From: Scyliorhinus canicula
Taxonomy: Eukaryota
Reading direction: 5' to 3'
Assembly: GCF_902713615.1 (NCBI RefSeq)
Contig: NC_052163.1
Span: forward strand, 37,334,248 to 37,398,247
Length of the DNA stretch: 64,000 nucleotides
Part shown: one piece after another, positions 1 to 64,000 of the stretch
How the letters are laid out: every line of letters begins with the position of its first letter
Numbering within the stretch: position 1 is the stretch's first letter
The notes under the pieces: model-generated
What the model saw: the letters and a program-made list of their open reading frames with translations, nothing else
Told to the model about the DNA's origin: nothing
Database searches by the model: none
Translations under genes and position numbers: made by a program

Positions 1-590
1 GGCCATTTATCTTGTTCCCGCCTAGAGGTTTACGTGGCTCAGCTGCTGGCCTCTCATCAATCGGAGGATCGCTGCTGGGGCGGCACCGATTTTGTTTGAC
101 GCAAAACGTCACGGATCCTCCAGACGTAGATCCCGAATCGAATCCAGCCCGTTGTCTTTGAGAGGAAACATTCAACTGTAACTCCCAGGTATCTGCTCAC
201 ACAGATAGAAAAGGCACTATTCAAAGGTGAGCAATGTATTCTCCAGCTATCCTGTTATTTAGCCAACACCACCAAAAACAGAGGAAATTATCATTCATTC
301 CGTTAATTGATGTTTGTGGAATCTCTCCCGTTCAAGTTGATTGTTGAGCTCGATTCCATAGCAATAGATACTGCAACTCAGAACAATCGCTGTCTGCCAC
401 ATACTTCAGGTGGTTCTGAGGATCTAAGTATCACTATTTCTTTCCTCTCTAACGTGTCTCCCGTTTTAATCTGTTGTCAGTCACACATATCAAGCTTTTT
501 AAGAATAATAACAGAAATTGGAATTTGTTACTAATTCGCAGCAACCAATATTTTACCAGGAAGAACACCAGGGAAATAAATGTTATCCAC

Positions 591-893
591 CTTTAACCTT
601 CAGTGTGATGGTTTGAATTCTGTGACCCGAAGTTGTTTCCACGTCGTACTGGTATGTTCCACCATCTGACAATTGTGTTTTCTGGATTATCAGTGAGATA
701 TCCAGTGAATTTGGGTGAAGTAATTTAATTCGACCTTGAGCTCCTCTGAAATGTGTGCTGCCGTTCAAGATTGTACTTCCATTTTTAGATATACGCAGTT
801 CCATCAAGTGAAGTGTGTTGATTTTGCATGGCAGTTCTGTGTCTCTATCAAATAGTCCTGTCACTGAATGGCTGCAATTTAAAGTTAGGAACT
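591..893 (-). CDS. Gene 1 IgV exon, B7-family (PD-L1/PD-L2-like) protein; downstream exons lie outside the window
   Basis: Acceptor ttttcag|AG at 894/893 and donor AAAG|gtggat at 591/590; 303 nt, phase 1-1. Translation (Q)FLTLNCSHSVTG..TELPC..RIKLL..DISLIIQKTQLSDGGTY..TITLKVK fits a V-set pattern and aligns with genes 2 and 3. Confidence 0.88.
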
Positions 894-945
894 CTGAAAA
901 ACAAACATATTCATTTCCTCCCATTATTGCCTCAGTGACAATCGC

Positions 946-1674
946 TGTTAAATCAACCACATATTCAGAAATACTTGGTACTTACGTGTTGCCAGGTATG
1001 TGCGTGTGGATAGGATGACACAAAGGAAAGTCACTGTGTGATAGAAACCCATCCCTGAAGGTAGTTCACCTGGGAAAATACAGAACCATTAAGTCTCAGG
1101 AATCTAATGAAACCTGCTGTTTTCACTATCTTAGGCATCACGTTAGCTTTTGTTTTAGGAAACTCGAAGAGCAAGGTAGAGCCGCATTAATAATTCCATT
1201 AAGGCACATTTGCATTACTAAAAAAAAAATGAATGCTCGTAATTATTTAATGTGCTTCAGGGGTAAAACAAAAACGAAACAATCAGTTTTTTAATGTTTT
1301 CCTACAGTTCCCACAGCCAGAACAGCAGAATCCACAAACTGATAACAGTTTACAAATGGACGGTGCAGCAATGTCCAATCTCGACAGGCTGTGTGGAATT
1401 TTGCATCAGCAACGGATTTTTGCCAAAATCAGTTCCCCGCAACGATTGACAGCTTTGCCGTGCAGTCGGACCGGGTACATTCCTCTATAACTGCTGTCCT
1501 ATCCTGGGATCTGGGTGGTCCGATTCTGGATGTTGGTCCGATCTCAGTGTTGTGATATCCCATCCGAATGGCTATCAATCGTTGAGCAAGTGCTGGCACA
1601 GCATTTCAAATGGGGGGGGGGGGGGGGGGGGGGCGTAAGTACCAAGTATTTCTGAATATGTGGTTGATTTAACA
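946..1674. repeat. Perfect 41-bp inverted repeat (946-986 and 1634-1674)
   Basis: tgttaaatcaaccacatattcagaaatacttggtacttacg at 946-986 is the exact reverse complement of 1634-1674; the right copy follows a 22-nt G run. Confidence 0.95.
986..1052 (-). CDS. Gene 1 start/signal-peptide exon (MGFYHTVTFLCVILSTRTYLAT)
   Basis: cttcag|GGATG acceptor, 67 coding nt, C|gtaagt donor, then a 92-nt intron to the IgV exon in the correct phase; hydrophobic leader homologous to the gene 2 leader. Confidence 0.85.
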
Positions 1675-2335
1675 ATGTGTTCTTTCAGACGGTCGGAGAC
1701 TCGATGGGCTGAATGGCCTCCTTCTGCACCGTCGGCATTCCATGAACTTCCTAGTTTCTCAACCGCTGCGTCCACTTACAGCCTGTGTGATCAGCAATCA
1801 GAAAGGACACGTTTAAATATCCCAAATGTATTTTCTAGTTTACCTTTGAGTTTAACAGCCTTTGAATGTTTGCAGTGAGTTATGTCGGCTTCTTGAGTGT
1901 AAGGGTTGAAACTGGGGGCATGCCGGAGGGTGACGCTGTTCGGGAGTGTTCGCCAGTGTCCTGAGATTAACCGCACTTCACTTAATGCTGAGGTCACCAT
2001 TCATATCCCAAACAATGTACATTTAACTGGGGCACAAATCTGTGTCTGTTTCTGGTAGAAGCACTGGTTCAGATTCCGATCTAATTACTTCTAATGGAGT
2101 CGCAGAGAATAATAAACTGTGTTGAAGGACCCGGTCCATTTTATTTTTAACAGCCCACTTTCCGCTTTTCTAGAGAGCGAGGCAGTCAGATTCCTGGCTG
2201 TTATTGTGTTATTGTGTCTCAATGCGGGAATACAGCAACAATTACATTTTACGTTTCAAATTCGTTGCCTGCTTTAATTTCTGCTAAATCAATCCTTCCT
2301 CCACCTTTACCTAAATTTACCAATTGTATACTCAC

Positions 2336-2590
2336 GAGTTTTAGATAAGAGTCGATTAAACTTTTCCCAAGTTTTCTGCAAGTCAAGACTGCACCTTTGG
2401 TTCCAAGCAAAATGCGGAGTTCCAACCTGCCCAGCGGTTCAAACTGCCCCAAGTTAAATCGGCCAGCTTGACAATTGCTGTCGGTGATTGCAGGGGTCTG
2501 GGTCTGCACAGTGAGACCCGGAGCTGGGGTTTGCGGCGGAGCGAGTCACAGCCTCTGGGCTCTGCATCCAGTCTGGAATAGTTATCAACC
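2336..2590 (-). other. Probable non-coding exon 1 / proximal promoter of gene 1
   Basis: Donor AACTC|gtgagt at 2336/2335. The sequence is homologous to 32710-32885 upstream of gene 2 (shared ttcaaac..ccaag, gacccgga..gctggg..ggagcgagtca, tccagtctgg). The 5' end is a guess. Confidence 0.45.
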
Positions 2591-2716
2591 AACGCCTGTC
2601 AGTTTATGTTGATAACAGTGAACATTGATCTGCAACTCCTCGATCCTCCACTAGTCCTCTCTGCCTGCCAATGATCAGCCAATACACTGACTCCTCCGTT
2701 TTTCTTCCCTTCTTAC

Positions 2717-4717
2717 AGGAAATGTATCAAAGAAAAAGAGAGATCCTATAAAGTGGCCAAAAGCACTGGGAAATCAGAAGATTGGGAAGGCTACAAAAAC
2801 AAACAGAGGTTAACAAAGAGACACATAAGGAAGGAGAGGATCAAATATGAAGGCAGGCTAGCCAGTAATATAAGAAATGATAGTAAAAGTTTCTTTCAAT
2901 ACAGTAGAAACAAACGACAGGCCAAAGTAGACATTGGGCCAATTCAAACTGATTCTGGAGGGCTAGTGATGGGAGACGAGGAAATGGCTGGAGAACTTAA
3001 TAAGTACTTTGCGTCTGTCTTCACAGTGGAAGACATGAGTAATATCCCAAAAATTATAAAGGGTCAGGGGGCTGAGTTGAGTATGGTTGCCATTACAAAA
3101 GAGATGGTGCTAAAAAAGCTAAAAGGTCTTAAAATTGACAAATCTCCTGGCCCCGATGGGCTACATCCTAGAGTTCTGAGGGAGGTGACTGAAGAAATAG
3201 GGGAAGCGTTGGTTGAGATCTTTCAAAAATCACTGGAGTCAGGGAAAGTCCCGGACGATTGGAAGATCGCTGTTGTAACCCCCTTGTTCAAGAAAGGATC
3301 AAGACAAAAGATGGAAAATTATAGGCTAATTAGCCTAACATCGGTTGTTGGTAAAATTCTAGAATCGATCGTTAAGGATGAGATTTCTAAATTCTTGGAA
3401 GAGCAGGGTCGGATTAGAACAAGTCAACATGGATTTAGTAAGGGGAGGTCGTGCCTGACGAACCTGTTAGAATTCTTTGAGGAGGTGACAAGTAGGTTAG
3501 ACCAGGGAAACCCAGTGGATGTGGTCTATCTGGATTTCCAAAAGGCCTTTGATAAGGTGCCACACAGGAGGCTGCTGAGTAAGGTGAGGGCCCATGGTGT
3601 TAGAGGTGAGCTACTGGCATGGGTTGAGGATTGGCTGTCTGACAGAAGGCAGAGAGTTGGGATAAAAGGTTCTTTTTCGGAATGGCAGCCGGTGACCAGC
3701 GGTGTCCCACAGGGTTCAGTGTTGGGGCCGCAGCTGTTCACCATATATATTAATGATCTGGATGAAGGGACTGGGGGCATTCTAGCGAAGTTTGCCGATG
3801 ATACAAAGTTAGGTGGTCAGGCAGGTAGTGCTGAGGAAGTGGGGAGGCTGCAGAAGGATCTAGACAGTTTGGGAGAGTGGTGCAGGAAATGGCTGATGCA
3901 ATTCAACGTGAGAAAATGTGAGGTCTTGCACTTTGGAAAAAAGAATCCAAGCATAGACTACTTTCTAAACGGTGAGAAAATTCATAATGCCAAAGTACAA
4001 AGGGATCTGGGAGTGCTAGTCGAGGATTCCCTAAAGGTAAACATGCAGGTTGAATCCGTGATTAAGAAAGCGAATGCAATGTTGTCATTTATCTCAAGAG
4101 GGTTGGAATATAAAAGCAGCGATGTGCTACTGAGCCTTTATAAGGCTCTGGTTAGGCCCCATTTGGAGTACTGTGTCCAGTTTTGGGCCCCACATCTCAG
4201 GAAGGACACTCTGGCACTGGAGCGTGTCCAGCGGAGATTCACACGGATGATCCCTGGAATGGCGGGTCTAACATATGAGGAACGGCTGAGGATCCTGGGA
4301 TTGTATTCATTGGAGTTTAGAAGGTTAAGGGGAGATCTAATAGAAACTTACAAGATAATACATGGTTTAGAAAGGGTGGACGCAAAGAAACTGTTTCCGT
4401 TAGGCGAGGAGACGAGGACCCGTGGGCACAGCCTTAGAATTAGAGGGGGTAAATTCAGAACAGAAATGTGGAGACATTTCTTCAGCCAGAGAGTGGTGGG
4501 CCTGTGGAATTCATTGCCGCGGAGTGCAGTGGAGGCCGGGACGCTAAATGGCTTCAAGGCAGAGATAGATAAATTCTTGATGTCGCGAGGAATTAAGGGC
4601 TACGGGGAGAATGCTGGTAAGTGGAGTTGAAATGCCCATCAGCCATGATTGAATGGCGGAGTGGACTCGATGGGCCGAATGGCCTTACTTCCACTCCTAT
4701 GTCTTATGGTCTTATGG
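2717..4717 (+). mobile_element. 5'-truncated CR1-type LINE with uninterrupted RT-half ORF (2753-4630)
   Basis: KSPGPDG, GVPQGSVLGP, FADD and RPHLEYC motifs; (cttatggt)n tail; TCTTAC on both flanks (2711-2716, 4718-4723). Confidence 0.95.
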
Positions 4718-5471
4718 TCTTACCTTTCCCATTCGGCATGACTGGACTTGACAAGTGAAAAGACAAACAATTGCGCCTGAGCCGTCGCCCAGTTTTCCCC
4801 AGCAGGATGCACATCGATGTTGTGGTGAGATGCAATTTAATTTTCCCTTGCAAATGTTTCAATGGGGGAATCCTGTGAATCAATTTGACATTTTTTAATC
4901 CGGCAAGGAGCTCTTTTTCGCAACCAGGGAAGTCTGTTGATTTAAACAATAGATGGGGGACAATTCCAATTCAGGCAAATAATGAGGGGAAATTAATTTT
5001 AAAAAAGATCATCTGAGATTTAAACTTAGTTCCTGACTAAAAAAGTTTCTCGTTATTTTTTTACTATTTTTTTCAGAAGAATAACATTAAAGTTTGTTCA
5101 TTTTTATACCCCAGGGAATCTCACATCAGACACAAAATGGGAATTAGGAGATGGTAAATCACATTGCTTCTGTGTTTGACCAAGGAGACGTTGTCAGATC
5201 ATGATGAAAGAGAAGGCAGTTCAGACACTTGAAGGGTTTAAAATTGATAACCAATAATAATGTCGCTGAATGAACACAGGACATCCTGAAGGGGGAGGGT
5301 GAACTGCCAGAGGTCGCACTACATATAGATATTAACGACATAGGCAGGAAGATTGATGAGGTCCTGCAGAAGGAGTTCAGGGAGTTCTACAGGAAGCTAA
5401 AAAGCAGGGACTTGAGGGTTGTAATCTCAGGATTACTCAATTACTCAATCTTAACAGAGCACTGACCCTTG

Positions 5472-8400
5472 TGATACACCATCAATAACACACAATGAGT
5501 GATGAACGTGACTGAGGCTTTAATACACTAAACAACAAGCCTCCTGCCTCTGGACTCGATCTGGGCCCAGAGGTGGAGACTTGCCACTTTTATACAGGAG
5601 CTCAAGGGGAGGAGCCACAGAAGGAGCCAGCCTGGATAAGCCCAGGCATGCACAATACAGTACAATACATATCATGCAATAACGTGCTTTACCACATTCA
5701 CCCCGTGTTTAAAAAAGAGTCCGCGGGGGTGAAGCGGTCTTAAAGGTCAAGTCTGTTGGAGGCCTTGACCTTCCCCCGTGATCGCCTCAGTCCCGGCTGT
5801 GCTGTGGGCGCCGGCATCAAGACCTGCGCATCCGGGAGCGTGTTGTCTTCTTCTTCACCCAGATGTTGAGTCGGCGAAGGTGCATGGGCGGAGGTGGTGG
5901 TGCTTGTCGCCGGTGGGCCTGCGGGTGTCAGTTCGTGAGGGAGATGGGCAGAGGTGGGGGAAGATGGTGTAGGGTGGAGGGTGGTGGTGATGGTCACCGG
6001 GGAGCCTGCAGGAGCCAAATCCCGATGGGAGACCATGTCCTGCCGCCCGTCCATGTAGGCATATTGGGGTTTGCATGGAGCAGCAGGACATTCTCGACGA
6101 TGGGGTTGGTTTTATGGCTCCTCGCATGCTTACGGAGAAAGATGGGCCCTGAGACTGTCAACTGGTTGTCCTGCTGGAGGTGATGCCTTTGCTGAGCAGG
6201 AACTGATGCAACTCATCGCTCATAAAGGAGGAGCCCCGATCACTGTGGATGTAGGTGGGGAATCCGAACAGGGTGAAAAGACTGTGCAGGGCCTTGATAA
6301 CAGAGGCTGAGGTCATGTCAGAGCAGGGGATAGCGAAGGGGAATCTGGAGTACTCGTCAACGATGTTGAGGAAGTACACGTTACGGTCAGTGGAGGGGAG
6401 GGGCCCTTTGAAGTCCCTGCTGAGGCGCTCGAAGGGGTGGGAGGCCTTTACCAGATGTGCTCTGTCTAGCCGATAGAAGTACGGTTTTCACTCCGCGCAG
6501 ACCTGGCAGTCCATGGTCACGGACCTGACCTCGATGGAGTAAGGCAGGTTGCGAGCCTTGATGAAGTGGAAATACTGGGTAGCCCCGGGTGACAGAGGTC
6601 ATTGTGGAGGGCCCGGAGTCGGTCTACTTGTGCACAGGCACATGTACCACGGGAGAGGGCTTCTGGGGGCTCATTGAGCTTCCTGGGTCGATACAAGATA
6701 TCATAGCTGTAGGTGGAGAGCTCGATCCTCCACCTCAGGATCCTGTCATTCTTGATCTTGCCCTGCTGTGTGTTATTAATTATGAAGGCAACCGACTGTT
6801 GGTCAGTGAGGAGAGTGAATCGCCTGCTGGCCAGATAATGGCTCCAATGTCTACGATGGCTTGGGCCTTCTTTTCGACGGCGGAGTGTTGAATTTCGGAG
6901 GCATATATGGTACGGGAGAAGAAAGCCACGGGCCTGCCCGCCTAGTTGAGTGTAGCAGCCAGAGCAAAGTCCTCCACTTCGCTCTCCACTTTAAATGGGA
7001 TGGACTCGTCCACAGTGTGCATCGTGGCTTTGGCAATGTCTGCTTTGATGGGTTTGAAGGCCAGTCGGGCCTCAGCCGTCAGGGGAAAAATGGTGGATTT
7101 GATCAGTGGACAGGCCTTGCCGCATAATTGGGGACCCACTGGGCATAGTAAGAGAAGAACCCCAGGCATCTCTTCAGGGCTTGGGGCAGTGGGCAACAGG
7201 GAGGTCCAGGGGGTGGCGCATGCGGTCGGGGTCGGGCCCAAGGACTCCGTGTTCCACGACGTAGCCGAGGATGGCCAGGCGGGTTGTGCGGAAAACATAT
7301 TTCTCTCTATTATAAGTTAGGTTCAGGAGTTTAGTGGTGTGGAAGAAGCACCGGAGGTTCTCATCATGGTCCTGCTGGTCACGGCCGCAGATGGTGATGT
7401 TGTCTAGGTATGGGAACGTGGCCCGCAGCTCGTACTGGTTAACCATTCGGTCAATTTCTCTTTGGAAGACCGAGACCCCGTTGGTGACGCCGAAGGGAAC
7501 CCTGAGGAAGTGATAGAGGCAGTCGCCTGCCTCAAAGTCAGTGTATTGGCTGTCCTCTGGGCGGATAGGGAGCTGGTGATACGCAGACTTCAAGTCGACT
7601 GCAGAGAAGACTTGATATTGCGCAATCTGATTGACCATGTCAGATATGTGGGGGAGGGGGTACGCATCGAGCTGCATGTACCGGTTGATAGTCTGGCTAT
7701 AATCAATGACCATCCGGTGCTTCTCTCCAGTCTTGACGACCACCACTTGGGCTCTCCAGGGGCTGTTACTAGCCTCAATGATTCCCTCTCGCAGGAGTCG
7801 CTGGACCTCCGACCTGATGAAGGCCCTGTCCTGGGCACTGTAGCGTCTTCTTCTAGTAGCGATGGGCTTACAGTCCGGGGTGAGGTTTGCGAAGGGGGAG
7901 GGTGGGGCGACCTTAAGGGTTGCGAGGCTACAGACGGTGAGGGGGAGCAGGGGTCCGATGAACTTTAAGGTAAGGCTCTGGAGATGGCACTGGAAGTCGA
8001 GACCCAGTAATAGAGCAGCGCAGAGATGGGGAAGGACGTAGAGTTTAAAGTTGGTGTACTCTACGCCTTGTACAGTGAGGGTCGCGACACAGTACCCCCG
8101 GATTTCTACTGCGTGGGATCCGGAAGCCAGGGAGATTTTCTGGGTCGCGGGTAGGATGTGGAGCGAGCAGTGCCTTACCGTATCTGGGTGTATGAAGCTG
8201 TCTGTGCTCCCAGAGTTGAAAAGGCAGGCCGCCTCGTGCCCGTTGATCTGGACGGTCATCATTGACTTCGCGAGGTGGTGCTGCCATGACTGGTCGAGTG
8301 TGACGGAGGCGAGTGTCGGAAGGCGGTCGGTAGGCCGGTCGGAGGTAGCAGCGCCAGCGTACGATCGGGTGAGCAGGGCCCCCGGCAGGCTGCTGAGTGG

Positions 8401-9537
8401 TCCCAAGATGGCGGACCGCGTGGGTCGCAAGCGTTGGCCAAAATTAAAGATGGCGGCGCCCACGGGTCACAGATGGCCGGGTGGCGCAGCAGTTGGGGGG
8501 TGGCCCCGACAGGCAGCGCTGCTGGGCCTAGAAGATTTAGGGGAAGAGCCGACCTGGCAGGCTTTTGCAAAATGGCCCTTCTTCCCACAGCCGTTGCAAG
8601 TTGCGTTCCGTGGCAGGCAGCGTTGTCGGGATGATTACTCTGGCCGCAGAAGTAGCACTTCGGGCTTCCAGTGTTGGTGGGCCACTGTACGGCGCAGGCT
8701 TGCGTTGCACCTGGGTCGGTTGATGGCTGCGCCCACGAGGGTGCCGCACGGTCGGAGGTGTAGGCCCCCATGTCTGGGAGGCCACCTCCAGCGAGCTGGA
8801 GAGTTGTACTGTCTCTGAGAGGCCGAGTGTCCCCTCTTCTAATAGTCGCTGGCGGATATAGTCAGAGTTCATGCCTGTGACACAAGCGTCCCTGATCAGC
8901 AGCTCCACATGCTGGGTAGCCGATATCGCCCGACAGTTGCAGTTCTGGCCGAGGATGCATAGGGCATGCAGGAATTCTGTGAGTGATTCCCCAGGGCGTT
9001 GCCGTCTCGGAGGCAAGGAGGTGTCTGGCATATACCTGGTTAGCGGATTTCACATATTGTCCTTTTAGCAGCGTTATCACTTCCACGTACGAGGGGGCGT
9101 TCCTAATGAGGGGAAAGACCCTTGGGCTCACCCGTGCGTGGAGGACCTACTACTTCTGGAGGTCTGTGAGGTCTTCGTTGAAGGATGCGAGGAACACCTC
9201 GAAGCAGCTTAGCCAGTGTTCAAAAGTCTCTGTAGCGTCGGCTGCTTGTGGGTCCAATTCCAAGCGATCAGGCTTGAGTGATGAGTTCACCTTGAGGAGT
9301 TTAGTGGATTAAATTGATACCATCAATAACACACGACGAGTGATGAACGTGACTGAGGCTTTGATACACTAAACAGCAAGCCTCCTGCCTCTGGACCCGA
9401 ACTGGGTCCGGAGGCGGAGACTTGCCACTTTTATACAGAAGTCCGAGGGCAGGAGCCACAGGTGGAGCCAGCCTGGACAAGCCCAGGCATGCACAATACA
9501 GTACAATACATACTATGCAATAGCATGGTTTACCACA
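5472..9537 (-). mobile_element. Ty3/Gypsy LTR retrotransposon, about 4.1 kb, degenerate
   Basis: LTRs at 5472-5696 and 9315-9537 (TG..CA on the minus strand, about 22 mismatches over about 223 nt by hand count); CCTTG target duplication on both sides; gag, protease, RT (PWRAQVVV, PFGV, YLDN), RNase H and integrase (HSDRG) order, with frameshifts. Confidence 0.95.
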
Positions 9538-10509
9538 CCTTGTTATGCTATTAACTTAGTCTACTATCTTACCTTTCTGATACCATCAGCACCTTCTTTA
9601 CTCTTTCATTAACACAACCATTAACACTTCTTTTGTTTTGCTTCCATGACATCCTTGTTGATGTTACCTGAACTCCCATCTATTCCTGACCTATTTTGCT
9701 CCACCCACTCCACACCCTCTTGCAGCAAGGGAAAGAAGTCCCTGGTGGGAGTAATCTGCATGTCCTCAAACAATAGTTCCACAGTGGGGCATGTTAGCGA
9801 GAAACTAATTATATATTAATAAAAAGATGTTCTAGGTTAAAAGTAGCACATCGGGAGTGGAAAACCGGTAGGCAAAGGGTTAAATTGTTGGATTAGCCAG
9901 AAACCTTAAGGAAACCTGCATTCAGGATAATTCAATCATTTTACAGAACATTATAATAACAATGGGGAACCCACGTCACAAGACTATGGCCCCAGTTTGA
10001 CTGCAGGAGATTCACTGTTCTACCCAGAGCAGGGAATACAAAACCATTAATGCTTCATCAAGGACTAACGGCATTATTTCAGGTTAAGGGAAACATTCTG
10101 AACATGATCTGGTAACTTGCAAAAACCCATTGTATGAGTAAATCGGTTTTCCATTGAAGGGGCTCAGGAAACATCTCTACCGATACCTCCTGATCAGATT
10201 GTATTGTATGAAATTGATTGATGATGTCAATGCTGATCTGTAATTGTGAACAAACTAAAATATATGTGCATGAAATCCCTGTAACAATTAGAACAGACTC
10301 ATGCAAGCTGAAGGCAGCAGCAGCTTCTGGTTCTCCTGTTGCGCTCACAGCCATTTTTCGAATAAACAAAAGTTTCACCAACACCATGCAAACGGACTCT
10401 GGGCATTTTTTTCCTCCAACTGGGCACATTATAAACCGAGAAATATCGGCGGCTTGTAAGAAATGTATGACAATAATCACGTGGGAGCATAATTTGCAAA
10501 TAAACCAGT

Positions 10510-11240
10510 TTGATCCATTTGGTAAGGGTAGCCTCAAGGGGGAGTTCATTGAATGTATTTGAGATTGTTTCTTGGAGCAATTTTGTGGAACCAACCAGGG
10601 AACAAACTATTCTGGATTTGGTTTTGTGTCATGAGGAGGCATTAAACTAATGACCTCATAGCTAAGGATCTTCTGTGGAAGAATGATTGCACCAAGAATC
10701 AATTGCAAATTCAGTTTGAAGGGAGTCCCACACTAGCGTTCTAGAGTTAGACAAAGGTAATTACATGGGCATGGAGACAGATTTGACCCCAGTGGACTGG
10801 GCAGGAAGACTGAAATGCAGTGCAGTTGATGAGCAGCGGCAGTTGTTTCAATTCCTCCAAACTAAAATATATTCCAGAGAGGAAGAAAGGGGGGAAAACA
10901 TCCATAGGTAAGCAAAGAAGTAAAAGATAACATAAGTACAAAAACTAAGGCATATCATATTGCAAAGGCCTGTGTCAGGATGGAAGATTGAGAAACTTTA
11001 AATATCAACAAAGGGTTACAAAAAAAGGAGCAAAAATAGGAAAGGAAAATTCTAACAGAAAACTAGCGCAATATATGAAAATGGATGGCAAAAGCTTCTC
11101 TAAGTATATAAAAAGTAAAAGAGTAGCTAAAGTAAATGTTGGTCCCTTGGAGGATGGGAGTAGGGAGCTAATAATGTGGAACACAGAAATGGCAGAGATG
11201 CCAAATCAAAATTTTGCCCCAGTTTTCACATTGGAGGTGT
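10510..11240 (+). mobile_element. Old degenerate CR1 ORF2 fragment
   Basis: GKGSLKGEFIECI, KYIKSKRVAKVNVGPL and FAPVFT remnants with stops and frameshifts. Confidence 0.75.
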
Positions 11241-11286
11241 AATCCCTCTCTTTAACTCTGAAGAGGTCATGTGGTCATGAAACATT

Positions 11287-12157
11287 GGACAGGATTCTCC
11301 ATTTCTGAGAAGTGTTGATGCCAACACAGAATTCGTGGACTTTCACGACAGAAAAACTGGTGCCACACCTGGACCGATTCCGCTACTATTAAGGGGCTAG
11401 CACCGGGACCGCGTGGAATACAATCAATTCAAATGAAAAAAACAGTGCAGGATTCACCAGGTCCGTGATTGACACTCGGGAGGCTGACAAGCTGCAGCTG
11501 CACATACACATTACAAGCCCGAAACACACACACATACCAGTTAACAAGATTGCACTGGTTGTCCTGGAGCGCCTCGTACAGCTGATGGGTCGGCTGGGGT
11601 CGGAGGGCACCTAGGGGCGGTGCCCTGGGGTACACCCATACGGCCTGTGGCACTAAGTTCAAAGTGGGCTGTCAGCGGTGTATGCAGTTGCATGGCTGCC
11701 TTGCCGGCTGCTGCAATCGTGTTTGATGCGGGTCAGCCCCGACCCCACAGCCCACCACCTGGCCACTCCCCACTCCTCCTCACCCCGGCCCTGGCAGAAG
11801 CCCCCTGGCCAGCGGCACAAATGTCAGCAAATTATGGTGAAGTTGGACACTTTCCATACACCCTCTCTCTCCCTTTCGCGATTTTTAAAAGTACAAGTGT
11901 ACCGCGCCATCAGGAATTCGGCCCATCGGAGGCAGAGAATCACAGAGGCTCCGGAGAATAATGGGTCGGGCATGCCAATGACATGCAAACAGTGTTCACT
12001 GTACGAGCGTTCCGGAGCGCATTGACGCTGCTGTTGAGGTGACGGAGAATAGCGATTTGGTGCCAAATCAGCACATGCCGCGATTTTGACATCGGAACCG
12101 ATTCTCCACCCAATTGTTTTTCCCGATTTTGCCGTCAGCTAACGGAGAATCGTGCCC
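11287..12157. mobile_element. Non-autonomous Harbinger-type DNA element (MITE-like)
   Basis: Imperfect TIRs ggacaggattctcc / ggagaatcgtgccc, flanked by a 3-bp ATT duplication. Confidence 0.7.
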
Positions 12158-12728
12158 ATTATCCCTGTTTCTCTCTCCACAGATGCTGCCAGATGTGCTG
12201 AGTTTATCCAGTATTTTCTGTTTTTATTTCAGATTTGTAGCATTCCAGCATTGCTTTTATTTTAGATTATGTTCATCACAACAGGAACCAAAATCATCCA
12301 ATATACATATTTGTGAATTTTGCTCATGATTGAAATCCAATAGGTACTTTCAAATACATGATTAGTGTTTTTTATGAAATATAAAACTTCTTCAGTTAAC
12401 TTTCTACAATGACATTGAGCGTTGCAATAGAACAATACTTTGGAGTAATCAAAGGTGATCCGTATTGTTTACCTATTTATAGCTCAGACCCATCAAACAG
12501 GAAATATGTACGGAATACAGTGGGCTCCAATACAGAGTATCAATTGCAGCATAATTAAGAGCCTTCCCTGACCAATATAGGCAATAAGCTTTTGGGTTGT
12601 AATTAGCACCCTAAGTGAGGCTTGCACGTCACCTGAGAGTCCCTCTCTATTTACACACAGCTGAGTCATTCAGGTGAACAGGAGGATATAAGTCTCATTT
12701 CCCGGTAAACCATTCACTGACTTTTGCT

Positions 12729-13514
12729 TTCCTTGAAGAGTTCAAAGAGGGTTGGGTTCTAAGTGAATTTCAATTGCATTCCAATCATGACAATTTACAG
12801 AAAATCTGACGTTGCCATGCGGACGCCTGCAAAACGAATGAAAAGAATCTGTACATTTGGGGATTGGAAAACCTGGCTGTACACGTTTTGTAAAGCTGCA
12901 TGAGCAACACTACAAAATTGCTTGGTCTTGATGTGAACAATTTCCCAGAAATATTGCTGAAATGTACAATTACTGTAGAAAGGAAGAGATTTCAGTCATG
13001 ATGAGTGAGTAATGGGGACGGCTGTGGACAGAATTTAGAAACTGCATGTAATGCAGGATTCGGATACAAATTGTCTACAGATCTTCTAATAGTGGTGGCA
13101 TAGTCAGAATTATATGTAACTACAAGGATCAGGGATTCATGTGGCAAAAATAAAATGATCAATTGAAATTTTTAATTTTCACATGGACTGATTGAAGCAG
13201 AGCAGTAGCAGAGGCCATGTTAAATTCCTTTAGTGTCCAAAAAGGTTACTTGGGGTTACTGGGTTTTGGGGATAGGGTGGAGCTGTGGGCTTAATAAGGG
13301 TGCCCTTTCCAAGGGCCGGTGCAGATTTGATGGGCCGAATGGCCCCCTTCTACACTAAATTCTATGAAATTCTATGAATTAATTTCTCAGATGCATTTGG
13401 GACAGTTTCCTTGAACAATGCAATACATTTTCTTGGAATGGGATATCACCCAGCATTCCCAGCTGCCTAAATTTGTTTTGCTCAAAGTTATTTTGTTGAG
13501 AAAGGTTCCGGGAA
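12729..13514. promoter_or_regulatory. Cluster of five GAS-type (TTCN3GAA) STAT motifs
   Basis: TTCCTTGAA 12729, TTCCCAGAA 12942, TTCCTTGAA 13407, TTCTTGGAA 13430, TTCCGGGAA 13506; AP-1 TGAGTCA at 12662. Motif match only. Confidence 0.35.
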
Positions 13515-14764
13515 ATATGAGCTATTAATGCTCTTCTTGGACAAAAACTTTCCCAAATAACCCAAAGCAGCTGTTTTGCATTTCAAGGGAACGTTTGGCA
13601 GCAGATCTAATAGGAGACTATTTCATTTGTCATCGCTTCACAATTTCTGAATATCTTTCAGTTCTGGGAGATGTTCATATCAGACTGTTTCAGGGCAACC
13701 TCAAGGAATCCTCACACAACCAGCAATCTATAATCTCTCCATGGGTCTGGGGGTCACACTTTTCCAACAAAAATATAGCAATTCCTTTTGTGAGCCCAGA
13801 ACTACTCCCTCATGACACAGTCACTTGCCTGCCCAATCAATCAGCAAAATCTAAATGTGGCGAGGTAGCGGCAGATAGAGGTTTATTAGAAAAGTCAGAA
13901 TGTGATGGCATCACACAAGAGTATGTTATTCTACTTTTAAAATAAAGCCAGTTACATTGGTTTGTACAGAGGACTAGAATAACGCATTTGTTTGCACTGG
14001 AGTGCTGAACTTGGTGCATTTGAGTGCTGTAGTGAGAGTTTGGCGACTGAGGGAGTGCTGAACTTGGTGCATTAGAGTGCTATAGTGAGAGTTTGGTGAC
14101 TGAGGGAGTTAGGTGAGGAGGGAGCAAGGTTCTCCTTTCATTTCATTTCCGCAAAGAGAGAGAGGGGAGCCAGGAGTTTACAGAGTGCAGCTGACTGGGA
14201 GCAGAATCGGAGGGCGGAGGTCCGGTTGGTCCACAGGGCAGCTATATTCTGTAAAGTAAGAGGGGGGTGGAGGCTAGGGCAGTTGCATGCTCCTTCTGTA
14301 GGCTGTGGGTGGTGAGGGATACCACCGGTGTCCCCGCTGACTATATCTGCGGGAAGTGCACCCAACTCCAGCTCCTCAGAGACCGTGTTAGGGAACTGGA
14401 GCTGGAGCTAGGTGAACTTCGGAGCATCCGAGAGGCAGAGGAGATTATCGAGAAGAGTTGCAGAGAGGTAGCCACACCCAAGGTACTGGACAAGAGTAGC
14501 TAGGTTACAGTCAGGGGAAGGAAAATGAACAGGCAAACAGTGCAGGGATCCCTCGTGGCCGTTCCCCTTCAAAACAAGTATACCGTTTTGGATGCTGTTG
14601 GGGGGGATAACCTAAAGACCCTAGCAGCCAGGTCTCTGGCACTGAGTCTGGCTCTGGGGCTCAGAAGGGAAGGGGGGCAATTAGAAAAGCAATAGTAATA
14701 GGAGATTCAATGGTTAGGGGAATAGATAGGAGATTCTGTGGTCGCGAGCGAGACTCCTGGAAGG

Positions 14765-16438
14765 TGTTGGTCGTTCTGGGTGAGTGTGCTTAACACTCAA
14801 TTTGGCTCTGTTTCTTTACTTAGCTCTAGGTATCGTTAAGATACCGCCACAAGTTCAAGGTGAAGTTCAAAGCAATAAAACCATACACCAATTAGTAAGT
14901 TCAAACAACTGAGTTTATTATAATACAAGTATAATAACTACTATTTATAAAATATTAAAGCATGCCGCTGTTCAGAGAGACTTGGGTGTGCTAGTGCATG
15001 AGTCACAGAAGGTTGGTTTACAAGTGCAACAGGTGATTAAGAAGGCAAATGGAATTTTGTCCTTCATTGCTAGAGGGATGGAGTTTAAGACTAGGGAGGT
15101 TATGTTGCAATTGTATAAGGTGTTAGTGCGGCCACACCTGGAGTATTGTGTTCAGTTTTGGTCTCCTTACTTGAGAAAGGACGTACTGGCACTGGAGGGT
15201 GTGCAGAGGAGATTCACTAGGTTAATCCCAGAGCTGAAGGGGTTGGATTACGAGGAGAGGTTGAGTAGACTGGGACTGTACTCGTTGGAATTTAGAAGGA
15301 TGAGGGGGGCTCTTATAGAAACATTTAAAATTATGAAGGGAATAGATAGGATAGATGCGGGCAGGTTGTTTCCACTGGCGGGTGACAGCAGAACTAGGGG
15401 GACATAGCCTCAAAATAAGAGGAAGTAGATTTAGGACTGAATTTAGGAGGAACTTCTTCACCCAAAGGGTTGTGAATCTATGGAATTCCTTGCCCAGTGA
15501 AGCAGTTGAGGCTCCTTCATTACATGTTTTTAAGGTAAAGATAGATAGTTTTTTGAAGAATAAAGGGATTAAGGGTTATGGTGTTCGGGCCGGAAAGCGG
15601 AGCTGAGTCCACAAAAGATCAGCCATGATCTCATTGAATGGCGGAGCAGGCTCAAGGGGCCAGATGGCCTACTCCTGCTCCTAGTTCTTATGTTCTTATG
15701 TTCTTACCCATGCACACGCTAAAAGGATTAAACTTATTCCTACCGCTAAATAAACTAATACTTATCTCGAAGGAACTGCCGGGTCAGGGAACAAGGCCTC
15801 TTGCTCTGCTCTGGTCTGCAGACTTCAGGTTGGTATAAGTTAAAAGGGGTCAGGAGTGTCTATCTCTGGTAGTGATCGTTGTGAGACACTTACTTGTTGG
15901 CGGCTGCTGTCCAAACCCTCTCCTCTCTCTCGTTCAAGGTCTTCTTGGCAAAAGCTGGTCGAGGTGCTGGTCCACGGAGGAGTGCTAGTCCAGGAGAGAG
16001 GAGGGCTGGACGAGAAGACTGAACCAGTCCCTTTCGGCGGACTCCCTTACCTGCTTGGAATCAATTGGGTCTCTTCCCAATCGATATGTTTGAATCCCCC
16101 CAATACTGAGGCTGTTCCTTAGCTACTGGGCGGGCTCTAAGGCTCTTTGTTTTTGAACCCTGTTGGTGCCTGAGTGTCTGGTATCCTTTACAATGTTGCA
16201 GTTGCTTCCTCATTTGTGTCCATTGTATCTAGAATCGTTCCATTAACATGCTAATTATCCCGGTGATTATCTCATTAGTATGCGGAATGTTCGGTTCGGT
16301 GCTGTCTGCTTTCTTAGCAGACAGAATCCACACCTGCAAGGTGCAGCCTGCTGGGGCTGCAAACATTGTCCATTTTATCCTGTATGCTTTGCGTTCCTCC
16401 ATTTTGTATTTAGGGAATGGCCAACTTTGGTGGCTACA
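14765..16438 (-). mobile_element. Solo LTR inserted in CR1-A ORF1
   Basis: TG..CA termini, AAGG 4-bp TSD; same family as 34845-35732; itself interrupted at 14942-15704. Confidence 0.9.
14942..15704 (+). mobile_element. CR1 3' fragment nested in the solo LTR
   Basis: RPHLEYCVQFWSP motif and (ttcttatg)n tail; the LTR sequence resumes at tacccatgc. Confidence 0.9.
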
Positions 16439-17906
16439 AAGGTATGTTGCCTCCCGGGTGCCAGGGCCAGGGATGTCTCGGATCGTGTCTTCAGGATTCT
16501 GAAGGGGGAGGGTGAGCAGCCAGAAGTTGGGTGCACATTGGTACTAACGATGTAGGTAGGAAAAGGGGTGTGGTGGTAATAAACAAGTTTAGGAGTTAGG
16601 CTGGAAGTTAAAGACCAGGACAGACAGAGTTGTCATCTCTGGTTTGTTGCCGGTGCCACGTGATAGCGAGGCTAGGAATGGGGAGAGAGTGCAGTTGAAC
16701 ACATGGCTGCAGGAATGGTGTAGCAGGGAGGGCTTCAGGTATTTGGATAATTGGAGCGCATTCTGGGGAAGGTGGGACCTGTACAAGCAGGACGGGTTGC
16801 ATCTGAACCGGAGGGGCACCAATATCCTGGGAGGGAGGTTTTCTAGTACTCTTCAGGAGGGTTTAAACTAATTTGACAGGGGAATGGGAACAGGATTTGT
16901 AGTCCAGCAACTAAGGAAGCTGATATTCAGGCCGCCAAAGCATGTAGTGACGCAGTGGGGAAGGTAACACTGACAAAGGAGAGTACTTGCAGGCAAGGAG
17001 ATGGGTTGAAGTGCGTATATTTCAACGCAAGAAGCATCAGGAATAAGGTGGGTGAACTTAAGGCATGGATCGGTACTTGGGACTACGATGTGGTGGCCAT
17101 CACGGAAACCTGGATGGAAGAGGGGCAGAAATGGTTGTTGGAGGTCCCTGGTTATAGATGTTTCAACAAAATTAGGGAGGATGGTAAAAGAGGTGGGGGG
17201 TGGCATTGTTAATTAGAGATAGTATAACAGCTGCAGAAAGGCAGTTCGAGGAGGATCTGCCGACTGAGGTAGTATGGGTTGAAGTCAGAAATAGGAAAGG
17301 AGCAGTCACCTTGTTGGGAGTTTTCTATAGGCCCTCTAATAGCAGCAGAGATGTTGAGGAACAGATTGGGAAACAGATTTTGGAAAGGTGCAGAAGTCAC
17401 AGGGTAGTAGTCATGGGTGACTTCAACTTCCCAAACATTGAGTGGAAACTCTTTAGATCAAATAGTTTGGATGGGGTAGTGTTTGTGCAGTGTGTCCAGA
17501 AAGCTTTTCTAACACAGTATGTAGATTGTCCGACCGGGGGGAGGCCATATTGGATTTAGTACTTGGTAATGAACCGGGGCAGGTGATAGATTTGTTAGTG
17601 GGGGAGCATTTTGGAGGTAGTGACCACAATTCTGTGACTTTCACTTTAGTAATGGAGAGAGATAGATGCGTGCAACAGGGTAAGGTTTACAATTGGGGGA
17701 AGGGTAAATACAATGCTGTCAGACAGGAATTGAATTGCATAAGTTGGGAACATAGGCTGTCAGGGAAGGATACAAGTGAAATGTGGAACTTGTTCAAGGA
17801 ACAGGTACTACGTGTCTTTGATATGTATGTCCCTGTCAGGCAGGGAAGAGATGGTCAAGTGAGGGAACCGTGATTGACAAGAGAGGTTGAATGTCTTGTT
17901 AAGAGG

Positions 17907-18963
17907 AATTGGCTAGCTGAAAGAAGACAGAGGGTGGTGGTTGATGGCAAATGTTCATCCTGGAGTTCAGTTACTAGTGGTGTACCGCAAGGATCTGTTT
18001 TGGGGCCACTGCTGTTTGTCATTTTTATAAATGACCTGGAAGAGGGTGTAGAAGGATGGGTTAGTAAATTTGCAGATGACACGAAGGTCGGTGGAGTTGT
18101 GGATAGTGCTGAAGGATGTTATAGGATACAGAGGGACATAGATAAGCTGCAGAGCTGGGCTGGGTGGTGGCAGATGGAGTTTAATGCGGAAATGTGTGAG
18201 GTGGTTCACTTTGGAAGGAGTAACAGGAATGCAGAGTACTGGGCTAATGGCAAGATTCTTGGTAGTGTAGATGAACAGAGAGATCTCGGCATCCAGGTAC
18301 ATAAATCCCTGAAAGTTGCCACCCAGGTTAATAGGGCTGTTAAGAAGGCATATGGTGTGCTAGCCTTTATAAGCAGGGGGATTGAGTTTCGGAACCACAA
18401 GGTCATGCTGCAGCTGTACATAACTCTGGTGCGGCCGCACCTGGAGTACTGCGTGCAGTTCTGGTCACCACATTATAGGAAGGATGTGGAAGCTTTGGAA
18501 AGGGTTCAGAGGAGATTTACTAGGATGTTGCCTGGTATGGAGGGAAGGTCTTACGAGGAAAGGCTCAGGGAATTGAGGTTGTTTTCGTTAGAGAGGAGAA
18601 GGCTGAGAGGTGACTTAATAGAGACATATAAGATAGCCAGAGGGTTAGATAGGGTGGACAGTGAGAGTCTTTTTCCTCGGATGGTGATGACCAACACGAG
18701 GGGACATAGCTTTAAATTGAGGGGTGATAGATATAGGACAGATGTCAGAGGCAGTTTCTTTACTCAGAGAGTAGTAGGGGTGTGGAACGTCCTGCCTGCA
18801 ATAGTAGTAGACTCGCCAACTTTAAGGGCATTTAAGTGGTCACTGGATAGACATATGGATGAAAATGGAATAGTGTAAGTCAGATAGGCTTCAGATGGTT
18901 TCACAGGTCGGCGCAACATCGAGGGCCGAAGGGCCCGTACTGCGCTGTAGTGTTCTATGTTCT
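17907..18963 (+). mobile_element. CR1 3' fragment C nested in CR1-A ORF2
   Basis: RT C-terminal half (NWLAERRQRV..FADD..) plus ttctatg tail; the host reading LVKR..KETYVRL resumes at 18964. Confidence 0.85.
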
Positions 18964-19333
18964 AAGGAGACTTATGTAAGGCTGAGGAAACAAGGTACAG
19001 ACAGGGCGCTGGAGGGATACAAGATAGCCAGGAGGGAACTGAAGAAAGGGATTAGGAGAGCTAACAGAGGGCTTGAAAAATCTTTGGCCGGTACGATCAA
19101 GGAAAACCCCAAGGCCTTTTACACGTATGTGAGAAATATGAGAATGAGTAGAGCGAGGGTAGGTCTGATCAAGGACAGTAGCGGGAGATTGTGTATTGAG
19201 TCTGAAAAGATAGGAGAGGTCTTGAACGAGTACTTTTCTTCAGTATTTACAAACGAGAGGGGCCATATTGTTGGAGAGGACAGTGTGAAACAGACTGGTA
19301 AGCTCGAGGAGATACTTGTTAGGAAGGAAGATG

Positions 19334-22300
19334 GTGCAGGCGGGAGGGATTCAGATTTCTGGATAACTGGGGCTCTTTCTGGGGAAGGTGGGACCTCTAT
19401 AGACAGGATGGTCTACATCTGAACCTGAGGGGCACCAATATCCTGGGGGGGAGATTTGTTAGTACTCTTTGGGGGGGTTTAAACTAATTCAGCAGGGGCA
19501 TGGGAACCTGGATTGTAGTTTTGGGGTACGGGAGATTGAGAGTAGAGAGGTCAGGAGCACAGTTTTGACTTCGCAGGAGGGCGGCAGTGTTCAGGTCTGT
19601 GGTTTGAAGTGTGTCTATTTCAATGCCAGGAGTATACGAAATAAGGTAGGGGAACTGGCAGCATGGGTTGGTACCTGGGACTTCGATGTTGTGGCCATTT
19701 CAGAGACATGGATAGAGCAGGGACAGGAATGGTTGTTGCAGGTTCCGGGGTTTAGGTGCTTTAGTAAGGTCAGAGAAGGGGGCAAAAGAGGGGGAGGTGT
19801 GGCGCTGCTAGTCAAGGACAGTATTACGGTGGTAGAAAGGATGCAAGATGGGGACTCTTCTTCCGAGGTAGTATGGGCTGAGGTTAGAAACAGGAAAGGA
19901 GAGGTCACCCTGTTGGGAGTTTTCTATAGGCCACCTAATAGTTCTAGAGATGTAGAGGAAAGGATGGCGAAGATGATTCTGGAAAAGAGCGAAAGTAACA
20001 GGGTAGTTGTTATGGGAGACTTTAACTTTCCTAATATTGACTGGAAAAGATATAATTCGAGTACATTGGATGGGTCGTTCTTTGTACAATGTGTGCAGGA
20101 GGGTTTTCTGACACAATATGTTGACAGGCCAACAAGAGGTGAGGCCACTTTGGATTTGGTTTTGGGTAATGAACCAGGCCAGGTGTTAGATCTGGAGGTA
20201 GGTGAACACTTTGGAGACAGTGACCACAATTCGGTGACCTTTACGTTAGTGATGGAAAGGGATAAGTATACCCCGCAGAGCAAGAGTTATAGCTGGGGGA
20301 AGGGCAATTATGATGCCATTAGACATGACTTAGGATGTGTTGGTTGGAGAAGTAGGCTGCAAGGGTTGGGCACACTGGATATGTGGAGCTTGTTCAAGGA
20401 ACAGCTATTGCATGTTCTTGATAAGTACGTACCAGTCAGGCAGGGAGGAAGGGGTCGAGCGAGGGAACCGTGGTTTACCAAAGAAGTGGAATCTCTTGTT
20501 AAGAGGAAGAAGGAGGCCTATGTGAAGATGAGGCGTGAAGTTTCAGTTGGGGCGCTTGATAGTTACAAGGAAGCGAGGAAGGATCTAAAGAGAGAGCTGA
20601 GACGAGCAAGGAGGGGACATGAGAAGTCTTTGGCAGGTAGGATCAAGGAAAACCCAAAAGCTTTCTATAGGTATGTCAGGAATAAAAGAATGACTAGGGT
20701 AAGAGTAGGGCCAGTCAAGGACAGTGGTGGGAAGTTGTGTGTGGAGGCTGAGGAGATAAGCGAGATACTAAATGAATACTTTTCGTCAGTATTCACTCAA
20801 GAAAAAGATAATATTGTGGAGGAGAATGCTGAGACCCAGGCTATTAGAATAGATGGCATTGAGGTGCGTAGGGAAGAAGTGTTGGCAATTCTGGACAAGG
20901 TGAAAATAGATAAGTCCCCGGGGCCGGATGGGATTTATCCTAGGATTCTCTGGGAAGCCAGGGAAGAGATTGCTGAGCCTTTGGCTTTGATTTTTAGGTC
21001 ATCATTGGCTACAGGAATAGTGCCAGAGGACTGGAGGATAGCAAATGTGGTCCCTTTGTTCAAGAAGGGGAGTAGAGATAACCCCGGTAACTATAGGCCG
21101 GTGAGCCTAACGTCTGTGGTGGGTAAAGTCTTGGAGAGGATTATAAAAGATACGATTTATAATCATCTAGATAGGAATAATATGATTAGGGATAGTCAGC
21201 ATGGTTTTGTGAAGGGTAGGTCATGCCTCACAAACCTTATCGAGTTCTTTGAGAAGGTGACTGAACAGGTAGACGAGGGTAGAGCAGTTGATGTGGTGTA
21301 TATGGATTTCAGTAAAGCGTTTGATAAGGTTCCCCACGGTCGGCTATTGCAGAAAATACGGAGGCTGGGGATTGAGGGTGATTTAGAGATGTGGATCAGA
21401 AATTGGCTAGTTGAAAGAAGACAGAGAGTGGTAGTTGATGGGAAATGTTCAGAATGGAGTTCAGTTACGAGTGGCGTACCACAAGGATCTGTTCTGGGGC
21501 CGTTGCTGTTTGTCATTTTTATAAATGACCTAGAGGAGGGCGCAGAAGGATGGGTGAGTAAATTTGCAGACGACACTAAAGTCGGTGGAGTTGTAGACAG
21601 TGCGGAAGGATGTTGCAGGTTACAGAGGGACATAGATAAGCTGCAGAGCTGGGCTGAGAGGTGGCAAATGGAGTTTAATGTGGAGAAGTGTGAGGTGATT
21701 CACTTTGGAAAGAATAACAGGAATGCGGAATATTTGGCTAATGGTAAAATTCTTGGTAGTGTGGATGAGCAGAGGGATCTCGGTGTCCATGTACATAGAT
21801 CCCTGAAAGTTGCCACCCAGGTTGATAGGGTTGTGAAGAAGGCCTATGGTGTGTTGGCCTTTATTGGTAGAGGGATTGAGTTCCGGAGCCATGAGGTCAT
21901 GATGCAGCTGTACCAAACTCTGGTACGGCCGCATTTGGAGTATTGCGTACAGTTCTGGTCGCCTCATTATAGGAAGGACGTGGAAGCTTTGGAACGGGTG
22001 CAGAGGAGATTTACCAGGATGTTGCCTGGTATGGAGGGAAAATCTTATGAGGAAAGGCTAATGGACTTGAGGTTGTTTTCGTTAGAGAGAAGAAGGTTAA
22101 GAGGTGACTTAATAGAGGCATACAAAATGATCAGAGGGTTAGATAGGGTGGACAGCGAGAGCCTTCTCCCGCGGATGGAGGTGGCTAGCACGAGGGGACA
22201 TAGCCTTAAATTGAGGGGTAATAGATATAGGACAGAGGTCAGAGGTGGGTTTTTTACGCAAAGAGTGGTGAGGCCGTGGAATGCCCTACCTGCAACAGTA

Positions 22301-22469
22301 GTGAACTCGCCAACATTGAGGGCATTTAAAAATTTATTGGATAAGCATATGGATGATAAGGGCATAGTGTAGGTTAGATGGCCTTTAGTTTTTTTTTTCC
22401 ATGTCGGTGCAACATCGAGGGCCGAAGGGCCTGTACTGCGCTGTATCGTTCTATGTTCTATGTTCTATG
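19334..22469 (+). mobile_element. CR1 LINE B nested in CR1-A, with intact ORF2
   Basis: Contains the ORF1 end, ORF2 and a (ttctatg)3 tail; the host sequence gaagatg|tgttgga is rejoined across it. Confidence 0.92.
19469..22372 (+). CDS. CR1 ORF2: APE-type endonuclease plus reverse transcriptase
   Basis: 967-codon open frame with NARS, ISETW, GDFN, SDH, KSPGPDG and FADD motifs. The true start is uncertain (probably near 19600). Confidence 0.92.
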   Translation: MGGFKLIQQGHGNLDCSFGVREIESREVRSTVLTSQEGGSVQVCGLKCVYFNARSIRNKVGELAAWVGTWDFDVVAISETWIEQGQEWLLQVPGFRCFSKVREGGKRGGGVALLVKDSITVVERMQDGDSSSEVVWAEVRNRKGEVTLLGVFYRPPNSSRDVEERMAKMILEKSESNRVVVMGDFNFPNIDWKRYNSSTLDGSFFVQCVQEGFLTQYVDRPTRGEATLDLVLGNEPGQVLDLEVGEHFGDSDHNSVTFTLVMERDKYTPQSKSYSWGKGNYDAIRHDLGCVGWRSRLQGLGTLDMWSLFKEQLLHVLDKYVPVRQGGRGRAREPWFTKEVESLVKRKKEAYVKMRREVSVGALDSYKEARKDLKRELRRARRGHEKSLAGRIKENPKAFYRYVRNKRMTRVRVGPVKDSGGKLCVEAEEISEILNEYFSSVFTQEKDNIVEENAETQAIRIDGIEVRREEVLAILDKVKIDKSPGPDGIYPRILWEAREEIAEPLALIFRSSLATGIVPEDWRIANVVPLFKKGSRDNPGNYRPVSLTSVVGKVLERIIKDTIYNHLDRNNMIRDSQHGFVKGRSCLTNLIEFFEKVTEQVDEGRAVDVVYMDFSKAFDKVPHGRLLQKIRRLGIEGDLEMWIRNWLVERRQRVVVDGKCSEWSSVTSGVPQGSVLGPLLFVIFINDLEEGAEGWVSKFADDTKVGGVVDSAEGCCRLQRDIDKLQSWAERWQMEFNVEKCEVIHFGKNNRNAEYLANGKILGSVDEQRDLGVHVHRSLKVATQVDRVVKKAYGVLAFIGRGIEFRSHEVMMQLYQTLVRPHLEYCVQFWSPHYRKDVEALERVQRRFTRMLPGMEGKSYEERLMDLRLFSLERRRLRGDLIEAYKMIRGLDRVDSESLLPRMEVASTRGHSLKLRGNRYRTEVRGGFFTQRVVRPWNALPATVVNSPTLRAFKNLLDKHMDDKGIV

Positions 22470-22682
22470 TGTTGGATGTTTTGAAAAACTTGAGGATAGA
22501 CAAGTCCCCCGGGCCTGGGATATATCCAAGGATTCTATGGGAATCCGTATCAAAAGGGGTCACGTTGGAATGCACTGCCTGTGGAAGTCGTTGAGTCGGA
22601 AACATTAGGGAGCTTCAAGCGGCTATTGGATAGGTACATGGATTATGGTAGAATAATAGAGTGTAGATTAATTTGTTCTTAA

Positions 22683-22835
22683 GGACAGCACGGTAGCATT
22701 GTGGATAGCACAATTGCTTCACAGCTCCAGGGTCCCAGGTTCCATTCTTGTGCCTTTCCTCCGGGTGCTCCGGTTTCCTCCCACAGTCCAAAGATGTGCA
22801 GATTGCGTGGATTGGCCATGATAAATTACCCTTAG
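22683..22835 (+). mobile_element. tRNA-derived SINE, partial
   Basis: Head ggacagcacggtagcattgtgg..ggttcc (A/B-box-like), shared with other copies in the window. Confidence 0.75.
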
Positions 22836-23340
22836 TTTATCATAGAATTTTGGACACTATGATTAAACTAGGACAAAAGTTCGGCACAACATCGTGGGCC
22901 GAAGGGCCTGTTCTGTGCTGTATTTCTCTATGTTCTATGGTAATTCAGTAAACTAGAAATGTCAATATTCTCACAAGCCTTTCTCCTTACCCCTTTTTCT
23001 CTGTCAGGCTACAATTAAATTTTATTTTTCCCCTTCCCTTTAATTTCCTAGTCATTCATGTTTAAGCAGGAATTCTACGTTCAAAGAAAAGCCTGCAATT
23101 AAGTAACAGTTTCCGTGATCCCTGGATTATTCAAGTGCGTTGTGGCCAATAAAATCCCTTTGAAGTGTAGTCACTATTCCAATGCAGGAAACACAGCAGA
23201 TAATTTTGTGAACAGCAAATCCCCACAAACAGCACCAGTTAATCTCTTTTAGTGATTTTAATTGGGGGATAAATATTGGTCAGGACCCTGAGGATACTTC
23301 CCGTGCTCTTCTTTGACAAAAGTAACATGGAGTCTTCCAA

Positions 23341-23651
23341 TAATAATAATAATCTTTATTAGTGTCACAAGTAGGCTTGTATTAACGCTGTAGTGAAGTG
23401 CTTTGAAAATCCCCTCGTCGCCACTTTCCGGCGCCCGTTCGGGTACGCTGAGGGAGAATTCGGAATGTTTAAAACACCTAACAGTATGTCCTTCGGGACT
23501 TGTGGGAGGAAACCAGAACATCCGGAGGAAACCCACCCAGATACTGGGAGAACGTGCAGACTCCAAACAGACAGTGACCCAAGCCAGGAATCGAACCTGG
23601 TCCCTGGTGCTGTGAAGCAACAGTGCTAACCATTCTGCTACCATGCCGCCC
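23341..23651 (-). mobile_element. tRNA-derived SINE
   Basis: Head gggcggcatggtagcagaatggttagc..ggttcgattcc, body, and (att)n tail. Confidence 0.85.
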
Positions 23652-25754
23652 ATCTACATCCATCAGAGAAGGCAGATGGGCCCTTGATTTAAGAAGTAGC
23701 AAGGGACAGGTTGAGCAAGTTGGGATCATACCATTGGATTTCTGAAGGTGATCTTATTAAAGTATGCAAGATTGTGATGGGGCTTGATAGAATAGATGCT
23801 GAGAGAATGGCCCAGATCTTCCAGTAACAGCTATCCTGTTTTGTTTGCCACTGACTATGAAGATAATTATGCCCCTACTTTTTTTTCCCATCCTTGCGAC
23901 CAAGTTGTCCTGTTCTGGCCAGAGCAGTGATTCCTTAACCCAGCGATCCACTGAGACAATGGTGAAGGGGAGCAGTGGAGGACACACACCCCATATTTAA
24001 AACACCAGGTGCTCACTTAGGTTTTTAAATGCCTTAAGGATTTTAATGGAGTTAATTGGGGTGAAGATGTTGCAAGATGGTGTGGGTAGTTAAGGCACAC
24101 TTGGATGAATCAGTCGTGTGGCGGTGGGTATTCAGGTCATGTAGTTGGGTAGCTTAGTCGAGTGGTTGTGTAGTCAGGTGGGGGGTGGGAGAGTCAGGTT
24201 GGGAAACTGGATAATTGCAGGGTGAGCATTCAGAGGCCAGTAATCATGAGGAAGTTGGGGCAGTTGTGGTGGGTCGGAGTTGTGTGAGTACCACGGAGGC
24301 TTGTGTGTGGGTGGATGTTGGGGGCAGTAGGGTGGAATTTGCTGTTAAATGTTGACTTATGCCTGAAACAGCAGAGCAATACCTAGGTAAATATCTGGGT
24401 AAGCATTGTACAGCAGGCCCAACTCTGTCACTGAGATCAGTCTCTGAGATATTTTGGGGGGGACCCAGGAAGTGTAAATCTGCCCAGCAGATGTGTAGAC
24501 TTCCCAGGCAGTGCCATGTATGTGTGGACATTCGGCTTTCTGAAGGGTCCCGATGCACAACAGAAGCAAATGCCTCAACATTCGCCAGAAAGATCCAGGC
24601 TAATATTTCCCCTTGTGTGGGAATCTAGAACTGGGGGTACAATTCCAGAATAAGTTGTTGCCCAGTTAAGTTGAAGTTGGGAGGCTGGAGAGCAGTATAT
24701 ATTTTCTCAGAAGGTTGTTAACCTTTGTAATTCTCTAATCCAGAGAGTACTGGAGGCTGGGTCATTGAATATATTGAAGCCTGAGCTGGGCAGATTTTTG
24801 AGCTACAAGGGAGCCAAGGAAAAGGTGGACAAGTGGCATTGAGGCCACAGTCAGGTCATCTGGGACTCACTGCCCACCCCCAGACTACCGACTCACCCAA
24901 GTGGAAACAATCAATGATTATGAGAGGGTATTGGATGGGCACTCGGAGGAAATAAACCCACACGGCTACTGGGAATGAGCGGGGGAATGGGATTGACTGG
25001 ATTGCTCTGCAGAGAATTAGCAAGGATGGGTTGAATGGCCTCCATCTGTGCTGTAGGTGACTGTGGAGCTTTTAGGAAACAAAAGTGAACCATTCAACGG
25101 TCAAGCAAGGCAGAACAACACCTGGAAACCTATTCCAGCAGTGTGAAGAATTAATCCAACTTGAGACACAAGCCCCCATTTAAATCTAAGTAACACAGAC
25201 TGGCTACGCCCCGTTGGATTGTGATAGATTGTGTGGCACAGCCAGGGCATGGTGCTGAGTTGAGTAGTCCAGAGTGGCAGCAGCCAGATTACATCTGCTG
25301 GTCTGGGAGAGCACTCCTGTTCCTCACTGCCCCACAAACATTGCTTCAAAGAAACTGCTTTTTCACGCCTTTTCAGCGCAAAAAGTACAAATGTACGCTC
25401 AATCTGCACCATTAAAAATATCAGTATCCTATTCATTTCATTGCTCCAAAATTTATATATTCAAGGTCTATCATCTGAAGGAGGAAGGCACTTCACGAGA
25501 ATGTTCATTAAGCATTTAGAAGATACACCATTTTTACGCATAAGCAAATTTTTTCCCAATTAAGGGGCAATTCACCTACCTTGCACATCTTTTTGGGTTG
25601 TGGGGGTGAGACCCACGCAGACACTGGAAAAATGTGCAAACTCCACATGGACATACACATAATCAATTGATACAAAATAGCAGTAAAGGAAAAAAAAAGT
25701 GATTTATAGTATTTAAAATGTATTTACAAATGATATTGATCCCAGTTTCAAATT

Positions 25755-26429
25755 CCTAGGGGTGCACATCACCAAATATCTATCCTGGTCCACTCACGTC
25801 GACGCTATCACCAAGAAAGCACAACAGCGCCTATACTTCCTCAGGAAACTAAGGAAATTTGGCATGTCCACATTAACCCTTACCAACTTTTACAGATGCA
25901 CTCTAGAAAGCATCCTATCGGGCTGCATCACAGCCTGGTATGGCAACTGCTCGGCCCAGGACCGCAAGGAACTTCAGAGAGTCGTGTATACCGCCCAGTC
26001 CATCACACAAACCTGCCTCCCATCCATTAATTCCATCTACACCTCCCGCTGCCGGGGGAAAGCGGGCAGCATAATCAAGGATCCCTCCCACCCGGCTTAC
26101 TCACTTTTCCAACTTCTTCCATTGGGCAGGAGATTCAGAAGTCTGAGAACATGCACGAACAGACTCAAAAACAGCTTCTTCCCCACTGTCACCAGATTCC
26201 TAAATGACCCTGTTATTTACTGACCTCATTAACACTACACCCTGTATGCTTCAACCGATGCCAATGCTTATGTAGTTACATTGTATATCTTGTGTTGCCC
26301 TATTATGTATTCTCATGTATTTTCTTGAATTTTGTTTAATTCCCTTTTCTAATGATCTGTTGAGCTGCTTGCAGAAAAATACTTTTCACTGTACCTCGGT
26401 ACACGTGACAATAAACAAATCCAATCCAA
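25755..26429 (+). mobile_element. Rex/Babar-type LINE 3' fragment
   Basis: KKAQQRLYFLRKL..LTNFYRCTLESILSGCITAWYGNC; aataaa..(ccaat) tail; a related copy lies at 56170-56885. Confidence 0.8.
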
Positions 26430-26524
26430 ATTGAAAATAACATAATCAGTCGAATCAGATATTACAAAAAATAGATTTATTTTTCAGTTAAGAAAAGGTT
26501 CCATCAAATAGTTAGACCAGCATA

Positions 26525-26710
26525 GGGGCTGGTTTAGCTCACTCGGCTAAATTGCTGGCTTTTAAAGCAGACCAAGCAGGCCAGCAACACGGTTCGATTC
26601 CCGTACCAGCCTCCCCCGACAGGCAACGGAAAGTGGCGACTAGGGGCTTTTCACAGTAACTTCATTGAAACCTACAGTAAGCGATTTTCATTTCATTTTT
26701 TTTCATTTCA
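26525..26710 (+). mobile_element. Short tRNA-derived SINE
   Basis: ggggctggtttagctcac..ggttcgattccc head and (ttcat)n tail. Confidence 0.8.
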
Positions 26711-27448
26711 TAGTCAATCAACATATTGGAGAATTAAATGTTTCATTTTAATTACATTAAACCGATTTACAATTCATCACGTGGAAATATAATTGCATAA
26801 TTTTTTGCAACAGGAAATACTCTTGCTACTTCAGTTTTCTCATGTAGTTGCATGCAATGGTATTTTCTCTCCTGGGTGAAAAATACAGTCCAGCACACAA
26901 GCCCTTTCACAATATTTCTGTAATCAACCTGCAGGAAGCACATTTTCAAAGTACGAAAGAGTCTCTAAGATCTTATTCTCCTTTTACAGAGTGCCGTGGA
27001 AGTCACAAACAAATCCAGGTGTAAAATAGGGATATCCTTGAAAAACGGCCAGGATTGAGACCAAGCTCTCTAGTTTGTGGCGTTCTTATGTTTTGTGGAT
27101 CAATTGATTTATGAATGGTGTTAGTATACAACCAGTATGTGGCATTGGTTTTCTGTCGACGAAAACAAATAGTGAAGAGTCCACAAAGTGGCAGAGGCAG
27201 AATTACTTTTCATAACAGTCCCCTAAAGATAGTTGGAGATCCTGGAAAGCAAACCAACAGTGCTTGAAATAATTTGTCTGATGTAAATTCACCTTCCACT
27301 ATTCAGACGATACAGAAGGACATGGCTGGGATGTGATGTATGTTTGAAGCATCATATCGCAAAAACGTTCTTAAAGTAATCCATATTAATGCATTCATCG
27401 CATGCAGAAATAAGACGTATTCACTGCAATCATTATTAAATGTCAGCA

Positions 27449-27465
27449 TCATGTGAGCTTGACAT
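27449..27465 (-). CDS. Gene 2 candidate terminal coding exon (D)VKLT-stop; 3'UTR possibly to about 26455
   Basis: Very strong acceptor t10ccttttaacag|AT; phase-1 reading gives DVKLT*, similar to VQLR* in gene 3; minus-strand AATAAA at 26476-26481. Confidence 0.5.
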
Positions 27466-28804
27466 CTGTTAAAAGGAAAAAAAAAATTATTAAACCAGTG
27501 AGACAGAAAGCTTCCAAAAATTAATTAGATGTTTGAAATCGCACCTACCATTGGCATTGCCGACTGTCTTCTAGCTGTTGAAAGTAAAACAAAAGAAAAA
27601 ATAATTAATTTATTTTTTCTTGTACGAAATAGTTCGTTATTTGTTGGGAGTTCCACAACTCCGAGTCATATATATGAAAAACAGCAATCTCTGTACAATT
27701 GTGATCATTTTTACAGTCATGAACAATGCTCACATTTTCCTTAATTAACTTTTAAACAACTTCTCCGACTTACTTGTCCAGTGCTAAAAAAAAATGATCT
27801 TACAAGAAATAATAACTGCAGTCACCTATCCGCCTTACAATTTTCCTTCTTCCAACTTGACTTAGTGATTATGTAGTGGTTATGTTAACAAACTATTAAT
27901 TCAAAAAGTTAGCCAATTCTAGTAATCCCAAGGACAGGTATTTAAATCCTAATATCACAGTGCAAAACCTTGAATTCAATTTTAAAAATAATGCTTGGTA
28001 TTGGTAAAAGGTGACCGTGAAGCTTCAGTCAATATTAGACCATGTCACAAAAACCCAAAGGGTTCACGAATCTCTTTTTTTCAAAGGAATCCTATAATTC
28101 TTACTGTGCCAACCTTATATGTGTCTCAAGTCCTACACAAATGTGCTTCATTCTTAACTAGCCTCTGAATTGGTCCAGCAGGTCAGTCAATTATATCAGG
28201 CTACAAAGAAGAATACTTTTAGGGCCTGTTCTGTGCTGTACTGTTCTATGTTCTATGTTCTAAATGTTGATCACACCTCGAGCATGATGGTTTTGAAGTT
28301 GACTTTCCTGCATGGTGAATGTTTCCTTACTTCCCCGACCTGATTGTTTTTTCCCCATATTAAACACTACAACTTGTGATTTGAAATACTGTCGATGACT
28401 CAGTCCTACACCTATCTCTTCCAATTCTGTTCAATGGTTGGCTCTGGCTCAATAGAAGGTGCTCCAGAACTATTCAGTCTGACTCATCTAAAGTTTTCTT
28501 ACATTCTCTAGCTAGAAGCTGGGTAGCAGCAGAAGATGGCTTATAATGGCACATTATCAGCCAATTTTACACCTAACTACTTCAACCAACTACGATGTAA
28601 GGAAATCTGAAGATTATAACCAATTAGGGAAAATTCAAAGCATTAACTTATTTTTATTAATTAAACAAATATTCGGCGAATGTGTTCATGCTCAGTAAGG
28701 TCACAGTACTGGACATCCAATGATTCAGCTGCGATGAATGTAGGAAATGGTTATATATATTGTATGATGTGTTGGTTGCAGTAAGGTTATTAAAATAACT
28801 TAGA

Positions 28805-28987
28805 ATGAATGAAATGAAAATTGTTTATTGTCACAAGTAGGCTTCAATGAAGTTACTGTGAAAATCCCCTAGTTGCCACATTCCAGTGCCTGTTCGGGGA
28901 GGCTGTTACAGGAATTGAACCATGCTGCTGGCCTGCCATGGTCTGCTTTCAAAGCCAGCGATTGAGCCCAGTGTGTTAAACAGCCCC
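28805..28987 (-). mobile_element. Short tRNA-derived SINE
   Basis: Same family as 26525-26710, in reverse orientation. Confidence 0.8.
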
Positions 28988-29759
28988 AGTTTAGGTTGAG
29001 GTATCCAGATTATAAATCTGTTAAACTATGATTAAGAGTTTACAGCTAGGCAGCCTGGGATATCACTCATGGGAGACGCTGGATCTGTTTGAGTTTCATT
29101 TTCAGCCCTGCCCTGTGTCTGTTATCTTTAGTTTAATTTGTAGAGCTCTGCTCTGGATTCTGAGGAAAGAAACTGTGTTTCTCGGACTGACTTCTGAAAG
29201 CTTCTCTCCAAAGGACTTTGTGTAAATCTGTAAGCCACTAAGTGTTAACTTTATTAAAAAGTAGCATTTGACCTGTGTGTGTAGATTTTGTTGAACTGAA
29301 ATTGTGGATGTATACTCAAGGACCTTTCTTTTTTATAGAACTTTTTAACTGTTAGTTGAAAATCGTTTTTCCCCCTGTATGTTAATGGAGTTAATCCTGT
29401 GTTATTAATAGTGTCAGTGGAATCCTTTCCTCACAATTTACAAATTGAAAAGTTGTTGGGGTCCAGTTACCTAATATAAATTGGGGTTTGGTCCAGGTAC
29501 TGGAACACTAGCTAAGAACCTATCTATATACACAAATCTGGGACGTGAACAAGAATGCCAGATAGAATTCGAAGACATCGAGAGTGCTTGAGATCCCGTT
29601 CCCTTTTTCTTGGCCAGACAATGTGGATAAACCAAGTTATCAGGTTTCCAGATTATGGGGTGTATTCAGAAACAAAAATCAAGCAAAAGTTATTTTTCAA
29701 TAAGATGATCTTGGAATTTATGTTTTAAGAAACCAGAAGCTTTAACAAAATCACCACAC

Positions 29760-29906
29760 CTGCACGTGCATTTCTCCTGAATCGAAGAATCGCTAAGATG
29801 ACTATTCCAATTGCAAGTGCGCCAACAATGATGAAGATAGCTGTGAGAACCTTAGTCTTTTTCTCTTCACTTTGGCGATCAGTATTAGGTTCGTCCAAGA
29901 AGGGAA
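29760..29906 (-). CDS. Gene 2 stalk/transmembrane exon
   Basis: tttcag|TT acceptor, G|gtgtgg donor, 147 nt, phase 1-1; VLTAIFIIVGALAIGIVILAIL followed by the basic RFRRNAR. Confidence 0.85.
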
Positions 29907-30139
29907 CTGAAAGGTTGGGTAGAAAAACATAATTAATTGTAATTTCCAACTTCAACCTTTGAATGTATGATAATGCTGATATTAATCATATAGAGATATG
30001 CTGAAGTTTGAACTGCACAGAGTAAAATGATTGCAGCAGTTTAAAAGGAGGCCCCACAACCTTCTCAAGAAAACCAGCTGTGGGTAAAAAATAGGATTTT
30101 GTGGCATTGCACACATCTTCCAATATAAGATAAAACTAC

Positions 30140-30238
30140 TACTAATAATTAATCATCTTTATTGCCACAGTAGGCTTACATTGCAAGGAAGTTAATGTGA
30201 AAAGCCCCTAGTTGTCACATTCCTGTGCCTGTTCAGGT
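30140..30238 (-). mobile_element. SINE 3' tail fragment carrying AATAAA
   Basis: ctaggggcttttcaca..gtaagcctac..aataaagatgatt matches the tails of the SINEs at 23341 and 26525. Confidence 0.75.
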
Positions 30239-30309
30239 CTTTAAAATCAGTGATTTAAACAATTATTTAAATTTTCTGAGATTGTTTTGAATAAATGGTG
30301 TGGACTTAC

Positions 30310-30606
30310 TTGGAAAATGCTTCTTAATCTCATATTTAGGCTCTTCCACGTTCCTCACAACACATGTGTAGTTGCCATCCAAAGCATTTTCTGCAACTGT
30401 GATTGGAAGTATACTGGTCATCTTGAACAGTCCCTGTTGGGTCTCTACGCTACTAGTTTTGGCGTGAGAGGTGAGGTCCGTTTTCTCATAGACAAACCAG
30501 TGAATCTCAGCGAGAGGATACCCAGTTGTTTCACAAATCAGGTCCGTTGTTCTCATTCTTCTGGTGATGTTTGATGCCAAACTCACTTTTGGCAAACTGT
30601 ACGGAG
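30310..30606 (-). CDS. Gene 2 IgC exon, PD-L1/PD-L2-like
   Basis: tttag|CT acceptor, A|gtaagt donor, 297 nt; APYSLP..LICETTGYPLAEIHW..QGLFKMTSIL..NYTCVVRN. Confidence 0.92.
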
Positions 30607-31310
30607 CTAAACATAAATTACATCCTTATTAACGTAATGGGAGAGGTGTAGAATAACATAGGCGCAGTTTTTATACTTAGCCCGCCAGCAAGCAATACAC
30701 AACACTAATTCCCAGATTTATGACAGTCATTGCGTTGAATTTCGGTTACTTAAAGTAAGGAAAGTGTAGGGGTGAAGAAAATATTCAGTGGTTCAAATTT
30801 GTGATTTTGATCTAATTTCTGAATATGTGAATTCAATACTGTTCAGGGGACTTCAGATTGTGCTTTCCCCTTTATTGTGATCATTTTTGTCTGATTGAGA
30901 AAGTAGCTTATATGGATGGCTTGCATATTTTGTCACAATATATCTGTATCTGTTTCATAATGGATTATTGTCATGGGTGCTAGTTATTGAGATTGATTAC
31001 ATAGTAAGTATTGGCTGGACGTCAAATGATGATTATCCTGTCTTACAATGTGGTCATCCAAAACATCAGTACATCCTCTCCTAACTTCAGTGGCCGAAAT
31101 ATGTTTTGAGATATCCTGAAGAGATTAAAAGTGTTCTACAAATGCAAAGTCATTATTTGTTCTCTCAACATGACCCTCATTATAACTTACTGTTTGCCTA
31201 GCTCACATGTCAAGCTTTTAGATGTGAGAATGAAATTGGCATTTATTGCCAAGTGAAGGCAACCAATAATTTACCAGGGAGAATATCAGGAAAATAATAC
31301 TCGTGCCCAC

Positions 31311-31637
31311 CTTTAACCTTCAGTGCGATGATTTTACTGGCATAACCAGCCGTTGTTGCCACAAAATATTTATAGATCCCTTGATCTGTCAGTTGTGTGT
31401 TCTGGATCAACAATGATACATCTTGTGAATCTGGATGAAGGAATTTAATTCGATTTTGAGGTACTTCCTTATCAGCTTCGAACCTAAATAAGGATGTTAC
31501 GTTTTCATTTTTTTCCACTTTACTGAGTTCAATAAAACTAAATGTTTTCTCTTTTGTTGATTTGATTGAGCAGGGCAGTTTAGTGTCTTCATTCAATATT
31601 CCTGTCACTGAAACCTCACAATCTAATGTCACAAAGC
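31311..31637 (-). CDS. Gene 2 IgV exon
   Basis: ttttcag|GC acceptor, AAAG|gtgggc donor, 327 nt; TLDCEVSVTG..TKLPC..DVSLLIQNTQLTDQGIY..IALKVK. Confidence 0.9.
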
Positions 31638-31731
31638 CTGAAAAACAAGAATTTCCATTAGCTCACATTACCTCAGTTATAATCGGTGTTCGATGGGCTA
31701 GAAATTGAGTAGCACTTAGTACAGTACTTAC

Positions 31732-31798
31732 TTTGTGCAAAGGATGCACTTCTGCACAAGACAACATAAAGGAAAATTGTTGTACTGTGTAAACCCAT
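31732..31798 (-). CDS. Gene 2 start/signal-peptide exon (MGLHSTTIFLYVVLCRSASFAQ)
   Basis: ttccag|GAATG acceptor, 67 coding nt, A|gtaagt donor, 94-nt intron to the IgV exon. Confidence 0.87.
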
Positions 31799-31857
31799 TC
31801 CTGGAATTCAGGTTACCTGCTAATTTGAAGACAAAGAAAAAATTAATCAAAAATACA

Positions 31858-32451
31858 GGGCTGAATTTTTCAAAAGGTCAGGTCCCGTTGTTGGATCTGA
31901 AAGCTGCAGACAAATTTGCTCCGGTGGGCAATGGGACCCAGGCATGGCATTTTTACTGGAGCTGTCCAATTAACAACATTTGAGGACAATGACCCGCCCC
32001 TTGCACCCTCCATCCCCCAGAGCAAACTAGAGGTCTGGCAATTCAGCAGTCTTGGCAGCAGCATCGATAGTAGCGGCTGCCTCTTGAAGGAGAGGGCACC
32101 TCAATGCCAAGGAAGGCAGCGTTCAGCAGGCTCCTGCTATAGGAAGCGAGGGCGGGGGAGAGATTATCCCAGCAGCCACTTTGGGTCTGTGGGTGGCCAT
32201 TGCCACTCGGGAGCCTTTCCATAGGCAATGGAATTCTCTTCAACCTCTCCACAGACTCTCCACAGGAATAGGTTAATACAGTAAATTGGATGGGCAATTT
32301 AGCAAAATAAATTTGGTCTATCTGGATTACCCTGCACAGTGCTGGCATGATTAGGGTCCTCTATTGGCAATGTGCTATGCTGGCAGGAAGATGTTAGACT
32401 ACTGCTAGTTCGCCTGCTGCCTCCCAATTAAAGGCTGGGAAAATCCAGCCC
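31858..32451. mobile_element. Harbinger-type MITE in gene 2 intron 1
   Basis: TIRs gggctgaatttt / aaaatccagccc. Confidence 0.6.
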
Positions 32452-32638
32452 TCAGTCATCATCTATATCAAGCCAGATTCACTTTGGCACCAGAGGTAGG
32501 TTTTATCAGGAATGTTAAGGCACTGTATACGGTTGGAATATTCAAACACACGTCAGATATATTTACATTGCCAAGAATGTTTGCTTTACACAAGTGTCAA
32601 CAAAGCAATTTGTTAAGTTTCTAAAAGTCAGTCTGTAC

Positions 32639-32890
32639 CTTTGCTTTACAAGCGGGGGGGAAAAACGAGCCCCAACCAGTCCCACACAAGACGCAGGGGG
32701 TGGGTGGTGTTCAAACCGACCAAGGAACGGTCACCATTCAAAGTCCAGCACTGCCACAACTGTCGTGGATGATTCAAGGATGTGGACACAGAACATCTCA
32801 GCTGGACCCGGAACCAAGTGCTGGGATCTGCGGGGAGCGAGTCAGGGCTGCCGGCTCTGGATGTACTGTCCAGTCTGGGATCGTTGCCTG
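32639..32890 (-). other. Probable non-coding exon 1 of gene 2
   Basis: Donor AAAG|gtacag at 32639/32638; homologous to 2438-2583 of gene 1. The 5' end is a guess. Confidence 0.45.
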
Positions 32891-33027
32891 CTCCTGTGAG
32901 CTTGCGTTGAGAACAGACAGCGAACAAAGATTTAGCTGTAGCTGATCGGCGCAGTCCCCGCACAGTTCCGCATTTGAAGTGAACACAAGAGCTGCCTCTC
33001 CCGCTCGCTTTTCTTCCTTGTTTGTCA

Positions 33028-33445
33028 ACTTTCTGTTTCGAAAGAATTGGTCAGCAGCGGTCGAGTTGGCTCAGAAAGACATTCAAGTTAGAAACAAAAA
33101 AAAATCCGGAATAAATAAATGTATCTGAGTTTCGAGCCCTCAGCGATCTCTCCCCACCAGCACTGGGGTTAAACTTGCAACACTTCATCCTAAATATCCT
33201 TCGTCTTGATTGTTCCAGGAAGTCATAGGAACAGAGGGCTGGGTCAACTAGAAACTGAAACCAAATCACTTGGGGAATTCCCGGCTTTGTATTTAAGGCC
33301 ACTTGTTGCTTCTGTGAAAACTGTGCTTTCCCCTTCATTGTCCAACCTGGGGGATTAGTCCTGGAATGTTGCTTAAGGAAGCTCCAAATAATTTATTTTT
33401 CGTTTTACTCATTCAATTATTCTGAAGTTATCATATTTCACTTCT
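33028..33445. promoter_or_regulatory. Candidate IFN/NF-kB-inducible promoter module of gene 2
   Basis: ISRE-like ACTTTCTGTTTC 33028, GAS TTCCAGGAA 33213, ISRE GAAACTGAAACC 33251, kB GGGGAATTCCC 33272, Ets/IRF-like TTTCACTTCT 33436. Confidence 0.6.
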
Positions 33446-33488
33446 GGTGCAGCAAAAGAGAGGGGGGGGGGAATAAAAAACATTAATG

Positions 33489-35960
33489 GGACTGAATTCT
33501 CCACTCTCCCCACCAGCAGTGAGAATTGTGATTGGGCAGAGAATAGCGCAATGGATAAATGGCGATTTGCACCGCTTCCGGCGTCATTTTCCAGTCTCCT
33601 GCTGATGGCATGAGTGAAGTTCAGGGCCAGCGGGCCCTGCTAAATCGCCATTAGCCTGGATTTAAATCTCATTAGCGGGTTGCAGGCTGCATGCTCCACC
33701 CCTCCGCGATGCTCCACTCCTCTCAAGCAGAAGTCATGCCGGTGCGAATTGGTGCAAGTATTTACAAACGGCGCCTGGGCGCCATGGCTGTTGAGGGGAA
33801 GCGAGAGGATAAAGAAACTCAAAAACTCTCAAAGGTTGTCTGACTTGCTGGGGGTGACTGCCTGAGCCGGGAGAAATGACCAGGTGCCAAGCCTGTAGAC
33901 TTGGGGTGTCCCCTCAGGATCAGCGTGGCTTGCCTCAGACCGCCATTGTTGCAGTATGAGATGTAAATGCACCCCCCTGGTTTTACTTGCAGGCTCCTAG
34001 ATGTTCGCACTGCTGACTGTTCATTGTGTCCTGTGTTCAGCGAGCCTCTGGTGATATGGGAGCCCACCCAGGTGGTCCCTCTGGAAACCTTCCTACTCCA
34101 GCAAGAGGATGGGCATAGCCATGTTCAATCACCGGCCCACCAGGCACTCTTTAGTGCACTCCTCAAGGGCACAGCCCCGTTGCAGAGGAAATAAGGGTTT
34201 AGCAGAGCTCCCCCCAATCAAAGGACACCTGCAGCGTGGCCTTTGGAATCCTCCCGATAAACACTACCTCTCTCAGGGCAGAGGCCTCACCAGTGACACC
34301 TAACCCTCAGGATCACAAGCTGTCTCCTCTTGGTGAGGCTGGCAGCATTGACTGCCTCTGCCAACTCATTTTAGGCACTGTTTCAGAGGGTGGGTATGAG
34401 TCTGACTCACCCTGGAGAAGAGGGTGTCCCTCCTCTCATTGGCATTGAGCAGTGGGTCCACTTCAAACTCTCAAAATCAGAGGATAGGTCTTATCGAATC
34501 CATCTTCATGGATGCAATGAGAGTGTGGTGAGTGGAGCGCGTAAACCACCTGCTGGGCTGGGAATTGCTTCAATTCATGCCGGCAGAGTGCTGGTCCATT
34601 TCCATGTCCTGAATTGCAGAATGAATAGCGCCCCAATGGGAACTCACCTAGGTTGGGTACTTTAGTGAAGAGGCTCCTGGGACACTCTCTGGTGTGCACC
34701 ACACAGACAGTCAGGTACAGCAGCTGGAGGTCGGAACTCCCCAGGAGGCAGACAGTCAGAGAGCAGGCCGAACCTAGGGACTAGCTGCCGTCCAGATGGG
34801 TTTCGGGCTTCTGGAACGGACAGTCCCACCTATTGTGGAAATGCTGTTGCTCGTTCTGGGTGAGTGTGCTTAACACTCAATTTGGCTCTGTTTCTTGTTC
34901 TAAGCTCTGGAGTCGCCAAGTGCCGTTAAGACACTGCTACAGGCTTCAAGGTGAAGTTCAAAGCAATAAAACCGTACACCAATTAGTAAGTCCAAACAAC
35001 TAGAGTTTATTATAATACAATTATAATAACTACCCATGCACACGCTAAAAGGATTAAACTTACTCCTACCGCTAAACAACTAATACTTATCTCGAAGGAA
35101 CTGCTGGGTCAGGGAACAAGGCCTCTTGCTCTGCTCTGGTCTGCAGACTTCAGGTTGGTATCAATTAAAAGGGAGTCAGGAGTGCCTATCTCTGGTAGCG
35201 GTCATTGGGAGGCACTTGTTGGTGGCTGCTGTCCGAATGCTGGATCAGGAGACAGGAGCCAGGAGACAGGAGACTGAACCATGTGTGGGACCTTTCTTTT
35301 ATAGGTCCCAGGGGGTCCGCGCCCCTTTGGGCGGACTCCCTTACCTGCTTGGAATCGATTGGGTCTCTTCCCAATCGATTATGTTTGAACCCCCCAATCA
35401 TGGGGCAGTTCCTTGGTCGCTGGGGCGGTTCTTGGGACTTATTGTTTTGGGCTTCTCTGGCTCCAAAGGGTCTGGCCTTCCATAGAATGTATCGATCTGT
35501 GTTTAACTTGTTTCCGTTGTATCTGGGGATCGCCCGGTATCGCCTCATTAGTATGTTAACTGGTTTGTTTTCACAGTGCTGTCTGGTTTCTGCAACAGTC
35601 AAAACTGGTTTCTGAAGTCATCCCAATATACAATCGTTTTGCAAGCCGTTTGCTTTACAACATGTCCATTTTCCCTGCATTCCTTGCAATCTTCCATTTT
35701 GTGTTGGGCAGTGGCCACCCCAGGTGGCTACAATGCAGTCGCAGAGCCAGGGGCTACATGAGGGGTTGTCGGCGAGCATCTAGCGCCTGCAGGCACAGGT
35801 GAAGCAATCCAACCATGTGCAGGAGCAGGAGGTGGTGCCGACCATGCGTTCCACCCAGGCCTACACCACACAAATGGTGTCCGTGATGGATGCCTTGGGG
35901 CAAGGGATTTGGCAATGGATCAAAGGCCTGGGGCAATCTGTGCATGTGGTGGCCAAGGCC
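33489..35960 (+). mobile_element. PIF/Harbinger remnant (TIR plus degenerate Myb/SANT accessory ORF linker and coiled coil)
   Basis: Starts gggactgaattctcc; the reading VPPIVEM|QSQS..RLQAQV continues across the solo LTR; related sequence resumes at 40590-40990. Confidence 0.55.
34845..35732 (-). mobile_element. Solo LTR, 888 bp
   Basis: TG..CA termini with ATGC 4-bp TSD; same family as 14765-16438. Confidence 0.92.
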
Positions 35961-38900
35961 TGATGTGTTGGGCAAGCTGGGTCTTTGTGAACTGTGTTTG
36001 ATGCAGTGTAGAGAGAGACAGGCATCCAACACGTGAAGAGATGCACCACGATTTTATTGAACAACTAACTATAATATATGTAATATATGCTTAACTGTGG
36101 GTTGACACTATGCTGACTTGACTGGAGACCTGAGGCTAACCTGACCAGACTATCTTACTACCACATGGTGTTTGTACTAGCTGCTGCTCACGAGCTCTGA
36201 CTGTCTCAGAGGCTGAATCCTAAGAGAGCGGGAAAACTAGTGCCCTCTGGCTTTATAGTGGCCATATCCTGTCTGGTGATTGGCTGCTGTGTTCTGTGTG
36301 CTCACTGGTCATCCTGTGTGTCAATCACTGCCTGTCTGCACTCCATCATATACCTGGATGTATATTATGACACCTCCCCCCCTTTAAAAAAAAAATGTGT
36401 TTAGGGCAATAAATAATGAATATGAGTACAGGAACTTGACTATATACAGAATATGCTAATTTATATATATGGGAAGGTGTCTAGTGCAGATAGAGGGCAA
36501 ATAACACATGAGAAAAAAACAATATGTACAGATGTCAAAACGATGAGATAACAAGGTAACGCAACTTTCAGTCTACAAATTCAGTCTCTGTGGCAGGTGA
36601 CAAATTCTGGCTGACCGCCTCAAGGGTGGGTCAGGGGCCGCCTGCACCTGAATGGGCGGAATTGCCTCCAATGCGGTGGTCGCAGAGGTTGGTAGAATAA
36701 CTGGCAGATCGGTGGTCTCGTGGAAGGGCCCGACCTGAGGAAGCAGTGTGCAAGGCGGGACATCACGGTCGGGTGGCGGGCGGCGGGCGTGGAAGTCTGC
36801 GCAGTGCCCGCCTGTTGTGCCGGAGAAAGGAGCCATCAGGCATGCGAACGAGGAACGATCTTGGGGCCACTTGTTTTACCACCACAGCCGTGGTGGACCA
36901 GCCACCGTCAGGCAGCTGAATACGAACTCAGTCAGCAAGGACCAGCTCGGGGAGATCTGTGACATGGGCATCGTATCCCGACTTGCATTGGGCCCGAGTC
37001 TGTTGCATCCTCTGTATGTTCGGGAAGTTGTCAAGGTCCGGAATGTGGATGGCTGGAACCGTCATTTGCAGTGTGTGGTTCATGAGGAGCTGCGCTGGGG
37101 GCAGCCCAGTGGACAGAGGGTTTGCTCTATAAGCCAAATCGGAACCCGAATCAGCAGCTTTGCACAATAGTCTTTTAACGATGTGGATCCCTTTTTCGGC
37201 CTTCCCGTTCGACTGGGGGTAGTGGGGGCTGGATGTGACATGCCGAAAGTTGTACAGCCGGGCAAAATCTGACCACTCCTGGCTGAAAAAACAGGGGCTG
37301 TTGTCACTTATCACTGTGAGTGGGATCCCATGTCGGGCAAAAGTCTCCTTGCATGCCTTGATTACCGCTGCCGACGTGAGGTCAGACAGTCTGACCACTT
37401 TGGGGTTGTTGGAAAAGTAGTCCACTGGGAGGACATAGTCACGCCCCTTGGCATGGAACAGGTCAACACCAACTTTGGACCATGGGGAGGTTACTATTTC
37501 ATGCTGCTGTAGAGTCTCTTTAGGCTGGGCCGGCTGGTATTTTTGACACGTCGGGCAATTGAGGACCGTGTTGGCGACATCTTGGCTGATGCCTGGCCAG
37601 TATACTGCCTCTCGGGCTCGACGGCGCCATTTTTTGACCTCCAGGTGACCCTCGTAGATTTGGCCGAGAACCAAATCTCGCATGCTCTGTGGGATCACAA
37701 TTCTGTCAAGCTTCATAAGGATGCCTTCTACCACCGTTATAGCGTCCTTGACATTATAAAACTGGGACACTGCCCCTTTTCCAAATCATTCGTGAGGTGC
37801 TGCATCACGCGCTGGAGCAGAAGATCCCTGGCCGTCTCCTCACGAATTTGCACGACCCTCTCATCAGAGGCCGGAAAGTTGGAGGCACAGAATTGCACCA
37901 GCGCATCTATTTGACTGACAAAGTCAGACTGCTCACACGGTGTGGTGATAGATCTGGAGAGTGCATCGGCAACAATGAGCTCTTTGCCCGGGGTGTACAC
38001 GAGGTCGGAATCGTAGCGACGTAGCTTGAGGAGGGTGCGTTGTAACCGTGGCATCATGTCATTGAGATCTTTTTGGATGATGTGAACCAATAGCCTGTGA
38101 TCCGTCTCAAACGTGAATTTGGGGAGGCCATACGCATAATCATGGAACTTGTCGATCCCTGTAAGGAGGCCCAGGCATTCTTTCTGTATCTGAGTGTATC
38201 GTTGCTCTCGAGCCATATGCAATTAGGGCCCAGCAGGAGGAGTCATCCCGTTGGAGGAGCACTGCCCCAATGTCAGCCTGGCTCGGGTTGGTGAATATTT
38301 TTGTTCCTTGGCGGGGTCGAAAAACACCAGCACCGGGGCCTTGGTGAGTTTCGTCCTTAACTCACGCCACTCTTGCTCATGCTCTGGCTAGCTCTGCTCG
38401 TTTAGGTATTGGGTAGTGTCCCTCATGATGTTACGGTTCAAATGTTTGGGGTCGCTACAGATTCGAAGTTCCCCTGATGGCTTCTTGAATCAAACCATGG
38501 AGCTAACCCAGTCCGTGGGTTCCGTGACCTTTGAATTGACGCCCTGGCCCTGGAGGTCTTGCAGCTGCTGCTTGAGGCGGTCCTTAAGGGGTGCCGGCAC
38601 CCGACACAGTGTGTGAACCATAGGGGTGGCATTCGGCTTCAGTAGGATTTTGTATCAGTATGGGAGTATGCCCATACCTTTGAACACGCTATGATGTCAT
38701 CGAGTTGAGCCTTGAAGTTATCAGCTGGTGAGGCTGTTGCCTGTGCGGACGATCATGGTGTGAACCCGCTGCACTAGGGTCAGGAGTTTGCAGACCTGAG
38801 CACTGAGCAGGGACGCTCTGTTGGGTCCTACAATTTCAAATCGCAGCATTGTTTTTAATGACCTATTGGACACCACAAGCTGGCATGAGCCACTGGCAGC

Positions 38901-40588
38901 AATGGCATTGCCATTGTAGTCGAGGAGCTGGCAGACCGGTGGAAGAATGCTTGGTCTGACGCGGATGGTGTCGAGGTCAGACTTTGAAATGAGGTTTGCT
39001 GAAGCGCCGGTGTCCAGCTTGAAACGTATGCGAGCCTTGTTAACCGTAAGGGCGGAACACCACTCGTCGTCTGGATCAATGCTCAGGATTGGGAGTTGTT
39101 TCACGATCGTTGAGAAAGGCAGCGTATGCTTAGTGATGATGCCCACCCGGAATGGGGATTTGAGGCCCTCAGCGTCGGGATCTAGTAGACTGTCAGGGTT
39201 GGAGTCTGTCACGGGCTGCTGTACTGATCGGACGTTCCTGCGCTGTGGCTGGGATCGCTGTGTGCTGGGCAGTGGAGCAGGTCTGCAAAGGTCTGCGTAG
39301 TGGTCAAGCTTGCCACCCTGGAGACAGCATCGAGATTTTGCCGGACATTGCTGCTTTAAATGGGCGGAGCCACAATTGATACACGTCATAACGCCGACGT
39401 CAGGATGTTCCGTGCACCACCGCGCATGCGCAGTGCGGTCGAACAACGTGCGCACTTGCGCGGGCTGGTCGTCGGTCTCGCCGTCCCCTCGGTTGTGGTG
39501 CACATGCGCTGGAGCCCGGGAAAAGCGTGTGAAATGGCCACTCTCATCAAGACTCAGGCCCTGCATTTGTTTAATGGCTTGCACCTGTTCTGCTTCATGG
39601 GGGTTTAGCCTTAGCATTTCTGCCACCCTGATGTGGGAGTACCGGTTGTTAGCGTGCTCGTGGAGGACGCAGATTTCAATAGCGATGGTAAGGGTGAGCT
39701 GCTTAACTTTCAGGAGCTGCTGGCGAAGGGAATCGGAGTGGACCCCCGAAAACGATCTGATCCCGGATCATGGAATCAGTTGTCGAGTCATAGTTGCATG
39801 ACTGCGCGAGGATGCGGAGATGCGTTAAAAAGGACTGAAAAGGTTCATCCTTACCCTGAAGCCTCTGCTGGAAAACGTACCGTTCAAAGCTCTCATTGAC
39901 GTCAATGTCACAGTGGCTGTCGAACTTCAGCAGGACTGTTTTAAAATTTGTCTTGTCTTCGCCTTCAGTAAATGTGAGGGAGTTGTAGATGTGGATAGCA
40001 TGGTCGACGGCTGTAGAATGGATGTGCGATCTTCCTGGCATTCGATGCAGCCTCTAGGTCGGTGGCTTCAAGATAGAACTGGAACTTCTGTTTGAAAATC
40101 TTCCAGTTTGCACCGAGGTTGCCGGCGATGCGGAGCTGCAGGGGAGGGCGGACGCTGTCCATGTTACCGGATGGCTGATCGCTGGTCAAGGCAGATTATC
40201 TCAAGGTAGGTCCGTCAAACTTCAGCATTACTCACTGGTACCGTGATGTGTTGGGTAAGCTGGGTCTATGTGGACTGCATTTGATGCAGTGTAGAGAGAG
40301 ACAGGCTTCCAACACTTGAAGAGATGCAACATGATTTTATTGAACAACTAACTATGATATATGCTTAACTGTGGGTTGACATTATGCTGACTTGACTGAA
40401 GACCTGAGGCTAACCTGACCAGACTAACTGACTACCACATGGTGTTTGTACGAGCTGCTGGTCACGAGCTCTGACTGTCTCAGAGGCTGGATCCCGAGAG
40501 AGCGGGAAAACTGGTGACTTCTGGCTTTATAGTGGTCGTGTCCTGTCTGGTGATTGGCTGCTGTGTTCTGTGTGCTCACTGGTCATCC
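35961..40588 (-). mobile_element. Ty3/Gypsy LTR retrotransposon with the RT core deleted
   Basis: LTRs at 35961-36372 (polypurine tract ggggggagg upstream) and 40244-40588 (outer end truncated); gag with a CCHC-like knuckle, protease FKLDTGAS, RT N-terminus jumping to RNase H near 38400, integrase (VGVDLF, SDNSPCF, PQSNG). Confidence 0.92.
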
Positions 40589-41779
40589 ACTGACAGGCTG
40601 CCCTATCACAGGAAGCCATGTGCCAGAGCCATCTGGACATTGCAGCGGCGCTCCCGAGCTTGTCCCAATCACAGCGGCTTATAGCTGAGTGCATCGACGG
40701 CATTGTCCACGCACTGGCGGATGTGGCCCAGTCCCAGAGGAAGATGGCGCAGTGACCAGCAGATGTGGCACAGACCCAGAGGGTGGTGGCACAGTCACAG
40801 CATGATGTGGCCCAGTCCCAAGCAGAGATGGACCATTCCCTGTGCTCCATGGCCCCGAGTTTGCAGACACTGGCCGAGCCGTGAGCGGGCCTCCAGGAGT
40901 GGCAGCACCAGGTGGCGGGGGAGCCTCAGGGGATAATTCTGCTCACTCCTCCGTCCCATGGAGTAGCCCAGGGGTCATTGGGCACTTCCACATCCCACAT
41001 GTAGCCACACTACACTCATATTTGCACCCACCACTCTGCAAACACACACATGTGGACATCACACGCCTTCACATCTGAACAACAGATACCCCTGTAGCTC
41101 ACACATTCACACACACGGCTCATCAGCAGGGCTGCATTATGAATCCCTTCCAATGTGGCTCCCTGGTATTTGACTTCTCCACAGCCCTCATCCTGCCCTT
41201 ACCCTCCTGGCCCTTCCTCCTACCTTCTAGCTTTCCATTGGGGGACGAGTAAATTCATACCCCATGAATCACTGTTCAATATTTTGGATCAAATTTCACT
41301 TTCCAAAGTCTGTAGTGTGTCTTGTATCCCAAGGTAACCAAACAAAAATTTGGGCTTGTCCGTCTGTGTTGCAACCAAACAGTTCCCCAAAGAATAGGTG
41401 GTTACAGAACCTGTACTGAAGATACATCTGTGGAAGCAGCAGGGCCTGGCTGCAGACCCCAACAAGAGCGGGTAGAGAGAGCTGGATGATCCAGTTTGAG
41501 AGGTTTTTGGAGGGAATGGTATGATGATAGATATAATAATAATCTTTATTAGTGTCACCAGGAGGCTTACATTAACACTGCAATAAAATTATTGTGAAAA
41601 TCCCTAGTCGCCACACTCTGGCGCCTGTTCGGGTTCACAGAGGGAGAATGGGCAAGCCCATGTGCCACGTGGAACTAGTGCAATTCCAACCAAAGCTGGC
41701 ATTGGATTCGCTATTGGGATTGGCACTGGAGAACCTGAAAAGCTGGAGCTGCATATAAGCACTCCACCCTCCACCATTC

Positions 41780-42500
41780 CAGCCAAGAAGATGCCACCCC
41801 AGAGAGCTTATCCGTGATTTCCAGATGCAGAGCTGGAGACATTGCTGGATGCCGTGGAGGAGAGGCGGATGCCCTGTTTCCAAGGGTGGTACGGAGGCTG
41901 CCATCCACCGATGTTTACCGGGCCTGGGCGCAGGTAGCAGAGGCCGTGAGCGCTGTGGGCCCCATCGGGCAGCAGTGCCGGACAAAGCTGTATGACCTTC
42001 TCAGGGCGGCGAGGGTGACTCACCACCACCAACGTGCCTCAGGCACCACCCCTGTCCCACATGCATGTCCTCTCACCACCACCCCCCTGCCAGCAGCAGG
42101 CGGACCAGCAGGCTGGACTGGCTCACAATGGGCAGCTCCCTGGCCAGACATGCTGAGCTACCAACCCTGTGCGCCTGACACCAACCCTGACCTGCTCTCC
42201 CGACATCCCCTGGAGGGCAACAGCACCCACTTGCCGGCAGCCCCCTTGCACCACACCCTGCATCACGTGCCAACATCCATACCTCCCACCATGGCCGAGT
42301 GCCCAGCACACACAGGCCACCAGCTGCGGACCCCCTGTTCTGCCCATGTCTGAGTGTCTCACACTGTGCATTATCTATCCCTGCAGGAGAAAGCGGCCCA
42401 CAAGCGCAGGGAGTGGGAAAGGACCAGGGGGATCCTGCTGGACCTGCGGCCTCTCACCATCACAGAGCAGAGGATATTGGTGATCAGGGTGGGACAGTGG
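41780..42500 (+). mobile_element. Harbinger-associated Myb/SANT-like DNA-binding ORF remnant
   Basis: FPDAELETLLDAVEERR, (frameshift), LFPR..RAWAQVAEAVSAVGP..QQCRTKLYDLLRAAR, then EKAAHKRREWERT in a second exon-like block. Confidence 0.7.
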
Positions 42501-42529
42501 GCAGTTCCCAATTAGCTTACTAATCATCT

Positions 42530-44335
42530 ATCTATGCTAATATGTTTGCCCTATTGTATTAGCTCTTATTTTGTGCAGTAACCTTTGGTGTGGCACCTTG
42601 TCAAATGCCTTCTGCACACCCAGATGTCCTGTAACTGTCCTGTAGTTTCCTGCTTTCTGTCTCCTTAATTTCTTGGATAGAGGAGTCACATTCACTGTTT
42701 TCCAATCTGATGGGACCTTTCCAGAATCTAGGGAATTTTGCAAACTTAAAACCAATCTATCTGTTACCCCAGCACCCTCTTCTTTTAAGACTGAGAATGA
42801 AGCCCAACAAGATCTAAGGACTTGTCAGCTCTTAGTCCTAATAATTTCCTCAGTACCCTTTCCCTGATGATTGTAATTGTTTTATGTTTCTCCCTCTTCA
42901 CCTCCTGAGCCACCGTTATTTATGGGATGTTATTTATACCCTCTACAGTGAAAATAGGTGCAAAAGTAGTACCTCAACTCACCCACTATTTCCTTATTTT
43001 CCTTGTTTATACTTGGAGAAACTCTTGCCACCTGGTTTTATATTTCTATCTCGCTCTTTCTTCTTATTAATTCCTCCCTTCTTATTAATCTGCTAGTCAT
43101 TCTTTGCTGTTCTTTATATTCTGGCAAATCTTCTGTCCTGCCACTCGTCATTGCTGAGTTACATGTTTTTTCATTAAATTTGATACCATCTTTAATCTCT
43201 TTAGTTAGTCATGGATGATGTGTCCTCCCCTTAGTCTTTCTTTCTCATTGGAATATATTTTTTCTGAGTACTCTGAAGTATTTCCTTAAATTAATGTCAT
43301 TGCATCTCCACTGACCTGTCTGCTAACCTAATTTTTCAGTTCACCTTCACCATCTCTGTCTTCAAACCCTCATAATTGTCCTTATTTAAGTTTAAAAAAG
43401 CAGCCTTAGATTCAGTCCTTCAAACTAAATGTGAAATTCAATCATATTATGATTGCTGTTGCCAAGAGGCACCGTCACAATGAGGTCATTAATTAATCTG
43501 GTCTCGAGGGCAGCATGGTGGCACAGTGGTTAACATTGCTGCCTACGGCGCTGAGAACCCGGGTTCGAATCCCGGCCCTGGGTCACTGTCCGTGTGGAGT
43601 TTGCACGTTCTCCCCGTGCCTGCGTGGGTTTCACCCCCACAACCCAAAGATGTGCAGGTTAGGTGGATTAGCTGCGCTTAATTGGAAAAAAATAATTGGG
43701 TACACTAAATTTAAGAAATTTTTTTTTTATTAATCTGGTCTCATTGCAGATTATCAGTTCTAGTACAGCCTGTTCTCTGACTGGTACTAGAATGTGCTAC
43801 TCGAAGAAACTGTCCCAAAAACACTCTTTGCACTCATCATCCAGGTTACCTTGCCATTCTGATTTGTCAAATCAATATATAGATTAAAATCACCATGAAT
43901 GATTGGGATGTTCCTGCAATCGACAATTAGATAGAAAGCGGCTGAACACTTGGACATGTATTGGCTGAGTTAACACAGATAGCGAAGGGTAGGCCATATC
44001 TGACTAATGTAGTCAATCTTTTTAAGGAAGTTACTGGCATGATGAATAGGGAACTGCCCACGGATGGTGTCTACATGGACGTTCAGAAGGCATGGGATCA
44101 ATACACACAGGACGGTAATGGCAAAACTGAGAAACATAGAAGCAGACACAATCTTGTACCGTCGGCCAACAATTGCTCATGAGACAGGACATAAAGTGTG
44201 GGTATGGAAGGAATATATTACGATTTGCATCACATGATGATTGGTGTACCCGAGGGATCTGTAGTAGAGCCTCAACCTTTCACTATTCACATCAGTCATT
44301 TGGATAGAATGCAAAACCTGCTCCAGTGAAGACAT
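42530..44335. mobile_element. Old degenerate CR1 fragments on both strands, with a SINE at 43508-43728
   Basis: KAFDKVPHQRLL (minus strand, about 42580) and VVNLFKEVT..GVYMDVQKA (plus strand, about 44010); SINE head gggcagcatggtggcacagtggtt. Confidence 0.7.
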
Positions 44336-44377
44336 CAATGTGGATTGGGATGATGAAAGGATTCTCTCACACTCCAC

Positions 44378-45022
44378 AAGCGCGATTCTCCGCACCCCAC
44401 GCTGGGGGGGGGGGAGAATCGCGGAAGGGCCGGGCGAATCACGACACGCCGACCTGGCACCTCCCGCGATTGTCCCATCCCCCCAAAATGGCGTGTCGCG
44501 TTTTTCGACAGGCCGTCGGAGAATCGCCGCTCACCGTTTCTCATGGCGACCGGCGATTCTCCGGCCCGGATGGGCCGAGCAGCCTGCCGAACCCGACCGG
44601 TTCACGCCGGCGCCAACCACACCTGGTCGCTGCCGGCGTGAACCTCTGTGTTTGGGGCCTGTCGGGGGCGGAGGGATGATCGAGCACCACGGGCGTGCTC
44701 AGGAGAAGTCTGGCCCGCGATCGGTGCCCACCGATCGTCGGGCCGGCGTCTCTAAAAGACGCACTCGTTTCCCTCCGCCGCCCCGCAAGATCAAGCCGCC
44801 ATGTCTTGCGGGGCAGCGGAGGGGAAGATGGCAACTGCGCATGCGCGGGTTGGCGTCGGCCAACCTGCGCATGCCCGGCTGACGTCACTTAGGCGTCGCC
44901 AGCTGCGTCATTCCCAGTGCGGGGAGAATAGGGGGCGAGGAGCGGCCTCCGATGCCGGAGTGAAACACTCCTGGTTTCACTCCGGCGTCGGCTGTTTGTC
45001 TCCCTTTGGGAGAATTCCGCCG
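44378..45022. mobile_element. GC-rich Harbinger-type MITE
   Basis: Termini gcgcgattctcc / ggagaattccgcc, internal palindromes; related to 53012-53716. Confidence 0.7.
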
Positions 45023-45124
45023 CACATATTTTCATAATGAATAAAGCTATTGGAGTGAATTTAATAGGAAGCTACTCCACAAAGTTGTTCTTGGTGATAT
45101 GATCGCAGCTGTTAATGTTTTTTA

Positions 45125-45330
45125 CATTTTAAATTTAGAGTACCCAATTCAGGTTTTTCCAATTAAGGGCAATTTAGCGTGGCCGATCGACCTACCCTGC
45201 ACATCTGTTGGGTTGTGGGGCCAAAAGCACGGGGAGAATGTGCAAACTCCACACGGACACTGACCCCGAGCCGGGATCGCACCTGGGACCTCGGCGCCAT
45301 GAGACATCAATGCGCACCACTGTGCTGCCC
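45125..45330 (-). mobile_element. tRNA-derived SINE
   Basis: gggcagcacagtggtgcgcattg..tgcgatcccggctcggggtcagtgtcc head. Confidence 0.8.
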
Positions 45331-45899
45331 TTCCGCTCTTGTTAATTGTTGAGTAAACCCAATCCCAGAGGGAAACCTGGCTTACGGACCAGAATCCTTT
45401 TGTTTTGTGTTCCATTAATGAGAATAAACCATATTGACCTCAGCAGCAAGAAGTCTAATAACACTTTTAGGATTTTAAAAATTAAAAGTATGATTTATTA
45501 ATAAGATGCAGAGATACATAGGTTTCATTACAGCATAATATATTGTTCCCTCAATATATATAAAAAAGCATGCATTCTTACACTAGTTTCAGTAATTTCA
45601 ATGTTTATGCTCAAATAATGTTGATTTTCATCAGTCTCTGCTGATGCTACAGCAATGCCTTACTTTCCCATTCTAGCTACACCTGAGTATATTGCGAGCG
45701 TAATTTCTATGACGAGTCTGGTTAATTGACAGAAACTGCTTCCACCCGAATATGTTGAGTATAAAATCTGAATTTACAAGAAAGTCAGGCTTAAATTGGC
45801 GTGGTATTTTGCAACCAGTTCATGAATCATCACACTTATGAGGTCAGAACTGTACTACGATTCCAAGAAATGTCAGTCTGTAAACAGCAAGGACTGCAG

Positions 45900-46282
45900 T
45901 TTTTTTTATCAATTTCAGCTGTAGATATATCCCACATCTGGTCAGCAGGCTTATTACTTTCTCAGTGTTCGCACATCAGATCCAAGTCAGTTGGGGAAGC
46001 TGGAACCAAGACGCAGAGCTTTTCTTTATTGAGAGTTTATTTACCTATTCAAAGAGGGGCTACTCAAGTCTGAGGTCCTGACACATTTTGATCCAAATTT
46101 ATCCCTGCTGCTGGCATGTGATGCATCTCATTGTGGGATTGAGGCAGAGGTTTACCACATAATCCAGAGGAGAAGAGAAGTTGATTGTCTTCGCATTGAG
46201 AATCTTGAATAAAGTCTAAAGCAATTATGCGCAGATGACTAAAGAGGCCCTAGAAATCATTTTTGGAATAAAACGGTTCTAC
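45900..46282 (+). mobile_element. Gypsy RNase H fragment
   Basis: HFDPNLSLLLACDASHCGI..NYAQMTKEALEIIFGIKRF. Confidence 0.7.
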
Positions 46283-46283
46283 T

Positions 46284-46620
46284 GGGTGGCATGGTGGCAC
46301 AGTGGTTAGCACTGTGCCTCACAGTGTCAGGGACCTGGGTTCAATTTTGGCCTTGGGTCACTGTCTGTGTGGCGTTTGCACTTTCTCCCCGTGTCTGCGT
46401 GGGTTTCCTCCGGGTGCTCCAGTTTCCTCCCACAGTCCAAAGATGTGCCGGTTGGGTGAATTGGCCATGATCAATTGGCCCTGAGTGTCCAAAAGGTTAG
46501 GTGGAGTTACTGGGATAGGGTGGAGGCCTGACCCAAGGAAAGTGCTCTTTCCAGTGGTCGGTGTGGACTTGATGGGCCGAATGGCCTCCTTCTGAACTGG
46601 AGGGATTTTAGGATTCTATG
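46284..46620 (+). mobile_element. tRNA-derived SINE
   Basis: gggtggcatggtggcacagtggttagc head; gggccgaatggcctcc..ttctatg tail. Confidence 0.85.
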
Positions 46621-47182
46621 ATTTTGTCTCGCAGCTCTCTCATCCCCAATATCCTAGCCATCCCTTAAGTATATGTATTCAAAAACAATTACATCCCATC
46701 ACCAGTTTGTAATCAACATGACAGTAATCAACTTTAGCAATGTAATTGACAAAATATTTGTAATTTATGTAATTGCAACATGTTTATACATATTTTGAAA
46801 ACAAGTGAATTTCTATTAAGGACTTTGGCATACGTTGATAAAATATTTCATTGCAATTAGGCATAAAAGAGAAATCAATCCAAAGATGAGTATTGTCCAG
46901 GTCTTCTTCACTCGGTATTCTCTGTTGGAAATAAAGTTCAATGATGAAAGGTGAAGTAGTTCTACTTATTTCAAATTATAAATTGTATTCTGAAAGAGTT
47001 GCATACCAATTAGGTTAGTTGTTGTTGATTTGGATCGTGCAAGTGCTAGCAAAAATGAAAATATTAGTTTTCAAGCAACTTTTATATTAGCAGCTGTTTA
47101 CATTCATACATAACATCATATATTGAATAGCTTTCCTGCAATACTTCTTTCTGATCATTACATTAAAGCATGGACAAGACAC

Positions 47183-47376
47183 AGGGCAGGATTCTCTGGC
47201 TCGCCAGACGCGTGTTTCTCGGCCGCGCGCCGTTCGCTAGCGGCAGGATTCTATCTTCCCACCAATTGTCATAGGGATTCCCTATTGAAGCCACCCCACG
47301 CTGCTGCAAAACCCATTGGCAGAGATACGGTGCCGGCGGGTAAATTGAATCGCAACTACCGGAGAATCGCAGCCAT
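47183..47376. mobile_element. Short Harbinger-type MITE
   Basis: TIRs gggcaggattctc / ggagaatcgcagcc. Confidence 0.6.
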
Positions 47377-47657
47377 GATCTGTTAGTTGGCAGTGGAACA
47401 ATCCACAAAGTTTGAACCCCATATATGCGGTTGTCAAGATGTTGAATGACCTGACTATCATTTGGAAAATGAAAATATGGACAATTTAATGAATCAGTTC
47501 CCTGTAGAGCCCCATGAGCTCCAAAAGTCAGAACACTCGATGATCCGATTCGACGTTGAGTATAAATGAATGAAGATCCCATGACATGGTTTAAATTCAT
47601 TCAGCTGATCTCAACCAGAGTAGTTACTGGGGATGTTAAAATTACACTTAGTACCTT

Positions 47658-47671
47658 TCATCTAAGCTGGA
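47658..47671 (-). CDS. Gene 3 candidate terminal coding exon (V)QLR-stop
   Basis: ttttttattgatgtag|TC acceptor in phase 1; resembles VKLT* of gene 2. An alternative acceptor at 46921 would give ENTE*. Confidence 0.35.
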
Positions 47672-47779
47672 CTACATCAATAAAAAATGTATTTCCTGAC
47701 TGATATTCAATGACTTTGGTTGGAATAACCTTTCCATCATCAAGATTGACTATTTCAACCTACTTGTGTCATTGTTTCA

Positions 47780-48290
47780 GCCCATCTACTGCTCAAACTC
47801 TCATTTATGCCTTTGTTCATTCCAACCTCAAATATATCAATCCTCTCCCAGCTTTCACCCTCCATTAACGTGAATTGATCCAAAATTCTAGCGCCTATAA
47901 TCCGACTAGCATCACATCTTGTTCACTCGTCGCCCACCACACCCCTACCCCCTTGCTCGCTGACTGACATCAGCTCCCAGCCCTCAAAGGTATCTAATTC
48001 CTTTCCTATCCTCAGCTCTACCTATCCTTGTAACCTCTTCCATTCCTAAGGTCCTATGAGAACTTTGCATTCCACGGGTTATGAACTCTTGTGATCTCCA
48101 CCATAGGCGGCTAGGCTTTCGTCTGCCTTCGCCCAAGCTCAGGAATTATCTCCGAAAGCCTACCTCTTTATCCACCTCTTTCCTTTCGAACAACATATTG
48201 TCCACCTCTCTCCCCTCTCCAGAATAACATCAATTTTAATGCCCCCCTGAAGTGTTTTGGGATGTTTTACTCTGTTGAGGAGACAATGCA
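47780..48290 (+). mobile_element. L2-like LINE 3' remnant
   Basis: Degenerate TLIYAFV and pyrimidine-rich 3' region typical of L2 ORF2 ends. Confidence 0.45.
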
Positions 48291-49032
48291 AATTGTTTTG
48301 GTGCTGAGGAAAAGTGATAGTACTTTCTCATGGGGAGAAAGCTGGACTAAACTCAGCTATGACCATCCTATTTTCATATGGGCTGACCATAATGTTCAGA
48401 CATATGGGTAAGGAGTGATCACGTTGACAGGTATAGAGCGTGGTGCAATTTTACACAAGAGGAAGATTTTAACAGGTGGTGGGGTTTGCTGTCCCCCACC
48501 TGAAGAGTTAGTAGGAATGCATCATTACTGATGCCGGCTGCCCCTCAGTCTTTTACCCAGTGTTAATTGGCTTGAGGTGTGGTACCACCCGACTCTCAGG
48601 TGGAAGTCTTGGGTCAGAGAGTTGTTGGCCAGTCTAATTGCAGGTGACGCCGTAGGCAGTCCCTTAAGCTAAGCCTTGAAGCCAGGATACAGGTAAGTAT
48701 TGGGGTTATTAGGCCAGAACAGAAAGGGAGGTCCTTGGAGGATTGGGAGGATTTGTTGGTGAGGAAAGGGGGGGGGAGGGGAGAGAAGGTGGACCTTGGG
48801 TGGGGAGAGCCCAATGATAAACGTGGATCGGAGAGACCAACCGGGTAATGTCGCGGTACCCAGCTTTCTACCTTCAGGGGGCAGTTAGATTCTCCTCCAT
48901 GAGTCAGAGTGGTTGGGAGGGGGTGGTGGGGGAGGGGGACTTAATGCAGCATTGGAGAAGGGAAACAAAATCTTGGAAAGGTCTTCAGCAAAAACAGTCC
49001 TGCCTTTGCCTTTATCAGAACTAATATTGTAC

Positions 49033-49185
49033 CTCGAGGGATTTGATGGCTCCAGTCAAAGAGCAACGTAATTGCCAGAAGAGTAAAAATGATCATGATG
49101 AAGCCCAGAGATAAATAAACACCAGGAGTTCTTCTTTTTTGTTTTGATAACTGAACATTCTTTTCAGTTTTAGAACAGTCCAATT
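49033..49185 (-). CDS. Gene 3 stalk/transmembrane exon
   Basis: tttcag|AA acceptor, G|gtacaa donor (weak), 153 nt, phase 1-1; hydrophobic GVYLSLGFIMIIFTLLAITLLF. Confidence 0.7.
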
Positions 49186-50886
49186 CTGAAATGACAAAGA
49201 CATAATTGCCATGTTTAATTACAGTTTATATCATGTACTCCTCAAGCTTTAATTAAAACATCTTTTATGGAAAACAGAATGGAGCAGATTATATTAATTC
49301 ATGAGATCACATGGTCATGGGTGAAGTGAATCAGGTAGTAGCGACAGCTACTTCTGCACAAGAAATTCCTTTGGAAGATTAGCCCTTGCTCTTGGCCACA
49401 TTATCAGTGGCACTCAATGAAAATGACTTATTCATATTCATTTAGGATTCGGGAATCAGGAAAAATTTGACAATGTGTCAACTGCAGAACAAGTGGAGTC
49501 GAGGGCTTGCTGGCTGGTGTACAATGAGCAGCAGAAACGATGTAACAATTTAAATAAGATCTCAGATTTTACGAAGTGCTTGTAATCTAAAACATTCAAT
49601 ACTACCCATATCTTAATACAAAATGGAAACAAAAATGCATATTGTGCACAAGTATGTTCCTAGGGGTTTACCCTCCAGCCATTAACTTCCATTCAGAGCA
49701 GCCTTGCTTGTCCACAAAAGGCCGGACCGGGCCTGCCATTTTCCTGGCATTACTGCGGAGTTTCTCATCTTTGTAAGGCTCAGTGCTGGACTTCACATTC
49801 TCCGGCATCCAGCGAGACAGCTTGCCATCTGGAATGACTGAGAAATTCATGACTGTGACCTTGATACATCAGCCCTTGCAACAGCTTCAGAACTACCAAG
49901 AAACACCTCTGAGGGTTGCTAACATCAAAACAAAACTACACCTTTCCTTAGCCTAACAGATGACGGTAGAATTTTCGGATGAGCGTTTTCACTAAAATAT
50001 CAATATTATTAATAATAAAATGGTGTTCCTTTTTAGGGCAGTATTAAAGTTTGAAGCAATATTGGGCCTAACTGCAAGGAAATGTAAGTCAGTTTGAGTT
50101 TTGTGGAGCCAATGGAAATTTAATTTGGGTGCATGGCAAAGAATTACATTCTGGGATTGCATTTGGCTTTATTCACAGAATCTCCTCTGAGGGGATTTTT
50201 GAGTTATTTAGGGAGAGTGTTGTTTGAATTTTGTATTGCTCATGGTGAAAGTTGCTGGGGTTTGGGAATACTTTCTCCAGACAGTATCAAAGTGGGAAGT
50301 CCCAGGTTAAATACCAAAGAGTTTTGTTCCAAACAATATGCTTTCAGTTCTATCTCAAATAAATGCCTTAACTTAAAACTCAGGAGTTCATTCCTTACAG
50401 TACTGGCTTGTTTCCATTTTCCCAGTTGCAGCTAATCTTATATCTAACTTAAAAAATACAGCAAACACTAATTTAAAGAGATAAGTAGATATTGTGACAT
50501 TTCTGACCTGCTTCCAATCAACAGCAAAACAAATAACTTTAATTTATCTTAACATTAGCATTTTCTTAATTTAGATTAGCCATGAAATTTCCTCAAGATG
50601 TAGCTGTCTGCCTCAAAGGGAAAAATAATGTTAAAGAAAGCTCCACTTTATGTGTTAAATGGAATAATGCTTTTGTCCTTATCTAACGCCGCCATCTGGC
50701 ATGGCTGAGAAATTCACGGGTTGCAATCACTGTCACTTTTCAGGATCAGAGATCAAAAACTCACTTTAGCTTTTCCCTTCAGGCTTCATTCAGATTAACA
50801 GCCTATCACGTTAGCCCATTTGGATAAATATGTTTTGCACTATACCCATAAATTTTATTGTATGTGAGCTCAAGGGCCAGCGTCAC

Positions 50887-50928
50887 TTGCAGAAATATTT
50901 CCCTCAGTCCTGATGTTTCTTCCTGCAT
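50887..50928 (-). CDS. Gene 3 candidate 42-nt stalk mini-exon (N)AGRNIRTEGNISA
   Basis: Strong polypyrimidine tract ttttttccccccgtacttttcgttgtgcagtacag; symmetric phase 1-1 with donor A|gtgacg; contains an N-glycosylation sequon (NIS). Confidence 0.45.
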
Positions 50929-51003
50929 CTGTACTGCACAACGAAAAGTACGGGGGGAAAAAAACCTTACATTTCAAGCTGAAGTAAATAAATCAAAACT
51001 CAC

Positions 51004-51258
51004 TTGCAGATTTGCATGCATTTTCAATGCATACAGAGCAAATATAGTTTATGGAACACAATTCGCCAACGACTGAAAGGTGAGTGGTGAGGTTGTACAA
51101 TTTATCTTCTCTTCGTAAACTGCTGTAATTAGCAGTCAAATTGATTCCATTTTCAATCTGCCACTGAAGTTTTGCCAAGGGATATCCAAGTGTAGTACAA
51201 GAAAGTCCTTTTTCATCACCTCGGTCACTTTTGGTCACTTGCGGCACAGTATATGGAG
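51004..51258 (-). CDS. Gene 3 IgC exon, PD-L1/PD-L2-like
   Basis: ttttcag|CT acceptor, A|gtgagt donor, 255 nt; APYTVP..LSCTTLGYPLAKLQW..RREDKLYNLTTHL..NYICSV. Confidence 0.9.
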
Positions 51259-51694
51259 CTGAAAAGCATGTTTTTCAAGTTTAATGTTGCAACTCAGTGA
51301 TGTAGAGCTGGATTAAATAAGATCAACACCAATCTTTCCAGTAGCATCACAAACACTCGTTTCCCAATATTTCAATACAGACCTCATTGGCCCACGCTCA
51401 CTGCATCATCCACGTCAGAAGCCTCATTATTTGCCCAAATAAACAGAAGGGGCAGAGTAAAATGCTGATTTTAGATGACTAACTTCAGTGTCAATTTCCC
51501 TTCCCTAATAAAAACAGTGACTACTGTTGAGGCATGATGATATGTGTGCCAACACATCTCGAGCACCTAAGCCAAGGTAAAGTTTTTATTCATGAATCAT
51601 GAAAAGAAGTGATGACATGATCGTCAATAACTGGGACCTTAAAACCAAGTTAATCACAAGCACACCTAATGTCTACTCATGCATACTTTCAGAA

Positions 51695-52038
51695 GGGCAG
51701 CACGGTGGCACAGTGGTTAGCTCTGATGCCTCATAGCACCAGGGTCCCAGGTTCAATTCTGGCCTTGGGTTATTGCTTGTGTGGAGTTTGTATTTTCACC
51801 CCGTGTCTGCGTTGGTTTCCTCCAGATGCTCCGGTTTCCTCCCACTGTCCAAAGTAGTGCAGGTTAGGTGGATTGGCCATGCTAAATTGCCCTTATTGTC
51901 CAAAAGGTTAGGTGGGTTACTGGGTTACGGGGATAGGGTGGAGGTGTAAGCTTAAATAGGGTGCTCTTTCCAAGGGCTGATGCAGACTTGATGGGCCGAA
52001 TGTCCTCCTTCTGCACTGTAAATTCTATGATTCTATGA
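51695..52038 (+). mobile_element. tRNA-derived SINE in gene 3 IgV-IgC intron
   Basis: gggcagcacggtggcacagtggttagc head; ttctatg tail. Confidence 0.85.
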
Positions 52039-52310
52039 AGGGACCATTTGACAAACGTTAGGAACAGGAACTCTGGCTGAAAATACACATCCAACTCTGG
52101 AAGTGCATGATTATCAATGATAAATAATCACAAAGGATTTGACCTGCCTTAGGATTGTGAGAGTGTACTTACAAAGAAAAGACCAATATTATAAATAGCT
52201 TCTTTACTGATGTAATTATATTAGTTTTCATCTTCAATGTCAGATCTGAAACATTGTAATCTCGTGTACTGTTCTGTTGACAAAGAAGAGAAGAGATTTT
52301 CTTTACCTAC

Positions 52311-52634
52311 CTTCAACCAAAAGGTTTATTTTCGCTTTTTTATAGCCACCTCGTCCACAGTCTAGCAAAATATGATATTTGCCTTCATCCGAAATTTCTG
52401 TTTCCTCAATTATCAATAAGGTAGTGTTTAAATCTGTAGAACATCGTCTTTGTTTCCAAGCATTAGCTTTTTTCTCTGTACATAGGTTTTCTATCTGGTT
52501 AGAATGCACTGCCTGGTAGGACCAGTTGCTATGACATTTTTGCCCTGGTTGTGATTCGTACTCACAAACCAAAACAGTGCGGTGATTATGTATTCCTGTG
52601 ACTGAACTCTCACACTGCATTGTTGTAAATGGTT
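52311..52634 (-). CDS. Gene 3 IgV exon (Cys-rich)
   Basis: ttttttcag|AA acceptor, GAAG|gtaggt donor, 324 nt; TMQCESSVTG..TVLVC..NW..LLIIEETEISDEGKY..KINLLVE. Confidence 0.88.
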
Positions 52635-52715
52635 CTGAAAAAAATGTGATGACCTTTTAGCATTTACACATAGAAATACAGAATATAGCGGAAATGATAT
52701 ACCAGTAATACTTAC

Positions 52716-52788
52716 TATTGGCTTCAATGGCCAGGGAGAAGAAAATCACAATCAAACCAAGAATTTTTGGAAAATGATAAGTCGCCAT
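52716..52788 (-). CDS. Gene 3 start/signal-peptide exon (MATYHFPKILGLIVIFFSLAIEAN)
   Basis: Acceptor ttttaaacag| at 52813/52812, ATG at 52788, A|gtaagt donor, 81-nt intron to the IgV exon. Confidence 0.87.
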
Positions 52789-53011
52789 CCTTTTTTCAGG
52801 GCTTTTAAGAACCTGTTTAAAATATTGGAATAATACACATATTATTACAAGTGAATAATCAGTTTTGGAGATAATTGTTTTTATACTCTGATATATCTTT
52901 CAGTTTGCCACGAAAAGACAACTTATGGAGGTGCCCAAACTCTGATTTCTTACAAACACGATGAGAGGCTTTATTAAGAGGAGTTGCTCATACAATCTAA
53001 GATGGAGAACT

Positions 53012-53716
53012 GGGGTGGAATTCTCCGAACCCCCCGCAGGGTCAGGGAATCGCCCGGGTCTGGCGTAAATCCCGCCCCCGTCGTGGCCGGAATTCTCTGC
53101 CAGCTGGGAATCGGCGGGAGTGGGAATCACGCCCCGCCGATCAGCGTGCCCCCCGCGGCGATTCTTCGGCCCGTGATGGGCCGAAGTCCCGCTGCTGACA
53201 GGCCTTTCCCACCAGCGGGAATTGGAGTACCTCTGGTGCCGGCAGGATTGGTGGCACGAGCGGGCCCCCGGGGTCCTGTGGGGGGTGCAGGGTGATCGGA
53301 CCCCGGGGGGTGACCCCACGGTGGCCTGACCCGCGATTGGGGCCCACCGATCGGCAGGCGGGCCTGTGCCGTGGGGGCACTCTTTTTCTTCGGCCACGAC
53401 CTCAACCATGGCGGAGGCGGAAGAGACCCCCCCGACTGTGCATGCGCCGGTGGTGACGTCACCGGCCACTGACGCTCTGGCGCATGCGCGGACCGGCGAA
53501 GGCCATTCGGCCAGCCCCGACGCCGGGCAGCGGGCGCCAAAGGCTGTTGCCGCCGGTTTTGGCGCTGGCCGGCGGAGCGGATCCACTCCGGCGCGGGCTT
53601 AGCCCCTAAAGGTGCAGAGATTTCCTCACCTTTGGGGAGGCCCGACGCCGGAGTGGTTGGCGCCACTCCGCTATGCCGGGACCCCCTGCCCCGCCGGGTA
53701 GGGAGAATCCCGGCCC
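53012..53716. mobile_element. GC-rich Harbinger-type MITE
   Basis: TIRs ggggtggaattctcc / ggagaatcccggccc. Confidence 0.7.
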
Positions 53717-54133
53717 TGAAATCTGTGCAAACATCTTCTGCTGACATCACTACAGATCATGTGATTTTTCACCAACAAGGATGTATTCCCTGATACATAG
53801 TACCCTTCTGCCTTTCCTTCTTCAGTACAACAATGACTTAACATTTATACAACAGACCCAAAATTGCATGATCTCTCTACATATATAGACAACTTAATAA
53901 AACAATCTCTCAGGTGGAATCTATTCCATTTGGGTTGTATCCACGTTCTGGAACTTGACTAGTCGTGACCTTGGACATGACCTCTGTTCCTTCAGTTGGT
54001 GGCACTTCCTTGGAAGTTATCCCAGTATCTGTCCCTACAGGTACTGGAAAGTCCTCGGAAACTGAATCTGCACTTGTCTCTGTGTTCAGGCTCTGTTCTG
54101 AAGTGTAACTATCATAATTTTCCAAGTGAAATA

Positions 54134-55275
54134 GCTCTTTTTTTAAAAAATAATTTTTTTGGGAATTTTTTGAAAAATATATATCAACAAAACAATAATA
54201 ACAATAACAATAATAATAAACTCCCCCCGGCACCTGTAACAACGCATATAACAAACCCCCCCACCCCCCCCAACCCCAATAAACAACAGAATAAATTAAC
54301 AATAAGCAAATTAACTTAAACACTATCCCCCTAAACCCCCCCCCCCTTTCCCCCATCCCCCCCGGGTTGCTGCTGCTGCTGACCTAGTTCCTTATCGTTG
54401 AGCCAGAAAGTCGAGGAAAGGCTGCCACCTCCTAAAGAAGTCTTGTACCGACCCCCTCAGGGTGAACTTGACCCTCTCCAACTTAATGAATCCCGCCATG
54501 TCATTAATCCAGGTCTCCACACTCGGAGGTCTCACATCTTTCCACTGCAGCAAGATTCTCCGCCGGGCTACTAGGGACGCAAAGGCCAAGACATCGGCCT
54601 CTTTCGCCTCCTGCACTCCCGGCTCCACCCCAACCCCAAATATCGCGAGTCCCCAGCTTGGCTTGACCCTGGATCCCACCGCCCTCGACACCGTCCCCGC
54701 CACCCCCTTCCAGAACTCCTCCAGTGCCGGGCATGCCCAGAACATATGGACATGGTTCGCTGGACTCCCCGAACACCTGACGCACCTATCTTTGCCCCCA
54801 AAGAACCTACTCATCCTAGATCCGGACATGTGGACCCAGTGCAGCACCTTGAACTGGATGAGACTAAGCCTTGCACATAAAGAGGAGGAGTTCACCCTCT
54901 CCAGGGCGTCCGCCCATGTCCCCTCCTCAATCTGCTCCCCCAGTTCCACCTCCCACTTAGCCTTCAGCTCCTCTACCGATGCCTCCCCCACCTCCTGCAT
55001 TACCTGGTAGATGTCAGACACCTTACTATCCCCGACCCACACCCCCGAAAGCACCCTATCCCTTACCCCCTGCGGGGGCAGCAAAGGGAACCCCTCCACC
55101 TGTCGCCCAGCAAACGCCTTGACCTGAAGGTACCTGAACATATTCCCCGGGGGAGCTCAAACTTCTCCTCCAGTTCACCAAGGCTCGCGAACCTCCCGTC
55201 AATAAACAGGTCTCCCAACTTCCTAATGCCCGCCCTGTGCCACCCCAGGAACCCGCCATACATGTTCCCTGGGAC
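54134..55275 (-). mobile_element. L1/Tx1-type LINE 3' fragment
   Basis: C-terminal CxxC..H.FW.C knuckle (CVRCSGSPANHVHMFWAC) and W..FL end, followed by a GT-rich 3'UTR and A-rich tail. Confidence 0.8.
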
Positions 55276-56169
55276 CCAAGTGAAATACCTCTTGAGAAGT
55301 TTCTGCAATTTTACTTTGTGAAGCGAGTAGCTGATCAGCATGACTTTGCCAAGCTCTTTCATCATTCGTCTGCATGGTGTATGATTTTGGACCTGTCTTT
55401 GCTGGGACCACAGCGCTGGTAATTTCTTGCTGGTAATGTAGCTTCTGGCTAGCACTCACTCTTCTTGATTGAATACTCGCATTTTAGAGTTTGGTTCTCT
55501 CTTAGCAATTTGTGCTTGTTGTTAGCGTTTGACAAAATCAGAAGTATCAGGTAATATCAACAAATTCTGTTCGCTGTTTTCTCCTGAACCACAGCATTGC
55601 TGGTGACCTCGGTGTTGTTGTGTGTATGGTGTTCTGGCAAGACATTGAGAGTTTGTTTACTCTTCTTGCCAATGTACCTTGGTCCTTTGAAACCTTGATG
55701 GAATGTTTCAGTGATTGACCAACATGTTAGGGGAATCCATTTGGTGCAGGATGGTATGGAGCTGTCCTGGTGTGCTGTATTCTGCTTTTCTTCAGCTAGT
55801 CTTCAAACTTCTTTGAAGTGAACTGAGTACCATTGTTGCGACCTATCTGGGGCTCCAAATCTTGCGAATATTTGGCCTAGTTTCTCAATGGTTTGTTGTT
55901 TCATTGTAGATTTCATGTTAATGACTTCTGGCTATTTAGAGTGTGCATCCATAATCACTAGGGACATGTGACCCACCACTGGTCCTGCATAGATGTGAAT
56001 TCTCCACCATGGCTGTGTCGGCCATTCCCAGAAAAATAAGAGATGCAGCGGTGTGTTTCTTAGTTTTGCACAGGATTGACATTGCCCCACTTTCTCATCA
56101 ATTTGGCCACCAAAAATAGCTGCGTGCCAGTTTCTTCGTTCTCACCACTCCAGGATATCCCTCGTGTTC

Positions 56170-56885
56170 ATTCGATTTGTTTATTGTCACTCGTATTGAT
56201 GTACAGTGAAAAGTATTTTTCTGCATGCAGCTCAAACAGATCATTCAGTACATGACAAGAAAAGAAAATACATAATAGGGCAACACAAGATACACAATGT
56301 AAGTACCTAGACACCGGCATCAGGTGAAGCATACAGGAGTGTAGTAATAATCAGATCAGTCCATAAGTGAGTCTGGTAACAGCGGGGAAGAAGCTGTTTT
56401 TGAATCTGTTTGTGCGTGTACTCAGACTTTTGTATCTCCTGCCCGATAGAAGAGGTTGGAAGAGTGAGTAAGCTGGGAGGGGTCTTTGATTATGCTGCCC
56501 GCTTTTCCAAGGCAGCGGGAGGTATAGATAGAGTCAATGGATGGGAAGCTGGTTTGTGGGATGGATTGGGCTGTGTTCATGACTCTCTGAAGTTTCTTGC
56601 GGTCTTGAGCCGAGCAGTTGCCATACCAGGTTTTGATGCAGCTAGATAGGATGCTTTCTATGGCGCATCTGTAAAAGTTGGTAAGAGTCAGTGTGGACAT
56701 GCCGAATTTCCTTAGTTTCTTAGGATGTATAGGCGCTGTTGTGCTTTCTTGGTCGTCGTGTCAACGTGGGTGGACCAGGACATATTTTTGGTGATGTGCA
56801 CACCTAGGAATTTGAAGCTGTCAACCAACTCCATCTCAGCCCCGTTGATGCAGACGGGAGTGCATACAGTACTTTGCCTTATGTA
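56170..56885 (-). mobile_element. Rex/Babar-type LINE 3' fragment
   Basis: FKFLGVHITKNMSW..KKAQQRLY..LTNFYRCAIESIL; same family as 25755-26429. Confidence 0.8.
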
Positions 56886-58760
56886 GTTGATCAAGGACTT
56901 TACTACACAAGCACGGAGGAATAATCACTCCGATTCCCCGCAATAAAACTCCATTCTGAATTGTCAATTCAGGTCTTTGTGTGATGTGTGGCATGAGGTC
57001 TGGATTTTTCCATTGAGCGTCTGAGAGCTTTTTTTTTTGGACCACATCCATCACCTTCCCAATCACTGGATCAGTTCTTGTATACCTCTGTATTTGAGAT
57101 GAAGTCACATATACATTATCCACGAGTACGAAATACAGGATGTTGATGAAATGTTCTTCAGAGTCATGCTTGACTTGAAATGGCAATCTGGACAAAGCAT
57201 CAACATTTGCATGTTGCTCTGAATTGCAATATTGGATATCGTATGTGTGTGCCCATGATATTAAAGACTATCTCCGTAACCTTATAGCTGCTAAAGAAGG
57301 AATAACTTTATCTGGCCCAAATGTCAAGGGTCAATGATCCATCAAAAGAGTCAAGTGACATCTATAAAGGGAATGATGGAACCATCTTACCCCAAACATT
57401 ATGCTCAAAACCTCTCTTTCGAGCTGAATGTAATTAATTTCTGCGATAGTAAGAGTTTGTGAAGCAAACACTGTCGGTCGCTCCTCTACTTAAAACATTA
57501 TACATGAGACAACTGCACCAACCCCATAGCATGACGCATCGCAAACAAGTTGTAACTGGAGCTTGGGATAGTAATGAATCAACAGATCTGACTTCTCATA
57601 GGCATCTTTTCCTACATTGTATGCATTTTCACATTCTTCAGTGCCATACCTATTGGGCACATAGCCAAGTGTATGAAGGCTGCAATCGTGTCGGTAATTT
57701 TGGCAAGACTTTACCATAATAATTGATTAATCCTAAAAGCGACTTAAGTTGTGTCACTTCTTAAGGTTGTTTTAATTTTCTTTGGCTATTTGTGTAAGCC
57801 ATCTTTCTCGATGATGTGGCCAAGATAATTTATAGATGTTGTGAAAAAGTTGCACTTTTTCTTTTTTACTCAATGATTATGGTTTTGCAGACATTTCAGA
57901 GTAGCTTTCAAATTTTTTCAAGTGATCCTGTTCACTCGAACTGGTGATGAGAATGTCATCTAAGTAACATTTTTCCCACTTAGAATTTGATCCATTGACT
58001 TCTGAAAAAGAGCAGGAGCAGATATTATTCCAAAGGGACGTCTTCTGTAACGAAACAGACCTTGTACGCCATGAGAGTGAGGAGCGGCTGTGATTTTACT
58101 GCCACATTAATTTGTAAATACGCCTCTGAAAAACTAATTTTACTGAATTTCTATCCTCCAGATAGTCCAGCAAACAAATCTTCAATCAGAGGCAGTGGAT
58201 AGTGATCTGCACACAATACCGGGGAAAATAGTTGATTTATAATGTCCATATATTCTCATTGAGCCATCACATTTCAGTACAGGAACTATTGGTATTGCCC
58301 ATTCTCTTGCAGAAACTGATTTGATTACTCCTGTTTGATTCTTTGATTCTCTGCTTGGTTCTTATTTGACTTTTGGCCTAATGGTGTATGGTGCAGCTCT
58401 AGCTTTGAGATATTTTAGTGTACTGTTTGGCTTGATCTTTAAATGCACTTAGTTCCTGCCATGGAGCCTAGTGAATCTTCAAACACCTTCTAATACTTTT
58501 CCAGGAGGTGTACATTGTTCTTGAACTCCACTAGTTGATTTACTGATTCACAGTTGAATTTATGCTTTGTAAACCATGCTCTACGAAATAAAGCAGGAAA
58601 ATTTCCATGGCTACTGTGAAGAGACGACTCCACTACGTCTATAGACATCTTTTTCACCATAATGCATCCTTTTAAGATATGACATCTTCAGTGTACTTAA
58701 AATCACATTTGATCGTTTAAAGGCAAATGCTTCAATTTTGATTAAAGATTCTCTCAGGGA

Positions 58761-58985
58761 GGGCAGCAGGGTTGCACAGTGGCTAGCACTGCTGCCTCAC
58801 GGCACCGAGGACCCAAGTTCAATCCGGCTCTGGGTCATTGTCCTTGTGGAGCTTGCACATTCTCCCCGTGTTTACATAGGTTTCGCCCCCACAACCCAAA
58901 GATGTTCAGGTTAGGTGGATTGGCCACGCTACATTGTTCCTTGATTGGAAAAAATGAATTGGGTACTCTAAATTTATTTGTAAAA
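58761..58985 (+). mobile_element. tRNA-derived SINE with target duplication of about 15 bp
   Basis: gggcagcagggttgcacagtgg head; flanks aaagattctctcagg / aaagatttctctcagg. Confidence 0.85.
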
Positions 58986-60189
58986 AGATTTCTCTCAGGT
59001 ATACGAAACAACTGAGTCCTTTTCCATCTTAAATTGATGACCATTACATTTTGGATTTGTCAACACCAACAAGACACCTAGTTGCTTGGGTATGTCATCT
59101 TCTGCATGGTCTTGGACTTGATCTATTAATTTATAGGCAAGACCAGTCTGTTTAGATGTGTTTTCTTTCTTGCATATCCTTGGTGTAAATGAAAGTTTCT
59201 GAGCCCAACATGCATTGACAATCTGACCCTTTTTGCCACAATTCTTGCACTTATTTTCTATACTCTAGCATTCGCCCGCCGAGTGTCCAACTGAAGTACA
59301 TTAGTGACATGGTTGTCCCCTTTCAGCCTTGTTTCTTGTGGTATCCATTTTGTGGATATTCAATCTAGGTCATATCTGTGAAGCTTCTTTCATTGCTAGC
59401 TCCATATATGTGGCAACCTCCACAGATGCTTTGAGAGCTAAATCACTAACAGTCAGTAGCTCCCCCTGAATATCTGCACTGTGAGTCCGCAAACCAGCCT
59501 ATCATGAAGCATATCATCATGTGCTGCACCAAATTCACAGTATTTTGCTAACCTTGTAAAGTCGCTGTGAATTGTAAGATGCTTTCACATTCTTCCTGAC
59601 TACGGTGGTGAAAATGAAACCTTACTGCAATCAATAACAGTCTAGATGAGAAATTCCCTTCTAAAATTTTCATTATTGCAAGATAGGCCTTATCTCCCAG
59701 TTTCGCTGGATGAACTAAATTTTGCAGCAGCATACAGGTTTTATGTCCTACCGAACTGAGGAAGATTGCAACCTTTAGGTCCTCTGGTATCTGATTCGCT
59801 ATAAGATATAATTGGAATATTTCCTCATAGGGGTTCTAAATCTGACAGTCTTTATCAATTGCACCAATGGTGCCCGTTATTCCTGCCATTTCGGATCACA
59901 ACTCTTTGTGTCAATATTTCAGCCAACCTTCTCCCTTCCAATTCTTTTGGATGTCTGGCACATATGGTCCCCTTAGCCACACAGTCACTGAGATTTATTT
60001 CCTTTATGCTTTACTGTGGGTTGGCTTTTTCCTGAGTAGTGGTCTGTACAGAGTTGAAGAGTTCTAAATCCCCGTTCCCGCAGCCTGTTTAATTTTGCCA
60101 CGTACGCAGTCTCTGCAAACAAGACTCTATCCCTTTAACGCAAGCAAATTTTCAAAGCGAAGATTAGTGTTGAAGATTGAGGCAAGAAA

Positions 60190-60680
60190 ACCATAAGACA
60201 TGGAAGAAGAATTAGGCCACTCAGGCCATTGAGTCTGCTCTGCCATTCAATCATGGTTGATATTTTTCTCAACCCCATTCTCCTGCCTTCTCCCCATAAC
60301 ACCTGATCCTCTTATTAATCAATCCTTAAAGACACTCAGTGATTTTGTCTCCACAGCCTTCTGCAGCAAAAGGGTTCCACAGATTCACCATCCTCTGGCT
60401 GACGAAATTCCTCTTCATCTCTGTGATCACTGGAATGAACAGTTTGTCATATGAGGAGCGGTTGAGGACTCTGGGTCTGTACTCGTTGGAGTTTAGAAGG
60501 ATGAGTGGGGATCTTATTGAAACTTAAAGGATACTGCGAGGTCTGGATAGAGTGGATGTGAAGAGGATGTTTCCACTAGTGGGAAAAACAAGAACCAGAC
60601 CTCAGACTGAAGGGATGATCCTTTAAAACAGAGATGAGTAGGAATTTCTTCAGATGGTGAGTCTGTGGGACTCTTTGCCG
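60190..60680. mobile_element. CR1 3' fragments (minus-strand tail and plus-strand RT end)
   Basis: YEERLRTLGLYSLEFRRM at about 60450; inverted CR1 tail at 60190-60420. Confidence 0.7.
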
Positions 60681-61089
60681 CAAATCACTGGGTACTATCG
60701 CTCCTGAGTATTCTGCTCAAAAATAAATTAGACATACATAGTTTTCTGAACATGCCTACATGGTTACACTGTGGTCTCCACCAATGCCTATGTTACAATC
60801 TGAACAAATGACATAGTGGCATGAAACACATGCCACAGATTCCAGATAACACAGGATCCTTTCTGTACATGGTAAACATGACCTTATCTTAACTACCCAC
60901 CTGGGAGCCAATCTAACAATGCATCAAATTGTCAGCCTATATCTGATACTAAAATCTGCAGTAGCAAAGCACGCCCTTCATTCCGGGGTGGTGGGGGTTC
61001 ACAGCATAAATCACTAAATAGCAGTGGGGTGGGGGGGGGGGGGGGGGTGGTCACAACATAAATCACTAATTATCAGTGTTAAAAGAAGA

Positions 61090-61600
61090 GACTATTCATA
61101 GCAACATAAATCTCTACAGTGCAGAAGGAGGCTATTTGGTCCATCAAGCCTCCATAGGAGCATTCCAGCCCCCTCCCTGGACCATGCCCCAGTCCTATCC
61201 CCATAACCACACCTAACCTTTCTTTTGGACACTAAGAGACAATTTAGCATGGCCATTCCACCTAACCTGCACATCTTTGGACTGTGGGAGGAAACTGGAG
61301 CACCCGGAGGAAACCCACGGAGACACGGGGAGAAAGTACAAACTCCACACAGTCACCGGATGCTTGAATTGTACCCAGGGTGCTGTGAGGCAGCAGTGCT
61401 AACCAATGTGCCACCACATATTTTATTATATAGTTTCTTGCATAAAACTGTTTCTTCCACATTCTTTTAAAAAAAAAAAATTTAGAGTACGCAATTATTT
61501 TTTTTCCCAGTTAAGGAGCAATTTAGCATGGCCAATCCACCTAACCCGCACATCTTGGGGTTGTGGGGGTGAAGCTCACACAGACATGGGGAGAATGTGT
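61090..61600 (-). mobile_element. Two tRNA-derived SINE copies (61090-61417 and a partial copy at 61462-61600)
   Basis: gtggtggcacattggttagcactgctgcctcacagc head and shared body. Confidence 0.8.
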
Positions 61601-63203
61601 TATACATTCTTAAATCGTGCTAATAGAGCTTCAAATTGCACAATGGAATACTATATGCAAATAGATCATTGCTTTTTGATTTCATTTCAATTGTTTAAAC
61701 TAGTTACATTAATATTACTGTTAGAATATCGGGGGAGGAAGTTCACGGAAATGCAATCAGTCTGTACCCCACCGTGATATTTCTAAGTCATAAACATTTA
61801 ATTTCAGCTGGTAACTCTTACCTAACATATTTATAGTGGTAACTTGCACTTTTGCACTGAGAACAGATATTGGAAATCTACTTATTTATTGGAGCCTCAC
61901 ATTTTTAAATAGTTTTCAGTAGAAAGAAGAGCTTTTTTCCAAGCATGTTAAGGGAGCATGGAGGGCTACAAGGAATTTGGGCCCCTTAAAGAGAGATGTA
62001 GATATTATTGTGAACAAAAATCAGGAAATGGCAGACTTCTTAACTATTTCCTTTGTACTGATCTCCACATGAGAGGAAGAAGATAAAGTCTTAGTTGTAG
62101 GAGAAAAACTAAAGATAAATCAGTGGGAGGAACTTTGTGAGATTGCCCCGCATCCCTAATCACTTTGGATTATCAGAATCTATCAATCTCAATTTAAAGG
62201 GTACAATTAAAGGGTACAATTAATCTAACATCAATAACCATTTGCAGAAGATAGTTCAAAACTTCATCACTCATTCTACAATTGCACTCACTCTACGGTC
62301 AGATTCAAGATTTTAAAATTGAGATTCGTAGATTTTTTTAGTCAATTATATTGAGGGTTATCGAACTTTTATGATCAGGTGAGGTGGGATCAAATAGCCC
62401 CCCTCTTTTCTATTTGCTCAATTGATCAAAAAATACTTTTTTTGTCTTGAAAAGAATATCCTTACTGTTTAGTGAGTACCTAACTGTGACAACTTACATG
62501 CTGTGATTATAAAATATACAATCGGACAGCATTCATATTTTTAACAAAGATGTAGGTTATCTTTATTTTCCCAAAATGAAGTAAAATAACTCACAGATGC
62601 TTCAACTTTTACACAGATACACAAGAAGGTAACACATGCACGCCAATACCGCACAAGTTGGGAAGGATAGGTTGGTCAAATTGGAGTCCATAAAAATAAA
62701 AGGAATATAGAGTCTGGAGTTTGGTGATTTGGCTGGCTTAATGCTGAATGTGGCAGCCTTCTGACTTTATTTTGGTGGCCCCAATGATTCTGATTTAAAG
62801 ATGCAGCGGCTGATATTCCTGGATATGATTGTGCTGTGTTGAATTCTTTTAAACAGGTTCTGTCTGCAGCAGGGGCATCCCTGTAAGGTTGTTGTCAATA
62901 AGCAGGACTCAAAGCTTGCCAGGAGGGAAAGGGAGGGAGGGATGGAAGAGGGAACCTACTTGGGTCTCTCAGCATCTCAGCTGCTGTCCCTGTTACTGCA
63001 GAGAAAGCAGAAATGTAAAATACATAAAGGGTGGGCTTATCACATGACCATCGCCCAATAATTCAAATATGGTCACCACGAGTGTATTCCCCTTGCAACC
63101 CTAATCAGTTAATGTCTGGGAATCACCCCATCTCAGTTAGGATCCTATTACTTAAGTAATTGAGTTTAAGGTATTCCAATTATAACTTGATGTGTTCTTG
63201 AAT

Positions 63204-63292
63204 GGGGATCTCCCTCTCGGTTGGAATTCCATTATCCAAGCAATTAGGCTTAATGGCTTGTCTCCACCAGTTGAATATTCCAGGGGGTTTCC
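63204..63292. promoter_or_regulatory. Cluster of NF-kB-like sites, possibly upstream of gene 3 exon 1
   Basis: GGGGATCTCCC 63204, GGAATTCC 63223, GGGGGTTTCC 63283; minus-strand donor gcatct|gtgagt at 62595/62594. Confidence 0.35.
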
Positions 63293-64000
63293 TTGATGCT
63301 CGGTAATGGGGACAAGATATTTACTTTTCTCATATTACCCACGTCATTATTTTGAATGGATCTTGGCAGACCTACTGTATCCATCCCATTATTTTGCACT
63401 TCGAATGTACCGTGATGTAAATTAGGGTAGCCATCTTTAGCTGTAAGTGCAAGTCATTTTTAGTTCTTGTGTCTATAAAATCAGATTTTAAAATTTCAAT
63501 TCATGTTTCCAACAGTGGGTTAATTGACACAATGCACATTATCAGGAAGGTACCCTGGTAAATTATAACAGGTTAAATCAAGACATGGGTCAGTCCTGAT
63601 TTAATGAAATGGGAGAACAGGCTTCAGAAGCCAAATCATCTTACTTGTATTCCAATTTTCTAAAGGACTGCAACAGTTAAAGAAAACATGATCGAACAGC
63701 TTCCCACCAAATTAGTTTTAACCAACTATTGGCTCTAATAGTCCCCCAACCCTTTAGTCTTAGTGTACTGTGCTTGCCTGGGCTCAAGATATGGTTATCT
63801 GGTCTCTTGCCGACACCTAGAATGGGCCAGGTCTGGTATGGCTGGAGACAGACAATCACCAATAGTCCAGGATGATGAGGAGAGATGGGAGATCATGGGC
63901 AGGATTCACCGCAATCGCCGATCGGGTGAATAATTCCTTCTGACGCAAGAATCAGGGGCAGCGCCTGTTTGACGCAGGTTTTTTATCCTCCCCCTCTCCG

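What the first reader, a model, noticed from the sequence alone, without database searches (positions are those of the whole stretch)
591..52634. All three V domains lack the canonical B-F disulfide and share a new A-strand Cys (C-x15-C)
Seen: the D-x-G-x-Y-x-C motif reads DGGTYQY, DQGIYKY and DEGKYHI, so the F-strand Cys is gone in all three paralogs. The B-strand Cys is kept, and an extra Cys sits exactly 16 residues upstream in each (LNC..LPC, LDC..LPC, MQC..LVC). Genes 1 and 2 also lack the C-strand Trp. Established: the B-F disulfide and Trp form the V-set core, including in mammalian PD-L1/PD-L2. Inference: the extra Cys falls near IMGT position 6, which packs against Cys23, so an A-B disulfide may replace B-F. 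Conservation across divergent paralogs argues for selection rather than decay, and this could define an undescribed V-domain subtype.
Basis: partly seen in the sequence, partly recalled or inferred. Interest (0 to 1): 0.8.

Follow-up and report, generated by a model that had tools for sequence, protein, structure and literature searches.

The report
Shark B7 genes with rewired V-domain cysteines
Three neighbouring catshark immune-ligand genes (B7 family, closest to CD276/B7-H3) lack the usual core disulfide of their outer antibody-like domain. They keep an unusual nearby cysteine pair that is conserved in sharks, rays, many bony fishes and the coelacanth, and that probably forms a replacement bond.

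Summary
Three minus-strand IgV exons (591-893, 31311-31637, 52311-52634) read YxY, YxY and YxI where V domains have YxC. All three carry C-x15-C, and genes 1 and 2 also lack the C-strand Trp.

These are real genes. Each has a leader exon with a GTAAGT donor and phase-1 introns. Gene 2 equals the NCBI model "CD276 antigen [Scyliorhinus canicula]" and is spliced as predicted in transcript-type contigs from four studies.

They are not PD-L1 orthologues, because catshark PD-L1 is a different, canonical gene. Sequence profile and predicted fold are closest to CD276/B7-H3.

The A-strand Cys is not new to these paralogues. It and the B-strand Cys are invariant across a family spanning sharks, rays, bichir, sturgeon, gar, bowfin, teleosts and coelacanth. 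About a quarter of the family domains still keep Trp and the F-strand Cys.

No domain lacks both possible partners of the B-strand Cys. Strand boundaries in two AlphaFold models and the inward/outward residue pattern place the two Cys directly opposite each other, facing the core. An A-B intrasheet disulfide is therefore likely (about 0.6) but unproven, because no coordinates were available and no Cys-Cys distance was measured.

I found no paper describing the pattern. The scan noted the same pattern in the adjoining window.

The parts
986..1052 (-). Gene 1 leader (signal-peptide) exon, coding part
   Evidence: ATG plus a hydrophobic core, then a phase-1 C|GTAAGT donor, 92 bp upstream of the V exon.
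591..893 (-). Gene 1 IgV exon. A-Cys codon 874-876, B-Cys codon 826-828, Tyr at the F-strand Cys position 646-648. The rest of the gene lies beyond the window start.
   Evidence: Pfam V-set 29.5 bits, cut-off 26. Orthologues in Carcharodon and Cetorhinus.
31732..31821 (-). Gene 2 first exon (5'UTR plus leader; coding part 31732-31798)
   Evidence: Transcript-type contigs cover 31731-31821 and join it to the V exon.
31311..31637 (-). Gene 2 IgV exon. A-Cys codon 31618-31620, B-Cys codon 31570-31572, Tyr at the F-strand Cys position 31366-31368.
   Evidence: Pfam V-set 47 bits. Splice joints 31636|31731 and 30606|31311 seen in four runs.
30310..30606 (-). Gene 2 IgC exon (B7-type, canonical Cys pair and Trp)
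   Evidence: Pfam Ig_3 and C2-set_3. Best PDB sequence match is the CD276 IgC. Splice joints.
29760..29906 (-). Gene 2 stalk and transmembrane exon
   Evidence: Hydrophobic 22-residue segment. Contig joints 29906|30310 and 27465..29760.
27549..27574 (-). Gene 2 26-nt cytoplasmic microexon
   Evidence: 26 extra letters in the contigs between 27465 and 29760. AG/GT-flanked and encodes the ARRQSA stretch of P0159.
26646..27465 (-). Gene 2 last exon (end of the cytoplasmic tail plus 3'UTR; the 3' end is approximate)
   Evidence: Contig pieces 26646-27465 in runs X2 and X6. Acceptor at 27465.
52716..52788 (-). Gene 3 leader exon, coding part
   Evidence: ATG plus a hydrophobic core, then a phase-1 A|GTAAGT donor.
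52311..52634 (-). Gene 3 IgV exon. A-Cys codon 52612-52614, B-Cys codon 52564-52566, Ile at the F-strand Cys position 52369-52371, and four further Cys.
   Evidence: Below the Pfam V-set cut-off, but the AlphaFold2 model has mean pLDDT 91.4 with V-type strand order. Orthologue in Heptranchias.
51004..51258 (-). Gene 3 IgC exon
   Evidence: Weak Pfam C2-set_3 and C2-set_2 hits.
49033..49185 (-). Gene 3 stalk and transmembrane exon (the stalk carries a Cys)
   Evidence: Hydrophobic segment with AG/GT boundaries. Splicing was not checked with reads.

Best explanation
The window holds three tandem, functional type-I membrane genes (leader, IgV, IgC, TM, short tail). They belong to a CD276/B7-H3-like branch of the B7 ligand family that is found in cartilaginous fishes, ray-finned fishes and the coelacanth. 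The hallmark of this branch is a Cys in strand A, 16 residues before the canonical strand-B Cys. In the elasmobranch clade the strand-F Cys has been replaced by Tyr, Phe or Ile, and in the gene 1/2 type the strand-C Trp has been replaced by Leu. I infer that the strand-B Cys now bonds with the strand-A Cys. This would form a cross-strand (intrasheet) disulfide that staples the N-terminal strand to strand B, instead of the usual B-F bond between the two sheets. The proteins presumably act as cell-surface ligands for an unidentified IgSF receptor. Shown here: gene structure, expression of gene 2, family membership, and conservation of the Cys pair. Inferred: the bond itself. Unknown: the receptor.
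For: Gene models: canonical phase-1 exons and leader exons. The translation of gene 2 is identical to NCBI protein P0159. Four transcript-type contig sets from four studies splice leader, V, C, TM, microexon and last exon exactly as predicted.

Family: the profile search finds homologues in at least 15 elasmobranch species and in bichir, sturgeon, gar, bowfin, eel, milkfish, Hoplias, Umbra and coelacanth.

Conservation: across 29 ectodomains the only invariant V-domain columns are the A-Cys, the B-Cys, G/Y of DxGxY, and one Gly. Across 24 V domains only four columns are invariant, two of them these Cys. The Cys tally is 54 domains with A+B and no F, 21 with A+B+F, 6 outsiders with F only, and none lacking both A and F. 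V1 and V2 have exactly two Cys and V3 has six, so all are even numbers.

Geometry: the AlphaFold2 models (pLDDT 87.3 and 91.4) give strand A 3-7 with strand B ending at 27, and strand A 4-7 with strand B ending at 26. Both fit the register i+j=30, which puts Cys7 opposite Cys23. Residues alternate hydrophobic and polar so that 3, 5, 7 and 21, 23, 25 face the same side. This matches antibody VH, where buried residue 6 lies against Cys22 (own knowledge: Honegger and Plueckthun 2001).

Closest family: the profile scores 97-102 bits per domain against CD276, 89 against PD-L1, 81 against BTN1A1 and 68 against CD80. The Foldseek top PDB hit is B7-H3, and the top four Swiss-Prot hits are CD276.
Against: No coordinates were returned, so no S-S or C-beta distance was measured.

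Direct cross-strand neighbours can form a disulfide only at non-hydrogen-bonded rungs, which I could not determine.

In 21 family domains the canonical F-Cys and Trp coexist with the A-Cys. There the A-Cys has some role other than being the sole partner of the B-Cys. It may be a free buried thiol, and the same could hold in sharks.

Five elasmobranch V domains have three Cys and one has seven, so even counts are not universal.

The profile used to collect homologues contained both Cys, which slightly favours sequences that have them.
Confidence: 0.6

Rival explanations
1. The two Cys are neighbours but stay reduced. Both are buried, conserved packing residues, and the V domain has no disulfide at all, like CD2/SLAM-family V domains.
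For: V domains can fold without a disulfide (CD2/SLAM family; own knowledge). In 21 three-Cys relatives the A-Cys probably coexists with an intact B-F bond and would then be a free buried thiol. No distance could be measured.
Against: A lone buried Cys normally drifts to Ala, Val or Leu. Here both Cys are invariant in 54 F-less domains over several hundred million years, while neighbouring core positions vary. Two adjacent thiols in the ER would be expected to oxidise.
Confidence: 0.2
2. The A-strand Cys makes an intermolecular disulfide, either a covalent homodimer or a link to a partner chain. The B-strand Cys is merely a relic.
For: Three-Cys relatives have an odd Cys count in the V domain. 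Nav beta2/beta4 use a spare Ig-domain Cys for an intersubunit bond (PMC4036194).
Against: Residue periodicity puts the A-Cys on the core-facing side of strand A, not the solvent side. The invariance of the B-Cys after loss of its F partner would be unexplained.
Confidence: 0.08
3. The genes are PD-L1/PD-L2 orthologues or co-orthologues with a degenerate V domain.
For: NCBI's automatic names for several orthologues are 'programmed cell death 1 ligand 1/2-like'. An APY motif at the V-C junction and a Phe at the mature N terminus resemble PD-L1.
Against: Catshark PD-L1 is a separate gene, XP_038660173, with canonical C..W..YRC (PMC12151841 supplement), and that paper reports a single PD-L gene in fish. 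The family profile and fold searches rank CD276 above PD-L1. B7-H3 shares the APYS motif.
Confidence: 0.04
4. The exons are decaying pseudogene copies in which loss of the canonical Cys and Trp reflects relaxed constraint.
For: V3 falls below the Pfam V-set threshold. The region is rich in retroelements.
Against: The reading frames are open and the splice sites canonical in all exons seen. Gene 2 mRNA is found in four studies. Orthologues of all three types are conserved across sharks and rays. The fold predictions are confident.
Confidence: 0.02

Closest known systems
CD276 / B7-H3 (tetrapods)
   Same: Leader-IgV-IgC-TM architecture. The APYS motif at the V-C junction and the GYP..W IgC motif are shared. 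It is the best profile match (97-102 bits per domain) and the best Foldseek match in PDB and Swiss-Prot. NCBI names gene 2 'CD276 antigen'.
   Different: Human and mouse B7-H3 have Pro at the A-Cys position (LEVQVP; the offset was checked) and keep the canonical B-F Cys and Trp. Orthology is unproven. The bony-fish relatives sit next to a JUPITER-domain gene, which is not a neighbour of human CD276 (own knowledge).
PD-L1 / PD-L2
   Same: B7-family V-C fold (TM about 0.78), a Phe at the mature N terminus, and an APY-type junction.
   Different: Catshark has a separate canonical PD-L1. Profile score is lower than for CD276. By eye the PD-1-contact Asp122 is not kept, but I did not align this formally.
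Siglec V-set domains (own knowledge: sialoadhesin structure, May et al. 1998)
   Same: A V-set domain in which the inter-sheet B-F disulfide is replaced by an intrasheet disulfide involving strand B.
   Different: In Siglecs the partner is in strand E, with an additional interdomain bond. Here the candidate partner is in strand A, and V1 and V2 have no E-strand Cys.
Nav channel beta3 (and beta1) Ig domain, Cys2-Cys24 bond (PMC4036194)
   Same: A disulfide that tethers the N-terminal segment to the strand-B region of a V-type Ig domain.
   Different: In beta3 the bond is a surface bond to a Cys three residues after the canonical one, and it is additional to the canonical Cys21-Cys96. Here the canonical B Cys itself would be used and the B-F bond is absent.
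CD2/SLAM-family V domains; CD4 domain 2 (own knowledge)
   Same: These are Ig domains without the canonical inter-sheet bond. CD4 D2 has a cross-strand bond within one sheet.
   Different: CD2/SLAM V domains lack both Cys and pair with a C2 domain of another type. The CD4 D2 bond joins strands C and F.

Membership tests
B7 ligand family | Type-I membrane protein with leader, IgV, IgC and TM on separate phase-1 exons | tested here: met
   Splicing of gene 2 is confirmed by contigs.
B7 ligand family | B7/butyrophilin-type membrane-proximal IgC domain | tested here: met
   Pfam C2-set_3 at 27.4 bits (cut-off 27) and Ig_3 for C2; C3 scores below the cut-offs. PDB sequence hits are CD276 and PD-L1/L2.
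B7 ligand family | Two-domain fold superposable on solved B7 ectodomains | tested here: met
   Foldseek E about 1e-14 and TM 0.73-0.84 to B7-H3, PD-L1, B7-H6, ICOS-L and BTN.
Canonical V-set Ig domain | Cys(B)-Cys(F) disulfide with Trp in strand C | tested here: not met
   The F position is Y, Y and I. Trp is absent in V1 and V2 and present in V3.
Canonical V-set Ig domain | Match to Pfam PF07686 above the gathering score, or a V-type strand order | tested here: met
   V1 scores 29.5 and V2 47 bits against a cut-off of 26. V3 scores 13.7 bits, but its model has A, A', B, C, C', D, E, F and G strands at pLDDT 91.
PD-L1/PD-L2 | Orthology to the single fish PD-L gene | tested here: not met
   Catshark PD-L1 is XP_038660173, a different canonical protein. 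The family profile ranks CD276 first.
PD-L1/PD-L2 | Conserved PD-1 contact residues F19 and D122 | tested here: inconclusive
   A Phe is present at the mature N terminus. The Asp is not evident when the G strands are lined up by eye. No formal alignment to PD-L1 was made.
CD276 / B7-H3 | Closest sequence and fold relative among named B7 members | tested here: met
CD276 / B7-H3 | Orthology shown by conserved synteny or phylogeny with tetrapod CD276 | not tested
   No tetrapod CD276 sequences could be fetched. The window holds no flanking marker genes. The bony-fish relatives neighbour a JUPITER-domain gene.
Fish CD276-like subfamily with A-strand Cys (defined here) | C-x14/15-C joining strand A to the canonical strand-B Cys, DxGxY, and a B7-type IgC | tested here: met
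   All three window genes and every aligned homologue carry it.
Siglec-type V-set | Intrasheet B-E disulfide | tested here: not met
   V1 and V2 contain only the A and B Cys.

The most novel reading that the evidence does not exclude
The A, B and F cysteines form a three-Cys cluster in the V-domain core of the ancestral protein, still present in gar, bowfin, sturgeon, bichir and eel. That cluster allows the strand-B Cys to swap partners, either as a redox-switchable (allosteric) disulfide or as a stepping stone that let lineages discard the Cys-Cys-Trp pin altogether. The subfamily would be the missing ligand set for the orphan CD28-family receptors (CD28HL1, CD28HL2, CD28X) that sharks and fishes have and humans lack (PMC11599192).
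Probability: 0.15. Interest if true: 0.8.

Novelty: new variant of a known kind. Interest (0 to 1): 0.55.

Why it matters
The Cys-Cys-Trp pin is the most conserved feature of immunoglobulin domains. A large, old and expressed branch of the B7 checkpoint-ligand family keeps a different Cys pair and has lost the pin in some lineages. How many times that happened is unresolved. If the A-B bond is confirmed, the branch would be a natural example of how an Ig core can be rewired. It would also give a sequence signature (C-x15-C, DxGxY without Cys, B7-type IgC) that separates these genes from the CD276, PD-L and butyrophilin labels that automatic annotation now gives them. Finally, it defines a set of orphan ligands to test against the orphan CD28-family receptors of sharks and fishes. 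For mammalian immunology it bears indirectly on B7-H3, whose receptor is still unknown.

Tried and rejected
1. Measuring the Cys-Cys distance. Structure prediction returns only pLDDT and DSSP, and no coordinate file appears in /data, so the register was inferred from strand limits.

2. Counting independent losses of the F-Cys. The V-C tree gives a minimum of 2 changes. The AU test does not reject all F-less sequences lying on one side of a branch (p 0.55), and the V-only tree is weakly resolved. The number of losses is therefore unresolved. Synteny hints at separate events but does not prove them: F-less Chanos and F-Cys Amia both lie next to a JUPITER-domain gene.

3. dN/dS against S. torazame.

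4. Fetching tetrapod CD276 or more bony-fish members. Word-based searches with P0137 and with the IgC region returned only close relatives.

5. Protein Atlas look-alikes. These gave only generic Ig clusters.

6. Literature. Five searches and one for zgc:174863 found no description of the pattern. Flajnik 2012 is not held. I did not look up Hansen 2009 or Quiniou 2024 (Immunogenetics), and the searches did not return them. Prior mention in an alignment figure therefore cannot be excluded.

7. JUPITER gene in the window. tblastx found none.

8. Expression of gene 3. Transcript-type runs hold only 0.15-0.22 of its sampled words, and the single read-laying run was already spent, so its splicing is unverified.

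9. Pseudogene and PD-L readings were rejected (see the rival explanations).
Full report
**Observation.** Each lies in an open exon bounded by a polypyrimidine-AG acceptor and a G|GT donor, both in phase 1, as is typical of Ig-superfamily exons. The V exons are 591-893, 31311-31637 and 52311-52634. In each, a Cys sits exactly 16 residues before the strand-B Cys. The codons are 874-876/826-828, 31618-31620/31570-31572 and 52612-52614/52564-52566. The position of the strand-F Cys is Tyr, Tyr and Ile. V1 and V2 have no strand-C Trp, with Leu in that column, while V3 keeps it. V3 also has four further Cys.

**These are genes, and at least one is expressed.**
- About 80-95 bp upstream of each V exon there is a short exon. 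It has an ATG, a hydrophobic core and a phase-1 GTAAGT donor.
- Genes 2 and 3 have a B7-type IgC exon 0.7-1 kb downstream and a stalk/TM exon further on.
- The rest of gene 1 lies beyond the window start.
- The spliced translation of gene 2 is identical to the first 279 residues of P0159, NCBI's 'CD276 antigen [Scyliorhinus canicula]'. The start of the remaining 18 residues maps to the 26-nt microexon, and the RNA-supported last exon follows.
- Fourteen runs from six studies hold about a third of the sampled words of 29700-31800, which is the exon share.
- Contigs of four runs from four studies join 31731|31636, 31311|30606, 30310|29906 and 29760|27465, with the 26-nt microexon between the last two.
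- For gene 3, transcript-type runs hold 0.15-0.22 of the words. I could not lay them.

**What family.**
- Pfam calls V1 and V2 V-set, and C2 Ig_3/C2-set_3.
- The C2 exon matches the CD276 IgC best in the PDB, then PD-L1/L2.
- A profile of 29 family ectodomains scores 97-102 bits per domain on CD276, 89 on PD-L1, 81 on BTN1A1 and 68 on CD80.
- The AlphaFold2 model of the gene 2 ectodomain (pLDDT 87.3) superposes on B7-H3, PD-L1, B7-H6, ICOS-L and butyrophilins. Its four best Swiss-Prot matches are CD276 of mouse, rat, human and Xenopus.
- The genes are not PD-L1 orthologues. Kondo et al. 2025 (PMC12151841) list catshark PD-L1 as XP_038660173, a protein with the canonical C..W..YRC pattern, and report a single PD-L gene in fish.

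The window genes are therefore B7-family members closest to CD276. Whether they are orthologous to tetrapod CD276 is open.

**The cysteine pair is much older than these paralogues.**
- A profile search of 1.84 billion representatives, cluster look-ups and a word-based search recover homologues in many species. These include catsharks, Mustelus, Carcharodon, Cetorhinus, Heterodontus, Chiloscyllium, Stegostoma, Rhincodon, Pristiophorus, Heptranchias, stingrays, a skate and a sawfish.
- The same searches recover bichir, sturgeons, gar, bowfin, eels, milkfish (zgc:174863), Hoplias, Umbra and coelacanth.
- NCBI's automatic names for them vary between CD276, PD-L1-like, PD-L2-like and butyrophilin-like.
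- In the 29-sequence ectodomain alignment the only invariant V-domain columns are the A-Cys, the B-Cys, G and Y of DxGxY, and one Gly.
- In a 24-sequence V-domain alignment only four columns are invariant, and two are these Cys.
- Of the 81 full-length domain hits tallied (near-identical cluster members included), 54 have A+B without the F-Cys. Another 21, all from bony fishes, have A+B plus Trp and the F-Cys. The 6 non-family domains have the F-Cys only. None lacks both possible partners of the B-Cys.
- Outside the family, Cys at B-16 occurs in 3 of 186 Ig domains.
- Human B7-H3 has Pro at that position (offset checked).

**Evolution.**
- A V-C tree separates an elasmobranch clade (support 100/99) from the bony-fish sequences.
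- Within the elasmobranchs, a gene-3 type that contains both shark and ray sequences splits from a gene-1/2 type.
- All elasmobranch members lack the F-Cys, so that loss predates the shark-ray split.
- The number of losses overall is unresolved. The minimum is two changes on the free tree, but a single change is not rejected (p 0.55).
- The F-less milkfish gene and the F-Cys bowfin gene both lie just downstream of a JUPITER-domain gene. This fits either an orthologous locus with a separate loss or a tandem pair.

**Is there an A-B disulfide?** The tools gave no coordinates, so I could not measure the distance. The indirect evidence is as follows.
- (a) In the gene 2 model, strand A is 3-7 and strand B ends at 27. 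In the independent V3 model (pLDDT 91.4), strand A is 4-7 and strand B ends at 26. Both fit an antiparallel register i+j=30, which places Cys7 directly opposite Cys23.
- (b) Family-wide residue statistics alternate hydrophobic and polar so that 3, 5, 7 and 21, 23, 25 face one side. Under that register, inward residues pair with inward residues.
- (c) The spacing and pattern equal antibody VH, where buried residue 6 packs against Cys22 (own knowledge).
- (d) Both Cys stay invariant in every lineage that has lost the F-Cys. That is hard to explain for an unpaired buried Cys.
- (e) Cys counts are even in the three window domains. The four extra Cys of V3 fall where two further bonds are plausible: the start of strand C with the end of strand F, and C' with D.

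Three points weigh against it. Cross-strand bonds need a non-hydrogen-bonded rung, which I could not check. The three-Cys relatives show that the A-Cys can exist beside an intact canonical pair. A few elasmobranch domains have odd Cys counts. I put the bond at about 0.6.

**Comparison with known cases.** All four precedents below differ in the strands involved or in keeping the canonical bond.
- Siglec V-set domains replace B-F by an intrasheet B-E bond (own knowledge).
- Nav beta3 tethers its N-terminal segment by a surface Cys2-Cys24 bond, in addition to the canonical Cys21-Cys96 (PMC4036194).
- CD2/SLAM V domains have no disulfide (own knowledge).
- CD4 D2 has a C-F cross-strand bond (own knowledge).

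I found no paper describing the pattern. Flajnik 2012 is not held, and I did not look up Hansen 2009 or Quiniou 2024 (Immunogenetics). Quiniou et al. 2024 (PMC11599192) describe CD28-family receptors (CD28HL1, CD28HL2, CD28X) that are present in sharks and fishes, absent in human, and without known ligands. A link to this subfamily is only a hypothesis.

**Verdict.** The claims that the Cys is new and that the genes are PD-L-type are wrong. The finding is a previously unremarked variant of a known kind: an old CD276-like B7 subfamily with a rewired V-domain cysteine pattern. The scan noted the same pattern in the neighbouring window (s1-278574).

Noticed in passing
window 31501: A G>T difference (minus-strand AAC>AAA, Asn68Lys in gene 2) is present in the contigs of all four runs laid. 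It removes the NVT N-glycosylation sequon in the C'-region of the V domain. It is probably a polymorphism of the reference individual.
   Followed up: partly
window 27549-27574: Gene 2 has a 26-nt AG/GT-flanked microexon in its cytoplasmic tail. It is present in all four transcript contigs.
   Followed up: yes
window 49033-49185, 51004-51258, 52311-52634: Gene 3 is unusually Cys-rich. It has six Cys in the V domain, five in the IgC and one in the stalk just outside the membrane, which could make an interchain bond. The V and stalk Cys are conserved in the Heptranchias orthologue.
   Followed up: partly
window 946-981 (-) and 1639-1674 (+): The same 12-residue translation (VPSISEYVVDLT) appears on both strands. 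This is an inverted copy of the sequence just upstream of the gene 1 V exon, as another scan note (s1-253790) also reports.
   Followed up: no
window 2675-4627 (+), 6161-8466 (-), 16877-17209 (+): There are long retroelement ORFs between genes 1 and 2: a 651-aa reverse-transcriptase-like ORF, integrase/protease-like ORFs, and a LINE endonuclease-like ORF. They probably account for the strong G-over-C skew at 16-24 kb.
   Followed up: no
L001:2178-6069 and L002:1-2957: In milkfish and bowfin, the homologous B7-like gene lies 4-7 kb downstream of a JUPITER-domain (JPT/HN1-like) gene on the same strand. No such gene is detectable in the window.
   Followed up: partly
P0002, P0013, P0024, P0001, P0003 (homologues, not in the window): Some family members have other architectures. 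These are V-V-TM or V-TM without an IgC in elasmobranchs, and predicted proteins with five to seven V domains in eel and Hoplias, which may be fused tandem genes.
   Followed up: no
adjoining window (scan notes s1-278574, s1-278513): The cluster continues beyond the window start, with the rest of gene 1 and at least one more paralogue showing the same Cys pattern.
   Followed up: no

What the first reader, a model, noticed from the sequence alone, without database searches (positions are those of the whole stretch)
591..52812. Tandem cluster of at least three divergent PD-L1/PD-L2-like B7 genes
Seen: three same-strand genes with matching exon layout (untranslated exon, 67-73-nt leader, 81-94-nt intron, IgV, then IgC and TM where visible, all phase 1). 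Established: C-x3-GYP-x-A-x3-W is the spacing in human PD-L1 (CQAEGYPKAEVIW) and PD-L2 (CQATGYPLAEVSW), whereas B7-H3, ICOSL and CD80 have one extra residue there. Gene 2 reads CETTGYPLAEIHW and gene 3 CTTLGYPLAKLQW. Inference: this is a lineage-specific expansion of a PD-ligand-like subfamily in a probable cartilaginous fish, and the array may extend beyond the window.
Basis: partly seen in the sequence, partly recalled or inferred. Interest (0 to 1): 0.75.

Follow-up and report, generated by a model that had tools for sequence, protein, structure and literature searches.

The report
Catshark cluster of unusual B7 genes
Three neighbouring immune-ligand genes of the B7 family in the small-spotted catshark are real and at least one is expressed, but they are not PD-L1/PD-L2 relatives: they belong to a barely studied B7 branch, found here only in fishes, whose first domain has an unusual cysteine pattern and evolves fast.

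Summary
The window is Scyliorhinus canicula chromosome piece C18. Three minus-strand genes have the stated layout: leader exons of 67, 67 and 73 nt, introns of 92, 94 and 81 nt, then IgV, IgC and TM exons, all phase 1. Gene 2 equals the RefSeq protein named "CD276 antigen". Contigs of four public runs confirm the gene 3 splice junctions.

The PD-ligand reading fails.
- The true PD-L gene lies on C8 between PLGRKT and RIC1. The true CD276 lies on C24.
- A maximum-likelihood tree puts the cluster with the teleost "zgc:174863"-like proteins and two coelacanth proteins, against PD-L plus CD276 (support 100/99).
- AU tests reject a clade with PD-L (p=0.009) and with CD276 (p=0.008).
- The C-x3-GYP spacing recurs in two separate branches, so it is not diagnostic.

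This branch shares an extra A-strand cysteine (C-x15-C). The elasmobranch members lack the canonical F-strand cysteine.

The V domains evolve fast, and the gene 3 V exon is polymorphic, almost wholly by amino-acid changes.

The array continues slightly beyond both window ends. Readers of the adjacent, overlapping window had already noted the odd V domains.

Not tested: tetrapod CD80/CD86/ICOSLG are not in the tree, the C18 flanking synteny is unknown, and the receptor is unknown.

The parts
986..1052 (-). Gene 1 leader (signal peptide) coding part, 67 nt, ends in phase 1
   Evidence: tblastn of shark orthologues P0004 and P0165
591..893 (-). Gene 1 IgV exon. It has Cys in strands A and B, and Tyr in place of the F-strand Cys. 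The gene's IgC and TM exons lie below the window start.
31732..31798 (-). Gene 2 leader coding part, 67 nt
   Evidence: identical to RefSeq P0156
31311..31637 (-). Gene 2 IgV exon (C-x15-C, YxY)
30310..30606 (-). Gene 2 IgC exon (CETTGYPLAEIHWF)
29760..29906 (-). Gene 2 stalk and transmembrane exon
27549..27574 (-). Gene 2 cytoplasmic exon (26 nt)
   Evidence: completes P0156
27436..27465 (-). Gene 2 last coding exon with stop codon
   Evidence: completes P0156 (297 aa)
52716..52812 (-). Gene 3 exon 2: 24 nt of 5' UTR plus the 73-nt leader coding part. Exon 1 ends at 64974, outside the window.
52311..52634 (-). Gene 3 IgV exon. It is divergent, has extra cysteines and Ile at the F-strand Cys position, and is polymorphic between runs.
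51004..51258 (-). Gene 3 IgC exon (CTTLGYPLAKLQW)
49033..49185 (-). Gene 3 stalk and transmembrane exon, found from RNA-type contigs

Best explanation
The window holds most of a four-locus tandem array on S. canicula C18: gene 0 (leader and V exon only), gene 1, gene 2 and gene 3.

The array encodes type I membrane glycoproteins of the B7 family, built as signal peptide, IgV, IgC, transmembrane helix and short tail.

They belong to a distinct B7 branch. It also contains the multi-copy teleost 'zgc:174863'-like genes and two coelacanth genes. It is separate from PD-L1/PD-L2 and from CD276.

The branch is marked by an extra cysteine in strand A of the V domain, 15 residues before the strand B cysteine. 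In all elasmobranch members the canonical strand F cysteine is replaced by Tyr (Ile in gene 3). The core disulfide is therefore probably moved to the A-B pair; this is an inference.

Most likely mechanism (inferred): the proteins sit on antigen-presenting or myeloid cells and present the V-domain face to a still unidentified IgSF receptor on lymphocytes, probably of the CD28 family, delivering a co-stimulatory or co-inhibitory signal.

The V domain evolves fast and the gene 3 V exon is polymorphic. This points to a ligand-receptor or host-pathogen arms race at that face.

Shown here: gene structure, expression and splicing of gene 3, identity of gene 2 with a RefSeq model, phylogenetic placement, location away from the CD274 and CD276 loci, and the B7 fold.

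Inferred only: the disulfide, cell type, receptor and sign of the signal.
For: Gene models and RNA:
-.

Family spread:
- The family is found in sharks, rays, skates and sawfish, with two or three copies per species.
- A stingray member has a same-strand V+Ig neighbour within 8 kb.

Profile scores:
- An HMM of the shark family scores coelacanth 114 bits, teleost zgc:174863-like 75-112, gene 3 91.5, PD-L 60-84 and CD276 61-71.

Tree and AU tests:
- ML tree of 57 V-C units under LG+C20+F+G4. The split {shark family, gene 3, teleost group, two coelacanth genes} against {PD-L, CD276, C16 type} has support 100/99. The shark family is monophyletic at 99/97. Gene 3 is its sister at 91/78.
- AU tests reject union with PD-L (p=0.0087) and with CD276 (p=0.0076).

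Cysteine pattern:
- The A-strand Cys is present in nearly all members of the branch and absent from PD-L and CD276.
- The F-strand Cys is replaced by Tyr in 20 of 20 elasmobranch members and in otophysan teleosts, and by Trp in the coelacanth protein.

Loci:
- PD-L sits between PLGRKT and RIC1 on C8, and the CD276 orthologue is on C24.

Fold:
- AF2 model pLDDT 87. Foldseek TM 0.75-0.85 to CD276, B7-H6, PD-L1 and butyrophilins.

Evolutionary rate:
- Gene 2 against its S. torazame orthologue: V 78.9% identity, C 90.9%. PD-L of the same species pair: V 99.2%, C 92.9%.
- The gene 3 V exon has 11 variant sites among four runs, 10 of them nonsynonymous. There are none in the C and TM exons. Fisher p=0.0002 for clustering in V.

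Expression lead:
- Zebrafish zgc:174863 is enriched in microglia/macrophages and has no assigned mammalian orthologue (PMC7720500).
Against: - The tree lacks tetrapod CD80, CD86, ICOSLG, VTCN1, HHLA2, butyrophilins and the published cyprinid/salmonid CD80/86. The branch could therefore turn out to be the fish side of one of those families.
- The tree is unrooted.
- Gene 3 sits on a long branch (1.65), and its place beside the shark family has only 91/78 support.
- By plain best hit, the closest solved structure is CD276: 64 bits against 43 for PD-L1 with gene 2, and 97 against 91 with the branch profile.
- The A-B disulfide is not shown; the tool returns no model coordinates.
- Flanking synteny on C18 is unknown.
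- No tissue or cell-type data for the shark genes were obtained.
- The 10:1 nonsynonymous ratio alone is not significant (binomial p=0.20).
Confidence: 0.75

Rival explanations
1. One reading: the cluster is a lineage-specific expansion of a PD-L1/PD-L2-like subfamily, and its products would bind shark PD-1.
For: - The IgC B-strand motif C-x3-GYPLA-x3-W matches catshark, chimaera and tetrapod PD-L.
- The gene 3 IgC hits mouse PD-L2 best per domain, 25 bits against 15.5 for CD276.
- In the own genome the best IgC hit outside the cluster is the C8 PD-L gene: 39.9 bits for gene 2 and 34.7 bits for gene 3.
- NCBI names several orthologues PD-L1- or PD-L2-like.
Against: - The conserved PD-L locus (PLGRKT, PD-L, RIC1) is on C8, not C18.
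- PD-L is single-copy and 63-86% conserved from chimaera to sharks, unlike this family.
- The tree places the cluster elsewhere with 100/99 support, and the AU test gives p=0.0087.
- The V domain lacks the B-F disulfide that every PD-L has.
- The x3 spacing is absent from the cluster's nearest relatives.
Confidence: 0.04
2. The RefSeq view: the genes are CD276 (B7-H3) paralogues that duplicated from CD276 within cartilaginous fish.
For: - CD276 is the best solved-structure hit for the whole gene 2 protein (64 bits, 25% identity) and for the branch profile (97 bits).
- CD276 is the top Foldseek hit.
- RefSeq names gene 2 'CD276 antigen'.
Against: - The true CD276 orthologue is on C24 and groups with sturgeon and mammalian CD276 at 100/98.
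- The AU test rejects a clade of cluster plus CD276 (p=0.0076).
- Unrelated catshark B7-like genes (the C16 ORF and the C7 exon) also hit CD276 best. This best hit reflects the slow evolution of CD276, not kinship.
- Bony-fish relatives exist, so the branch is older than cartilaginous fish.
Confidence: 0.08
3. The cluster is the elasmobranch counterpart of CD80/CD86 (or ICOSLG), that is, the ligands of the shark CD28/CTLA4/ICOS-type receptors.
For: - Some teleost members of the same branch are auto-named CD80.
- The flounder cDNA published as CD80/86 starts MASSSTIR, like percomorph members of this branch, and its product is on MHCII+, CD40+, CD83+ cells (PMC9127221). This is a weak link.
- The tree could not include tetrapod CD80/CD86.
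Against: - The branch profile scores human CD80 at 69 bits, below CD276 (97), PD-L1 (91), BTN1A1 (77) and PD-L2 (75). ICOSL is not among the best 60.
- CD80 and CD86 are not among the 30 best Swiss-Prot fold matches.
- POPDC-family genes are on C6 and C7, none on C18.
- A separate B7-type IgC exon at C7:41.71 Mb, on the chromosome piece that carries the lone POPDC hit (taken as POPDC2), hits ICOSL (35 bits) and CD80 (32 bits). The gene 2 IgC does not.
- The grass carp CD80/86 primers (MNLTLL...) do not match the cyprinid zgc:174863 protein (PMC9245511).
- The tilapia zgc:174863 cluster does not list the published CD80/86 accession.
Confidence: 0.1

Closest known systems
Teleost 'zgc:174863'-like B7 proteins and coelacanth LOC102347274 / XP_005998595
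   Same: - Same V-C-TM build.
- Same A-strand cysteine with C-x15-C spacing.
- IHWF motif after GYP in the IgC domain.
- Tyr (or Trp) instead of the F-strand Cys in otophysan fishes and the coelacanth.
- Multi-copy.
- Joined in the tree by a 100/99 split and by the highest profile scores.
   Different: - Most percomorph members keep the F-strand Cys.
- C-x4-GYP instead of C-x3-GYP.
- Some members have a second IgC domain.
- Only 23-30% identical to gene 2.
- Essentially uncharacterised; zebrafish expression in microglia/macrophages is the only lead (PMC7720500).
- Shared synteny was not tested.
CD276 (B7-H3)
   Same: - Best sequence and fold match among solved structures.
- APYS-P linker between the V and C domains.
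- QGLF..S.L and Y.C.VRN motifs in IgC.
   Different: - Separate orthologue on C24.
- Canonical B-F disulfide and no A-strand Cys.
- Very slowly evolving.
- Tree and AU test separate them.
PD-L1 / PD-L2 (CD274 / PDCD1LG2)
   Same: - C-x3-GYPLA-x3-W in the IgC domain.
- Same exon plan with phase 1 introns.
   Different: - Different chromosome.
- Not between PLGRKT and RIC1.
- Different V-domain cysteines.
- V domain evolving more than 20 times faster between two Scyliorhinus species.
- Tree and AU test separate them.
CD80/CD86 and published teleost CD80/86
   Same: V-C-TM ligand. Some relatives are auto-named CD80.
   Different: - Low profile score to CD80.
- Another catshark gene on C7 is the better CD80/ICOSL-like candidate.
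- Could not be placed in the tree.

Membership tests
B7 family (broad sense) | One exon per domain: leader, IgV, IgC, TM, with phase 1 junctions | tested here: met
B7 family (broad sense) | V-set domain followed by a C-type Ig domain, with a fold like solved B7 ectodomains | tested here: met
   Pfam V-set and Ig_3/I-set. AF2 pLDDT 87. TM 0.75-0.85 to CD276, B7-H6 and PD-L1.
PD-L1/PD-L2 | Location in the conserved PLGRKT - PD-L - RIC1 block | tested here: not met
   That block is on C8:19.6-21.2 Mb with its own PD-L gene. The cluster is on C18.
PD-L1/PD-L2 | Groups with PD-L sequences in a tree | tested here: not met
   AU p=0.0087.
PD-L1/PD-L2 | IgC motif C-x3-GYP-x-A-x3-W | tested here: met
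   Present, but not diagnostic: the nearest relatives have x4.
PD-L1/PD-L2 | Binds PD-1 | not testable with these tools
   No binding assay and no complex prediction was run.
CD276 (B7-H3) | Orthologous position and clade with CD276 | tested here: not met
   The orthologue is on C24. AU p=0.0076.
zgc:174863-like fish B7 branch | A-strand Cys 15 residues before the B-strand Cys | tested here: met
   Genes 0-3 and all 20 elasmobranch sequences.
zgc:174863-like fish B7 branch | Clade with the teleost and coelacanth members | tested here: met
   Split 100/99. Profile scores 75-114 bits against 60-84 for PD-L and CD276. The reference set is incomplete.
zgc:174863-like fish B7 branch | Shared flanking genes | not tested
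   Only transposon ORFs within 40 kb either side. No informative neighbours within 10 kb in tilapia or Pseudorasbora.
CD80/CD86 | Sequence grouping with CD80/CD86 | tested here: inconclusive
   Profile score to CD80 is 69 bits, below four other B7 types. No CD80/CD86 sequences were available for the tree.
CD80/CD86 | Linkage to POPDC2-region genes | tested here: not met
   POPDC genes are on C6 and C7. A CD80/ICOSL-like IgC exon lies at C7:41.71 Mb.

The most novel reading that the evidence does not exclude
These genes represent an ancient, undescribed B7 lineage. It is present in cartilaginous fish, ray-finned fish and the coelacanth, and was lost in tetrapods. In this lineage the core disulfide of the V domain has moved from strands B-F to strands A-B. 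Its fast-evolving, polymorphic V face engages one of the fish-only CD28-family receptors described in 2024 (CD28HL1-3, CD28X; PMC11599192) or the orphan PD-1-like shark receptor noted elsewhere in this scan.
Probability: 0.25. Interest if true: 0.7.

Novelty: new variant of a known kind. Interest (0 to 1): 0.55.

Why it matters
Public annotation calls these genes CD276, PD-L1-like or PD-L2-like, varying from species to species. Comparative studies of immune checkpoints that rely on those names would therefore miscount PD ligands and B7-H3 copies in sharks and rays.

Recognising a separate B7 branch, found here only in fishes, gives candidate ligands for the recently described fish-only CD28-family receptors.

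It also offers a natural example of an Ig V domain that does without the canonical disulfide.

The polymorphic V exon of gene 3 suggests a B7-type ligand under diversifying pressure. That can be tested with population data.

Tried and rejected
- **Flanking synteny of C18.** ORFs of 130 aa or more within 40 kb on either side are all transposon-like or low complexity. Look-ups around the tilapia and Pseudorasbora relatives gave no informative neighbours. The coelacanth look-ups found nothing.
- **Literature.** I found no paper on this branch in sharks. Quiniou et al. 2024 on catfish ligands and Flajnik et al. 2012 are not held.
- **ESM Atlas.** It returned only generic IgSF clusters.
- **Further paralogues.** Own-genome searches with gene 2 and gene 3 exons found no further family members elsewhere.
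- **RNA evidence.** Only gene 3 could be laid against runs (one call allowed). The runs are contigs guessed to be RNA, so levels, tissues and strand are not shown.
- **Complex prediction.** None was run, because no specific receptor is claimed.
- **Pfam.** They failed on frame errors of mine and were repeated correctly.
Full report
**What is there**

The window is G000:C18:37334248-37398247 of a 4.22-Gb genome. That genome is Scyliorhinus canicula: RefSeq proteins of this species lie on contigs of exactly the lengths of C18 and C8.

Six-frame reading and inspection of splice sites give three genes on the minus strand.

| Gene | Leader CDS | Leader-to-V intron | IgV | IgC | TM |
|---|---|---|---|---|---|
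| 1 | 1052-986 (67 nt) | 92 nt | 893-591 | outside window | outside window |
| 2 | 31798-31732 (67 nt) | 94 nt | 31637-31311 | 30606-30310 | 29906-29760 |
| 3 | 52788-52716 (73 nt) | 81 nt | 52634-52311 | 51258-51004 | 49185-49033 |

All junctions are AG/GT and phase 1.

The spliced gene 2 product is identical to the first 279 residues of RefSeq protein P0156, named 'CD276 antigen [Scyliorhinus canicula]'. Two small exons at 27574-27549 and 27465-27436 supply the last 18 residues.

**RNA support**

Contigs of four public runs from four studies were laid on 47400-53350.
- They carry the joints 52634>52716, 51258>52311 and 49185>51004, each with GT..AG on the minus strand. These are exactly the predicted gene 3 junctions.
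- They add a 153-nt exon (49185-49033) that encodes the stalk and a hydrophobic helix.
- Two contigs continue upstream of 52812-52815 into sequence that lies at 64977 onward, 974 nt beyond the window end, with a GT donor after 64974. Gene 3 therefore has an untranslated first exon and a 12-kb first intron.

The runs are only guessed to be RNA and are kept as contigs. The spliced form is shown, but not the level, tissue or strand.

**Extent of the array**

Own-genome searches with the gene 2 exons find three further pieces:
- the gene 1 IgC exon just below the window (window -1673..-1963);
- a weak gene 1 TM hit below that;
- a fourth copy (gene 0, window about -12104..-11620) with only a leader and a V exon.

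Gene 0 is 89% identical in DNA to the 5' part of gene 2. The invariant Gly of DxGxY is replaced by Trp, and no C or TM exon follows within 28 kb. It is most likely a partial duplicate.

Searches with the gene 3 exons find no further gene 3-like copy anywhere. The array is thus four loci in about 77 kb, counting exon 1 of gene 3.

**Not at the PD-L or CD276 loci**

- The gene 2 IgC exon also hits C8:20.91 Mb and C24:14.62 Mb.
- The C8 gene reads as a classical PD-L, with a V domain like PD-L1 and CQSMGYPLAEVVW in the C domain. It is RefSeq P0114.
- RIC1 (PF07064) is at C8:21.21 Mb and PLGRKT (PF10166) at C8:19.58 Mb. This is the order seen at human 9p24.1 (established knowledge).
- The C24 gene is a clear CD276 orthologue.
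- PD-L is single-copy and 63-86% identical from chimaera to sharks.

**What the cluster is related to**

A HMMER scan of 1.84 billion representatives with the gene 2 IgC exon finds full-length relatives in sharks, a skate, a stingray and a sawfish. It then finds teleost and coelacanth proteins, and only after those PD-L and CD276.

NCBI names for the elasmobranch proteins switch among CD276, PD-L1-like, PD-L2-like and uncharacterised.

The teleost group (100 hits with a profile) is named zgc:174863, CD276 homolog, butyrophilin, CD80, PD-L1 or VTCN1, with no consistency.

An HMM of the shark family's V-C unit gives these scores:

| Target | Bits |
|---|---|
| Coelacanth LOC102347274 | 114 |
| Teleost group | 75-112 |
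| Gene 3 | 91.5 |
| PD-L | 60-84 |
| CD276 | 61-71 |

An ML tree of 57 V-C units (213 columns, LG+C20+F+G4) has a 100/99 split. One side holds the shark family, gene 3, the teleost group and two coelacanth genes. The other side holds PD-L, CD276 and the C16 type.
- The shark family is monophyletic (99/97), with batoids sister to sharks.
- Gene 1 groups with Carcharodon and Cetorhinus copies (100/100).
- Gene 2 groups with S. torazame, Mustelus and a second Carcharodon copy (96/97).
- The gene 1/gene 2 duplication therefore predates the lamniform-carcharhiniform split and postdates the shark-ray split.
- Gene 3 is sister to the whole shark family (91/78) on a long branch.
- AU tests reject a clade of cluster plus PD-L (p=0.0087) and of cluster plus CD276 (p=0.0076).

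**Diagnostic residues**

- Every member of the branch but one has a Cys in strand A, 15 residues before the strand B Cys. PD-L and CD276 have none.
- The strand F Cys is Tyr in all 20 elasmobranch sequences and in catfish, characin and cyprinid members. It is Trp in the coelacanth protein and Ile in gene 3. It is kept in clupeiform and percomorph members.
- The IgC spacing C-x3-GYP is found in the shark family and PD-L. The spacing is x4 in the teleost, coelacanth and CD276 sequences.
- The motif IHWF after GYP is shared by the shark, teleost and coelacanth members.

**Why CD276 comes up as best hit**

Gene 2 scores 64 bits to the 2-Ig CD276 chains, against 43 for PD-L1 and 38.5 for PD-L2.

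The branch profile gives CD276 97, PD-L1 91, BTN1A1 77, PD-L2 75 and CD80 69 bits.

Unrelated catshark B7-like sequences also hit CD276 best: the intronless C16 ORF and an IgC exon on C7. This fits CD276 being the slowest-evolving family member rather than the parent of the cluster.

The AF2 model (pLDDT 87) matches CD276, B7-H6, butyrophilins, nectins, PD-L1/2 and CD200 about equally. It is a B7/butyrophilin-type ectodomain and the fold says no more than that.

**CD80/86 rival**

Some relatives are auto-named CD80, and I could not add true CD80/CD86 to the tree. Four points speak against this rival.
- The profile score to CD80 is low, and ICOSL is absent from the best 60.
- POPDC genes are on C6 and C7.
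- A B7-type IgC exon at C7:41.71 Mb hits ICOSL (35 bits) and CD80 (32 bits). The gene 2 IgC does not.
- The grass carp CD80/86 primers encode MNLTLL, unlike the cyprinid zgc:174863 protein (PMC9245511).

The flounder 'CD80/86' cDNA starts MASSSTIR, like percomorph members of this branch (PMC9127221). The fish CD80/86 literature may therefore mix two families. This is a weak observation.

**Rate and polymorphism**

Between S. canicula and S. torazame, the gene 2 V domain is 78.9% identical and its C domain 90.9%. The PD-L V domain is 99.2% identical.

In the laid contigs the gene 3 V exon differs from the reference at 8-10 sites in three runs and at 1 site in the partly covered fourth. At least four haplotypes are seen.
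- 10 of the 11 sites change the amino acid.
- The C and TM exons show no difference.
- Clustering in the V exon has Fisher p=0.0002. The 10:1 ratio alone has p=0.20.

**Mechanism**

Shown: these are membrane B7-type V-C proteins. Inferred: the V-domain core bond lies between strands A and B.

Also inferred:
- The proteins are ligands on antigen-presenting or myeloid cells. Zebrafish zgc:174863 is enriched in microglia/macrophages (PMC7720500).
- The receptor is an IgSF protein, probably of the CD28 family. Fish have several extra members of that family without known ligands (PMC11599192).
- The fast V domain reflects co-evolution with that receptor or with a pathogen.

**Earlier notes of this scan**

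Readers of the adjacent window, which overlaps positions 1-893 here, had noted the C-x15-C / YxY V domains. I confirm that and extend it to bony fishes. They also noted a GG-stop read-through after the V exon. I see it in genes 0 and 1 but not in gene 2, which reads on for 25 codons.

**Verdict**

The PD-ligand interpretation is refuted for orthology. The best reading is a tandem array of a distinct B7 branch, found here only in fishes, with a non-canonical and fast-evolving V domain. The genes are already in RefSeq under misleading names.

Noticed in passing
window 52311-52634: The gene 3 V exon is polymorphic among four public runs. There are 11 variant sites, 10 of them amino-acid changing, and at least four haplotypes. 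The C and TM exons are invariant.
   Followed up: partly
outside window, C18:37322146-37322560 (window about -12104..-11620; L011): A fourth copy has only a leader and a V exon. It is 89% identical in DNA to the 5' part of gene 2. The invariant Gly of DxGxY is replaced by Trp. It is probably a partial-duplicate pseudogene.
   Followed up: partly
L018:3843-5291 (C16:131348178-131349626): An intronless 483-aa ORF encodes V-C-V-C B7-like domains. It has a coelacanth homologue (P0185). This is unusual, because B7 genes normally have one exon per domain.
   Followed up: partly
L050:1423-1749 (C7:41709892-41710218): A B7-type IgC exon has best non-CD276 hits to ICOS ligand and CD80. It lies on the same chromosome piece as the lone POPDC hit taken to be POPDC2 (C7:46.19 Mb). 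It is a candidate shark CD80/86/ICOSL gene.
   Followed up: partly
window 591 and outside-window gene 0 V exon end; window 31311: Read-through of the V-exon donor gives Gly-Gly-stop in genes 0 and 1. In gene 2 it gives a 25-codon extension instead.
   Followed up: no
P0015, P0019, P0016 C-termini; window 27436-27465: Several family members end in T-D-V or T-Q-V, a class I PDZ-ligand-like tail. Gene 2 ends in D-A-D-I.
   Followed up: no
Hypanus sabinus contig around P0152: The stingray member has a same-strand V+Ig gene within 8 kb, so the tandem arrangement also exists in batoids.
   Followed up: no
window 2675-4627, 17874-18875, 36931-39767 and many others: The intergenic space is filled with reverse-transcriptase and integrase ORFs of LINE and LTR elements. 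A SINE-like repeat in the gene 3 V-C intron (51700-52100) is very abundant in the run contigs.
   Followed up: no
literature: PMC9127221 versus PMC9245511: The flounder 'CD80/86' starts like percomorph zgc:174863-like proteins. Grass carp CD80/86 does not match the cyprinid zgc:174863 protein. The fish CD80/86 literature may cover two different B7 families.
   Followed up: partly
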